In this document: in pieces, positions 1 to 32,000 of the stretch
Position numbering within the stretch: position 1 is the stretch's first letter
How the letters are laid out: every line of letters begins with the position of its first letter
Assembly: GCF_000009705.1 (NCBI RefSeq)
Contig: NC_003272.1
Coordinates: 3,270,001-3,302,000 of the forward strand
Origin: Nostoc sp. PCC 7120 = FACHB-418
GTDB lineage: Bacteria; Cyanobacteriota; Cyanobacteriia; Cyanobacteriales; Nostocaceae
Length of the DNA: 32,000 nucleotides
Direction of reading: 5' to 3'
Program-made: the position numbers and the translations under genes
Notes under the pieces: generated by a model
What the model was told of the DNA's origin: nothing
Databases searched by the model: none
What the model saw: only the letters and a program-made list of their open reading frames with translations

Positions 1-3000
1 TAGATTTAATTTATTGTTTCAGAAATTTACCCAAGTTTTTACTACTGCTGAACATCCATTAGTGATATTTTTAGATGATTTACAATGGGCAGATTCAGCA
101 TCACTAAAGTTAATGCAACTCTTAATGGCTGATACAGGTCATCTTTTTTTAATTGGTGCTTATCGTGATAATGAAGTTAGCCCAGTCCATCCACTAATGG
201 TGACTTTAAATCAGATTGAAAAAACAGCAACAATAATTAATACAATTACTTTATCAGCATTAACTCAAAGACAAATAAATCAATTAATTGCTGACACATT
301 TAAATGTACAGAAGATTTGGCACTACCTCTTTCTGCATTGATATTTCAGAAAACTCAAGGTAATCCATTTTTTGCTACCCAATTGTTAAAACAATTATAT
401 CAAGATAAGTTGATTGACTTTAATTTTCAATCTGGATTTTGGCAATGTGATATTGCAAAAGTAAAGAACCAAGTTGTTACAGATGATGTTGTAGAATTTA
501 TGGTAGCTCAATTACGGCGACTACCTGAAGCTACTCAAAAAGTTTTACAGCTAGCTGCTTGTATTGGGAATCAATTTGATTTAGCAACCTTGGCAATAGT
601 TTCAGAACAATCAAAAATAGAAACGGCAGCTAGTTTATGCAAAGCTTTACAAGAAGGATTAATTTTACCTCTGAGTGAAATTTATAAATTTTATCAGGAT
701 TCATCATTAGAAAATACTGAACACACAGCGAAGAATATAGAAGCGCAATTAGCTGCATTTAATGTAGAAGAAAAAACAACTATATATAAATTTTTGCATG
801 ATCGTGTCCAACAAGCTGCCTCTTATCTGATTCCAGAAGAACAGAAACAGTTAACACATTTGAAAGTGGGGCAATTACTTTTAGAAAATACACCCTTAGC
901 CCAGCAGTCAGAGCGAATTTTTGAGATTGTTGGTCAGTTAAATTGTGCAATTCCACTCATTACTGAGCAAAAAAAATGTCAACAATTAGCTCAACTAAAT
1001 CTCAATGCAGGTCGCAAAGCTAAAGAAGCAATTGCTTATAGTGCATCTCTACAATATTTTAATCAGGGCATTGAGTTAATAATTAGTGATGGCTGGAAAA
1101 ATGCTCATGATTTGACGCTAAATTTATATCAAGATGCTGCTGAGGCAGCCTTTCTGAATAATGAATTTGAACAGATGGAATCCCTGATTGAAGTGGTGAT
1201 TCAAGAAGCGAAAAATCTCTTAGATAAAGTCAAAGTTCATGAGATTCAGCTACAGTCTTATCAGGTGCAGGGGCAGATGCTTAAAGCCATCAAAATTGGA
1301 TGCAAAACCCTTCAAGAATTGGGCATAGTCTTATCTGAAGATATTACATCTCATGACATTAATCAAGCCATAGAAAACACATTATTAATATTAGGTAATC
1401 GCCAAATTGAAAGCTTGATTGATTTACCTATGATGATTGAGCCTCAAGCTCTATTTGCCCTAAAAATTATGATTAGCCTGACTCCCTCTGTACATCAGGC
1501 TGCCCCTCAGCTATTTCCTATAATTGCCTGTGAACAAGTTAATTTATCGCTTAAATACGGCAATGCTGCACTCTCAGCACCAGGATATGCAGACTTTGCA
1601 ATTGTCTTGAATGCTGTATTCAACGAATTAGACAAAGGCTATGAATTCGGACAGTTAGCATTAAAAATTGTCGATAAGTTTGCAGCAAAATATGTTCAGA
1701 GTATGACTAGCTTCAAAGTAGCTGCATTTAATCAAATTAATAAATTACATATTCGAGATGCAATCAATTTATTAAAAGAATCTTATAGTTTTGGTTTAGA
1801 ATTTGGAGATTTTGTACATATAATAGTAGCAACGTTTTTCCGACTTTTTTATACTTATTTAACCAGTAGTGAAAAATTAGATGACTTGCTAAAAGAAATT
1901 AAAATGTACGAGGTAAATTTTGCAAGTAGTCAATCTTTCTCAATCAGATTTAGGATGCTGCGGCAAAGTATTGAAATTCTGACTGGTGTTAGTCATGATT
2001 CTGATTTATTGATGGATGAACACTGGAATGAGGAAAATATTTTACCTATTTTACTACAAGAGAATGATGAATTCACATTCCATGAATTTTATTTAATTAA
2101 GTTAATAAACAGCTATTTATTTAATGATAGTCTCACTGCTGTTCACTATGCAGAGCAAGGAGATAGCCATCTTAAAGGCGGTGCAGGAATGCTATCTGTA
2201 TCTGTCTTTTATTACTACGATTCTTTGGCTCGTTTAGCTCTTTATTCTCAAGTTGAACCCTCTGAACAAACAAGGTTACTTTTGCGGGTTGACGAAAATC
2301 AGCAACACCTAAAACTTCGGGCTACAGTTGCACCAATGAATTTTCAGCATAAGTTTGATTTAGTGGAAGCAGAGCGTCATCGGGCATTAGGGCAACGATT
2401 TGAGGCAATTGATCTATATGAAAGTGCGATCGCTGGAGCTAAAGCAAACGAATATATTCTGGAAGAAGCTTTGGCTAACGAACTAGCAGCTAAATTTTAC
2501 CTGGAATGGGGTAAGGAAAAAGTGGCTCAAGCATATATGCAGGAAGCATACTACTGCTACTTTTCCTGGGGGGCAAAAGCAAAAACCGAGGACTTAGAAA
2601 AACGCTATCCCCACCTGCTCCAACCGATTTTACAACAGCAACGAATCAACTTTCACCCCTTGGAAACTATTTCCTGGAGTGGAACTTCCTTATCCATTCA
2701 CACTTCAAATGCTGACAGCACCAGTATTTCCAATATGCTGGATTTTTCCTCTATCCTCAAAGCTGCTCAAGCTATTTCCAGTTCTCTAAAACTAGATCAA
2801 CTGATTGCCAATCTCACCCGCATTATCCTAGAAAACTCTGGGGCGAAGAAATCTGCACTCATTCTTCTCCAAGAAAATACTTGGCAAGTTAAGGCAATTA
2901 CCTTGATTAATCATGAGCAAATACAACCGATTTTTGAATCACAATCACTAGATACTTGTCAAGATATTCCTGTAAATATTATCAACTACGTTAAAAATAC

Positions 3001-4534
3001 TCGGCAAACAGTTGTGATAGACAACTGCAAAACAGATATCCCTGGTTTAATGGGGGAATATATGCAGCAAATACAACCCCAGAGTGTATTATCTACTCCC
3101 ATTATTAATCAAGGGCGTTTGGTGGGGGTTCTTTACTTAGAAAATAAACTCACTCAAGGGGTATTTACGCGCGATCGCCTTTCTGTGATCAATTTCCTCT
3201 GCACTCAAGCTGCGATTGCATTGGAAAATGCTCAATTATATAACCATCTGCAAGAGCGAGAACAGTTCCTCAGTAGTATTTATGAAGGTATTGGCTGTCT
3301 GGTATTTGTGATTGATGTCCGGGATAATGGTAGGCTTGAGTACACAGGATGGAGCAAATCTTGCGAACTAGCGATTGGTATACCGACTAGTGAAGTACTG
3401 GGCAAAACTCCACAAGAATTAATGGCTCCCGATCAAGGTGCAGCAGTGGAGCAAAAATATTTGCGTTGTTTCCAAACCGGCATACCCATCACCTATGAGG
3501 AATGCCTAACATTTAATGATCAGGAAACTTGGTGGTTAACCACACTCAGTCCATTAAAAGATGAGACGGACAAAGTTTATCGCCTAGTTGGGACAACGAT
3601 TAATATTAGCGAACAGCAAGCTGCACTTCGTGAACGCAAACAAGCTGAAGAAGCTGTAACAGAGAAATCACAAGCACTCGAAACAGCGTTAGAAGATTTA
3701 CAACAAGCACAATTACAAATTGTTCAGAGTGAGAAAATGTCTGCATTGGGAAATTTAGTAGCCGGTGTAGCCCATGAAATGAATAATCCTTTGGGCTTTA
3801 TTTCTGCGACTCTCAAACAAACTAAACCCAATTTTACTGATATAATTGGACACTTGCAACTCTATCAAGAATTAATAGAAAATCCAGGTGATGAAATTCA
3901 AGACCATGCTGAAGAAATTGACCTAGATTATCTTTTAGAAGACTTACCTAAAACGATAGATGCAATGGTTATGGCGTGTGACAGACTGAAAAATATTAGT
4001 ACTAGTCTTCGCACTTTTTCCCGCGCAGATAAAGACTATAAAGTACCTTTTAATCTTCATCAAGGTATTGACAGTACCATTCTTATTCTCAAACATCGTT
4101 TCAAAGCCAATGATAAACGCCCAGCAATTGAAGTCATAACTGAGTATGGAGATTTACCCCTAATTGAATGTTTTCCTGGGCAATTAAATCAGGTATTTAT
4201 GAACATTCTAGCCAATGCCATTGATGCACTTGATGAATCAAATACTGGACGAAGTTTTGCAGATATTCAAGCCAAGCCTAACCGCATCTTGATTACAACA
4301 TTAATGGTAGATAAATGTGTAAATATTTCAATATCTGATAATGGTAAAGGAATGACTAAAGAAGTCCAAGAGAAAATCTTTGACCATTTATTTACTACAA
4401 AAGCTGTAGGTAAAGGTACTGGATTGGGATTGGCGATCGCTCGGCAAATTGTAGAAGAAACTCACAACGGTAAATTGAGTTGTCACTCTATTTTGGGTGA
4501 GGGTACAGACTTTATGATAGAGATTCCAGTGTGA
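1..4534 (+). CDS. Multidomain sensor histidine kinase, 5'-partial (AAA_16/STAND ATPase, helical region, GAF, PAS, HisKA, HATPase_c)
   Basis: The frame is open from nt 2 to the stop at 4534, so the N-terminus lies outside the window. Motifs seen: FLDDLQWADSASLKL (AAA_16-type ATPase), a GAF-like block ending LVGVLYLENK, a PAS-like block, H-box VAGVAHEMNNP, and ATP-binding boxes DNGKGM and GKGTGLGLAIA. Confidence 0.85.
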   Translation, partial: RFNLLFQKFTQVFTTAEHPLVIFLDDLQWADSASLKLMQLLMADTGHLFLIGAYRDNEVSPVHPLMVTLNQIEKTATIINTITLSALTQRQINQLIADTFKCTEDLALPLSALIFQKTQGNPFFATQLLKQLYQDKLIDFNFQSGFWQCDIAKVKNQVVTDDVVEFMVAQLRRLPEATQKVLQLAACIGNQFDLATLAIVSEQSKIETAASLCKALQEGLILPLSEIYKFYQDSSLENTEHTAKNIEAQLAAFNVEEKTTIYKFLHDRVQQAASYLIPEEQKQLTHLKVGQLLLENTPLAQQSERIFEIVGQLNCAIPLITEQKKCQQLAQLNLNAGRKAKEAIAYSASLQYFNQGIELIISDGWKNAHDLTLNLYQDAAEAAFLNNEFEQMESLIEVVIQEAKNLLDKVKVHEIQLQSYQVQGQMLKAIKIGCKTLQELGIVLSEDITSHDINQAIENTLLILGNRQIESLIDLPMMIEPQALFALKIMISLTPSVHQAAPQLFPIIACEQVNLSLKYGNAALSAPGYADFAIVLNAVFNELDKGYEFGQLALKIVDKFAAKYVQSMTSFKVAAFNQINKLHIRDAINLLKESYSFGLEFGDFVHIIVATFFRLFYTYLTSSEKLDDLLKEIKMYEVNFASSQSFSIRFRMLRQSIEILTGVSHDSDLLMDEHWNEENILPILLQENDEFTFHEFYLIKLINSYLFNDSLTAVHYAEQGDSHLKGGAGMLSVSVFYYYDSLARLALYSQVEPSEQTRLLLRVDENQQHLKLRATVAPMNFQHKFDLVEAERHRALGQRFEAIDLYESAIAGAKANEYILEEALANELAAKFYLEWGKEKVAQAYMQEAYYCYFSWGAKAKTEDLEKRYPHLLQPILQQQRINFHPLETISWSGTSLSIHTSNADSTSISNMLDFSSILKAAQAISSSLKLDQLIANLTRIILENSGAKKSALILLQENTWQVKAITLINHEQIQPIFESQSLDTCQDIPVNIINYVKNTRQTVVIDNCKTDIPGLMGEYMQQIQPQSVLSTPIINQGRLVGVLYLENKLTQGVFTRDRLSVINFLCTQAAIALENAQLYNHLQEREQFLSSIYEGIGCLVFVIDVRDNGRLEYTGWSKSCELAIGIPTSEVLGKTPQELMAPDQGAAVEQKYLRCFQTGIPITYEECLTFNDQETWWLTTLSPLKDETDKVYRLVGTTINISEQQAALRERKQAEEAVTEKSQALETALEDLQQAQLQIVQSEKMSALGNLVAGVAHEMNNPLGFISATLKQTKPNFTDIIGHLQLYQELIENPGDEIQDHAEEIDLDYLLEDLPKTIDAMVMACDRLKNISTSLRTFSRADKDYKVPFNLHQGIDSTILILKHRFKANDKRPAIEVITEYGDLPLIECFPGQLNQVFMNILANAIDALDESNTGRSFADIQAKPNRILITTLMVDKCVNISISDNGKGMTKEVQEKIFDHLFTTKAVGKGTGLGLAIARQIVEETHNGKLSCHSILGEGTDFMIEIPV

Positions 4535-4883
4535 GTTATGGTGGATGTAATTTGCATAGAAACAGCAACGCAGTGATTGTGACTCAATTCTTACTAGGAG
4601 ACTCGTCATATTCTTCATACATAATTTTTACTCTAGCTTTTTACTATCCCATGTTATTTATATTAAGGATGATTCTATTGCATCCACATTTGTCAAACCC
4701 ATTTACACTAGGTATTTACCATTTGCGGATGAGTCTAATATAATAAGCATTATGCTAATGTACATAAGTTTTAATAATGTTTAAGTATTTATAAATAAGT
4801 AATACTTGGTTTAAATTGCTCGATTATGGCATACAATGGCAGAATGCCATAAAAAAATAAAAAAAATAATTAAAAGTTAATTC

Positions 4884-4956
4884 GGGGTTATAGCTCAGTT
4901 GGTAGAGCACTTCAATGGCATTGAAGGGGTCAGCGGTTCGAATCCGCTTAACTCCA
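4884..4956 (+). tRNA. tRNA-Ala (anticodon GGC)
   Basis: A 73-nt cloverleaf folds by hand. Acceptor stem GGGGTTA/TAACTCC carries the G3:U70 Ala identity pair. D-arm is GCTC-AGTTGGTA-GAGC. Anticodon stem is CTTCA/TGAAG with loop ATGGCAT, placing GGC at 4917-4919. T-arm is AGCGG-TTCGAAT-CCGCT. The discriminator is A and CCA is not encoded. Confidence 0.95.
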
Positions 4957-4958
4957 TT

Positions 4959-5116
4959 TGTACATTAAATATTTATTGTCAGTTTTAAAGAATTATTGTC
5001 CAATTTTACCCTGTGAAGAGACATGAATTGCGTGTTTCCTTGACTTTCAGCAGTTAATTCAGTTTCAAAGAATTATTGTCCAAAGTTGAAACCAGTTTTA
5101 AAGAATTATTGTCCAA
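4959..5116 (+). repeat. tRNA-proximal transposon end (LE-like) with putative TnsB binding sites
   Basis: The terminal sequence TGTACATTAAATATTTATTGTCAG runs 4959-4982. It is followed by three direct copies of CAGTTT(T/C)AAAGAATTATTGTCCAA at 4980-5003, 5060-5083 and 5093-5116. The terminal TGTACA matches my recollection of the ShCAST ends. Confidence 0.6.
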
Positions 5117-5287
5117 AAAGTAAGTTGGAAGGTTTAAGCAGGAAAAATCCAGTAATTTAAGCGACGCAAGTGTCAGTTAAATACACAGTTGCTTTTAGTA
5201 CCAAAGTCTATAGTTTAGTTTTGGCTAAACAGCCGACCACAATATAAACAATCTAAAAGTCACCCTGCTTTAGGCTTAAAGCTTATA

Positions 5288-6320
5288 ACTTTACGCGATG
5301 TGCGACTTATTGTTTCGTTACACAAGTTCGGTGTATGAACGATTGAAAAGAAAATTCCCACAATCCGCACTGGAGCGAGAAAATCGTTACCAGTGAATGG
5401 AATGCGGGAAAAATGTTTTCTATTGAAGAGTTTATCATTGCCGTATTTTGCTGTGTTGACGACGTGCTGATGGAAATCACCCAGATATACCCAATCAAGA
5501 GACGAGGTTTTGCTCCGAGTTTAAGGGAGAGTGAAGTTTTAACAATGGAAGTAGTGGCAGAGTTTTTGGGAATAGATGCTGACAAAGACATTTGGAAATA
5601 CTTTCACCGTCACTGGTTAGGGCTATTTCCTCAGTTAAAGAGTCGCTATGCTTTTATTCGTCAAGCAGCTAATTGTTGGCAGTACAAGGAACTCATACAA
5701 CAAAAATTAGCACAGTATTTAGGAGCATACTCTGATCAACTTCATTTGATTGATGGATTACCAATACCTTTGTGTGGCTTGAGTCGCGCTCCCAACTGCC
5801 GAAGTTTTAAATCCCTTGCAGATTATGGTTTTTGTGCTGCTAAAAAACAGACGTACTATGGGTTTCATGGGCATTTAATCGTTAGTGGCACAGGAGTTAT
5901 TAGTGGGTTTACCCTGACTCCGGCAAATGGCAGTGAACGGGACGCACTTTGGGATTTAATCACGCGAATTAAAGGTTTATTAATCGGAGATAAGGGCTAT
6001 TTAAGTCAGTTCTTGTCAGGAGAACTTAAAGAAGTGGGTATTACTTTACAAACCCCTTTGCGTTCTAATATGTCTGACTCTCGTAGCCGATCTTCAGTGC
6101 GATTAATGCAACGCTTTCGTCGCCTAATTGAAACAGTAATTGGTCAATTAGTTGAGAGATTTCATATAGAGAAGATTCGAGCGAGAGATATGTGGCATCT
6201 TACCAGTCGGCTCAATCGCAAGATTTTAGCTCATACCGTCTGTTTCTGGCTTAATCGCCACAATTGTGACCCTCTTCAGTTCGACGATCTTGTTACAGAA
6301 TATTAAGTCGCACATGGCGT
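5288..6320 (+). mobile_element. IS982-family insertion sequence, copy 1
   Basis: It is near-identical to 15411-16443 at a constant offset of 10123 nt, with only a few substitutions. Imperfect terminal inverted repeats are ACGCGATGTGCGACTTA (from 5293) and TAAGTCGCACATGGCGT (ending 6320). It has a single transposase ORF. No target-site duplication is visible. Confidence 0.8.
5413..6306 (+). CDS. IS982-family DDE transposase
   Basis: The 297-aa product has motifs I associate with IS982: LIDGLPIPLC, ADYGFCAAKKQTYYGFHGHL, TLTPANGSERD and LIGDKGY. Confidence 0.8.
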   Translation: MFSIEEFIIAVFCCVDDVLMEITQIYPIKRRGFAPSLRESEVLTMEVVAEFLGIDADKDIWKYFHRHWLGLFPQLKSRYAFIRQAANCWQYKELIQQKLAQYLGAYSDQLHLIDGLPIPLCGLSRAPNCRSFKSLADYGFCAAKKQTYYGFHGHLIVSGTGVISGFTLTPANGSERDALWDLITRIKGLLIGDKGYLSQFLSGELKEVGITLQTPLRSNMSDSRSRSSVRLMQRFRRLIETVIGQLVERFHIEKIRARDMWHLTSRLNRKILAHTVCFWLNRHNCDPLQFDDLVTEY

Positions 6321-6832
6321 GATTTTTGGTTATCTAGGTTTTGGCGGATGCCTTCAGAGACGGAAACGGTGCTGCGTTTAAGTTCGAGTACACCGATCGC
6401 AATACCATTAACATAAAGTACGATATCTGGGCGTTTGGTGTTTTCGCCTTTGACTGTGACTTCTTCGGCGATCGCAAAATCATTTTCTAGGGGTTTTTCC
6501 CAGTTGATCAGCCAAACGGTTTGGGTGTTCTCGCCAACTTCTTCTTTGACATTAACCCCATAGCGCAGGAGGCTATAAACTTGTTTGTTGATGTCATAAA
6601 GGCTTTTGCTTTGATCGCCTGCGACTTTGTTGAGTTCATACAAGGCTTTGGTGATCAGGCTGTTGCTGTAGCCTTGTTTGTCGCGTAGGAAGGTGCTGAG
6701 GATTTCCGTTTCGATGTTGCTGTTGTTAGGTCGGTCGTGCCAATCACCCAGATAGCGATATTTTAATTGTTGCTGGAATAGTTGCACAATGCGGTTTTGG
6801 GTTTGGCGTTCGCGTTGTCCGACCTTGCTCAT
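6321..6832 (-). pseudogene. hsdR: Type I restriction enzyme R subunit, N-terminal fragment truncated by IS982 copy 1
   Basis: The N-terminus MSKVGQRERQTQNRIVQLFQ...RPDIVLYVNGIAIGVLELKRSTVSVSEGIRQNLDNQK is typical of HsdR. After about 171 codons the frame runs into the IS inverted repeat and stops. No helicase domains follow anywhere in the window. Confidence 0.8.
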
Positions 6833-6935
6833 AGCAACTCTCTCACTGTGATAATCACGGATTTACTCAGCTTTAAATATGACACTGTTAATCAAACTAT
6901 GTCATCTCTATTTGTGTCATCCGTGAATTTTCTGT

Positions 6936-7340
6936 CTAGCTTAATGTTTGTAACCAGGAAGTACCTGTGAGATTGGTATCGACTGTAGCTAAGGTCAACT
7001 GGTGGTGAACTGCGGTAGCAGCAATAAAGCGATCGCCTGGGTCTTGATGTGGTAGCTGAATCTGACGGCTTAAAATAGCGATGTGGCGGTTAAGTGGAGC
7101 TTCACGAATTTCTAGGGTATTTAAGGCTAAATCGACCCATGCAACTGGATTAGGCTGTAAAGATATTCGTCCTTTTTCTGCTAAAAGTAGCGTTTCCCAG
7201 ATACTAATTGGACTGAGCCAAAGTTCGGTTGTTGTTGCTGCAATAGTGGTTTGAAGCCCAGGAGATAGGCGTTCGTTACCCAGCAAATACCAAAGCCAGA
7301 TGTGGGTATCAAGTAATAGCTTCACTGGAGTGCTTCCCAT
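6936..7340 (-). CDS. vapC: PIN-domain toxin, VapC family
   Basis: Motifs seen are LLLDTHIWLW and DPGDRFIAATAV. It lies directly downstream of, and overlapping, a small antitoxin gene. An alternative GTG start at 7325 gives the classic 4-nt GTGA overlap with the antitoxin stop. Confidence 0.85.
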   Translation of the reverse strand: MGSTPVKLLLDTHIWLWYLLGNERLSPGLQTTIAATTTELWLSPISIWETLLLAEKGRISLQPNPVAWVDLALNTLEIREAPLNRHIAILSRQIQLPHQDPGDRFIAATAVHHQLTLATVDTNLTGTSWLQTLS

Positions 7341-7558
7341 GTGGCAGCAGGGATTACTGGAGCAATTACGTCTCCCAATATTTCGCCGCTACCCTTCATT
7401 GCGCCAAATGCTGGGCGTTGGGGTTGAGGGGTGGCGGGATAGATAATGACTAAGGGTTCCCCGTCATGGGTGACGGTTACGGGTGTTTTAGTGCGTTGTA
7501 TTTCTGCAAATATTTGTTGCAGGGTTTCAGGCAGTTCGCTGGTAGCAATGTGTTCCAT
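7322..7558 (-). CDS. Type II antitoxin (Phd/YefM-like)
   Basis: The 78-aa ORF is translationally coupled to vapC. The segment TPVTVTHDGEPLVIIYP resembles Phd/YefM-type antitoxins. Confidence 0.7.
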   Translation of the reverse strand: MEHIATSELPETLQQIFAEIQRTKTPVTVTHDGEPLVIIYPATPQPQRPAFGAMKGSGEILGDVIAPVIPAATWEALQ

Positions 7559-7623
7559 AGTAAGGTTTAGCTTTTGTTCTTGCTTCTATTCTAGAGATTG
7601 GCGGTTGAAAACTCTAACGTTGA

Positions 7624-8907
7624 TCAAGAACTGCAAATTAGTCTCGTTTTTCCGGTGAGAAGTTCTTGCATCATGCCCTGTTTTATGGCTTTGTATTTAT
7701 CGCGCTTTTGTTCTAAGGCTGCGATTTCTGTATCCATGTCGCTGAGGATTTGGGCGATCGCTTTTTGTTCAGGGAGAGAAGAGACGGGAATTTTAAATTT
7801 ACTAATCCCTTTTACAGTTAATTGTGGTTGTGCGCTTCCAAATACAGCCCTATCAATCTGAGTTTGGAAAAGATGTGATTTCAAAAAACTATAAAGATAA
7901 CTATTGTCTAAATTCTTATCTTCACTTCTTAAAATTACCATTCCCGAATTTATCCGAATATTTTCAAAGGGGACAGAATAATCAAAAAATGCAATATTAC
8001 CTACAGTCCCACGAGTTGTTAACACCACATCTTTTTTACATAGCTTTCCATTTCCTAATAAATTATCTTTTTCCTTTGTTATAAAAGTACAATCCGAAAA
8101 CTTAAACCCTCCTTTTGTGACATTTTTGGCACTTAAAAACAAGCAATATCCATTGTCAAAAAGCTCATCATTGCTTGGATAATTATCTCCTCTATCTCCA
8201 TCTACCACTTTTAGAACTTGCTCAAATTCCTCCACCTCCCACTCGCCACTAAAACCCGGCAAGCGTTTCTCTCCCGTGAGGAGTTGCTGCATCGTGCCTT
8301 GCTTGGTGTTGTGCTTTTTGGCGATGATGCGATCGCACTCTGTAATCAGGGCATCGACATCACTGAGGGATTGGGCGATCGCTTCTTGTTCTTCTATTGT
8401 TGGAGGGATAGGAATTGAAATTTCACCTATTTGTTTTAGAGACAGAAACGGTTGCGCTCCTCCACTTAGAAGCTGATTGGTAATTCTAAATTTATTAAGA
8501 GAAAGACAATAATTTAAATAAGAACCGATTAAATTATTCTTATCAGGTTTTAATAATGCAACATTTTTAAGGCTAAATTCATATTCAACATCGATTAGTG
8601 CAGTTGTAGCTACTCCTGCACCGATGTTTACCATAAGCACATCATTCTTTTCTGGATTACATCGTTTGTAAATACTTTCATGTATACTTTGGGGCAAATA
8701 ATAGCAATTATTGAAATCAATAAAACCCTCTTTCACATGAATAGCAGTTAAAAATGGTATTCCTTGAGCAAGTGGTTTTGGTGTATCGTGAGTTCCGTCT
8801 GTAATTTTATTACAACATTCTACTAACTTTCTTATCTTCCAATCATTAGGTACGATTCCAAACTCTGTTTTTTGATAGCTTTCAGGAAAATTTGTTTTCA
8901 TAACCAC
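7624..8907 (-). CDS. hsdS: Type I restriction-modification specificity subunit
   Basis: The 427-aa product has two target-recognition halves, each followed by a conserved helix (EQEAIAQSLSDVDALI and EQKAIAQILSDMDTEIAALEQ). It overlaps the hsdM stop. Confidence 0.9.
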   Translation of the reverse strand: MVMKTNFPESYQKTEFGIVPNDWKIRKLVECCNKITDGTHDTPKPLAQGIPFLTAIHVKEGFIDFNNCYYLPQSIHESIYKRCNPEKNDVLMVNIGAGVATTALIDVEYEFSLKNVALLKPDKNNLIGSYLNYCLSLNKFRITNQLLSGGAQPFLSLKQIGEISIPIPPTIEEQEAIAQSLSDVDALITECDRIIAKKHNTKQGTMQQLLTGEKRLPGFSGEWEVEEFEQVLKVVDGDRGDNYPSNDELFDNGYCLFLSAKNVTKGGFKFSDCTFITKEKDNLLGNGKLCKKDVVLTTRGTVGNIAFFDYSVPFENIRINSGMVILRSEDKNLDNSYLYSFLKSHLFQTQIDRAVFGSAQPQLTVKGISKFKIPVSSLPEQKAIAQILSDMDTEIAALEQKRDKYKAIKQGMMQELLTGKTRLICSS

Positions 8908-11312
8908 ACAATCCCCATCTGCTGAAGATGCCCCTCAACCTTAGTCGTCAACTCATCCACCCGACTCGTCAACTCCGGTAAAGGTGTATCATACCGTTCA
9001 GCCAATTCCTGAATTCGCTGCGCCAACCGTTGCGAAATCTGATCCATCTCAGAAGCGATCGCCTGTCTTAACGTCTGCATCCACTTATCATCAACTACTA
9101 GGTTTTTAATTTCATCCTCTGTTAATTCCTGATATTTTTTTAACACCTGATTATGTAAAGATTGGGTAGCCTCTCTAATTTCTTTATTAAGTTCCGCTTC
9201 TGACTCAATCAATTTCAAATAAGACTTTAGAACTTTCAACTCATCCGCATCCGCAAAAAGAGGATTTTTCTGAATTTCCTTAATCCGAAGATTAATGTTC
9301 GCTTTAGTGATTTTCCCACTATCGTTAGTGACTTCCTCCAGCAAACCATCATCACCGCCATGTTCTTCTTGCAGTTCTTCCTGCTGGCGAACAATTTCAT
9401 CTTTTTTCGTTTCCAAAGTTGCGATCGCCGCCTGTTCAGTTTGAAAATAGCGATTAATCATCAACTCCTTCGGAATCAGTTCGCAGACATAATCTGTTAC
9501 TACACCTTTCTTATTCGTCACCGCTTTCAGTTCTGCCTTCCAGCCATCCTCAACCAAAATATAAACATCATCTTTCATACTTTCCACCCAATAAGTCATT
9601 AGGTGCTGGTAAACATCGTATTTATCAATCAGACTTTTACCCGTAAACCCTTGCAGCAAGTCTTCCGAGAGCGCGTAAATAATCGCCTTGGGCTTATCTC
9701 CCGGCTGGATGGCTTTCAGCAAAGGCGTGTGTTTCCCTTGCCACGTCTCAAAAACCGCTTGAATGTCTTTCCCATAGCTGATAAATTCAGGATGGGCAAA
9801 AATACAAGCTTTGACTTCTGAGCCTGGAATTTTGAGCATCAGGTATCCTGGGCGATCGGCCGCCTCAAATAATTCCTGTTGCAGCGTCGGGTAAACCTGC
9901 CAGTAATCGCTCAAAGCCTCAATATCTCGCTTGGGTATCCCCCCCAACAGATGCGCCTCAATATCCTGAATATCTTCCTCTTCCTGAGAGTCGATATAGC
10001 GCGGAATATTCAGGTTGTACTCATTCCCCGCAATTTCCTCAACTGGAACCATCCGCGAATACTTCGCCACCTCAAGCTGTTTGTTGAAGACATCAACAAT
10101 CTTATGAATGTCCTGCTCCCGCAGACGGTTTTTATTGCCGTCTTTAACAAATCCCTTGCTGGCATCAATCATAAAAATGCCTTGGCGATTCTCGGCATCT
10201 TCTTTGTCTAACACAATAATGCAGGCTGGTATCCCTGTGCCATAAAACAAGTTCGGCGGTAGCCCAATAATCCCTTTAATAATGCCCTTACTAATCAGAT
10301 TTTTCCGAATTTCTGCCTCCGCATTCCCCCGAAACAGCACCCCATGCGGTAGAATAATCGCTCCTTTGCCATTACTTTTCAGAGAGCAAACCATGTGCAG
10401 CAAAAAAGCATAGTCCCCATTTTTAGCTGGAGGAATCCCATAGTTATCAAACCGTTGAAACTCATCCTTGGCTAGATCAAGTCCATTACTCCAAGCCTTG
10501 GAGGAAAAGGGAGGATTAGCCACAGCAAAATCAAAAGTTTTCAGGCTACCATCCGCATCTTTGAAGTAAGGACTTGATAAAGTATTATCCTGCCAAATCT
10601 CAGCAGTAGGGTGTCCGTGCAGGATCATGTTCATCCGAGCCAAGGCGCGGGTAGCGTTGTCCATCTCTTGCCCGTAGATAGTTAAGCCCCGTTCCGCTTC
10701 ATCCGCCGACTTTAACAACAGAGAACCACTACCACAAGTCGGGTCATAAATCGTCTGACTCTGGCTTTGGGCTGAATTAACCCCAATAACTTGAGAGATG
10801 ACACGGGAAACTTCCGCCGGAGTATAAAATTGACCCTTGCTTTTACCTGATTGTGTCGCAAAGTTCCGCATCAGTTACTCATAGGCATCGCCTAAAATAT
10901 CATCACCATCAGCACGATTCTTACTAAAATTCAAAGCAGGGGTTTCAAAAATCGCCACCAAGTTGGAAAGCCTATCCTGCATTTCCTTACCCTTACCCAG
11001 CTTGTCGGCATTATTGAAATCAGCGACATCAATGACACCCTTTAAATCATTGGCTTCGGCTAAATTGGTAATAATTTTGTTGATACCATCCCCGATATCT
11101 TTCTGTCCTTTTAGCGCCACAATATCCTGAAATCCGCCACCTTCAGGCACTTCAATCAGCACATCTGCGACACCAGCGTATTTATCAGATACATATTTAA
11201 CGAACAATAAAACCAGTACATAATCCTTATACTGCGAGGCATCCATACCACCCCGCAGTTCATCACAGCTTTTCCATAACGAACTATATAGTTCACTTTT
11301 CTTAATTGCCAT
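8898..11312 (-). pseudogene. hsdM: Type I R-M DNA methyltransferase subunit interrupted by a single in-frame TAA
   Basis: The 145-aa HsdM N-domain ORF (10875-11312) and the 657-aa catalytic ORF (8898-10871) are in the same frame. The junction reads GAYE-TAA-LMRNFATQSGKSKGQFYTP, with the stop codon at 10875-10877 where HsdM proteins normally have Tyr. Motif I DPTCGSGSLL and motif IV NPPF are present. Confidence 0.85.
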
Positions 11313-11509
11313 TTCGTGTAGCCTTTAAAAGACCTCCCCCGATCAACTTTGCCAGACGTTCTCAAGCCCGTCTGACACTTTGCCTTGAAGTTTTTACATC
11401 GTGCAAAGAACCAATAACATACCACGCACAAGAACTTAGCTCATGTAGTGGCTGAGGATATATCGTATACCAGGAATGCTCAAATTGGCGTAAATACAAC
11501 AGCTACATA

Positions 11510-11674
11510 TTATTGCGGCGGATTTTGCTTCTCTCGCTCCTCAACAGCCTTACTCACAATCCGCACAACCAGATTACTGATGGGACGGTCTTCTTCCTGC
11601 GCCCATCTCACCAAAGCATCGTGGATATCTTTGGGGAAATATATCGAAGTTTGCACGCGATCGCTCTGGCTCAT
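11510..11674 (-). CDS. Small ribbon-helix-helix (CopG/Arc/MetJ-like) DNA-binding protein, candidate CAST or R-M regulator
   Basis: I translated this 54-aa ORF by hand because it is below the track cutoff: MSQSDRVQTSIYFPKDIHDALVRWAQEEDRPISNLVVRIVSKAVEEREKQNPPQ. It shows a beta-strand, helix, helix pattern typical of RHH repressors. It is divergent from cas12k and co-directional with hsdM. Confidence 0.55.
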   Translation of the reverse strand: MSQSDRVQTSIYFPKDIHDALVRWAQEEDRPISNLVVRIVSKAVEEREKQNPPQ

Positions 11675-11771
11675 CAACAATAAAACGATTTGTAATCAAA
11701 TCAAAAACGATTTGTAGTCCAACCATCATACCTTCACAACCTTGCTACAGGGCTAAATAAAGTTTAACAAT

Positions 11772-11839
11772 GTGTGGCAATGTTTATATGTTAGATTAGA
11801 AACATTGCCGAACATTAATAAAACGTGTGGCAATGTTTA
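11772..11839. promoter_or_regulatory. Operator-like repeat cluster in the RHH/cas12k divergent intergenic region
   Basis: GTGTGGCAATGTTTA occurs twice, at 11772-11786 and 11825-11839. The inverted core AAACATTGCC lies between them at 11800-11809. This gives three GGCAATGTTT cores arranged direct, inverted, direct. Confidence 0.4.
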
Positions 11840-12085
11840 ATGCCTTTAGCTATTACCTCGAAAGTTCACGCTATGTGCGGCTTCAGCAATATTAATGAGT
11901 TTGCATTGATGAAGAACTTCCCAAATCTACAAAGTCATCAGCAGATTTGAGAAGTTGCTGCAAAAGTACCGAGATTTTTGTATGGCGATCGCGTCAAGTG
12001 CGATCGTTGCCTAGTGAAGGTAAATAGGTGATTGATTTTAGTCACACAAATAGAAAAGGGTGTATTTGCTGGAGATATTGTCACT

Positions 12086-14110
12086 ATGAGCCGCGATCGT
12101 AAAAAGGGTTCCAAGAGTCCAAGCCTAAGAACTATACGATGTCATCTGCATACCAAAGAAGATGTACTTCGTAAAGTATGGGAAGAAATGACTCAAAAAA
12201 ATACTCCTTTAATTGTTGAATTGCTGAAGAGTGTGAGCGAACAACCAGAATTTGAAACTAATAAAGAAAACGGAAAAATAACGAAGAAAGAAATCACAAA
12301 CTTACGTAAATCTCTGACTCAAGATTCAGGTCGCCTTTACTCATCGGTGGACAACTTAGTGCAAGAAGTTTATTCAGCATGGCTGACTTTATACCAAAAA
12401 AGAAAAAAGCAGAAAGAAGGCAAAGAGTATTTTCTCAACAATATACTCAAAAGTGACATCGAGCTTGTAGAAGAGAGTAATTGTGATTTACAAATTCTAC
12501 GGGCTAAAGCACAGGAAATCATTTCTAATCCACAAGATATTCTCAGGCAAATTACTATTGATAATCCCAAGGATAAACCTACTAAATCTATTCAAAAACG
12601 AGTTAGAAAAAACATTAATGCTTCAAATAGTGATACAGCAAAAAATAATATTTTAAATTCTCAAGAAAAAACTACAGAAGAAAACATATCAAAAAGCGTA
12701 ATAGAGATTTTATACGAAATTCACAAAACAACACAGGATACAATAATACGCTGTGCTGTTACTTACCTGATAAAGAACTATACTAAAATTAGTGATACAG
12801 AAGAAGATTTAAACAAATTAAAAGAGCGTCGTGCCGAGAAAGAAATAGAAATTAAACGCTTGGAGAAGCAGATTCAAGATAGTCGATTACCTAATGGTAG
12901 AGATATCACTGGAGCCAGATATCTTGAGGCATTTGATAAGTTAATAAATCAAGTGCCTAAAAATAATGAAGAGTTTGCAAATTGGATAGCTGACGCATCG
13001 AGAAAAATATCAAATTTGCCATATCCAATAGATTATTTATACAGTGATTTAACTTGGTATAAAAATCAAGATGGAAAGATTTTTGTATACTTTAATGGTT
13101 GGTCTAAGTATCACTTTCAAATTTGTTGTAATAAACGCCAGCGTCATTTTTTTGAAAGGTTCCTAGAAGACCATAAGGCTTGGAAAGAGAGCGAGAAAGG
13201 AGAAGTAAAACTCTCAGGAAGCCTGGTGACACTACGCTGTGTACAGTTGTTATGGCAACAAGGTGAAGGCAAGGGTGAACCTTGGAAAGTTAACAAATTA
13301 TCTTTACATTGTACATATGATACTCGTTTATGGACAGCAGAAGGTACTGAAGAGGCGAGAAAAGAAAAGATAAATAAAATACAAAGACAAGTTGAACAAG
13401 CAGAAGAGACTGAAAATCTAGATGAACAGCAACAAAAACAATTGAAGAAAAATAAATCTTCATTGTCTCGACTGAATAATTCTTTCAATCGTCCTATTCA
13501 GCCAATTTACCAAGGTCTATCTAACATGATTGTTGGCGTTAGTTTTCATCCAGTGGAATTAGCAACAGTTGCTGTAGTTGATACAACCACTCAAAAAGTC
13601 ATAGCCTATAAGACAATCAACGAGTTACTAGATAATGCTTTTCATCTATTAAGCCGTATGCGACGACAACAAATACATTTCCGTAAAGAGAGGAAAAAAG
13701 CTCAGAAAAAAGATTCGCCTTGTAATCTAGGGGAATCAAAACTAGGGGAATATGTGGATAAATTACTAGCAAAGAGAATAGTGGAAGTCGCTAAGGAATA
13801 TCAGGCTATTTGCATTGTCCTACCCAAATTAAAAGATATGAAGGAAATTCGCACCAGTGTAATTCAAGCAAAAGCTGAAACCAAGTTTCCAGGTAATGTC
13901 AATGCACAAAAATTATATGTCAAGGAATATAATCGCCAGGTACATAATTGGAGTTACAACAGACTTCAAGAATCCATAAAGTCAAAAGCTGCTGAATTGA
14001 AAATTAGTATTGAATTTGGTATTCAGCTATCTTATGACACTCTGCAAGCACAAGCGAGGGATTTAGCATTGTCTGCCTATCAATGCAGGATTCATACTAT
14101 TGATAGATAA
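12086..14110 (+). CDS. cas12k: Cas12k (type V-K effector, naturally nuclease-deficient)
   Basis: The 674-aa product starts at ATG 12086, preceded by GGAG. The track ORF begins at an upstream TTG at 12032. It is collinear with ShCas12k as I recall that sequence. Shared blocks include NTPLI.ELL, YFNGWS, FFERFLED, GEGKGEPW, RLNNSFNRPIQPIYQG, VGVSFHPVELATVAVVD, IVLPKLKDMKE and WSYNRLQESIKSKAA. Confidence 0.9.
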   Translation: MSRDRKKGSKSPSLRTIRCHLHTKEDVLRKVWEEMTQKNTPLIVELLKSVSEQPEFETNKENGKITKKEITNLRKSLTQDSGRLYSSVDNLVQEVYSAWLTLYQKRKKQKEGKEYFLNNILKSDIELVEESNCDLQILRAKAQEIISNPQDILRQITIDNPKDKPTKSIQKRVRKNINASNSDTAKNNILNSQEKTTEENISKSVIEILYEIHKTTQDTIIRCAVTYLIKNYTKISDTEEDLNKLKERRAEKEIEIKRLEKQIQDSRLPNGRDITGARYLEAFDKLINQVPKNNEEFANWIADASRKISNLPYPIDYLYSDLTWYKNQDGKIFVYFNGWSKYHFQICCNKRQRHFFERFLEDHKAWKESEKGEVKLSGSLVTLRCVQLLWQQGEGKGEPWKVNKLSLHCTYDTRLWTAEGTEEARKEKINKIQRQVEQAEETENLDEQQQKQLKKNKSSLSRLNNSFNRPIQPIYQGLSNMIVGVSFHPVELATVAVVDTTTQKVIAYKTINELLDNAFHLLSRMRRQQIHFRKERKKAQKKDSPCNLGESKLGEYVDKLLAKRIVEVAKEYQAICIVLPKLKDMKEIRTSVIQAKAETKFPGNVNAQKLYVKEYNRQVHNWSYNRLQESIKSKAAELKISIEFGIQLSYDTLQAQARDLALSAYQCRIHTIDR

Positions 14111-14140
14111 AATTTCCCCCTAAAGATTGTATTATTTTAA

Positions 14141-14212
14141 ATATTAAATCGGTGCCATCTATTATGATGCGACAGTATCACCCCTTTGTGTAGATACTGT
14201 AAGAATGGGTTA
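14141..14212 (+). ncRNA. tracrRNA-like gene, 5' segment upstream of the IS insertion
   Basis: It starts 31 nt after the cas12k stop with ATATTAAATCGGTGCC (compare ShCAST tracrRNA AUAUUAAUAGCGCCGC, recalled). It ends in GGGTTA, which joins GTTTAAC at 15125 once the IS and one TTA copy are removed. Confidence 0.55.
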
Positions 14213-14235
14213 GAGACCATTTATAAAGTAAATCT

Positions 14236-14676
14236 TTAGACGACTAGACGACGTAGCATAATACGAGTCATAACGGCATATATGGCAGCCTCACTCATTT
14301 CTGGGAGATGCTCATAATCCTTACTGAGACGACGGTACTGGTTTAACCTGCCAAATGTTCTTTCTACTACCCACCGTTTGGGCAAAACCTGAAATTCTTG
14401 ATTAGTACGCCGGATTACCTCAACATGAGCTTGAATCATCAGCCAAACAGAGAGCGCAAATTTATCACCGTCATAGCCGGAATCAACCCAGATGACTTCA
14501 ACTTTTTCCAGTAATTCTGGACGCTCTTCTAACAGTTCCATCAAAGTATAGGCGGCAAGTAATCTTTCTCCAGCATTTGCTTCACTTACAACCACTTTTA
14601 ACAAAAGTCCCAGACTATCAACCAAAGTTTGCCGCTTTCGTCCTTTTACCTTCTTGCCACCATCAAAACCGTACAC
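14236..14676 (-). CDS. IS5-family transposase orfB (DDE catalytic part), probably expressed by -1 frameshift from orfA
   Basis: The product contains GFDGGKKVKGRKRQ and WVVERTFGRLNQYRRLSKDYE. The slippery heptamer A AAA AAG lies at 14683-14689 on the minus strand, in the orfA/orfB overlap. Confidence 0.8.
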   Translation of the reverse strand: MYGFDGGKKVKGRKRQTLVDSLGLLLKVVVSEANAGERLLAAYTLMELLEERPELLEKVEVIWVDSGYDGDKFALSVWLMIQAHVEVIRRTNQEFQVLPKRWVVERTFGRLNQYRRLSKDYEHLPEMSEAAIYAVMTRIMLRRLVV

Positions 14677-15029
14677 ATCCCCCTTTTTTCAGTCGTTTTT
14701 ACCGACTGGCTGTCTGCCGCGATCGCCGTGGGTTGAGTTGACTTCCCCATTTTTTGACGAACTTGATCGCGCAAAGTATGATTCATTTGCTCCCAGATAC
14801 CTCGTTTTTGCCATTTACGATAGTAGCTGTAAACAGTTGAACTAGGAGGAAAATCCCCTGGAAGCATATCCCACTGACAACCTGTTTTCAGATGGTAGTA
14901 GATAGCGTTGCATACTTCTCGCATATCAGTTGTTCGGGGATGCCCACCGCATTTAGCGGGTGGAATCAAAGGAGCTAAAATTGCCCATTCTGAGTCATTA
15001 AGGTCTGTAGAATAAGACTTTCGTCTCAT
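14646..15029 (-). CDS. IS5-family transposase orfA (DNA-binding N-terminal part)
   Basis: The 127-aa product contains LNDSEWAILAPLIP and YYHLKTGCQWDMLP. It ends just after the A6G slippery site. Confidence 0.8.
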   Translation of the reverse strand: MRRKSYSTDLNDSEWAILAPLIPPAKCGGHPRTTDMREVCNAIYYHLKTGCQWDMLPGDFPPSSTVYSYYRKWQKRGIWEQMNHTLRDQVRQKMGKSTQPTAIAADSQSVKTTEKRGMCTVLMVARR

Positions 15030-15124
15030 TGTTTCCTATGTAAATACACTCTACAAACAGTATCTTATCGCTGCCTTTTTATCTGATGGCTCTCCTTTAG
15101 ATTTACTTTATAAATAGCCTCTTA

Positions 15125-15315
15125 GTTTAACGCTTGGATAAGCGTATTCTTTCTGGCCCTGGTGGCTGCCAACTCTACCTGTGCGATCATCTAAGTGTTT
15201 GTTAGCAGTAATTGCTTGGGTAAGTAAATGCTGCTTTTAGATGAGAAAGGACTCGCACCGAGACGCATGGGAAGTATAAGGTGTTAGGGTTTCAAACAGC
15301 CCAGAACCTTAGCTC
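15125..15315 (+). ncRNA. tracrRNA-like gene, 3' segment (3' end approximate)
   Basis: GTTTAACGCTTGGATAAGCGTATTCTTTCTGGCCCTGGTGGCTGCC parallels ShCAST GUUUGACUGUAUAAAUACAGUCUUGCUUUCUGACCCUGGUAGCUGCU (recalled). The hairpin ACGCTT-GGAT-AAGCGT replaces ACUGUAU-AA-AUACAGU, which looks like compensatory change. The CUUUCUG.CCCUGGU.GCUGC block is conserved. Confidence 0.55.
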
Positions 15316-15410
15316 TTGACATCAAACTCTTTTAGCTTGGTGTTGGGTGCCAGAGCGGCCTGTATGATCTAAATCTTCGATTTTGATTTTACAGTGACTT
15401 TCTACCTCTT

Positions 15411-16443
15411 ACTTTACGCGATGTGCGACTTATTGTTTCGTTACACAATTGAGGTGTATGAACGATTGAAAAGAAAATTCCCACAATCCGCACTGGAGCG
15501 AGAAAATCGTTACCAGTGAATGGAATGCGGGAAAAATGTTTTCTATTGAAGAGTTTATCATTGCCGTATTTTGCTGTGTTGACGACGTGCGGATGGAAAT
15601 CACCCAGATATACCCAATCAAGAGACGAGGTTTTGCTCCGAGTTTAAGGGAGAGTGAAGTTTTAACAATGGAAGTAGTGGCAGAGTTTTTGGGAATAGAT
15701 GCTGACAAAGACATTTGGAAATACTTTCACCGTCACTGGTTAGGGCTATTTCCTCAGTTAAAGAGTCGCTATGCTTTTATTCGTCAAGCAGCTAATTGTT
15801 GGCAGTACAAGGAACTCATACAACAAAAATTAGCACAGTATTTAGGAGCATACTCTGATCAACTTCATTTGATTGATGGATTACCAATACCTTTGTGTGG
15901 CTTGAGTCGCGCTCCCAACTGCCGAAGTTTTAAATCCCTTGCAGATTATGGTTTTTGTGCTGCTAAAAAACAGACGTACTATGGGTTTCATGGGCATTTA
16001 ATCGTTAGTGGCACAGGAGTTATTAGTGGGTTTACCCTGACTCCGGCAAATGGCAGTGAACGGGACGCACTTTGGGATTTAATCACGCGAATTAAAGGTT
16101 TATTAATCGGAGATAAGGGCTATTTAAGTCAGTTCTTGTCAGGAGAACTTAAAGAAGTGGGTATTACTTTACAAACCCCTTTGCGTTCTAATATGTCTGA
16201 CTCTCGTAGCCGATCTTCAGTGCGATTAATGCAACGCTTTCGTCGCCTAATTGAAACAGTAATTGGTCAATTAGTTGAGAGATTTCATATAGAGAAGATT
16301 CGAGCGAGAGATATGTGGCATCTTACCAGTCGGCTCAATCGCAAGATTTTAGCTCATACCGTCTGTTTCTGGCTTAATCGCCACAATTGTGACCCTCTTC
16401 AGTTCGACGATCTTGTTACAGAATATTAAGTCGCACATGGCGT
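15411..16443 (+). mobile_element. IS982-family insertion sequence, copy 2
   Basis: It is near-identical to copy 1 and in the same orientation. Its left flank is about 95 bp past the tracrRNA-like region. Its right flank is an AT-rich cassette. No target-site duplication is visible. Confidence 0.8.
15536..16429 (+). CDS. IS982-family DDE transposase
   Basis: The 297-aa product differs from the copy 1 protein at one residue, VDDVRME versus VDDVLME. Confidence 0.8.
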   Translation: MFSIEEFIIAVFCCVDDVRMEITQIYPIKRRGFAPSLRESEVLTMEVVAEFLGIDADKDIWKYFHRHWLGLFPQLKSRYAFIRQAANCWQYKELIQQKLAQYLGAYSDQLHLIDGLPIPLCGLSRAPNCRSFKSLADYGFCAAKKQTYYGFHGHLIVSGTGVISGFTLTPANGSERDALWDLITRIKGLLIGDKGYLSQFLSGELKEVGITLQTPLRSNMSDSRSRSSVRLMQRFRRLIETVIGQLVERFHIEKIRARDMWHLTSRLNRKILAHTVCFWLNRHNCDPLQFDDLVTEY

Positions 16444-16572
16444 AACACTAGTAATTTAATAATTAACTGAAAATAATTATTTCATGGTAATATACTAAAC
16501 TCGTTAAAATAAAAAGTGATTTATTAGGATAGTATTAATCTTTTAAAAAAGATGTAAAACGTTCAACAAATT

Positions 16573-17058
16573 ATGCAGGGTTCTATCATTGGCAGCTTCC
16601 GTAAATATTACAGAGAAATTAGGGGGGTTATAGATTTATTTGAAAGTGTAGGAATTTTTATTCTTTCTCCCACAAAATCACAAGTTATAAACCCAGATGA
16701 GGAATTTGTATTACTTGAAAGTGATGACTTAAACTACTCTCCTGTGGAAATACAACTCATAGCTTTTCATAGAATCTTAAGATCAAGTTTTGTGTATACA
16801 TTTTGTCCTAACGGTTATATTGGACGTACTACGGCATATGAAATAGGACGAGTTGTAGAACGTAAAATAAAATTATTTTTCAGTGAAGCTCCAAAAGATT
16901 TACCTATTTTTTTGCCACAAAATTCTATTTGGAGTCCAAAAGATTTTAGTAAATATTTCTTAACTAATGGAAAATTACCTGAAACTTTAGAGGCTGGAAG
17001 TAAAACACTTTCAGAAAAGTTACATAATGATTTATTCTTAGGAAAGTATCAAGATTAA
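16573..17058 (+). CDS. Hypothetical protein, nucleoside 2-deoxyribosyltransferase / DNPH1(Rcl)-like fold (tentative)
   Basis: The 161-aa product has an N-terminal IIGSFRKY and a later GYIGRTTAYEIGRVVERKIKLFF. These resemble the (Y/F)xxGSxR and G.GxExGxAxxxxKP(I/V) signatures of the family. The region is AT-rich and contains no HIP1 sites. Confidence 0.45.
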   Translation: MQGSIIGSFRKYYREIRGVIDLFESVGIFILSPTKSQVINPDEEFVLLESDDLNYSPVEIQLIAFHRILRSSFVYTFCPNGYIGRTTAYEIGRVVERKIKLFFSEAPKDLPIFLPQNSIWSPKDFSKYFLTNGKLPETLEAGSKTLSEKLHNDLFLGKYQD

Positions 17059-17086
17059 ATTAGGTACATAATTTATAGGTGTTAGT

Positions 17087-17530
17087 ATGGAAAAAAAACA
17101 TATTGTAATATGCGGTAGTATGTCTAATTATGAGGAAATGTTAAAATACCAAAACATTTTAATAAAAAATAACATTCCTTGTCTAGTTCCTGAAAATGAG
17201 GGAGAACTAATCAAACACCTTTCAAGAGATGAATTTAATGAGTTCAAAAGAAAAGTCTCAAAAAGGCATTTTGAAGAAATTATCAATAATAATGTTTTTG
17301 CAATTTTAGTAGTCAATCCTACCAAAAATTATATTCCTAATTATATAGGTGCTAATACCTTTGCAGAGATTGCTATAGCATTTTATAAACAAAGGCAAAT
17401 ATTCCTTCTCTATGATATATATGAGGGTTTCAAAGATGAATTGATTGCTTGGGATATAAAACCACTTCAAGGAAATATTAATTCATTAATAGAACAATAC
17501 AATTCCTGTATTTACTCTAAAACTAAATAA
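17087..17530 (+). CDS. Hypothetical protein, nucleoside 2-deoxyribosyltransferase / DNPH1(Rcl)-like fold (tentative), paralog of the upstream gene
   Basis: The 147-aa product contains HIVICGSMSNY and YIGANTFAEIAIAFYKQRQIFLLY, the same two-motif layout as 16573-17058. The gene is preceded by an AGGTG Shine-Dalgarno-like sequence. Confidence 0.5.
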   Translation: MEKKHIVICGSMSNYEEMLKYQNILIKNNIPCLVPENEGELIKHLSRDEFNEFKRKVSKRHFEEIINNNVFAILVVNPTKNYIPNYIGANTFAEIAIAFYKQRQIFLLYDIYEGFKDELIAWDIKPLQGNINSLIEQYNSCIYSKTK

Positions 17531-17573
17531 CTCAGTTTCCCAAAAAATCTGATTAGACAAAGTAAACAAATGA

Positions 17574-18030
17574 ATGATAGGCAAGATACTGCTACACTTT
17601 TTGGATAATGAATTAATCACTTTATTTGGTATCAAACAATCAGGGAAAATTTCTAAAAAAATATATCAAGAACTTCGCTTGTCTACTAGATTAGCCTTCC
17701 TTCTATGTTCAGACAAGGTTGTCATTCCTGCATCAAACTATTTTGAATCACCTTTTGCCAAAAAAATTCTTGATGAACTACAAGAATTTAGCGAATTTGG
17801 TTATCTTGGTCTCATTTCTAGTTCAATGAATGTTTTAGAGTTTGTTGAAAAAAAGAAGGAGCAATATTCAACCGATAGAAATCGTTATCCCATATACTTT
17901 AAATCTCTTGAATCACAGTCTAGTCTTTCTATTTCTGCTACATGGATACCCCGCAATAAAAGTGCTACAGAAGACATTACACAAAACTGGATTACTAATA
18001 TAGATAATAGTAGTATTTGGAAAAAGTTTT
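17574..18030 (+). pseudogene. Hypothetical protein gene whose 3' end is interrupted by the ISL3 element
   Basis: The ORF reads into the ISL3 left inverted repeat, which starts at 18031. The terminal residues WFFR-stop are encoded by the IS. I recognise no family. Confidence 0.4.
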
Positions 18031-19446
18031 GGTTCTTCCGGTAGTTTTATGGTGTTTATTAGAATTGACTTGATTTTAATAACTTATAATTTAGTGATAT
18101 CAATGCCTATAAGATAGATTACATAGGCATTTAGTAAATATCAAGCATAGTTAAAGAACTCTAAAATTATCATCTATATTATAATATAGTAAAGTTTTAG
18201 GCGATCGCTATGAAGTTTCCAGTAGAACAAATCCTGAATCTTCCCGATATGAAAGTATTAGATTTTCAAGAACTTGAAGGTGAAGAAATAATTATAACGA
18301 TAGAAAAAAGTGTGAACTATTCGACTTGTCCTTGGTGCGGTCAAATGACTCACAGTATACATCAAAATCACTGGCGAATAATTCATGATTTACCGTGGAA
18401 TAAAAAACCAGTGTTATTAAAAATAAATCGTCGGCAATTTAAATGTCATAAGTGTAAAAAAGTATTTAGCGAACAACTAGACTTTGTAGATAAAAGTAAA
18501 GGATATACTAAAAGATTAGCGACCGACATAGTTCAACAAGTATTAAATAGTAATATCCGGAGTGTTGCCCAAAGAAATGGATTAAGTGATGAAGAAGTAG
18601 AATCAATGTTAAAAAAGCAAGTCTCGCACATATTAAACATTAACCTAAGTCAGGTAAAAAAGTTAGGTATAGATGAAATAGCTTTAGTTAAAGGAAAAGG
18701 AAACTACTTAGCAATATTAGTGGATTTAGATACTCATAAACCAATTGAGATAGTGCAATCAAGACGAATAGAAGATATTCGTGAAGTACTTGTCAGTTGG
18801 GGAGTTGAGATACTTAATCAAATTGAAGAAGTGAGCATTGACCTCTGGTTGCCTTATAAAAATTTAGTAGAAGAGTTAATGCCAAATGCTAATATAACTG
18901 CTGATAGATTTCATGTAATGAAACAAGTAAATGACGAATTAGATACTATGCGTAAAGCTGAAAATAAAGCAGCTATATCGCTAGATAATAAATCAGAAAA
19001 AGAGCGAATATTAGAGGCATTGAATAAGAGTAAATATGCGATTATTAAAAATGAAGACTCTCTAAATGAAAAGCAAAGAGAAAAATTAAAATCTGTGCAA
19101 GAGGTGTCGCCAAATCTCGCCAAAATGCACTCACTTAAAGAACAATTTCGAGATATATTTGAAACAACTAAATCCTGGGGAGATAGTATAATAAAACTAT
19201 TGGATTGGATGTATGATGCACTTTCATATTTCCCGAAAAGTATAGGTACAATAGTTAGATGGTTTGGTGAAATAGTCGGTTATTTTGACGGAAGAACCAC
19301 AAGTGGTGCTGTAGAAGGAATTAATAATAAACTCAAGTTAATTAAAAGACTTGGATATGGCTTTCGTAACTTTACCAATTTCAGATTACGCAGTTTGTTA
19401 AACTGGCATTTTACTATTAATTCTCCATAAAATTAACTGAAGAACC
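18031..19446 (+). mobile_element. ISL3-family insertion sequence
   Basis: The terminal inverted repeats are GGTTCTTCCGGTAGTTTTATGG (from 18031) and CCATAAAATTAACTGAAGAACC (ending 19446). It has a single 406-aa transposase ORF. I could not identify an 8-bp target duplication. Confidence 0.8.
18210..19430 (+). CDS. ISL3-family transposase
   Basis: An N-terminal zinc-finger pattern CPWCG...CHKCKK is followed by LGIDEIALVKGKGNYLAILVDLD and ITADRFHVMKQVNDELD, which are typical of ISL3 DDE transposases. Confidence 0.85.
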   Translation: MKFPVEQILNLPDMKVLDFQELEGEEIIITIEKSVNYSTCPWCGQMTHSIHQNHWRIIHDLPWNKKPVLLKINRRQFKCHKCKKVFSEQLDFVDKSKGYTKRLATDIVQQVLNSNIRSVAQRNGLSDEEVESMLKKQVSHILNINLSQVKKLGIDEIALVKGKGNYLAILVDLDTHKPIEIVQSRRIEDIREVLVSWGVEILNQIEEVSIDLWLPYKNLVEELMPNANITADRFHVMKQVNDELDTMRKAENKAAISLDNKSEKERILEALNKSKYAIIKNEDSLNEKQREKLKSVQEVSPNLAKMHSLKEQFRDIFETTKSWGDSIIKLLDWMYDALSYFPKSIGTIVRWFGEIVGYFDGRTTSGAVEGINNKLKLIKRLGYGFRNFTNFRLRSLLNWHFTINSP

Positions 19447-19998
19447 AGAAAGATTTAAAGATGTTAAAGTTTGTTTAATACATCAACATCCTCTTGTGCA
19501 AAATTGTCCTTGCTGTCATCGCCAACTACTTTGGTTAGACTGGCAATCCAGTTTAGGCTATTGTTAACACTAGTTAGGAACACATTATACTACTCCAGTA
19601 GTTACTCAGAAAAGATCGATAGTCTGAAAGTTTATATCCCATACCAGCATGAACCGCTTCTGCTCCATGCTCAAAAAACCCACTACTTTCTGTGAAGTGA
19701 TAAAAAAGTTTAACTCAAGCTATTGTAGGGTGGGAATCTGGCCCACCCATGTTATGCAAGGTAAATGTCTAACAGCTTAGGAGCGCACTCACGAAAAAAT
19801 TAGCATCCGGCGTAGCATCTGGCTAAGCCATAGTTTCAAGCACACACAATCAAACGCAAATTTATAGATTTTTAATTTACAATTTTTAGTCAATTAATGC
19901 CTAGCATTTCAACTTATGGTCACTTAATACTTGTTGATAGGTTTTTCTGCTGCGATCGCCATAACTAAAGAATGAACATTTCAAAGTCCATCTTGGTC

Positions 19999-20100
19999 AA
20001 CTATTGGTTGTCACTTTGGACAACTAATGGTTGTTGTCGCAATGTGTAAAGTCACAAACTATTGGTTGTCAGTTTGGACAACTTATGATTGTTGTAGCAA
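19999..20100. repeat. Distal transposon end (RE-like): two 44-bp units with inverted TTGTCCAA cores
   Basis: AACTATTGGTTGTCA(C/G)TTTGGACAACT(A/T)ATG(G/A)TTGTTGT(C/A)GCAA occurs at 19999-20042 and 20057-20100, a 58-bp period with 4 mismatches. Each unit contains TTGGACAA, the reverse complement of the core repeated at 4996-5116. A possible terminus TTGTTGTAGCA ends near 20103. Confidence 0.5.
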
Positions 20101-20180
20101 AAGGTTTGTTCTCAGTATACCTAGCAAGATTCAAGTACGATTTCTATAGTATTTGTAATTCATACTTAAGAATTGACCAA

Positions 20181-22943
20181 TTACCAATTACCATTAACTT
20201 GTTGAATTGGAATTTCAATCCAAAATTCTGTACCTGAACCTAGTTGAGAATCACATTTGAAAACCCCACCATGTCTATCTACTACAATTTTGTAACTAAT
20301 AGACAAACCCAAACCTGTACCCTTACCCACTGGCTTTGTAGTAAAGAATGGATCGCATATTCTGAGTCTCAAATCCTCTGGTATGCCAGGGCCATTATCC
20401 ATAATCCGAATTACTATGCTTTGAATACTGTCTCTAATTTGACCAAAGCTAGTAGAGATGATAATTTCACCATTATGATTTGGCGATTTTGTTTCCTTAC
20501 AATCTTCTAGAGCATCAATGGCGTTACTCAAAACATTCATAAATACTTGATTCATCTGTCCGGCGTAGCATTCTACCAAGGGAATCTCAGCGTATTTTTT
20601 GGTAAGTTTAATCCCCGCAGTTTCCGGCTTGGCCTTCAAGCGGTGTTGCAAAATCAACAAGGTACTATCAATACCCTCATGAATATTTACGGCTTTCATT
20701 TCTGCTTCATCAAGGCGAGAGAAAGTCCGTAAAGACATAACAATTTGGCGGATGCGCTCGACACCAATTTGCATAGAGGAGAGAGTTTTGGGTAAATCTT
20801 TAGCTAAAAACTCTAGATCGATTTCGTCTGCTTGTTCTAGAATTTCTACACTAGGGTTGGGTAATTCTTGCTGATAAAGTTCCAGCATAGTGAGTAAATT
20901 TTGAGCATATTCACTTACATGGCTGAGATTTCCATAAATAAAGTTTACTGGATTATTAATTTCATGGGCTACTCCGGCTACTAATTGACCCAATGAAGAC
21001 ATTTTCTCTGTTTGGATGAGTTGAGTTTGGGTTTGTTGCAAATGGTGCAGCGCTTGAGTTAACTTTTGAGCCTGTTGCTGGGTTTGATTGAGTAGTTCAG
21101 CTTGTTGTAGTGCTATTCCTAGTTGGGCAGCAATTTGAGTCAGGAAGTTAACTTCTGAAGGTTTCCATTGACGGGGGCCAGAATGTTGATAAGTTGCTAG
21201 TAAACCCCACAGTTTTTGACCAACAAAGATAGGAGCCAAGACAAAAGCATAAATTTGAAATTGCTCTAGATTTTCAACATGACATTGAGTAAATCCCACT
21301 TTATAGATGTCATCTACGGCAAAAGTTTCATTGTAGCGATAGCGTCCTCCTTGTGTGTTTTGTAAGTAGGTGTCGTTCCAAACGGTATTAATACTTATTT
21401 TTGATTCATTTGACCAGTGAGGGCTAGTGGCTTCAAAATCACCAACAAATTCGCCACCCCATTCATTATCAAAGCGATATACAGAAACCCGATCCGCTTT
21501 AATTAATTGGCAAGCTTCTTTAGTAGTTATTTGAAAAATAGTGTTAGTATCTAGCGATTCACGAATCTTAGAAATTACACCAAACACTGCTTGTTGTTGT
21601 TCTGATGTATGGCGTAGTTCAAGAGTGCGTTTCTGGACTTGTTTTTCTAAGTTTTCGTTAAAGGCTTGTACTTGTTGATATAGTTCATACTGCTGAATGG
21701 CTGAGGCAAAGTGTTGACCGATTTCTTTTGCTAGTTCAATCTCTTCGCTTGTCCATTCTTGAGCTTGTGACTTTTTGGCATCACGCCATAAATTAAATGA
21801 TACACGAGGAAACATTTGCCTCTGATCCTGATCAATGCGTCCGGCCCAGAGAGTTTCGGTATCTATCTCATTGCGGAAAATACTTAAATAACCTAGTAAC
21901 TGCTGACGATATTCTAGAGGAATGATTAAAATGCCGCGAATTTTAGTTGGTTGAAAAACAGCTTGCAAGCTACGTAACGTGGAATCTTGATAAATATCAG
22001 CGATCGCCCAGATATCATGATGAGATGTGTAGTGTTCCTGCCAGACCCTATACTGTTCAATGAGCGGATAGATAGTTTGTTCTGGGGTGATAGGCTGTTG
22101 TCCACAGGTATAAAGTTGAACGCAGTTACTACCTGGAATTAAACACTCTGCTAAACTCCGAAGAACAACGTGTTGTGACTCAACAGCTTGATTTCTTAAA
22201 CACAGCCTACCACCAACACCAGCAAAAGCCCCAACAGCTGCTTCTAAAGCTGGCTTTAAGACAATGGTGGGTAATGAGTGCAGTAGGGTAATAATGCGGT
22301 TAATGATGGCTTCTTTTTGGGCTTTTTTTCTGGCTTGGGTGAGGAGATGACTTTGGGCGATCGCTACTGCAAGTTGATCTACAATCATCTGCATAGCTTC
22401 CAACTCATCCTCTGAAACCGTCCGGTTTTCGGAATGATGAGATACCAACAGTCCCCACAGTTCATCTTGGCAAAAAATAGGCGCGACTACCGAAGATTTC
22501 ACACCCATTGCTGTTAAGTATTCCACATGACAAGAGTCTACAGGGCGGTAACAAATGTCTTCGGAAATTAATTCCCCCGTTTCTAAGTCATGCACAGGGC
22601 TTTGACCAATCATCCCCGTAGCAACATCAACTATAGAACGTACTTTAGACTTGACCAAAAGTTCCCTGGCTTGGGGTGGAATATCATCAGCCGGAAAATT
22701 CAAGCCCAGCAATGAGGGTAGACGATTTTCATAAATAGACTCAGCAATAACCTGACCGCTTCCATCTGGATGAAATTTATAAATCATCACTCGGTCAGTT
22801 CCCAAGAGAGCGCGCACCTCTGCCGTTGTCGCTGTGATAATATCCTCCAACTCCAAGGATTGACGAATCCGAGCCGTAATACGACGTAGTACACTTTCTT
22901 GATTGAGACTAACCTGAGAATTTGGTTTAGCGGTCGGTGACAT
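20181..22943 (-). CDS. Cyanobacteriochrome/phytochrome-related sensor histidine kinase (GAF-GAF-GAF-HisKA-HATPase_c)
   Basis: The 920-aa product has three GAF domains. GAF1 contains DRVMIYKFHPDGSGQVIAES...DSCHVEYLTAMGV...LWGLLVSHH. GAF3 contains DRVSVYRFDNEWGGEFV...WNDTYLQNTQGGRYR...TQCHVENLEQFQ...LWGLLATYQH. Both carry the canonical Cys-His bilin-attachment motif. The H-box is VAGVAHEINNP and the G-boxes are DNGPGI and GKGTGLGLSIS. Confidence 0.85.
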   Translation of the reverse strand: MSPTAKPNSQVSLNQESVLRRITARIRQSLELEDIITATTAEVRALLGTDRVMIYKFHPDGSGQVIAESIYENRLPSLLGLNFPADDIPPQARELLVKSKVRSIVDVATGMIGQSPVHDLETGELISEDICYRPVDSCHVEYLTAMGVKSSVVAPIFCQDELWGLLVSHHSENRTVSEDELEAMQMIVDQLAVAIAQSHLLTQARKKAQKEAIINRIITLLHSLPTIVLKPALEAAVGAFAGVGGRLCLRNQAVESQHVVLRSLAECLIPGSNCVQLYTCGQQPITPEQTIYPLIEQYRVWQEHYTSHHDIWAIADIYQDSTLRSLQAVFQPTKIRGILIIPLEYRQQLLGYLSIFRNEIDTETLWAGRIDQDQRQMFPRVSFNLWRDAKKSQAQEWTSEEIELAKEIGQHFASAIQQYELYQQVQAFNENLEKQVQKRTLELRHTSEQQQAVFGVISKIRESLDTNTIFQITTKEACQLIKADRVSVYRFDNEWGGEFVGDFEATSPHWSNESKISINTVWNDTYLQNTQGGRYRYNETFAVDDIYKVGFTQCHVENLEQFQIYAFVLAPIFVGQKLWGLLATYQHSGPRQWKPSEVNFLTQIAAQLGIALQQAELLNQTQQQAQKLTQALHHLQQTQTQLIQTEKMSSLGQLVAGVAHEINNPVNFIYGNLSHVSEYAQNLLTMLELYQQELPNPSVEILEQADEIDLEFLAKDLPKTLSSMQIGVERIRQIVMSLRTFSRLDEAEMKAVNIHEGIDSTLLILQHRLKAKPETAGIKLTKKYAEIPLVECYAGQMNQVFMNVLSNAIDALEDCKETKSPNHNGEIIISTSFGQIRDSIQSIVIRIMDNGPGIPEDLRLRICDPFFTTKPVGKGTGLGLSISYKIVVDRHGGVFKCDSQLGSGTEFWIEIPIQQVNGNW

Positions 22944-23184
22944 TGCTTTTCTTTAAATTAAGTTCAGGAAAATCACGATATTCTTAACAAATATAAAAAT
23001 ATTTTTAAATTTTAAATATTACATTGTCTACAGTAAAAGTACGGTCAAAATATCATGAATAAAATCACGGGTTATTTATATAAATATTTATCCTCGGAAA
23101 TTCACATATTTTATTAAGATAAGGCAAAGAAAAAAGCAAATTTAAGCGGAATAAATATATCTTAATTATTTACATACTAATTAG

Positions 23185-23222
23185 AATTAAAAATAGAAAA
23201 GACACGCTTAACATCGTGTCTT
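23185..23222 (-). terminator. Rho-independent terminator downstream of the ArsA-like gene
   Basis: The hairpin AAGACACG-cttaacat-CGTGTCTT spans 23199-23222. On the minus strand it is followed by TTCTATTTTTAATT. It lies about 58 nt after the stop at 23280. Confidence 0.55.
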
Positions 23223-23279
23223 CTTTCAGGCATATTTCAGGATTTATCAGTATTGTGGTTGCTTTTATATCTCAACCAT

Positions 23280-24467
23280 TTAAAGTTTCACGTTATCAGC
23301 AAAACGGATTTTTAAGTAATCATCTTCCATCTTTGCTCCTGATGGTTGCAATGCTGCCAAAGCCTGTGGTAGCACTAAATTGCGGCGATGATTACCAATA
23401 GTGATGTTTAATTCATCTCCAGTTTTACTGAGTTGAACTTGGTTTTTGGGAATCCCAGGTAAATACAATTCTAAACTGTATTGGTTATTTTCTTGCACCA
23501 CTCTGACAGTGGTTTCTTTGTAATATACCTGAGTTGGATCTTCATCTTTATACAGGGTTTCTTTTAAGCGTTCTAAAGCCGCCAGACCACACATTTCCTC
23601 GGAAAAAAGTGGCACTTCCTTCACTGGTAAAGGATGGAAATTTTCATGAATTTCTTGACGGTATTCTTCCTGATTTTGTTTCCAGCGTTGGAAGAATGGA
23701 TCTTGTACTTCCGCAGGGATAATGCGATTAGCCACAACTAAATCTGTGGCAACATTATACAAGCTTAAATATGCGTGAGCGCGTAAGGATTCCTTAATAA
23801 CCATCTTCTCTGGGTTTGTAACAAGACGCACAGAAGTTTGTGTATTATCTGTTAATACTTTTTCCAGAGCTTCAATTTGTTCATAAAACTCATAAGGCGC
23901 ATCCATCACCTCTTTATCTGGCAAGGAAAACCCAGCAATTGGTTTAAATATAGGTTCAACCAATGGACGCAACGCAACTGAGATATTTTGGAATGGTTTG
24001 TAAAAACGCCGCATATACCAGCCGCCCACTTCTGGTAAGCTCAAGAGGCGCAATGCTGTACCAGTAGGTGCAGAGTCGATAATTAATACATCAAAATCAC
24101 CTTCATCATAGTGGCGCTTCATTCTCACTAAGCCAAAAATCTCATCCATGCCTGGTAGGATGGCTAATTCTTCCGCTTGCACTCCATCTAAACCCCTAGC
24201 TTGCAAAACTTGGGTAATGTAGCGCTTCACCGCACCCCAGTTTCCTTCTAGTTCTTGCAGTGCATCTAGTTCTGCACCCCACAAGTTGGGACGGATTTGT
24301 TTTGGTGCATGGCCTAGTTCCATGTCAAAACTGTCTGCTAATGAGTGAGCGGGGTCTGTACTCAAGACCAGTGTCCGATAGCCTAATTCTGCACACCGCA
24401 GCCCAGTTGCAGCAGCCACCGAGGTTTTACCTACGCCGCCTTTCCCTGTCATCAAGATTACTCGCAT
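23280..24467 (-). CDS. ArsA/GET3-family ATPase with a C-terminal HSP20/CS-like domain
   Basis: The 395-aa product has the deviant Walker [10 protein letters not shown], followed by [15 protein letters not shown]. The C-terminal segment [29 protein letters not shown] resembles alpha-crystallin. Confidence 0.9.
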
Positions 24468-24707
24468 GGATGATTATGCCCTGCCTGAGAATTGTTTACA
24501 TTTATTTACGTTATCTCTATTATCGATGGTTTGCAGGGAATAAGTGCAGTTTGAGTGGGTCTACTGTCAAGAAATCATTGGGTGTTGATGGGTGATGGGT
24601 AATTTAGCTCACGTACAGGCGAGGGGGCGCAGAAAAAGGATTAAGAGTGGGTTGGACTACTATCTTAATTTTTAAGTTACGAATTATTTATTGGCAATCA
24701 AATCTTA

Positions 24708-25094
24708 CTAATTATTTACCTGGAAGAAATGTTGTTTGATGACATCGAAGGGGGAACATTGCCAATAATCAATATGAGAGACAATCAAACCCTTGGAGTT
24801 AAGACCTAGTTCACTCCAACCGGAGATGGAAATACGTGGCTTCCAAGGTACGGGAGTATTCCAACTCAGCGTCCATTCGGTTTTGATTTTGTCTTCTAAA
24901 TGTTGAATATCATGCAAATCCATTTTGATATTTAAAAACCAAGTTTGCATGAAATTAATCATTTGTTTATAACGTGTAATCCCACGAAATTTATTTAGTG
25001 GGTCTTGAAAATAAACGTCTTCTGCATAAATGCTGTAAGTTTGATTCACGGGAAATCGCTGATAGTCTTGCTTAAGAATTTCAATAATTTTCAT
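24708..25094 (-). CDS. Conserved hypothetical protein (DUF2358-like, NTF2/SnoaL-like fold, tentative)
   Basis: The 128-aa ORF has compact spacing with its neighbours. The segment YAEDVYFQDPLNKFRGITRYK recalls the cyanobacterial/plastid DUF2358 family. Confidence 0.5.
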   Translation of the reverse strand: MKIIEILKQDYQRFPVNQTYSIYAEDVYFQDPLNKFRGITRYKQMINFMQTWFLNIKMDLHDIQHLEDKIKTEWTLSWNTPVPWKPRISISGWSELGLNSKGLIVSHIDYWQCSPFDVIKQHFFQVNN

Positions 25095-25119
25095 TCACGC
25101 ATTACCAATTACCAATTAT

Positions 25120-25689
25120 TTAGCTATTTACTTCATTCCACAACCGTTCTAACTGACGCTTCCAAGCTGCTAAAACTTCTTCTCTTGATTCTACAGTTTG
25201 GTTAATTTCTCCTAATAATCCTTCGGCGTAAAACCGTTCTAGGTTCTGCATTGTGGCTTCCAGAGATTGTCCTTGCTGTTTTGCGGCTTGCACAATTTGC
25301 CGGATGCGACTTTCAATCAGACGATTGAAGACATCATTTAAACCAGCTTCATATAAGGAAATCAGTCTAGCGATCGCACTACTCAAGTCATCTTTGGTCA
25401 AAGTACTGCTATTGTGTTGATAGACTGCCCATACCACGCCATCATACAAGGCGTAGCGGACTTCTTGAGTATCATCAAAGTTGGCTTCCAAAAACTGTGC
25501 TAAGAATGCTTGAGCTTCTTGCAATGGCACAATTGGTAGTAAAACTCGCAACCAACTGCTATCTTCCGACAGCAACACCAACAGTCTAAATGTAGATGTG
25601 TCTACTTGCCACGATCCAGGTGCGATCGCTTGTACATCTGCTGTACTAAATAATTCTGCCAGAGTTTGGGCAATTACTTCAGGTGTCAT
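25120..25689 (-). CDS. Conserved hypothetical protein
   Basis: The 189-aa ORF has native-like composition and contains HIP1 sites. I could not assign a family with confidence. Confidence 0.5.
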   Translation of the reverse strand: MTPEVIAQTLAELFSTADVQAIAPGSWQVDTSTFRLLVLLSEDSSWLRVLLPIVPLQEAQAFLAQFLEANFDDTQEVRYALYDGVVWAVYQHNSSTLTKDDLSSAIARLISLYEAGLNDVFNRLIESRIRQIVQAAKQQGQSLEATMQNLERFYAEGLLGEINQTVESREEVLAAWKRQLERLWNEVNS

Positions 25690-25748
25690 GGTCTTTTTTT
25701 GAGCTTTAGCCTCTAGCGTACCGCTTTCGCGTACAGAGGCGCATCAGT

Positions 25749-26561
25749 TTATTGGTTGAACTGTTGTACTGCTTGCTGGACAACTTCTAGCGGTAAATCT
25801 AATAATTGAGCGATCGCTTCTACACTCAACCCAAACTGTACCATACGAGGTATCGTTTCTAACTTAGCTTCCTGTTTACCTTCCTGTTTACCTTCCTGTT
25901 TCCCTTCTTCTAAAGCTTCTTGATAAACTCGGCTTTGTTTCAGTTCATTTAAACCCAACATAGCTTCTATCTCCTCGCGGCTTTTTTGCGGTAATTTGTA
26001 GACGATAATTGTCTCAATTAAGTTGATGAGGTCACGTTTAGCGGTTACATCCGTTAGCTGCTGCTTTGCTTGTGCTATCAACTGTCTTGCTAATACTGGT
26101 GCAGTTTCTTCAGTTTCAATTACTAGCTTAACAACTCCAACGCCCAAGGAAGTTTCTGCTACTTCTCCTAGCTCATCTAAGTAAATGCGTTTGACTCTGT
26201 TGAGTACAAGAATTTCATCAAAATGTATAGTCTGCTGTCTTTCGATACCGCGACTAGGATAAATTACCACCACTTGCCAAGGATAGGGAGGTTTGTATTG
26301 TTTTAAGTAGAGGAATAATTCTGCAAACAAACGGTAGTAAAAATCATCATCTGGTTGAAATTGGACTTCAACTATATAAAATGGTTTAGTAGAGTCGTTA
26401 ATTTTTGGGAGAAACAAGCCATCCAGACGAAAAGCCAATTGTTTAACTTCGCGCGAGGTAAATTCGTAGATACTTGCTTCTTGTGGAGACTGGTTAATCA
26501 GTTCAAAGAAGATGTGGGGAAATTCTTGAAATAGACTGTAGAAGATTGTGTCAGTTTTCAC
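25749..26561 (-). CDS. Rpn-family recombination-promoting nuclease / putative transposase-like protein (DUF2887 + DUF4351-like)
   Basis: The N-terminus KTDTIFYSLFQEFPHIFFELI...REVKQLAFRLDGLFLP...YIVEVQFQPDDDFYYRLF is typical of the abundant cyanobacterial PD-(D/E)XK Rpn/YhgA-like family. Confidence 0.65.
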   Translation of the reverse strand: MKTDTIFYSLFQEFPHIFFELINQSPQEASIYEFTSREVKQLAFRLDGLFLPKINDSTKPFYIVEVQFQPDDDFYYRLFAELFLYLKQYKPPYPWQVVVIYPSRGIERQQTIHFDEILVLNRVKRIYLDELGEVAETSLGVGVVKLVIETEETAPVLARQLIAQAKQQLTDVTAKRDLINLIETIIVYKLPQKSREEIEAMLGLNELKQSRVYQEALEEGKQEGKQEGKQEAKLETIPRMVQFGLSVEAIAQLLDLPLEVVQQAVQQFNQ

Positions 26562-26571
26562 GATTCAAGAC

Positions 26572-27504
26572 TTAATTTGAGTTCTTATAAATCAAAAATA
26601 CCGAACCAATAGGGCCGGGATTTTCTACATAAATTTTCTTGTTGTAATACAATCCGGGTGACATCCCACCATCAAATAAAATTCCCTCTTGAATCTTCCC
26701 TAAACAGTTCTGGCGGGAAATACCTTCTAAAACATCATCAAATTTATCTGGTGTTAATTCTTGATTATTTGAATTTATTTCAATATTAGAGTTAGCTTTT
26801 ATATCATTTACTAATAAAATGACATAGCCTTTATTGGTAATAGCTGCCATAGAACGATTTGTAGATTGCTTACAGGCGAATTCACCTAAATCTTGACAAA
26901 TATCTTTAAATTTACCCTGGCGATAAAATCTCCCGTTACCCCCTACTAAGTTGTAATTCAATATATTAATCTCTCTCCTTCCCGCTTGAATTGTCGCTTT
27001 CCGTTCCTGTGGTTTACCGCCAGAAATGCCAAAGGAAGAACGTTTATTCTTAAAATCTCCTGAATACTCTACTCCACGAGAAATATTTAACCCTTGGGGT
27101 TTATTTTCAGGATCTATATAGTCGGCGTTAATTGCGGCTATTGGTCTTCGGCCATTTAATGTAGAGTTGCTATCAGAAATTAGTTCGTTAAATTGTTTTG
27201 GGATATATTCTCGGCGAATTTTCCCTCTAGCATCTTTTGTATATAACTGATGAGATAAACCAAGATTAACTTTAAAATCTAAGTTTGCTGATCTGGGATT
27301 AAAAATAATTACATGATTAATGCCTTTAGCAAATTTTTCACCACGATTATTTGTCTGAAAAAATTCCATACTAAATTGAGCATTTTCTCCAGGACAAACT
27401 TTGGCAGCTTTTGGTGCTGAACTAGCATCGATTTTTTTACAACCAGACAATAAGCTGACAGCACCGATAAATACAGATAAAGCAATGAGTTTTTGGAGAT
27501 ACAT
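26572..27504 (-). CDS. Lipoprotein, phosphodiester glycosidase (DUF2233)-like (tentative)
   Basis: It has a signal peptide with the lipobox LLSGC. The segments AAINADYIDPENKPQGLNISRGVEYSG and SFGISGG resemble DUF2233. Confidence 0.5.
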   Translation of the reverse strand: MYLQKLIALSVFIGAVSLLSGCKKIDASSAPKAAKVCPGENAQFSMEFFQTNNRGEKFAKGINHVIIFNPRSANLDFKVNLGLSHQLYTKDARGKIRREYIPKQFNELISDSNSTLNGRRPIAAINADYIDPENKPQGLNISRGVEYSGDFKNKRSSFGISGGKPQERKATIQAGRREINILNYNLVGGNGRFYRQGKFKDICQDLGEFACKQSTNRSMAAITNKGYVILLVNDIKANSNIEINSNNQELTPDKFDDVLEGISRQNCLGKIQEGILFDGGMSPGLYYNKKIYVENPGPIGSVFLIYKNSN

Positions 27505-27540
27505 ATAAAATAAAAATCCGCTACAGCATGACTATAGCGG
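27505..27540 (-). terminator. Possible rho-independent terminator after the DUF4912 gene
   Basis: On the minus strand the hairpin CCGCTATAG-tcatg-CTGTAGCGG (one internal mismatch) is followed by ATTTTTATTTTAT. Confidence 0.4.
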
Positions 27541-27635
27541 TTAATAATTCAAAATTTCAATTGTGAGTAAACAGACTTTAAAGGCTTGATATCATTATCA
27601 ATTTAAAATTATTCCGCCTTTTGTGTCCTAATTTC

Positions 27636-28886
27636 TTAAGCCAGCCACTCTACAACAGCTTCTTCTTTGGTGTTGGTGTTACGAGATGGGGTTTCACGGT
27701 TAAACTTCATGTGAATTGAGCGTGTTTGCTCACCATCAGCCGCCACAGCCAGGATAGGATAGTCGATTAAGCCATCTTGGAAAGACATCTGGAAGCGGAA
27801 TGTACCATCTGGATTCAGTTTGATGGGACGACCGCCAATTGTCACGGTAGCATCGGGTTCTGTTGCACCGTAGACAATCAACTCAGCATCAGCAATTAAC
27901 CAGAACTGGCGAGGACGTACTGGGATAGCGGAGGCGGAGAAGCCGACACCAGACATTCCCACGCCGGACATATTTAAGCCCGATGTGGTGGGAACTGCCC
28001 ACATACCTACACCAGAGGGGAAGATATAAGAACTGATAGCTTGTTCGGGACGCACGGAACCAGCAACGTGTTGTTGAGAACCGAACAGAGAACCTGCAAC
28101 CCGTTGGGCTTCGGCTGATTCTGCCAAGCCAAAGATGTGGTCGTAGATGGGGTTGCTGCCATTTGCACCAGCAGCCACAGTAGGTGCTTTCTTCGCTGGG
28201 GGAACTAATTCGTACAGTGTCTTACCGCGTAGGTCTTCTTCAAAGTTGACGCTGATGAACACATCTTCAATCCAGTCAGAAGGATAGACTGGGGGAATGT
28301 GGACGCGAGCGGAACGAGCTAAGACTAACCAACGACCATCTACTGCACGATAACCGATATCGAGTACATAATCGCGATCGCTCACGGGAATAGGAAGGTA
28401 CCATTCTCTTGCTAGTTCATCCGCAGGATATTCTTGGATACTGTGGGGGCTTTGGTACTCCAGATTAACATCAGTAACGTCGTAAATCCGCAGGGCTAGT
28501 TGTTGCCCCCCTTGGCGGCGCAATTCTTCTTTATGATCGTTAGGAATATCCCAGTAAGCATAAGCCCACTGAGGATCGCGTGGTAGAAGGACAATCCGGC
28601 TGTCACCGTAACCACCAGGTAGGTCTGCTAGTCCTTCATCAACATCAGCCAGAGAGCCACCAGTACGATCTTCTTGTCCTAATTCAAATTTCGCGGCTTC
28701 CACGGTTTCCTGTGCCTCCAGTGAACGAGATGGGTTAAGCAAAGCTTTATTTCGCTGGACTTCTTGAATTGCTGCCAGCAGTTGTGATTTACGCATTCGG
28801 CTGTAGCGAGAGATGCTGAATTCGCTGGCAACTCTTCGTAGTTGCCTTAATGTCATCTCTTCTAGCGGTGGGCGTTCTTTCGCCAT
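27636..28886 (-). CDS. Rho_N-domain / DUF4912-domain protein
   Basis: The N-terminus LEEMTLRQLRRVASEFSISRYSRMRKSQLLAAIQ is a Rho termination factor N-terminal-like motif. It is followed by DPQWAYAYWDIP, which is typical of DUF4912. Confidence 0.65.
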   Translation of the reverse strand: MAKERPPLEEMTLRQLRRVASEFSISRYSRMRKSQLLAAIQEVQRNKALLNPSRSLEAQETVEAAKFELGQEDRTGGSLADVDEGLADLPGGYGDSRIVLLPRDPQWAYAYWDIPNDHKEELRRQGGQQLALRIYDVTDVNLEYQSPHSIQEYPADELAREWYLPIPVSDRDYVLDIGYRAVDGRWLVLARSARVHIPPVYPSDWIEDVFISVNFEEDLRGKTLYELVPPAKKAPTVAAGANGSNPIYDHIFGLAESAEAQRVAGSLFGSQQHVAGSVRPEQAISSYIFPSGVGMWAVPTTSGLNMSGVGMSGVGFSASAIPVRPRQFWLIADAELIVYGATEPDATVTIGGRPIKLNPDGTFRFQMSFQDGLIDYPILAVAADGEQTRSIHMKFNRETPSRNTNTKEEAVVEWLA

Positions 28887-29274
28887 GTGTTTGGCCTCCA
28901 GTAGTTTGAAAGGTAAATGATTTCCCCTGGTTATAGAATGCTTGATAAAAGATCATCCTTTCCAGATGAATTTCTTATTCCTGACTCCTGGTTTTGCTAA
29001 GTGTGTGTTTTTAGTCTTTTGTTAAAAGAGGGGACACTCCCTTTCAACTCCTTATTCGTGCCAAAATCAGCACTTTAGGATTGGAGGAGTCAATTTATTA
29101 AGTTTGTTAACTAAATATTAACTACTTCTTGGTCGGGATCAAGGGGTGTCAACAGGCTTTTTTACCTAATTTACGAACTTATTACCTCTGAGGGGATCAT
29201 ATTGTCATGAAATCTTGATATTGATATTGGTGATCCCCTGATTTATGTGAAAATTTCATGACAATGCGCTGGAC

Positions 29275-30264
29275 TCACCCAAAAACTTGAATCCACAAGG
29301 GCAGGATCAGCAGTAATAGAAGAGTTGAGAGAATGATGCTACTGGCGATTAAATCACGGTTGAGGTTGTACTCCTCTGCCAAAATTAGACCAGCGAAGGC
29401 TGAGGGCATCCCCGACATTAAAACCATTGCTAAACGGCGATCGCCTGACAACCCCAAAAACACAGTTGTAACTAAACCTACTAGTAAGGGTGTAATCACA
29501 ACCCTCAACACGGTGGGGATCAGCGCCAGTTGGAAACTTTGCCATCTTTGTAGTTGAGCCAAGCGAATACCAGTCAAGAGAAAAGCGCAAGCAATAACAA
29601 TATCAACAGAACCTTGTAATCCTGATTCCACAACTTCCGGTAACTTTATTGGTTGGGTGAGAGTCCCAATGAGAAACGCCCATAGAGGGGGTACAGTCAA
29701 CAGATCCCAAAGCTGCATCCACCAGCGATTTGTAGACTTGGTATGGCTGAAGTAGCTGGCGATTAATACACCTACACCGTAGGGGCCGATCACATTGTGG
29801 GTAATACTGAAGAGAACAACCCAGTTGAGACTATCAACGTGGATTAAAGATGGTGCGATCACCAAACCCACAAAACCAGTATTTCCTAAAACAGCCGCCA
29901 GCAGAAAACTACCTTTAGTAGAAGAGTCCAGCCAAGGATGAGAAACAGACTCACTCAAGTCAGGCTTAAACAAACGAGGTGAGATTTGTTGCCATCCCCA
30001 CCACACCACCAATGCAGCTACTAAACCCAGCAGCAATGCCAAGAAGGTAATTAATGATGCTAGTATGGGAGTACTCCCAGCACCACTAAGTTCATTCTGA
30101 CTGCCTTTACGAGCCAGTGCCACCAGTTCCAACGGTACTCCTACCCAGTAAAGACCACGACCTAAAAATTGCGGTAACCATGTAGGTAAAAATCTAAATA
30201 TTAATAAACCCAAACTTATCCACAGAATCAGGGGTGTATAAGCCTGAAACAAAGTTTCTGTCAT
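29275..30264 (-). CDS. AEC (auxin efflux carrier)-family membrane transporter
   Basis: The 329-aa product is highly hydrophobic, with about 10 predicted TM segments in two halves. The sequence character matches the Mem_trans/AEC family. Confidence 0.7.
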   Translation of the reverse strand: MTETLFQAYTPLILWISLGLLIFRFLPTWLPQFLGRGLYWVGVPLELVALARKGSQNELSGAGSTPILASLITFLALLLGLVAALVVWWGWQQISPRLFKPDLSESVSHPWLDSSTKGSFLLAAVLGNTGFVGLVIAPSLIHVDSLNWVVLFSITHNVIGPYGVGVLIASYFSHTKSTNRWWMQLWDLLTVPPLWAFLIGTLTQPIKLPEVVESGLQGSVDIVIACAFLLTGIRLAQLQRWQSFQLALIPTVLRVVITPLLVGLVTTVFLGLSGDRRLAMVLMSGMPSAFAGLILAEEYNLNRDLIASSIILSTLLLLLILPLWIQVFG

Positions 30265-30429
30265 GAATCATCATAGGGATTAAGCAGTGTCATTAGTCTC
30301 AAGTACGCGTCTTGGGTCAACTCAAAACGCCAAAACCCAGATAAATCTGACTTTCTTCATTCCGAATTACCAATTGTCGCTAGAGACAGACAACTTGAGT
30401 TTAGTTGATTTAGATATAAAAATTCATAC

Positions 30430-32000
30430 TTAATTTATAGCGGCTGACATCCTCTGAATCCGCCAAATATCATCTTGTCGAATCAATTCATAGCGTACAC
30501 GTAATCTTTCGTCAGAAGACTTCCCTTTTTGCCCATTCTCATAAAATTGGGTTAACTCTCTGACTGTAGCCCCCACACTTGCACGATTGGGATCTATGTC
30601 AGATTTACTGATGGAGTCTACCTTGACACTATGACTGTATTCTCGATGACGATTGTCTGCTTTATCTTGCAAGGCAATTAGCCGCCATTGAGATAACGCT
30701 GAACCAGTTAAAATCTCGTTTAAACTCTCAATTTTATGTTCAGCGCCTAAAGCACTAGCTTTGGTAGCCAACCAATTTTCAATTATTTTCCTTGCCGTTT
30801 CTTCTGTGAGACTCACCTCTGGGGATTGTATCTGGGCATTTTTGTCAGGAATCTCTAAAGGTGGTTGACTAATCTGAATCGATAATTGCTCACCTTGTAA
30901 AGATGGTGCTGGGAAGAATACATTCTTTAACCACCCAAAAGTCGTTGAGACTATCAGCCAGAACAATAATATCCCACCCAAAGAACCCAAAACTATCCAA
31001 AGTAATCTTGTTTTCCGGCCTAGAGTGCTAGGTGAGGGTTGGCGTTGCTGATGAATACTGTGTCCTCTGTTGACAACTGCCTGTGGCTTCTTGCGTCTCC
31101 TGCGTTTAGGAGTTTGCCGTGGAGGGGTCGATTGGGTATAACCACTTACCCCCGGCTGAACAGGTCTGCTGGCGCGTTCTACAGGGATCTCTGGTGGATA
31201 ATTGTCAGTGTAAGCATCTGTGGTCGATATATTTTCTCTAGCAGTTGTAAAATTTGAAGACTCTGGTCTTCTGTGGTTTGATGTTTCTGGTAATTCGGGA
31301 TCAGGGGTTCTGTTTTGATGAAACTGCCGATTTACTTCTGATGGATGACTACGTTGGGGAACTGGTCTTGTGGACGCTTCTCCTGGCCTGTTCGCCTTCC
31401 CTACGGGACGTTTGGCGACTGGCGTTCCTCCAGAGTAAGAATTGCCCCTGGGTTGAGAAAACGATTGGCGGTTAATTACAGCCCATTCATTAGTGGTTTC
31501 CGCGTCGTTGGGCAAGGCTTCTAAATACGCTTGTACTTGTTGATTAGCAAAGTAATCTTTCAGGGAAGCTTGCTGTCTGGACAAATCGCGGAAATGGGGG
31601 AAAACTTCATTTTGCAGCCATTGTTCGGCATATAAGCACAAACCTGGCAGTAAATCGGGTGAATCTTGAGATTTTTCTCGAATTAAGGCTAAAGCTTCGT
31701 ATTCTTGGCTCAGTTCTAAAACTCGCGTGGCTTCTTCAGTTTGCCCTAGTAATAGCGCACACAGGGACTGCTCTAAATGCACATCTTGCCGCTTAGACAA
31801 ACGCATCAGAATTTGCTTGGCATGACGAATTAAAGCGGGCTGGCGTTGGGTGAATCCTCTGGCGATGGAAGCATAAACAGCTAAGTATGTAGCCACAGCC
31901 GAAGGGCGTTTGCTTTCACCATCAAACAACTTATGTTGTTCAGCCACTGTTAAGTGGTGGCGTAATTGCTGGATGAATCGGAGGAAGTCATCAATGTTTA
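30430..32000 (-). CDS. ftn2: Cell-division protein Ftn2/ZipN (ARC6 family), 5'-partial
   Basis: The frame stays open to the window end (upstream residues NIDDFLRFIQQLRHHLT), so the J-domain part lies outside. The visible part has a Pro-rich linker, the single TM LLWIVLGSLGGILLFWLIVSTTF, and a C-terminal DUF4101-like domain IIENWLATKASALG...RVRYELIRQDDIWRIQ. Confidence 0.7.
   Translation of the reverse strand, partial: NIDDFLRFIQQLRHHLTVAEQHKLFDGESKRPSAVATYLAVYASIARGFTQRQPALIRHAKQILMRLSKRQDVHLEQSLCALLLGQTEEATRVLELSQEYEALALIREKSQDSPDLLPGLCLYAEQWLQNEVFPHFRDLSRQQASLKDYFANQQVQAYLEALPNDAETTNEWAVINRQSFSQPRGNSYSGGTPVAKRPVGKANRPGEASTRPVPQRSHPSEVNRQFHQNRTPDPELPETSNHRRPESSNFTTARENISTTDAYTDNYPPEIPVERASRPVQPGVSGYTQSTPPRQTPKRRRRKKPQAVVNRGHSIHQQRQPSPSTLGRKTRLLWIVLGSLGGILLFWLIVSTTFGWLKNVFFPAPSLQGEQLSIQISQPPLEIPDKNAQIQSPEVSLTEETARKIIENWLATKASALGAEHKIESLNEILTGSALSQWRLIALQDKADNRHREYSHSVKVDSISKSDIDPNRASVGATVRELTQFYENGQKGKSSDERLRVRYELIRQDDIWRIQRMSAAIN

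What the first reader, a model, noticed from the sequence alone, without database searches (positions are those of the whole stretch)
4884..20103. A ~15 kb decayed type V-K CRISPR-associated transposon sits immediately downstream of tRNA-Ala
Seen in the sequence: a TGTACA terminus begins 2 bp after the tRNA 3' end, followed by three 24-bp direct repeats with core ATTATTGTCCAA. About 15 kb away, just before the next core gene, the reverse-complement core TTGGACAA recurs in two 44-bp units. Between these boundaries lie a full-length Cas12k-like ORF, a tracrRNA-like sequence, defence cargo (type I R-M, vapBC) and three IS families. From established knowledge: type V-K CASTs (Cas12k plus TnsB/TnsC/TniQ, first shown for Scytonema hofmanni) are cyanobacterial Tn7-like elements. 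They home downstream of tRNA genes. The tns genes sit at the target-proximal end and cas12k-tracrRNA-array at the other. Inference: this is such an element, but it has only the guide-effector half left. The class is published, so this locus is interesting as a natural decay intermediate and for its unusual accessory content.
Basis: partly seen in the sequence, partly recalled or inferred. Interest (0 to 1): 0.85.

Follow-up and report, generated by a model that had tools for sequence, protein, structure and literature searches.

The report
Known, broken V-K CAST relic

Summary
The window matches Anabaena sp. PCC 7120 chromosome 3,270,001-3,302,000. The locus is published as CAST "PCC 7120_(2)", a degraded type V-K_V2 system (PMC9938897, PMC12416283).

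The tRNA-side end (4959-5116) is a true V2 transposon end. It aligns with seven other V2 CASTs and lies 54 nt from the PAM of the V2 homing protospacer.

In V-K CASTs the array, tracrRNA and cas12k lie at the tRNA side and tnsB/C/tniQ at the far end. Here the block hsdR'-vapBC-hsdS-hsdM-arc_2-cas12k-tracrRNA (6321-15415) is inverted relative to that end. It is bounded by two IS982-family copies that lack the 6-bp target duplications seen at four other copies of this IS in these strains' genomes.

Missing or damaged:
- tnsB, tnsC and tniQ
- the CRISPR array and homing spacer
- the tracrRNA 3' end; an IS5 element also splits the tracrRNA
- most of hsdR, and hsdM has an in-frame stop

The proposed right end (19999-20100) shares only an 8-bp core with V2 TnsB sites. 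It has no TGTACA and no matching 5-bp duplication, so it is not the V2 right end.

The R-M/vapBC cargo is shared with some other V2 elements, so it is not unusual. Verdict: real, partly misread, already known, low interest.

The parts
4884..4956 (+). tRNA-Ala(GGC), the homing target. PAM GTA at 4902-4904; anchor protospacer GAGCACTTCAATGGCAT at 4905-4921.
   Evidence: ARAGORN and Rfam. The protospacer equals the 17-nt anchor spacer next to the truncated repeat in L086 and L115 and, read in reverse complement, in L104. 54 nt separate the PAM from the left end, as published for V2.
4959..5116 (+). V-K_V2 tRNA-proximal transposon end (left end by homology). TGTACA terminus and four TnsB-type sites at 4959-4982, 4980-5003, 5060-5083 and 5093-5116.
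   Evidence: 88% identical over 237 bp, tRNA included, to the array-side end of the NIES-4073 CAST. Aligned with six other V2 ends. Position 4959 corresponds to 3274959, the one end listed for PCC 7120_(2) in PMC9938897 Supplementary Data 1.
5117..5292 (.). Non-coding stretch of unknown origin between the left end and IS982 copy 1. Related elements have the anchor spacer here; this stretch does not.
   Evidence: The alignment with the other V2 left ends breaks down just after the fourth TnsB site. No tRNA-matching spacer anywhere in the window.
5293..6320 (+). IS982-family insertion sequence, copy 1 (transposase 5413-6306). Flanks AACTTT and GATTTT, so no target duplication.
   Evidence: NCBIfam NF033520 E=9e-77. 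Ends defined from six copies; four other copies have perfect 6-bp duplications.
6321..6832 (-). hsdR fragment: the N-terminal 175-179 aa of a protein that is 1016 aa in relatives, cut exactly at the IS982 end.
   Evidence: Pfam HSDR_N. 90% identical to residues 1-175 of NIES-4073 HsdR. Homology to intact hsdR starts at 6321.
6936..7558 (-). Toxin-antitoxin pair: PIN-domain toxin (VapC-like) 6936-7340 and Phd/YefM-like antitoxin 7322-7558.
   Evidence: Pfam PIN E=7e-14 and a weak PhdYeFM hit. 92% and 97% identical to the NIES-4073 CAST cargo proteins.
7624..8907 (-). hsdS, the type I R-M specificity subunit.
   Evidence: Pfam Methylase_S. Same position as in L086 and L088.
8898..11312 (-). hsdM pseudogene: an in-frame stop after codon 145 (10875-10877) splits it into 145 aa and 657 aa.
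   Evidence: Pfam HsdM_N and N6_Mtase on separate ORFs. Translation shows ...GDAYE*LMRNF; otherwise 92% identical to the 803-aa NIES-4073 HsdM.
11510..11674 (-). arc_2: a 54-aa ribbon-helix-helix gene of the Arc_2 type, proposed in the literature as the V2 CAST repressor, upstream of cas12k on the opposite strand.
   Evidence: Pfam RHH_5 E=5e-10. The sequence equals BAB74389.1, listed as Arc_2 of PCC 7120_(2).
12086..14110 (+). cas12k, full length (674 aa), V2 clade.
   Evidence: NF038191 E=2.5e-237. PDB ShCas12k E about 1e-140. 64-74% identical to about 40 Nostocales Cas12k proteins, then a drop to 41% or less. The N-terminal 400 or so residues printed for BAB74390.1 are identical.
14143..14213 (+). 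tracrRNA_V2, first 70 nt or so, counted from the published transcription start (3284143).
   Evidence: PMC12416283. Homology to L086 runs through 14213.
14212..15122 (-). IS5-family (IS1031 group) element inserted in the tracrRNA gene; a simple insertion with a 3-4 bp overlap (TAG). Transposase ORFs 14236-14676 and 14646-15029.
   Evidence: Pfam DDE_Tnp_1_2 and DUF4096. Inverted repeats at 14212-14235 and 15099-15122 (I5). Published position 3,284,212-3,285,122.
15123..15415 (+). tracrRNA_V2 middle part, cut off by IS982 copy 2 before anti-repeat 2.
   Evidence: 90.6% identical to L086 12139-12435. In L086, anti-repeat 2 (AACTACCACCCCC) lies at about 12480-12492, followed by seven repeats and the anchor spacer. 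None of these is in the window.
15416..16443 (+). IS982-family insertion sequence, copy 2 (transposase 15536-16429), same orientation as copy 1. Flanks TACTTT and AACACT, so no target duplication.
   Evidence: 99.6% identical to copy 1. Flank comparison.
16444..19998 (.). Right-hand segment of unknown affiliation: three unannotated ORFs (16573-17058, 17087-17530, 17574-18044, all +); an ISL3 element (about 18021-19456, transposase 18210-19430); a 36-aa TnsD/TniQ-like zinc-finger fragment (19458-19565, +).
   Evidence: No Pfam, NCBIfam or PADLOC hits for the three ORFs. ISL3 Pfam domains. Fragment hits PDB TnsD 8v32_J at E=0.002 and TniQ 8fcu_P at E=0.009. No counterpart in any fetched V2 locus.
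19999..20100 (.). Two 44-bp units, each an imperfect palindrome around TTGTCA-N-TTTGGACAA. Not a V2 right end; possibly the end of another Tn7-like element, origin unresolved.
   Evidence: (D5). Synteny with related genomes resumes at about 20151.

Best explanation
The locus is the non-functional remnant of one type V-K, subgroup V2, CRISPR-associated transposon, published as CAST 'PCC 7120_(2)'.

Shown:
- The element homed to tRNA-Ala(GGC) by the usual V2 route. An anchor crRNA (spacer GAGCACTTCAATGGCAT in relatives) matches the tRNA. The array-side end was placed 54 nt downstream of the GTA PAM, 2 bp past the tRNA.
- That end, the arc_2-cas12k pair and the 5' 360 nt or so of the tracrRNA gene survive, together with a cargo module also found in other V2 elements (type I R-M plus a PIN/Phd toxin-antitoxin pair).
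- An IS5/IS1031 element sits inside the tracrRNA gene.
- Two IS982-family copies bound the surviving block exactly at the points where homology to intact elements stops. Both lack target duplications.
- The block is inverted relative to the tRNA-side end.
- The CRISPR array, anchor spacer, tracrRNA 3' end, most of hsdR, tnsB/tnsC/tniQ and the V2 right end are absent from the 32-kb window.
- hsdM carries a nonsense codon.

Inferred:
- Homologous recombination between IS982 copies produced the present order. The simplest scheme is one inversion between oppositely oriented copies (one just inside the left end, one in hsdR), followed by one deletion between direct copies that removed everything from the tracrRNA 3' end onwards.
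- The element can no longer move or be guided. cas12k and arc_2 remain intact probably because the decay is recent, not because they are needed.
For: Identity of the locus:
- Three published coordinates map onto the window with one offset of 3,270,000. These are the catalogued end at 3274959 (window 4959), the tracrRNA transcription start at 3284143, and the IS5 element at 3284212-3285122, which is window 14212-15122.
- The Arc_2 sequence and the printed part of Cas12k are identical to BAB74389.1 and BAB74390.1.
- Three independent complete assemblies are collinear with the window at 99.99%.

V2 membership:
- Cas12k profile and clade.
- RHH_5/Arc_2 gene upstream on the opposite strand.
- tracrRNA_V2 homology.
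- Left-end alignment.
- 54-nt PAM spacing.

Inversion:
- In seven of seven related V2 loci, cas12k (+) is followed within 1.4-4.1 kb by tracrRNA, array, anchor spacer, the left end and tRNA-Ala (-).
- In the window, 4883-5118 matches that end in the opposite relative orientation to 6321-15416.

IS982 recombination:
- Four copies in the same genomes have perfect 6-bp duplications (AAAGTA, TAGATA, TATTTA, TATGTT); the two copies here have none.
- Homology to intact hsdR and to tracrRNA ends at the IS termini.

Losses:
- No tRNA-matching spacer.
- No repeat and no anti-repeat 2.
- No TnsB, TnsC or TniQ by tblastn with V2 TnsB and V1 TnsB/TnsC/TniQ.
- No V2 sites outside the left end.
- hsdM stop and hsdR truncation.
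Against: - The order of events is not observed. The 170 bp between the left end and IS982 copy 1 (5117-5292) match nothing in other V2 elements, so at least one more event is needed.
- The inversion-plus-deletion scheme needs four IS982 insertions, two of which have left no trace.
- No related genome with an empty tRNA-Ala site or an intermediate arrangement was found.
- Only one V2 right end (L115) was available for comparison.
- The origin of 16444-20150 is unexplained by this account.
Confidence: 0.85

Rival explanations
1. One element spans 4959-20100 in its native order, with the tns genes simply deleted from the tRNA side. The cas12k-tracrRNA end is intact at the far side, and the 44-bp units form the right end.
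For: TTGTCCAA occurs only at the two boundaries and in opposite orientation. The units lie within about 50 bp of the point where synteny with relatives resumes. If TGTAGCA (20094-20100) is read as TGTACA with one extra base, the spacing from terminus to core equals that at the left end (read directly from the sequence).
Against: - The published V-K order and seven V2 loci put cas12k and the array at the tRNA side.
- A V2 right end confirmed by its 5-bp duplication carries left-end-type sites. The units share only 8 bp with these, while the rest of the element is 83-97% identical to relatives.
- No TGTACA, and no 5-bp duplication: CCATT against AAAGG.
- No tnsB remnant next to the units.
- The authors of the catalogue also found no second end.
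Confidence: 0.07
2. The right-hand segment (about 16444-20100) is the remnant of a different, older Tn7-like transposon at the same tRNA site. Its tnsD/tniQ-like gene and far end survive. The V2 CAST later landed between it and the tRNA. This is compatible with the main explanation and concerns only the right boundary.
For: - A zinc-finger fragment on the + strand (19458-19565) matches TnsD and TniQ chains in the PDB at E=0.002 and 0.009. No close relative shares three 5-residue words with it in the word-indexed protein search, and V1 TniQs match it only weakly.
- Its strand and position fit a Tn7-like order of tns genes, then cargo, then the far end.
- Read in reverse complement, the units contain four direct GNNACAAC motifs spaced about 26-32 bp apart. 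I read this arrangement by eye as Tn7-like.
- Cyanobacterial Tn7-like families with sites in both orientations and non-TGT termini are described in PMC9881144.
Against: - The protein match is short and marginal, and no other tns remnant is present.
- The units have no counterpart in 120 fetched loci. The 20-nt core of the unit found only chance hits in the metagenome scan.
- No second end or target duplication can be shown.
Confidence: 0.25
3. The IS982-bounded block (5293-16443) moved as a composite transposon, or derives from a second V2 CAST copy, and was not inverted in place.
For: The two IS982 copies are direct repeats flanking the block. The outer flanks AACTTT and AACACT agree at 4 of 6 positions.
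Against: - The outer flanks are not a 6-bp duplication, whereas four other copies have perfect ones.
- No donor or second V2 copy is reported in the catalogue, which lists only one V1 and one V2 system for PCC 7120.
- A second insertion at the same tRNA protospacer would normally be in the same orientation.
Confidence: 0.08
4. cas12k and arc_2 are kept by selection for a host function independent of transposition (domestication).
For: cas12k is full length while neighbouring genes are broken. The tracrRNA promoter is reported as still active.
Against: - No crRNA source exists, and the tracrRNA is split and truncated.
- The decay looks recent: the IS copies are 99.6% identical and hsdM has a single nonsense codon. 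An intact ORF therefore needs no selection to explain it.
- All strains carrying this gene are near-identical, so selection cannot be measured.
Confidence: 0.05

Closest known systems
Type V-K_V2 CAST, e.g. the intact element of Scytonema sp. NIES-4073 (Ziemann et al. 2025, PMC12416283)
   Same: - Cas12k clade (72% identity).
- Arc_2 gene upstream of cas12k on the opposite strand.
- tracrRNA_V2 sequence (about 90% over the part that remains).
- Left end with four TnsB-type sites (88% identity).
- tRNA-Ala(GGC) target, the same anchor protospacer and the 54-nt PAM spacing.
- The same hsdR-PIN-antitoxin-hsdS-hsdM cargo next to arc_2 (HsdM 92%, antitoxin 97%).
   Different: - No tnsB, tnsC or tniQ.
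- No right end.
- No CRISPR array or anchor spacer.
- tracrRNA split by an IS5 element and truncated before anti-repeat 2.
- The cas12k block is inverted relative to the left end.
- hsdR truncated and hsdM carrying a stop codon.
Degraded V2 CAST of Fremyella diplosiphon NIES-3275 (locus L115)
   Same: Another naturally decayed V2 element at tRNA-Ala(GGC), with IS insertions and truncated cargo.
   Different: It keeps the canonical order, the anchor spacer, both ends with a perfect 5-bp duplication (GATGG) and a 348-aa tnsB fragment. The PCC 7120 relic keeps none of these except the left end.
AnCAST, the V-K_V1 system of the same genome (all3613/alr3614, 4,361,015-4,381,776) and ShCAST
   Same: The same overall type of system: Cas12k, tracrRNA, Tn7-like ends starting TGTACA, and tRNA homing by an anchor crRNA.
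   Different: - Cas12k of this group is 41% identical or less.
- MerR-type CvkR regulator instead of Arc_2.
- Different TnsB site consensus, GTGACAAATTA..TGTCG, seen in a V1 locus.
- Different second anti-repeat, and an average PAM distance of 62 nt.
- Complete tns genes.

Membership tests
Type V-K CAST, subgroup V2 | Cas12k of the V2 clade (over 60.2% identity within V2, at most 47.5% to V1) | tested here: met
   NF038191 E=2.5e-237, full length. 64-74% identical to about 40 Nostocales Cas12k proteins including NIES-4073, then a gap down to 41% or less.
Type V-K CAST, subgroup V2 | Arc_2 (RHH_5) regulator gene upstream of cas12k on the opposite strand | tested here: met
   54-aa ORF at 11510-11674 (-), Pfam RHH_5 E=5e-10. 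Identical to BAB74389.1, listed as Arc_2.
Type V-K CAST, subgroup V2 | tracrRNA_V2 downstream of cas12k, including anti-repeat 2 (AACUACCACCCCC) | tested here: inconclusive
   About 360 nt of tracrRNA_V2 are present (14143-14213 plus 15123-15415, about 90% identical to L086). It is split by an IS5 element, and anti-repeat 2 is absent.
Type V-K CAST, subgroup V2 | CRISPR array with repeats ending GGTGGTGGGTTGAAAG, and a truncated repeat plus a 17-nt anchor spacer matching the tRNA | tested here: not met
   No repeat with up to 3 mismatches. No 16-mer with up to 2 mismatches to the tRNA region other than chance hits. No tandem array.
Type V-K CAST, subgroup V2 | Array-side end downstream of a tRNA gene, 54 nt from the PAM of the anchor protospacer, with V2-type TnsB sites | tested here: met
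   TGTACA at 4959. PAM GTA at 4902-4904, with 54 nt between. Four sites conserved with six other V2 ends.
Type V-K CAST, subgroup V2 | tnsB, tnsC and tniQ next to the opposite end | tested here: not met
   tblastn with the V2 TnsB N-terminal 348 aa and with V1 TnsB, TnsC and TniQ finds nothing in the island.
Type V-K CAST, subgroup V2 | Second end with V2 TnsB sites and a 5-bp target duplication | tested here: not met
   V2 sites occur only at 4959-5116. No ACA followed by CCATT anywhere in the window. The published catalogue lists the other end as NA.
Type V-K CAST, subgroup V2 | Canonical order: tRNA, left end, anchor spacer, array, tracrRNA, cas12k, then regulator, cargo, tniQ-tnsC-tnsB, right end | tested here: not met
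   The cas12k block is inverted relative to the left end and 7 kb from it.
Type V-K CAST, subgroup V2 | RNA-guided transposition activity | not testable with these tools
   By inference it is inactive: there is no transposase, no crRNA and no second end.

The most novel reading that the evidence does not exclude
cas12k and arc_2 are the only intact core CAST genes left, and the tracrRNA promoter is reported as still firing. They could therefore be retained for a host function, for example DNA binding or regulation without transposition. That would be a domesticated Cas12k. Separately, the right-hand segment might preserve the end of an undescribed Tn7-like family with palindromic 44-bp units.
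Probability: 0.06. Interest if true: 0.55.

Novelty: already known. Interest (0 to 1): 0.22.

Why it matters
It matters little beyond bookkeeping. The element is catalogued (PMC9938897 Supplementary Data 1) and described as degraded (PMC12416283).

This analysis adds three small points:
- The only end listed for this system is, by homology, the tRNA-side (array-side) end. The cas12k block is therefore inverted.
- Both flanking IS982 copies are recombinant.
- The apparent far-end repeats are not a V2 end.

The locus is an example of how insertion sequences dismantle a CAST in a model cyanobacterium. It also shows that cas12k plus one transposon end does not define an element's boundaries.

Tried and rejected
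- **Empty-site search.** 80 loci around orthologues and paralogues of the histidine kinase were fetched. The 18 scanned for tRNA genes, including the closest relatives, have none within 10 kb, and the eight closest share synteny only to the right of about 20151. No empty site could be defined.
- **Homing spacer.** None matching the tRNA was found anywhere in the window.
- **V2 tns genes of intact relatives.** Five Cas12k look-ups stopped short of tnsB. A ShTniQ query returned only V1 proteins among the 120 listed. A V2 right end and tnsB fragment finally came from a decayed element (L115).
- **The 44-aa TnsD-like fragment.** It found no relative in the large protein collection. Six-frame translation of 19431-20180 gave no further PDB matches.
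- **The 44-bp unit.** It is absent from the 93 loci held at that point and from viral contigs. The metagenome scan gave four chance hits inside unrelated GC-rich coding DNA.
- **IS982 in plasmids.** No match.
- **The three ORFs at 16573-18044.** Pfam, NCBIfam and PADLOC gave nothing. A PDB search of the middle ORF gave only E of about 0.3 to TRPM8 N-terminal domains.
- **Rfam.** Only the tRNA was found.
- **Literature.** The paper on PCC 7120 insertion sequences (PMC2950511) is not held. The supplements of PMC12416283 are not held.
- **Rejected readings.**
  - An assembly artefact: three independent complete genomes agree.
  - A simple inversion between the two extant IS982 copies: they are direct repeats.
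  - Composite-transposon movement: the outer flanks are not a duplication.

Full report
**Observation**

- tRNA-Ala(GGC) lies at 4884-4956.
- TGTACA starts at 4959, 2 bp after the tRNA.
- The 24-bp repeat CAGTTT(T/C)AAAGAATTATTGTCCAA occurs at 4980, 5060 and 5093. Its 19-nt core is found nowhere else in the window even with 3 mismatches, and no shuffle gives three hits.
- I read a fourth, degenerate terminal copy at 4959-4982.
- Two 44-bp units lie at 19999-20042 and 20057-20100.
- The ORF at 12086-14110 is a full-length Cas12k: NF038191 E=2.5e-237, profile 2-629 of 629, and ShCas12k structures at E of about 1e-140.
- The IS elements are an IS982-family element in two copies, an IS5/IS1031 element and an ISL3 element. 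The cargo is a type I R-M system plus a PIN/Phd toxin-antitoxin pair.

**Where the window comes from, and what is already published**

The Cas12k protein is encoded identically in three complete 6.41-Mb chromosomes (AP018216.1, CP183817.1, CP183473.1), which are collinear with the window at 99.99% over 22 kb.

Ziemann et al. 2025 (PMC12416283) describe a degraded V-K_V2 system in Anabaena sp. PCC 7120. Its tracrRNA starts at 3284143 and is interrupted by an IS5/IS1031 element at 3,284,212-3,285,122. The IS5 inverted repeats in the window are at 14212-14235 and 15099-15122, so the window is BA000019.2 shifted by 3,270,000.

Supplementary Data 1 of Ziemann et al. 2023 (PMC9938897) lists this element as 'Anabaena sp. 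PCC 7120_(2)'. It gives Cas12k BAB74390.1 and Arc_2 BAB74389.1. One end is given at 3274959, which is window 4959, and the other end is 'NA'. The locus and its degraded state are therefore known.

**Subgroup**
- The Cas12k is 64-74% identical to about 40 Nostocales Cas12k proteins, including that of NIES-4073. Identity then drops to 41% or less. This matches the published V2/V1 split.
- A 54-aa RHH_5 gene (11510-11674, - strand) lies upstream of cas12k on the opposite strand. This is the Arc_2 regulator type that defines V2.

**Architecture of intact relatives**

I fetched V2 loci around Cas12k homologues: L086 (NIES-4073), L088, L090, L092, L093, L104 and L115.

In all seven, cas12k (+) is followed within 1.4-4.1 kb by tRNA-Ala on the minus strand. 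I read L086 in full and the distal parts of L115. In L086 the order is:
- tracrRNA_V2, then a short array with repeat GTTTCAACAGCCATCCCGGCAGGTGGTGGGTTGAAAG;
- a truncated repeat with the 17-nt anchor spacer GAGCACTTCAATGGCAT;
- four TnsB-type sites, then TGTACA;
- tRNA-Ala on the minus strand.

This is the published general V-K order. The tRNA-proximal end abuts the anchor spacer, array, tracrRNA and cas12k. tnsB-tnsC-tniQ lie at the opposite end.

**The tRNA-side end is genuine**
- Window 4883-5118 is 88% identical to L086 13578-13343 and aligns through all four sites with six V2 ends.
- The window tRNA contains the anchor protospacer at 4905-4921, preceded by GTA.
- Exactly 54 nt separate the PAM from TGTACA. 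This is the distance reported as constant for V2.

**The cas12k block is inverted and bounded by recombinant IS982 copies**

Window 6321-14213 and 15122-15416 match L086 4199-12142 and 12139-12435 on the same strand. The tRNA-side end matches on the opposite strand. The block from hsdR' to the tracrRNA is therefore inverted relative to the end it should adjoin.

Homology stops exactly at the termini of two IS982-family copies (5293-6320 and 15416-16443), which are direct repeats and 99.6% identical. I defined the termini and target duplications from other copies in the same genomes. Four copies have perfect 6-bp duplications (AAAGTA, TAGATA, TATTTA, TATGTT). The two copies here have AACTTT/GATTTT and TACTTT/AACACT. 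Both are therefore products of recombination or adjacent deletion.

The simplest scheme I can construct has two steps:
- An inversion between oppositely oriented copies just inside the left end and in hsdR. This leaves the two surviving copies in direct orientation with three of the four observed junctions.
- A deletion between direct copies, which removes the tracrRNA 3' end, the array, the anchor spacer, the rest of hsdR and everything distal.

This scheme is inference. The 170 bp at 5117-5292 match no other V2 element, so the history is more complex than this.

**What is missing or broken**
- There is no spacer against the tRNA, no V2 repeat, no anti-repeat 2 and no tandem array.
- tblastn finds nothing in the island with the N-terminal 348 aa of a V2 TnsB or with V1 TnsB, TnsC and TniQ.
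- The IS5 insertion in the tracrRNA is a simple insertion, with a 3-4 bp overlap between the flanking homology segments.
- hsdR retains 175-179 of 1016 codons.
- hsdM has an in-frame stop after codon 145 but is otherwise 92% identical to the NIES-4073 protein.

**Cargo**

The module hsdR, PIN toxin, 78-aa antitoxin, hsdS, hsdM sits next to arc_2 in NIES-4073 and in L088. Truncated versions are present in L104 and L115. Protein identities are 89-97%, except for the specificity subunit HsdS at 41%. The module is inherited V2 cargo, not an unusual acquisition. L090, L092 and L093 carry other cargo.

**The proposed right end**

L115 (Fremyella diplosiphon NIES-3275) gave a V2 tnsB-side end. It reads ggatgg|TGTCCATTAAATAATTATTGTCCATTTTAAAGAATTATTGTCCA..., followed by a tnsB fragment. 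A perfect 5-bp duplication, GATGG, flanks both ends of that element. V2 right ends therefore carry the same site consensus as left ends.

The window's 44-bp units differ in several ways:
- They share only TTGTCCAA with this consensus.
- There is no TGTACA at the right boundary.
- The flanks are CCATT at the left and AAAGG at the right, and no ACA|CCATT junction exists anywhere in the window.
- The 8-mer count (5 observed, 1.84 expected) amounts to two independent occurrences.
- The rest of the element is 83-97% identical to relatives, so neutral decay cannot explain so divergent an end.

The units are absent from every other fetched locus. In the metagenome scan the 20-nt core of the unit hit only unrelated coding DNA. 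I conclude they are not the V2 right end.

**The right-hand segment (16444-20150)**

It holds three ORFs without any family match. It also holds an ISL3 element whose terminal repeats I place at about 18021 and 19456, without an evident duplication. A 36-aa zinc-finger fragment on the + strand matches TnsD (8v32_J, E=0.002) and TniQ (8fcu_P, E=0.009) chains in the PDB. That fragment has no close relative sharing three 5-residue words in the large protein collection.

Read in reverse complement, the 44-bp units contain four direct GNNACAAC motifs 26-32 bp apart. Some cyanobacterial Tn7-like families have sites in both orientations and termini that are not TGT. A remnant of a second Tn7-like element stacked at the same tRNA is therefore possible, at about 0.25. 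The evidence for it is thin.

Synteny with related genomes resumes at about 20151, so the island does end near the units.

**Mechanism and status**

Shown: V2 homing placed the element at tRNA-Ala, and IS elements then disrupted it.

Inferred: the relic is immobile and unguided. It has no transposase, no second end and no crRNA, and its tracrRNA is broken. cas12k and arc_2 are probably intact because the damage is recent: the IS copies are nearly identical and hsdM has a single nonsense codon.

**Novelty and score**

The element is already known. The new details are small: the listed end is the array-side end by homology, the block is inverted, both IS982 copies lack duplications, and the far-side repeats are not a V2 end. 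Interest is 0.22.

Noticed in passing
L094 (CP183817.1 4371606-4375499), inside the published AnCAST V1 interval 4,361,015-4,381,776: The other CAST of the same genome also carries a type I R-M with a PIN-toxin pair as cargo. It has a copy of the same IS982-family element inserted beside hsdS, with a perfect AAAGTA duplication.
   Followed up: partly
L097 / L100 (CP183817.1 about 1.83 Mb): Another copy of the IS982-family element lies between cas1 and cas2 of a CRISPR adaptation module, with duplication TATTTA.
   Followed up: no
window 10875-10877 (- strand): A single in-frame stop splits hsdM into 145 aa and 657 aa. All three complete PCC 7120-type assemblies annotate the same split ORFs.
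   Followed up: yes
window 19458-19565 (+): Short pseudogene fragment RFKDVKVCLIHQHPLVQNCPCCHRQLLWLDWQSSLGYC. It resembles the zinc finger of TnsD/TniQ proteins in the PDB, and matches V-K TniQ only weakly.
   Followed up: partly
window 16573-18044 (+): Three small ORFs (161, 147 and 156 aa) with no Pfam, NCBIfam or PADLOC match. The middle one has a marginal PDB match (E about 0.3) to the N-terminal region of TRPM8. The left inverted repeat of the ISL3 element overlaps the 3' end of the third ORF.
   Followed up: partly
L098, L103 (JGI contigs): These contigs join the hsdR' flank of IS982 copy 1 to different left flanks (a DUF2887 gene, a Mn-catalase gene). They are probably assembly chimeras across the repeated IS, but could be substrain rearrangements.
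   Followed up: no
L086 13505-13577 against 13249-13265: In NIES-4073 the anchor spacer differs from its own tRNA-Ala protospacer at one position (T against C). It matches the PCC 7120 tRNA perfectly.
   Followed up: no
L104 8242-9057; L115 4802-7707: Other V2 CASTs are also hit by IS elements. L104 has a DDE_Tnp_1 IS between the array and the left end. L115 has an IS66 and a further IS replacing most of the cargo and tns genes. IS-driven decay seems common in this subgroup.
   Followed up: no
window 7754, 8375, 9421, 14719 and others: The octamer GCGATCGC recurs many times; from memory this is the HIP1 palindrome typical of cyanobacterial genomes. It seeds spurious short repeat families.
   Followed up: no

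Follow-up and report, generated by a model that had tools for sequence, protein, structure and literature searches.

Relic of a type V-K_V2 CAST at tRNA-Ala(GGC) in Nostoc sp. PCC 7120, probably rearranged through IS982

The island adjoining tRNA-Ala(GGC) in the Anabaena/Nostoc sp. PCC 7120 chromosome is very likely the dead relic of a type V-K_V2 CAST for which this tRNA gene was the homing site, rearranged by IS982. The window, i.e., the whole 32-kb stretch of DNA that was analysed, covers positions 3,270,001-3,302,000 of BA000019.2. The island is not new, since it is the already catalogued second CAST of this strain, listed as a degraded V-K_V2 CAST under the name "PCC 7120_(2)" (Ziemann et al., 2023, 2025; PMC9938897, PMC12416283). 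The window position agrees with the IS5 element coordinates (3,284,212-3,285,122) and with the V-K_V2 CAST with Arc_2 given in PMC12416283, and the Arc_2 sequence is identical to the "PCC 7120_(2)" entry in Supplementary Data 1 of PMC9938897. The relic cannot transpose because it has one end only, transposase genes and guide RNA are absent and the tracrRNA is doubly broken; the CAST is non-autonomous, and cas12k and arc_2 are still intact ORFs. Its state is that of ordinary genome decay, with inversion, trimming and inactivation by insertion sequences.

Remaining and missing parts of the transposon

V-K_V2 CASTs have tRNA-Ala(GGC) as their conserved attachment site. In the window, the tRNA and the LE (4880/4891-5118/5126) align at 78-88% identity with the corresponding sequences of 13 relatives, and the LE includes three predicted 24-nt TnsB-site repeats (at 4980, 5060 and 5093). 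The 17-mer GAGCACTTCAATGGCAT of the tRNA gene doubles as the anchor spacer in three relatives (L024, L027 and L037). The stretch that follows the LE has a homologue in none of the relatives, so that junction A is not placeable in the ancestral sequence, and an anchor repeat or spacer was likewise not found there.

Cas12k matches ShCas12k in PDB (1e-140) and is 66-72% identical to the proteins of 15 relatives, which are full-length in 11 cases, partial or split in L034, L035 and L036, and preceded by an in-frame extension in L032. The transcription start of tracrRNA_V2 and the IS coordinates are those of PMC12416283. When joined, the two tracrRNA pieces (nt 1-391) align with +4 to +421 of the relatives at 85-89.5% identity, and IS982 copy 2 cuts the gene off (junction C, TACTTT). 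This copy had been placed about 95 bp after the tracrRNA; instead, it interrupts the gene, at the point that corresponds to +421 of the roughly 450-nt gene of the relatives and lies 44 nt ahead of anti-repeat 2, which they carry at +465, with the first repeat at about +680. Anti-repeat 2 is absent from the window, and the search of the 32 kb for a CRISPR array, the V2 repeat motif and a tRNA-matching anchor spacer found none of them, in line with the earlier note as regards array and spacer. The tracrRNA gene is also split, as that note overlooked, by an IS5/IS1031-group element, which is a simple insertion: a TAG duplication flanks it (14209-14211 and 15123-15125) and the tracrRNA is continuous once the element is removed.

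Table 1. Features of the island, in window positions.
Feature	Position	Strand	Basis or remark
tRNA-Ala(GGC)	4884-4956	+	ARAGORN, Rfam
Anchor protospacer GAGCACTTCAATGGCAT, in tRNA-Ala	4905-4921		PAM GTA at 4902-4904; LE tip 57 nt away
LE of V-K_V2 CAST	4959-5118	+	tip TGTACA at 4959; repeat family D2
Stretch inside LE	5119-5287		169 bp; terminates at junction A (AACTTT)
IS982 copy 1 (alr2683)	5293-6320	+	identical to copies at 4.09 and 4.37 Mb; no target duplication
hsdR 5' remnant, about 171 codons	6321-6832	-	Pfam HSDR_N; junction B
vapC (PIN domain)	6936-7340	-	Pfam
vapC antitoxin	7322-7558	-	Pfam
hsdS	7624-8907	-	Pfam Methylase_S
hsdM pseudogene	8898-11312	-	Tyr146 to TAA stop at 10872-10874
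Arc_2 (RHH) regulator, 54 aa, BAB74389.1	11510-11674	-	precomputed Pfam RHH_5; divergent from cas12k
cas12k, intact ORF, 674 aa	12086-14110	+	points away from tRNA-Ala; NCBIfam V_Cas12k, 789 bits
tracrRNA_V2 gene remnant	14143-15415	+	start site 14143; 5' piece 14143-14211, middle piece 15126-15415
IS5/IS1031-group element (all2692/all2693)	14212-15122	-	inverted repeat I8, Pfam, NCBIfam, PMC12416283
IS982 copy 2 (alr2694)	15416-16443	+	no target duplication
Cargo segment	16444-18030	+	161-aa gene, 147-aa gene, first 153 codons of 467-aa gene; junction D at 16444
ISL3-family element (alr2698)	18027-19450	+	Pfam, inverted repeat I1; left junction ambiguous by 4 nt (TTTT)
TniQ/TnsD-family pseudogene fragment	19454-19702	+	aa 166-255 of about 458; in-frame stops
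Two 44-nt hairpin-containing direct repeats	19999-20100		repeat D4

Among the cargo genes, the hsdR remnant is 92% identical (aa) to the N-terminus of the relatives' HsdR (1028-1035 aa), and its nucleotide homology to relatives with an HsdR of 1026-1039 aa begins exactly at 6321, which upholds the earlier observation that the gene is cut at about codon 171. The vapC and antitoxin genes share 94-99% aa identity with those found at the same place in the relatives, in which hsdM is a single ORF (805-807 aa).

Remnants of V-K TnsB, TnsC and TniQ were searched for by tblastn with a V-K set and V2 fragments, which gave nothing better than E=0.1, and the same queries found tns pieces in the relatives L032 and L034. 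The tns genes are thus missing, as had been claimed, in so far as V-K tnsB, tnsC and tniQ are meant; that no tns fragment is left does not hold, since a class 1-type TniQ/TnsD fragment lies beyond the ISL3 element. This fragment matches TnsD in PDB (E=0.002), two proteins in HMMER searches (P0003, 84% identity; P0004, 73%) and locus L057 (tblastn E=7e-18; 79% nt identity over 187 nt), and its homologue in relatives stands beside cas6, cas8b, cas7 and cas5, adjoining tRNA-Val. Judged by these matches, it comes from a long TniQ/TnsD-family protein of type I-B2-like (class 1) CASTs and not from V-K tniQ.

The ends of the ISL3 element are defined by two independent contigs (L185 and L186), and an 8-bp target duplication was not found in its flanks. 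Given this missing duplication and the position of the element, tnsB, tnsC, tniQ and the right end were most plausibly lost in a separate far-side event at the ISL3 junction. A right end had been proposed at about 20103. The hairpin-containing repeats found there were rejected as such an end and are not cognate, as no match to the inverted LE tip rises above shuffle level (26-27 of 45) anywhere in the 32 kb; the window has no cognate right end. For this end, as for the array, the tns genes and the other lost parts, "deleted" strictly means absent from the 32-kb window.

Orientation of the cas12k block and the IS982 joints

In all 13 V2 relatives with the tRNA in the fetched locus the order is cas12k(+), a tracrRNA region of ~680 nt, the CRISPR array, the anchor (GGTGGTTTGAAAG and a 17-nt match to tRNA-Ala), LE and tRNA-Ala(-). 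A compact V-K CAST has tnsB, tnsC, tniQ and cas12k in this order between ends that are 98% complementary over 44 nt, and the same gene order, with tnsB/tnsC/tniQ at the far end, is given in section 6 of PMC9938897. The window has cas12k(+) facing away from tRNA-Ala(+) and LE, both of which are 7 kb upstream of it; from this comparison of gene orders, the block that the IS982 copies enclose (6321-15410) appears to be inverted relative to LE and tRNA-Ala.

The earlier note had assumed a collinear CAST in which each IS982 copy made its own adjacent deletion, copy 1 taking the tns genes and copy 2 the array. Such deletions would agree with the absence of these parts and with the failure of both copies to duplicate their target, and the note's observations on the copies, the cut hsdR and the missing genes and array stand. 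The positions at which it expected the genes are wrong: between tracrRNA and the tRNA-proximal end the 13 relatives have the array, and not tnsB, so that copy 1 lies where array and anchor would adjoin LE and not where tnsB should start, copy 2 is on the wrong side for an array that is expected toward the tRNA, and the tns genes belong upstream of cas12k, at the opposite end. None of the collinear deletion models fits a cas12k that points away from tRNA-Ala, and relative to cas12k the cargo past copy 2 has the wrong strand. Collinear deletion is therefore very improbable; of the earlier reading, the IS982 copies as joints of a rearrangement are retained and the anatomy behind it is reversed.

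The cargo segment past copy 2 is 97.9% identical (nt) to positions 3796-2211 of the Tolypothrix tenuis PCC 7101 locus (L027), where its homologue sits just past ygjP', on the strand opposite to cas12k. On the basis of this one relative, the segment keeps the frame of LE and the block 6321-15410 does not. The homology to L027 begins at 16443/16444 and stops at 18030, exactly at the two IS borders, and the breakpoints in tracrRNA (15415) and hsdR likewise meet the IS ends to the base. Set against the relatives' order, the left junctions of the two copies would together have lost a single uninterrupted piece of the ancestor (tracrRNA 3' end, array and anchor), the place of which copy 1 would now occupy, and the right junctions the 3' part of hsdR and ygjP, about 3.4 kb that appear to be missing at the far side of copy 2.

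The two IS982 copies share an identical block (5288-6320 and 15411-16443), are delimited by inverted repeats (ACGCGATGTGCGACTTA...) as elements of 1028 bp each, and are in direct orientation, as first noted, and 99.6% identical (4 mismatches); the encoded transposase (297 aa) scores 258 bits on NCBIfam transpos_IS982. Gene names such as alr2683 are taken from PMC3141674, according to which the genome has about 9 IS982 genes. Copy 1 is flanked as AACTTT|IS|GATTTT and copy 2 as TACTTT|IS|AACACT; in whichever way these flanks are paired, no target duplication results, which bears out the earlier statement. Four other IS982 copies of this genome, used as controls, all carry perfect 6-bp duplications (AAAGTA, TAGATA, TATTTA and TATGTT), so that the missing duplication is meaningful and copies 1 and 2 mark rearrangement joints rather than simple insertions, as had been supposed. 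A known IS982 target is similar to both left flanks, (A/T)ACTTT: the all3624 copy has the duplication AAAGTA, the reverse complement of TACTTT.

The two copies differ in SNP type, as would be expected of independent insertions. Copy 2 has four SNPs (positions 34, 36, 37 and 176) in common with the all2664 copy and resembles a mosaic, type II on the left and type I on the right. All four allele combinations at positions 34 and 918 are present among the genomic IS982 copies, so exchange between copies happens.

A possible history and its alternatives

Judging from the relatives, the ancestral order from the tRNA would have been LE, anchor crRNA, CRISPR array, tracrRNA, cas12k, divergent arc_2, hsdM, hsdS, vapBC, hsdR, ygjP, three small cargo genes, further cargo and, at the far end, tniQ, tnsC, tnsB and RE. 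Rearrangement through IS982 would have inverted everything between tracrRNA nt ~386 and hsdR codon ~171, with loss of the two stretches bordering it (tracrRNA 3' end, array and anchor; hsdR 3' part and ygjP), and left one IS982 copy at each new joint.

Whether it arises by homologous recombination or replicative transposition, one inversion on its own leaves the IS copies inverted. Since the copies are direct, at least two further events are needed, the order and mechanism of which are not recoverable. The shortest path that can be constructed would take four standard IS events. IS982 would insert in hsdR, and this copy would then transpose replicatively within the molecule, with inversion, to a target about 330 bp inside LE, yielding copy 1 with the junction IRR|hsdR' retained and A|IRL new. 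An independent insertion in the tracrRNA gene would be followed by an adjacent deletion from that copy up to a site upstream of the 161-aa gene, yielding copy 2 with the junction tracr|IRL retained and IRR|D new. Whether IS982 transposes replicatively or by cut-and-paste is, to our knowledge, not established. The IS5/IS1031 insertion and the nonsense mutation in hsdM would be separate events, as would the far-side loss at or beyond ISL3, comprising the rest of the 467-aa gene, tniQ, tnsC, tnsB and RE.

The same joints are obtained exactly by homologous recombination only, starting from four prior IS982 insertions (A, C, B and D), with one inversion between an inverted pair and then one deletion between a direct pair. 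The signs of copy-to-copy exchange, the mosaic-like copy 2 and the number of IS982 genes favour this route; it takes six events (four insertions in 10 kb and two recombinations) against four by transposition, and the extra copies would have left no trace. It is possible, though the less likely course, and is a sub-variant of the best explanation, not different biology.

The earlier note also described a composite-transposon-like unit, and structurally this is correct, as two direct, near-identical copies enclose 9.1 kb. A unit IS982 - hsdR'...cas12k-tracr' - IS982 that was excised and re-inserted, or flipped, through its outer IS ends would account for new joints exactly at those ends (IRL of copy 1 and IRR of copy 2), with the inner joints retained. 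The outer flanks AACTTT and AACACT make no duplication, however, and are non-contiguous in L027 and every other fetched locus; they come from opposite sides of the donor position, which single target capture cannot give, and exact-protein look-ups place the unit only at the present locus, in the PCC 7120 lineage. Movement as a composite transposon is therefore improbable. Mis-joining of the assembly across the 1-kb IS repeats is the most improbable reading of all: clearly chimeric short-read metagenome contigs do display every IS982 flank combination, but BA000019.2 and three further complete assemblies (CP183817.1, CP183473.1 and AP018216.1) agree in order and orientation, and draft FACHB contigs, which end at the IS copies, are compatible with that order.

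Comparison with known systems

The closest systems are the type V-K_V2 CASTs (PMC12416283), e.g., those of Scytonema sp. NIES-4073 (L024) and Tolypothrix tenuis PCC 7101. Their Cas12k, at the identity given above, and divergent Arc_2 regulator are found in the relic, as are the tracrRNA_V2 promoter and 5' 386 nt (about 85-89% identity), the LE with three TnsB sites beside tRNA-Ala and the hsdM-hsdS-vapBC-hsdR cargo in unchanged order. Unlike them, the relic is without CRISPR array, anchor crRNA, anti-repeat 2, tnsB, tnsC, tniQ and RE, its cas12k block is inverted versus LE, and it has four IS elements inside.

The earlier note had considered a second CAST that could act in trans, and one exists in this genome: AnCAST, a V-K_V1 CAST on the same chromosome (all3613-all3630; 4,361,015-4,381,776), with all3613 as cas12k and alr3614 as cvkR (PMC9938897). 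Like the relic, AnCAST carries an IS982 copy (all3624) and type I R-M and PIN cargo. It differs in its CvkR regulator and V1 tracrRNA and repeat, V1 TniQ being at most 61% identical to V2 (PMC12416283), and its IS982 is a simple insertion with the AAAGTA duplication, whereas the relic's copies are without one. Mobilisation of the relic in trans by AnCAST would also require a second cognate end, absent here.

With classical IS-mediated inversions and adjacent deletions, which come about by intramolecular transposition or by recombination between IS copies, the relic shares duplication-less IS copies exactly at novel joints, an inverted segment and flanking losses; it departs from them in having its two copies in direct instead of inverted orientation, which calls for more than one event. 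The TniQ/TnsD fragment compares with TnsD/TniQ of type I-B2-like CASTs (PDB 8v32 TnsD; Nostoc and Coleofasciculus loci L055 and L057 beside tRNA-Val), to which it is 73-84% identical over the zinc-ribbon region. Unlike these, it keeps only ~90 codons, with in-frame stops, and stands apart from the cas6, cas8, cas7, cas5, tnsABC, cognate end and tRNA-Val that belong to such systems, none of which is near it.

The published V-K_V2 relic and its surviving parts

The locus is an already published, degraded CAST of type V-K_V2 and a dead relic. It is catalogued as 'PCC 7120_(2)', with the regulator Arc_2, in Supplementary Data 1 of PMC9938897. The TSS of its tracrRNA_V2 was mapped in vivo at position 3,284,143 of BA000019.2 (window 14143), and an IS5/IS1031 element (all2692/all2693) at 3,284,212-3,285,122 (window 14212-15122) was reported to interrupt tracrRNA_V2 (PMC12416283). 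Chromosome and window positions differ by 3,270,000 in each case, which places the window at 3,270,001-3,302,000 of BA000019.2. The same genome also carries a V1-type AnCAST at 4,361,015-4,381,776 (Ziemann et al. 2023). By exact-protein look-ups, the IS982 transposase, Cas12k and the cargo genes occur in the same order on the complete PCC 7120-lineage chromosomes CP183817.1, CP183473.1 and AP018216.1.

Along the plus strand the island reads tRNA-Ala, transposon end, IS982 copy 1, hsdR', vapBC, hsdS, hsdM, Arc_2, cas12k, split tracrRNA and IS982 copy 2, and beyond copy 2 follow three small genes, an ISL3 element, ~650 bp of non-coding DNA and a phytochrome-like kinase gene. Between the histidine-kinase genes flanking the island, a 131-nt inverted repeat (75% complementary; 3685-3815 and 20924-21054) was also found, the two arms of which are paralogous HisKA regions in opposite orientation.

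Features of the V-K_V2 relic and its neighborhood (window positions)
Feature	Position	Strand	Description
tRNA-Ala(GGC)	4884-4956	+	attachment site
LE (left end)	4959-5118		downstream of tRNA; starts TGTACA at 4959; three 24-nt repeats, TnsB sites
IS982 copies 1 and 2	5293-6320; 15416-16443		1028 bp; DDE-type transposase, NF033520 258 bits; inverted repeats start AC
hsdR 5' remnant	6321-6832	-	first ~171 codons
Arc_2 regulator	11510-11674	-	54-aa RHH_5 ORF, divergent from cas12k; BAB74389.1 in PMC9938897 Supplementary Data 1
cas12k	12086-14110	+	intact 674-aa ORF; NCBIfam V_Cas12k 789 bits; PDB ShCas12k 1e-140
ISL3 element	18027-19450		cuts 467-aa cargo gene at codon 153; ends set by independent contigs
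TniQ/TnsD pseudogene fragment	19454-19702	+	directly after ISL3 right end

The relic was compared with 15 fetched V2 loci having Cas12k proteins 66-72% identical to its own, 13 of which include the tRNA. Several hallmarks of a V-K_V2 element persist, namely the cas12k effector, the divergent Arc_2-type regulator and an LE with TnsB sites beside a tRNA that holds the PAM GTA followed by the protospacer GAGCACTTCAATGGCAT (4902-4921), 57 nt from the LE tip. Over 4880-5118/5126 the tRNA together with the transposon end beside it aligns at 78-88% to the corresponding tRNA-LE stretch of the relatives. Missing from the window are a complete tracrRNA_V2, the array with its anchor crRNA, tnsB/tnsC/tniQ and the cognate right end (RE).

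The tracrRNA_V2 gene is broken twice, once where the IS5/IS1031 element interrupts it and once at IS982 copy 2, where it stops short. Once the IS5/IS1031 element and one TAG are removed, the region aligns end to end (1-391 with positions +4 to +421 of the relatives, at 85-89.5%), and this element is therefore a simple insertion. The homology then stops at copy 2; anti-repeat 2 (AACTACCACCCCC) and the first repeat, located at +465 and ~+680 in the relatives, were not found in the window, and so copy 2 cuts inside the tracrRNA gene. The window likewise yielded no CRISPR array by TRF, no V2 repeat motif (…GGTGGTGGGTTGAAAG) at up to three mismatches, and no anchor (GGTGGTTTGAAAGGAGCACTTCAATGGCAT) or tRNA-derived spacer by motif and tRNA k-mer searches, while the same methods succeeded in V2 relatives. 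These results bear out the statement of an earlier note, made from the sequence alone, that the island contains neither a repeat-spacer structure nor an anchor with a tRNA-matching spacer. A stretch at 5230-5262, weakly similar to the region upstream of the relatives' anchors, was set aside, the anchor itself being absent.

Orientation of the cas12k block and loss of the tns side

In all 13 tRNA-containing relatives the cas12k stop codon is followed by a tracrRNA region of ~680 nt, a CRISPR array whose 37-nt repeats end in GGTGGGTTGAAAG, a lone truncated repeat (GGTGGTTTGAAAG) joined to 17 nt identical to part of the tRNA-Ala, and then LE; the tRNA-Ala lies on the opposite strand, 1.2-4 kb from cas12k. 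The same architecture was described in section 6 of PMC9938897, with tnsB, tnsC and tniQ at the opposite end (RE) and reading inward. A compact V-K CAST on a Gloeothece plasmid is ordered RE, tnsB, tnsC, tniQ, cas12k, array, LE. It follows from the relatives' order, the published architecture and the Gloeothece element that the array, not tnsB, belongs at the tRNA-proximal end. The earlier note had expected tnsB beside the tRNA and the array on the far side; it was right about the IS982 copies as rearrangement joints, and its map of the expected gene positions is reversed.

In the window, cas12k lies 7 kb from LE and points away from it. On the far side, 16443-18030 is 97.9% identical at the nucleotide level to Tolypothrix tenuis PCC 7101 (locus L027, 3796-2211), in which cas12k and the three corresponding cargo genes occupy opposite strands, the latter lying just past the ygjP-like gene that comes after the R-M cargo. 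Since the LE/tRNA side and 16443-18030 keep one frame, the segment between them (6321-15410) is flipped within that frame, and this cas12k block is thus inverted relative to LE and tRNA-Ala. In the row 'Anabaena sp. PCC 7120_(2)' of Supplementary Data 1 of PMC9938897, LE is given as NA and RE as 3274959 (window 4959). By sequence and by adjacency to tRNA-Ala the end at 4959 is of the LE type; the RE label of the 2023 table follows its position relative to the inverted cas12k.

No remnant of the V-K transposition genes was recovered. Tblastn searches of the window with Gloeothece V-K TnsB, TnsC and TniQ, a V2 TniQ (from L034) and a V2-clade TnsB fragment (from L032) gave nothing better than E=0.1, the Gloeothece queries detecting the expected tns pieces in relatives L032 and L034 as a positive control, and a six-frame search of unannotated regions against PDB gave no tns match besides an I-B2-type fragment. 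An inverted copy of the 45-nt LE tip was also searched for in the 32 kb; the best score, 26-27 of 45, equals the shuffle maximum, compared with 98% complementarity over 44 nt between the ends of the intact Gloeothece element, and therefore the cognate RE is also gone. A 22-mer resembling the LE tip at 16465-16486 was rejected as a relic RE, as it is AT-rich, scores at noise level and has a similarity that is not continued in the matching Tolypothrix sequence.

By the canonical order, RE, tnsB, tnsC and tniQ would once have lain beyond the 467-aa cargo gene, and the most plausible breakpoint for their loss is the ISL3 element, which has no 8-bp duplication. This loss is a different event from the one that had been proposed: the earlier claim that the tns genes are absent holds for V-K remnants by tblastn, while their loss would be placed on the far side rather than at copy 1. 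When the truncated cargo protein of 156 aa was used to search for homologues, with the aim of reaching the tns side of the Tolypothrix locus, the only protein retrieved was that of the window itself. In exact look-ups, the 147-aa and 161-aa cargo proteins, like the ISL3 transposase, were encountered solely in the PCC 7120 lineage.

IS982 copies as rearrangement joints

The ends of IS982 (inverted repeats ACGCGATGTGCGACTTA / ACGCCATGTGCGACTTA) were set from six genomic copies. Copies 1 and 2 are direct, 9.1 kb apart, and differ at 4 of 1028 positions (99.6% identical). No target duplication occurs at copy 1 (AACTTT/GATTTT) or copy 2 (TACTTT/AACACT), nor does any flank pairing match; this absence is real and exceptional, because a perfect 6-bp duplication flanks each of the four other genomic copies (AAAGTA at 4.37 Mb, TAGATA at 4.09 Mb, TATTTA at 3.226 Mb and TATGTT at 1.83 Mb). 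The earlier observation that neither copy has a target duplication, and the reading of both as rearrangement joints, are thereby upheld. The left flanks of both copies, (A/T)ACTTT, correspond to a sequence known to be targeted by IS982, as AAAGTA, the duplication at all3624, shows when read as its reverse complement; common descent of the flanks is therefore not needed to account for the ACTTT that they share. The copy all3624 itself, with its perfect duplication, is found in the intact V1 AnCAST (L001/L005; CP183817.1 ~4.373 Mb), within a second type I R-M and PIN cargo cluster resembling the cargo of the V2 relic.

Copies 1 and 2 belong to different SNP types, and at IS positions 34 and 918 all four allele combinations are present among four copy variants (including those of loci L004 and L017), which indicates gene conversion or recombination between IS982 copies of the PCC 7120 genome. 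Some metagenome contigs combine different IS982 flanks; these were regarded as chimeric assemblies and set aside.

Four joints result from the two copies. To the left of copy 1 (joint A), LE homology ends at 5118/5126 and the next 169 bp are unique, without an anchor; to its right (joint B), hsdR homology starts exactly at 6321. Joint C, to the left of copy 2, lies within the tracrRNA gene, and at joint D, to its right, homology to the Tolypothrix locus starts exactly at 16443/16444, corresponding to 148 bp beyond ygjP' there. Judged by homology, C and A would bracket one contiguous lost stretch in the ancestral order, comprising the tracrRNA 3' end, the array and the anchor, and B and D a second one of roughly 3.4 kb relative to the relatives, comprising hsdR from codon ~172 and ygjP. 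The joints tracr|IRL (copy 2) and IRR|hsdR' (copy 1) would have been kept, and A|IRL (copy 1) and IRR|D (copy 2) would be new.

A single inversion would leave inverted IS copies, and more events are therefore needed. One route would take four: an IS982 insertion in hsdR; a replicative intramolecular inversion into site A, generating copy 1 and flipping the block; another IS982 insertion, in the tracrRNA gene; and an adjacent deletion to site D, leaving copy 2. This deletion would remove the array, the anchor, the second inversion product, the hsdR 3' part and ygjP. A rival route would require six events, that is, four insertions, a homologous inversion between A and B and a homologous deletion between C and D. 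The different SNP types, the four allele combinations and the (A/T)ACTTT target match bear on the choice between the two routes.

Two nearly identical direct copies bracketing 9.1 kb also have the form of a composite transposon, and a move of the IS982-bounded unit as such was considered. It is disfavored by the absence of an outer duplication (AACTTT vs AACACT), by outer flanks that are not contiguous in any fetched locus and by the occurrence of the unit, in exact-protein look-ups, only at the PCC 7120 relic locus. With cas12k and arc_2 intact and the tracrRNA promoter still active amid broken surroundings, it could be imagined that the unit has been retained, or has even changed place, as a composite element whose Cas12k is domesticated and independent of the transposase and might, for example, be guided in trans by AnCAST RNAs or act as a DNA-binding regulator; this is considered very improbable.

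Cargo decay, a class 1 CAST-type fragment and comparison with other CASTs

Two separate lesions have each disabled the type I R-M cargo: the truncation of hsdR and, in hsdM, one nonsense mutation that turns Tyr146 into TAA (10872-10874) within what is an uninterrupted ORF of 805-807 aa in the relatives. The three cargo genes shared at 97.9% identity by PCC 7120 and Tolypothrix tenuis PCC 7101, whose Cas12k proteins are only 71% identical, point to a recent cargo exchange between otherwise diverged V2 CASTs. In the Tolypothrix locus (L027 3945-5375, minus strand) the helicase part of hsdR and a ygjP-like metallopeptidase gene are fused in a 477-aa ORF; this is an internal deletion, and its R-M cargo has therefore also decayed.

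The single match of the six-frame PDB search of unannotated DNA was a TniQ/TnsD zinc-ribbon motif adjoining the ISL3 element. Exhaustive HMMER searching recovered an 84%-identical fragment and a 458-aa TniQ-family protein, unlike a word-indexed homologue search with the 44-aa TniQ fragment, which gave no match. Residues 166-255 of the 458-aa protein align to 19454-19702 by tblastn across in-frame stops (E=7e-18), and at the nucleotide level the fragment shares 79% identity with a Coleofasciculus locus over 187 nt. The intact relatives of the fragment are encoded beside cas6, cas8b, cas7 and cas5, adjoining an element end at tRNA-Val(GAC), and belong to a type I-B2-like CAST. The fragment is not a V-K tniQ. 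Neither the cas6-cas8b-cas7-cas5 partner genes nor a full-length TniQ/TnsD (~458 aa) occurs in the window. The earlier statement that the island holds no tns fragment is technically contradicted by this I-B2-type piece; V-K function is not restored by it. Its presence suggests a second CAST, of class 1, which either left remains beside ISL3 in the past or travelled as cargo.

Further right, 19999-20100 contains two 44-nt direct repeats (91% identical, 58 nt apart), each with a GTTGTC...GACAAC hairpin. They had been taken for the right end of the element; they are not the cognate end, no inverted LE-tip copy scoring above the shuffle maximum in the 32 kb, and they have no homology to V2 LE or I-B2 CAST ends. 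A scan against viral sequences gave no match, and a metagenome scan gave 120 matches, all by chance and without extended homology. When 19447-20180 was searched against plasmids, the only matching part was a dispersed element of ~50 bp (20100-20156), which recurs at 86-92% identity at unrelated positions on nine plasmids of Nostocales (Nostoc, Calothrix, Tolypothrix, Brasilonema). This element resembles a small dispersed repeat, and its start coincides exactly with the end of the second 44-nt repeat.

The chief worth of the locus is a correction and a caution, and it opens no new biology: it lies in a model cyanobacterium for V-K CAST regulation, where a degraded V-K_V2 system was already on record. 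Four small points are new: the cas12k block is inverted, the end listed in the 'RE' column is of the LE type, tracrRNA_V2 is truncated by IS982 on top of the IS5 insertion, and a TniQ fragment of I-B2 type is present. For CAST engineering in the PCC 7120 chassis, the relic supplies an intact tRNA-Ala attachment site with PAM and protospacer as well as a lone V2 LE, and V2 components brought into this strain could be disturbed by the intact resident cas12k or could complement it.

As a side observation, relative L034 has a second, inverted copy (749-959; 71% identity) of the arc_2/cas12k promoter region (window 11600-11819) just upstream of tniQ, which may represent a duplicated regulator-binding region or another rearrangement. 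Degradation of CASTs is common: 4 of the 15 relatives (L032, L034, L035 and L036) likewise have broken cas12k or tns genes, and the PCC 7120 relic illustrates how IS elements dismantle them.

Follow-up and report, generated by a model that had tools for sequence, protein, structure and literature searches.

The locus examined here raises the question of whether a CRISPR-associated transposon (CAST) has been silenced by a single insertion into the gene of its guide RNA scaffold. The gene in question, encoding the tracrRNA that accompanies cas12k, lies in a 32,000-nucleotide stretch of Nostoc sp. PCC 7120 (NC_003272.1, positions 3,270,001 to 3,302,000; hereafter the window, whose own numbering is used below unless a chromosomal position is given) and is split by an IS5-family element. 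The original prediction implied a working CAST put out of action by one insertion, by a natural silencing route not known to be described for CASTs. Our analysis leads to a different answer: the window very probably holds the remnant of a V-K subgroup V2 CAST at a tRNA-Ala gene, and this remnant is decaying through IS activity.

The interruption itself is already in the literature. Ziemann et al. 2025 (Microlife 6:uqaf020, PMC12416283) reported that the V-K_V2 tracrRNA of Anabaena sp. PCC 7120 (BA000019.2) is interrupted by an IS, with the transcription start of tracrRNA_V2 at 3284143f and the interrupting IS5/IS1031 element (all2692/all2693) at 3,284,212–3,285,122; these positions equal 14143 and 14212–15122 of the window plus 3,270,000. 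The IS-split tracrRNA of PCC 7120 has thus been known since 2025 and is not a new finding, and the claim of novelty has to be given up. The same authors carried out a northern blot in Scytonema sp. NIES-4073 (loci L003 and L020 in our comparison), choosing this strain, as they state, because the PCC 7120 copy is disrupted, and found a mature tracrRNA_V2 of ∼450 nt; RNA evidence for tracrRNA_V2 accordingly consists of the northern blot for NIES-4073 only, and of a transcription start only for PCC 7120 (PMC12416283). The main text of that paper does not explicitly describe a truncation of the tracrRNA 3' end by an IS982-family element, for which see below. The order and strands of the genes in the window, with exactly eight genes between alr2683 and all2692, agree with the gene list of Flaherty et al. 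2011 (PMC3141674); that list likewise gives all2692/all2693 as IS5/IS1031, alr2683 and alr2694 as IS982, and alr2698 as ISL3.

The cas12k gene (12032–14110, plus strand) is an intact ORF of 692 aa from a TTG start (as annotated at NCBI, the protein of this locus has 674 aa and starts at ∼12086). Its product matches ShCas12k in the PDB (E=1e-140) and the NCBIfam family NF038191 (V_Cas12k, 789 bits), and its closest Cas12k relatives, 65–72% identical, are from Nostocales. Divergent from cas12k is a gene (11510–11674, minus strand) encoding an Arc_2-type ribbon-helix-helix regulator of 54 aa (Pfam RHH_5, E=5e-10). The position of this gene is conserved in the relatives, and V-K_V2 is defined by regulators of the Arc_2 type (PMC12416283). 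That both ORFs are intact would be unexpected if the decay were old.

The tracrRNA_V2 gene begins at 14141–14143, on the same strand as cas12k and 33 nt past its stop codon (14108–14110). We compared 17 genomic loci encoding Cas12k proteins 65–72% identical to the window protein, aligning the DNA past the stop codon. In fifteen of the 17 a non-coding block, ...GGAATGGGTTAGTTTAACGCTTGGAAAAGCGTATTCTTTCTGACCCTGGTAGCTGCC..., is highly conserved; it is uninterrupted and has a single TTA, and the repaired window sequence matches it base for base in the alignment. In the window the tracrRNA homology comes in two pieces, which cover ∼362 of ∼450 nt: a 5' fragment (14143–14212, plus strand; the 70 nt between the published transcription start and the IS5 element) and a middle fragment (15125–15415, plus strand; ∼90% identical to positions 12139–12435 of L020). 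The middle fragment includes a hairpin (15130–15145, ACGCTT/AAGCGT), the sequence ATTCTTTCTGGCCC at 15146–15159, which aligns with the invariant block of the relatives, anti-repeat 1 (CUUUC, the triplex segment, 15149–15153), a CUGGCCC strand (15153–15159) that pairs with GGGUUAG, itself broken by the insertion after GGGUUA, and V2-specific inserted stem-loops. The end of the tracrRNA had been put at 15315, which is too short: the homology runs on to 15415/15416, where a second IS cuts it.

A covariance model of the first 165 nt of the tracrRNA, built from 13 relatives with the window left out, has exactly two matches in the window, at 14141–14237 (E=7e-8) and 15060–15194 (E=1e-14). Both halves of the gene are recovered, the aligned portions of the two matches stop and start at the boundaries of the IS5 element, and the scan finds no second, intact tracrRNA copy in the window, adjacent to cas12k or otherwise. 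In an alignment of 17 sequences pairing is seen in 96.7% of the cells, and compensatory changes occur in 11 pairs (34–55% and at most three compensatory pairs in slid controls), although the alignment is fitted to the model and these counts lean towards structure. Three of the compensatory pairs are found in the hairpin helix, in agreement with the earlier suggestion that the stem is kept despite its changed sequence. Rfam, applied at gathering thresholds, matches a tRNA only, and no curated V-K tracrRNA family is matched in the window. On sequence grounds, the split gene is identified as a type V-K tracrRNA gene of the V2 subgroup.

The tracrRNAs of V1 CASTs are ∼215 nt long, as against ∼450 nt for V2. 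The covariance model also matches directly 3' of cas12k in three distant V1 CAST loci (E=1e-13 to 3e-9), one of which has the classical tnsB-tnsC-tniQ-cas12k order, and the core UGGGUUAGUUUGAC-hairpin-CUUUCUGACCCUGGUAGCUGC is common to these loci and to the window tracrRNA. The likeness to the ShCAST tracrRNA that had been proposed is borne out: this core and the surrounding helices are shared with the ShCAST-type (V-K_V1) tracrRNA/sgRNA scaffold, whereas V2 tracrRNAs differ from those of V1 in P1 and in anti-repeat 2 and have four additional stem-loops (PMC12416283). The window copy is like the tracrRNA_V2 of other V-K_V2 CASTs in its location directly 3' of cas12k, the accompanying Arc_2 regulator, its helices and its anti-repeat 1, and its 5' 362 nt are ∼83–91% identical to those of the relatives; it differs from them in being split at +70 and in lacking the last ∼65 nt and the downstream array.

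The same genome contains a V1 CAST (locus L036) with complete tnsB, tnsC, tniQ, CvkR and cas12k, in contrast to the V2 remnant in the window, where tns genes are absent. This complete V1 system, the full-length cas12k ORF amid heavy decay and the 5' core common to V1 and V2 tracrRNAs would all fit a domestication of the V2 genes, in which Cas12k_V2 and Arc_2 are kept because they are still used: Cas12k_V2 would be loaded in trans, taking up tracrRNA and crRNA made by the resident V1 AnCAST (all3613 locus), or would have a guide-independent role as a DNA binder, with the tracrRNA promoter reading antisense into the transposase. We give this explanation little chance, as V1 and V2 Cas12k proteins are at most 47.5% identical and the V2 anti-repeat 2 and the 3' end of the V2 repeat differ from their V1 counterparts (PMC12416283); besides, the cas12k ORF may be intact simply because the decay is recent.

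In the decaying V2 remnant, the IS5 element is inserted at position +70 of the tracrRNA_V2 gene (∼450 nt in full), within the invariant helix GGGUUAG/CUG(A/G)CCC, whose first strand is separated between GGGUUA and G. The element spans 14213–15121 (minus strand, 909 bp), with boundaries taken from reading the sequence and from a repeat finder, which reported arms at 14212–14235 and 15099–15122 that are 92% complementary. Its terminal inverted repeats, GAGACCATTTATAAAGTAAATCT (14213–14235) and GAGGCTATTTATAAAGTAAATCT (15099–15121), agree at 21 of 23 positions, as had been noted before. Positions 13800–15700 read GGGTTA followed by GAGACCATTTATAAAGTAAATCT at the left junction and AGATTTACTTTATAAATAGCCTC followed by TTAGTTTAACGC at the right one, and a TTA is found on each side, at 14210–14212 and at 15122–15124. 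Because the TTA is single in 15 relatives, all with an uninterrupted ...GAATGGGTTAGTTTAACGC..., the TTA pair around the IS5 element is a genuine target-site duplication, and the proposed splitting of the tracrRNA gene by an IS5-family element with a TTA duplication is borne out. Two overlapping ORFs on the minus strand, orfA (14646–15029) and orfB (14236–14676), match positions 2–112 and 117–258, respectively, of the NCBIfam profile NF033580 ("IS5 family transposase"), and they also match Pfam DUF4096 and DDE_Tnp_1_2. A −1 shift at the A6G run (14683–14689), the frameshift site that had been predicted, joins the two into a 264-aa protein.

Elements of the IS1031 group are ∼0.85–0.95 kb long and have terminal inverted repeats and a 3-bp TNA duplication. 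The IS of the window is assigned to this group by its length (909 bp), its 21/23 repeats, its TTA/TTA duplication and its split transposase; its GAG-starting termini, its two overlapping ORFs with the A6G frameshift site and its match to the IS5 profile are also like those of IS5/IS1031-group elements, from which we found no notable difference. Contigs of other samples and other loci hold copies that are identical over 909/909 positions and have the same termini but differ in genomic context; a TTA duplication is seen around one of these copies as well. These identical multiple copies, together with the intact frameshifted transposase, support the earlier suggestion that the IS was recently active, and the element is probably still active. 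It is one of eight IS5/IS1031 copies in PCC 7120 (Wolk et al. 2010, as cited in PMC12416283), which have no special link to CRISPR (PMC12416283). The copies elsewhere show that this is a generic, genome-wide IS, as PMC12416283 also notes.

The tracrRNA gene is damaged a second time. An IS982-family element (copy B, alr2694; 15416–16443, plus strand, 1028 bp; NF033520, E=9e-77) cuts off the 3' end of tracrRNA_V2 at ∼+362 (in repaired coordinates), and the last ∼65 nt are gone. Lost with them are the pairing partner of GGUGGCUGCC, the terminal U-run and anti-repeat 2 (AACUACCACCCCC). The tracrRNA of the relatives continues ...AAGTAAGGGTACGGGTATACCGTCACGGTGGCTACCGAACTACCACCCCCTAATTTTT, which comprises the strand pairing with GGUAGCUGCC and anti-repeat 2 as defined in PMC12416283; the window copy has neither the pairing strand GGUGGCUACC nor anti-repeat 2. 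The absent 3' segment, GGGTACGGGTATACCGTCAYGGTGGCTACCGAAC, has no blastn match in the window: the homology stops at 15416, and positions 12436–13342 of the relatives' sequence are unmatched. An nhmmer profile that covers the 3' tracrRNA part together with leader and first repeat gives nothing below E=1 in the window, and neither blastn nor nhmmer finds an anti-repeat 2 (AACUACCACCCCC) after P4 there. A metagenome scan for the 3' segment gave a single, unrelated contig and nothing from samples resembling PCC 7120 (a weak negative), and a separate metagenome scan for an empty-site allele with the repaired junction gave no match. The sequence GTTTCGTTACACAA...GATTGAAAAG at 15434–15472 was considered as a degenerate CRISPR repeat and rejected; both IS982 copies in the window have this sequence as their left end.

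The attachment site of the transposon is a tRNA-Ala(GGC) gene at 4884–4956 (plus strand). Within it are the anchor protospacer GAGCACTTCAATGGCAT (4905–4921) and a GTA PAM (4902–4904); the homing guide sequence is GGTTTGAAAG+GAGCACTTCAATGGCAT, and the homing spacer of relative L020 was read at 13246–13262 of that locus. The tRNA-proximal CAST end (4959–5118, plus strand) has TGTACA and then three 24-nt TnsB-type repeats, at 4980, 5060 and 5093. This end is 88% identical to positions 13343–13578 of L020, on the opposite strand, and the distance of 54 nt from the GTA PAM to TGTACA (4959) equals the V2 value given in PMC12416283. Repeats at 19999–20100 are an unconfirmed candidate for the second transposon end: they have TTGGACAAC-TAAT motifs in the right orientation, match the tRNA-side sites weakly and have no adjoining tnsB.

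Between the tRNA-proximal end and cas12k there is a decayed type I restriction-modification cargo (6321–11312, minus strand) consisting of hsdR', a PIN gene, hsdS and hsdM. The hsdR gene is cut after 179 of ∼1016 codons by another IS982-family element (copy A, alr2683; 5293–6320, plus strand; 99% identical to copy B), which is placed between the tRNA-proximal transposon end and the shortened hsdR, and hsdM has one in-frame TAA at codon 146 (∼10875–10877). Other parts of a CAST are missing from the window. The V2 CRISPR repeat (ending in GGTGGTGGGTTGAAAG) has no match in the window with up to three mismatches, while the relatives have 7–16 CRISPR repeats 0.6 kb downstream; no tRNA-matching homing spacer is found elsewhere in the window; and the window ORFs of at least 80 aa contain no rve, Mu-transposase_C, TniB/AAA_22 or TniQ domains, so that no tnsB, tnsC or tniQ is seen. 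As the search covered the 32-kb window, the tns genes, the array and the 3' part of the tracrRNA could be elsewhere in the chromosome, beside another IS982 copy.

The locus is also rearranged. The order in the relatives is cas12k (plus strand), tracrRNA, array, homing guide, transposon end and tRNA-Ala (minus strand); in the window, tRNA-Ala (plus strand) and the CAST end are on the other side of cas12k and, compared with the relatives, on the opposite strand. Since the junction between the tRNA and the transposon end is canonical, the cas12k segment is the inverted part: the segment from hsdR' to the cut tracrRNA, bounded by IS982 copies A and B as direct repeats, is inverted relative to the native tRNA/end junction.

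These observations bear directly on the possibility that one recent IS5 insertion in the tracrRNA gene turned off an otherwise intact, mobile CAST, as a distinct natural silencing route. The IS5 element is intact and its copies are identical, cas12k and the Arc_2 gene are intact, and the IS5 insertion alone would break an invariant helix. But the 3' end of the tracrRNA is also cut by IS982, the window has neither array nor homing guide nor tns genes, the cas12k segment is turned around with respect to the attachment junction, both hsdR and hsdM are broken, and the IS5 element, with its eight genomic copies, has no special CRISPR link (PMC12416283). We see only a very slim chance that one insertion silenced a working CAST here. 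Of the original prediction, the identity of the tracrRNA, the IS family, the TTA duplication and the hairpin pairing stand, and the novelty and the silencing by a single insertion do not.

That the IS5 element is a misplaced repeat copy in the assembly and the real tracrRNA gene is intact can be dismissed as vanishingly improbable, for although the multi-copy IS5 breaks short-read contigs (the same-strain contigs L001 and L002 end 75 nt into the element) and chimeric joins across the 1-kb IS982 repeat occur in small contigs, both IS5 junctions are present in three independent complete genomes (locus 20891–20893/20894 identical, IS included), several independent short contigs (L049, L051) span the whole IS5 element with both tracrRNA flanks, and a duplicated TTA is the signature of real transposition.

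We return to a V2 remnant in decay. In either order, an IS1031-group IS5 element transposed into the TTA of the tracrRNA helix at +70, duplicating the TTA, and an IS982 copy took away the tracrRNA 3' end. The Cas12k made from alr2691 would then be without cognate scaffold, guide or transposase, and the element would be an immobile, dead remnant rather than a case of regulated silencing. The tracrRNA promoter of PCC 7120 still fires according to the published transcription-start mapping (PMC12416283); its predicted product is a 70-nt fragment that reads into the IS5 element, antisense to the transposase. Even if the IS5 element were excised precisely, function would not come back: because anti-repeat 2 and the array are missing, restoring the 5' junction alone is predicted to yield no functional tracrRNA and no guided transposition, and revival of the V2 remnant by IS5 removal would be impossible. 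In IS-mediated decay of CRISPR–Cas systems generally, the IS elements are found in cas or RNA genes; here the target is the tracrRNA gene of a CAST, which is less commonly reported. The locus is a textbook case of the erosion of defence loci, CRISPR-associated transposons among them, by resident IS elements; the detail added here (the loss of the 3' end and the array, the absence of transposase genes from the region and the scrambling by IS982) is mainly a matter of annotating a model organism.

How the two IS982 copies came to their present positions can be considered from their flanks. Copy B is flanked by TACTTT on the left and AACACT on the right, and copy A by AACTTT and GATTTT, without target duplication in either case, whereas four other IS982 copies of the same genome have perfect 6-bp duplications. 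This difference marks copies A and B as having arisen by recombination or deletion mediated by the IS. When the IS982 flanks are paired as swapped target duplications, no combination matches, and a simple inversion or deletion was rejected on this ground. The junctions would fit a speculative scenario in which two insertions are followed by an inversion between oppositely oriented copies, then by a third insertion, into the tracrRNA gene, and last by an adjacent deletion; the tnsB that it predicts near the far end was not found. Contigs L033, L034, L044 and L045 (metagenome/Logan), which join the flanks of different IS982 copies, were rejected as real rearrangements because the combinations look random and the 1-kb repeat is longer than the reads. 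Elsewhere in the same genome, IS982 also separates cas1 from cas2 in a type I-D locus and is inserted in the restriction-modification cargo that the V1 CAST carries.

The segment running from the truncated hsdR gene to the truncated tracrRNA is flanked on both sides by copies of IS982 (5293–6320 and 15416–16443), which lie in direct orientation and are 99% identical to each other. Neither of these two copies has a target duplication, whereas perfect duplications of 6 bp (TATGTT, AAAGTA, TAGATA and TATTTA) flank four other IS982 copies of this genome. We also observed that the sequence ACTTT lies directly to the left of the IS in both copies that bound the segment.

Within this segment, the type I restriction–modification cargo is inactivated: hsdM carries an in-frame stop codon and hsdR is truncated. 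The hsdM gene (∼803 aa) has one in-frame TAA at codon 146 (10875–10877, minus strand), which divides it into ORFs of 145 aa and 657 aa, and hsdR (6293–6832) ends after 179 of ∼1016 codons. IS982 copies are also found elsewhere in the PCC 7120 genome. For example, one copy lies within the restriction–modification cargo of the complete V1 AnCAST (tnsB-tnsC-tniQ ... CvkR-cas12k; our locus L036), and another separates cas1 from cas2 in a type I-D CRISPR locus (L039). IS982 has inserted repeatedly in defence loci of this genome.

Four small contigs (L033, L034, L044 and L045, from metagenome, JGI and Logan assemblies) connect left and right flanks that belong to different IS982 copies, e.g. the tracrRNA flank and that of a copy lying ∼45 kb away. 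Such joins are most probably artefacts of assembly, chimeras formed across the 1-kb IS982 repeat; real IS recombination at the population level is a less likely explanation.

The tRNA-Ala(GGC) gene and the adjoining CAST end (4884–5118) retain the canonical PAM-to-end distance of 54 nt at their junction, and their orientation to cas12k is opposite to that in all relatives examined (compared with 13343–13578 of the Scytonema sp. NIES-4073 locus L020). The 170 bp between the CAST end and the first IS982 copy (5119–5292) contain no homing crRNA and share no homology with either of the two relatives compared (L020 and L022). A candidate for the opposite CAST end is found at 19999–20100, where two 44-nt repeats carry the motifs TTGGACAAC-TAAT and TTGTCGCAA in the orientation that would be expected for that end; no tnsB gene adjoins these repeats.

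The divergent arc–cas12k promoter region contains two tandem 22-nt repeats (ATCAACAATAAAACGATTTGTA and ATCAAATCAAAAACGATTTGTA; 11673–11716), positioned where the Arc_2 gene begins; they may serve as operators for the repressor. Among the V2 relatives (L003–L022), the tracrRNA has two P1 variants, differing 60–100 nt past its start by the presence or absence of an extra hairpin of ∼25–30 nt (GCTCTTTTGAGC); the short form is found in the window and in three relatives (L013, L014 and L019). In two relatives (L009 and L012), an insertion of ∼130 nt, perhaps a small mobile element or a repeat, separates the stop codon of cas12k from the promoter of the tracrRNA.

An ISL3-family element (18027–19450), encoding a 406-aa transposase (alr2698), has 26-nt terminal repeats that are 85% complementary, and at its left end it extends over the 3' terminus of the ORF at 17574–18044. 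Three ORFs upstream of it (161, 147 and 156 aa) have no match in Pfam or NCBIfam.
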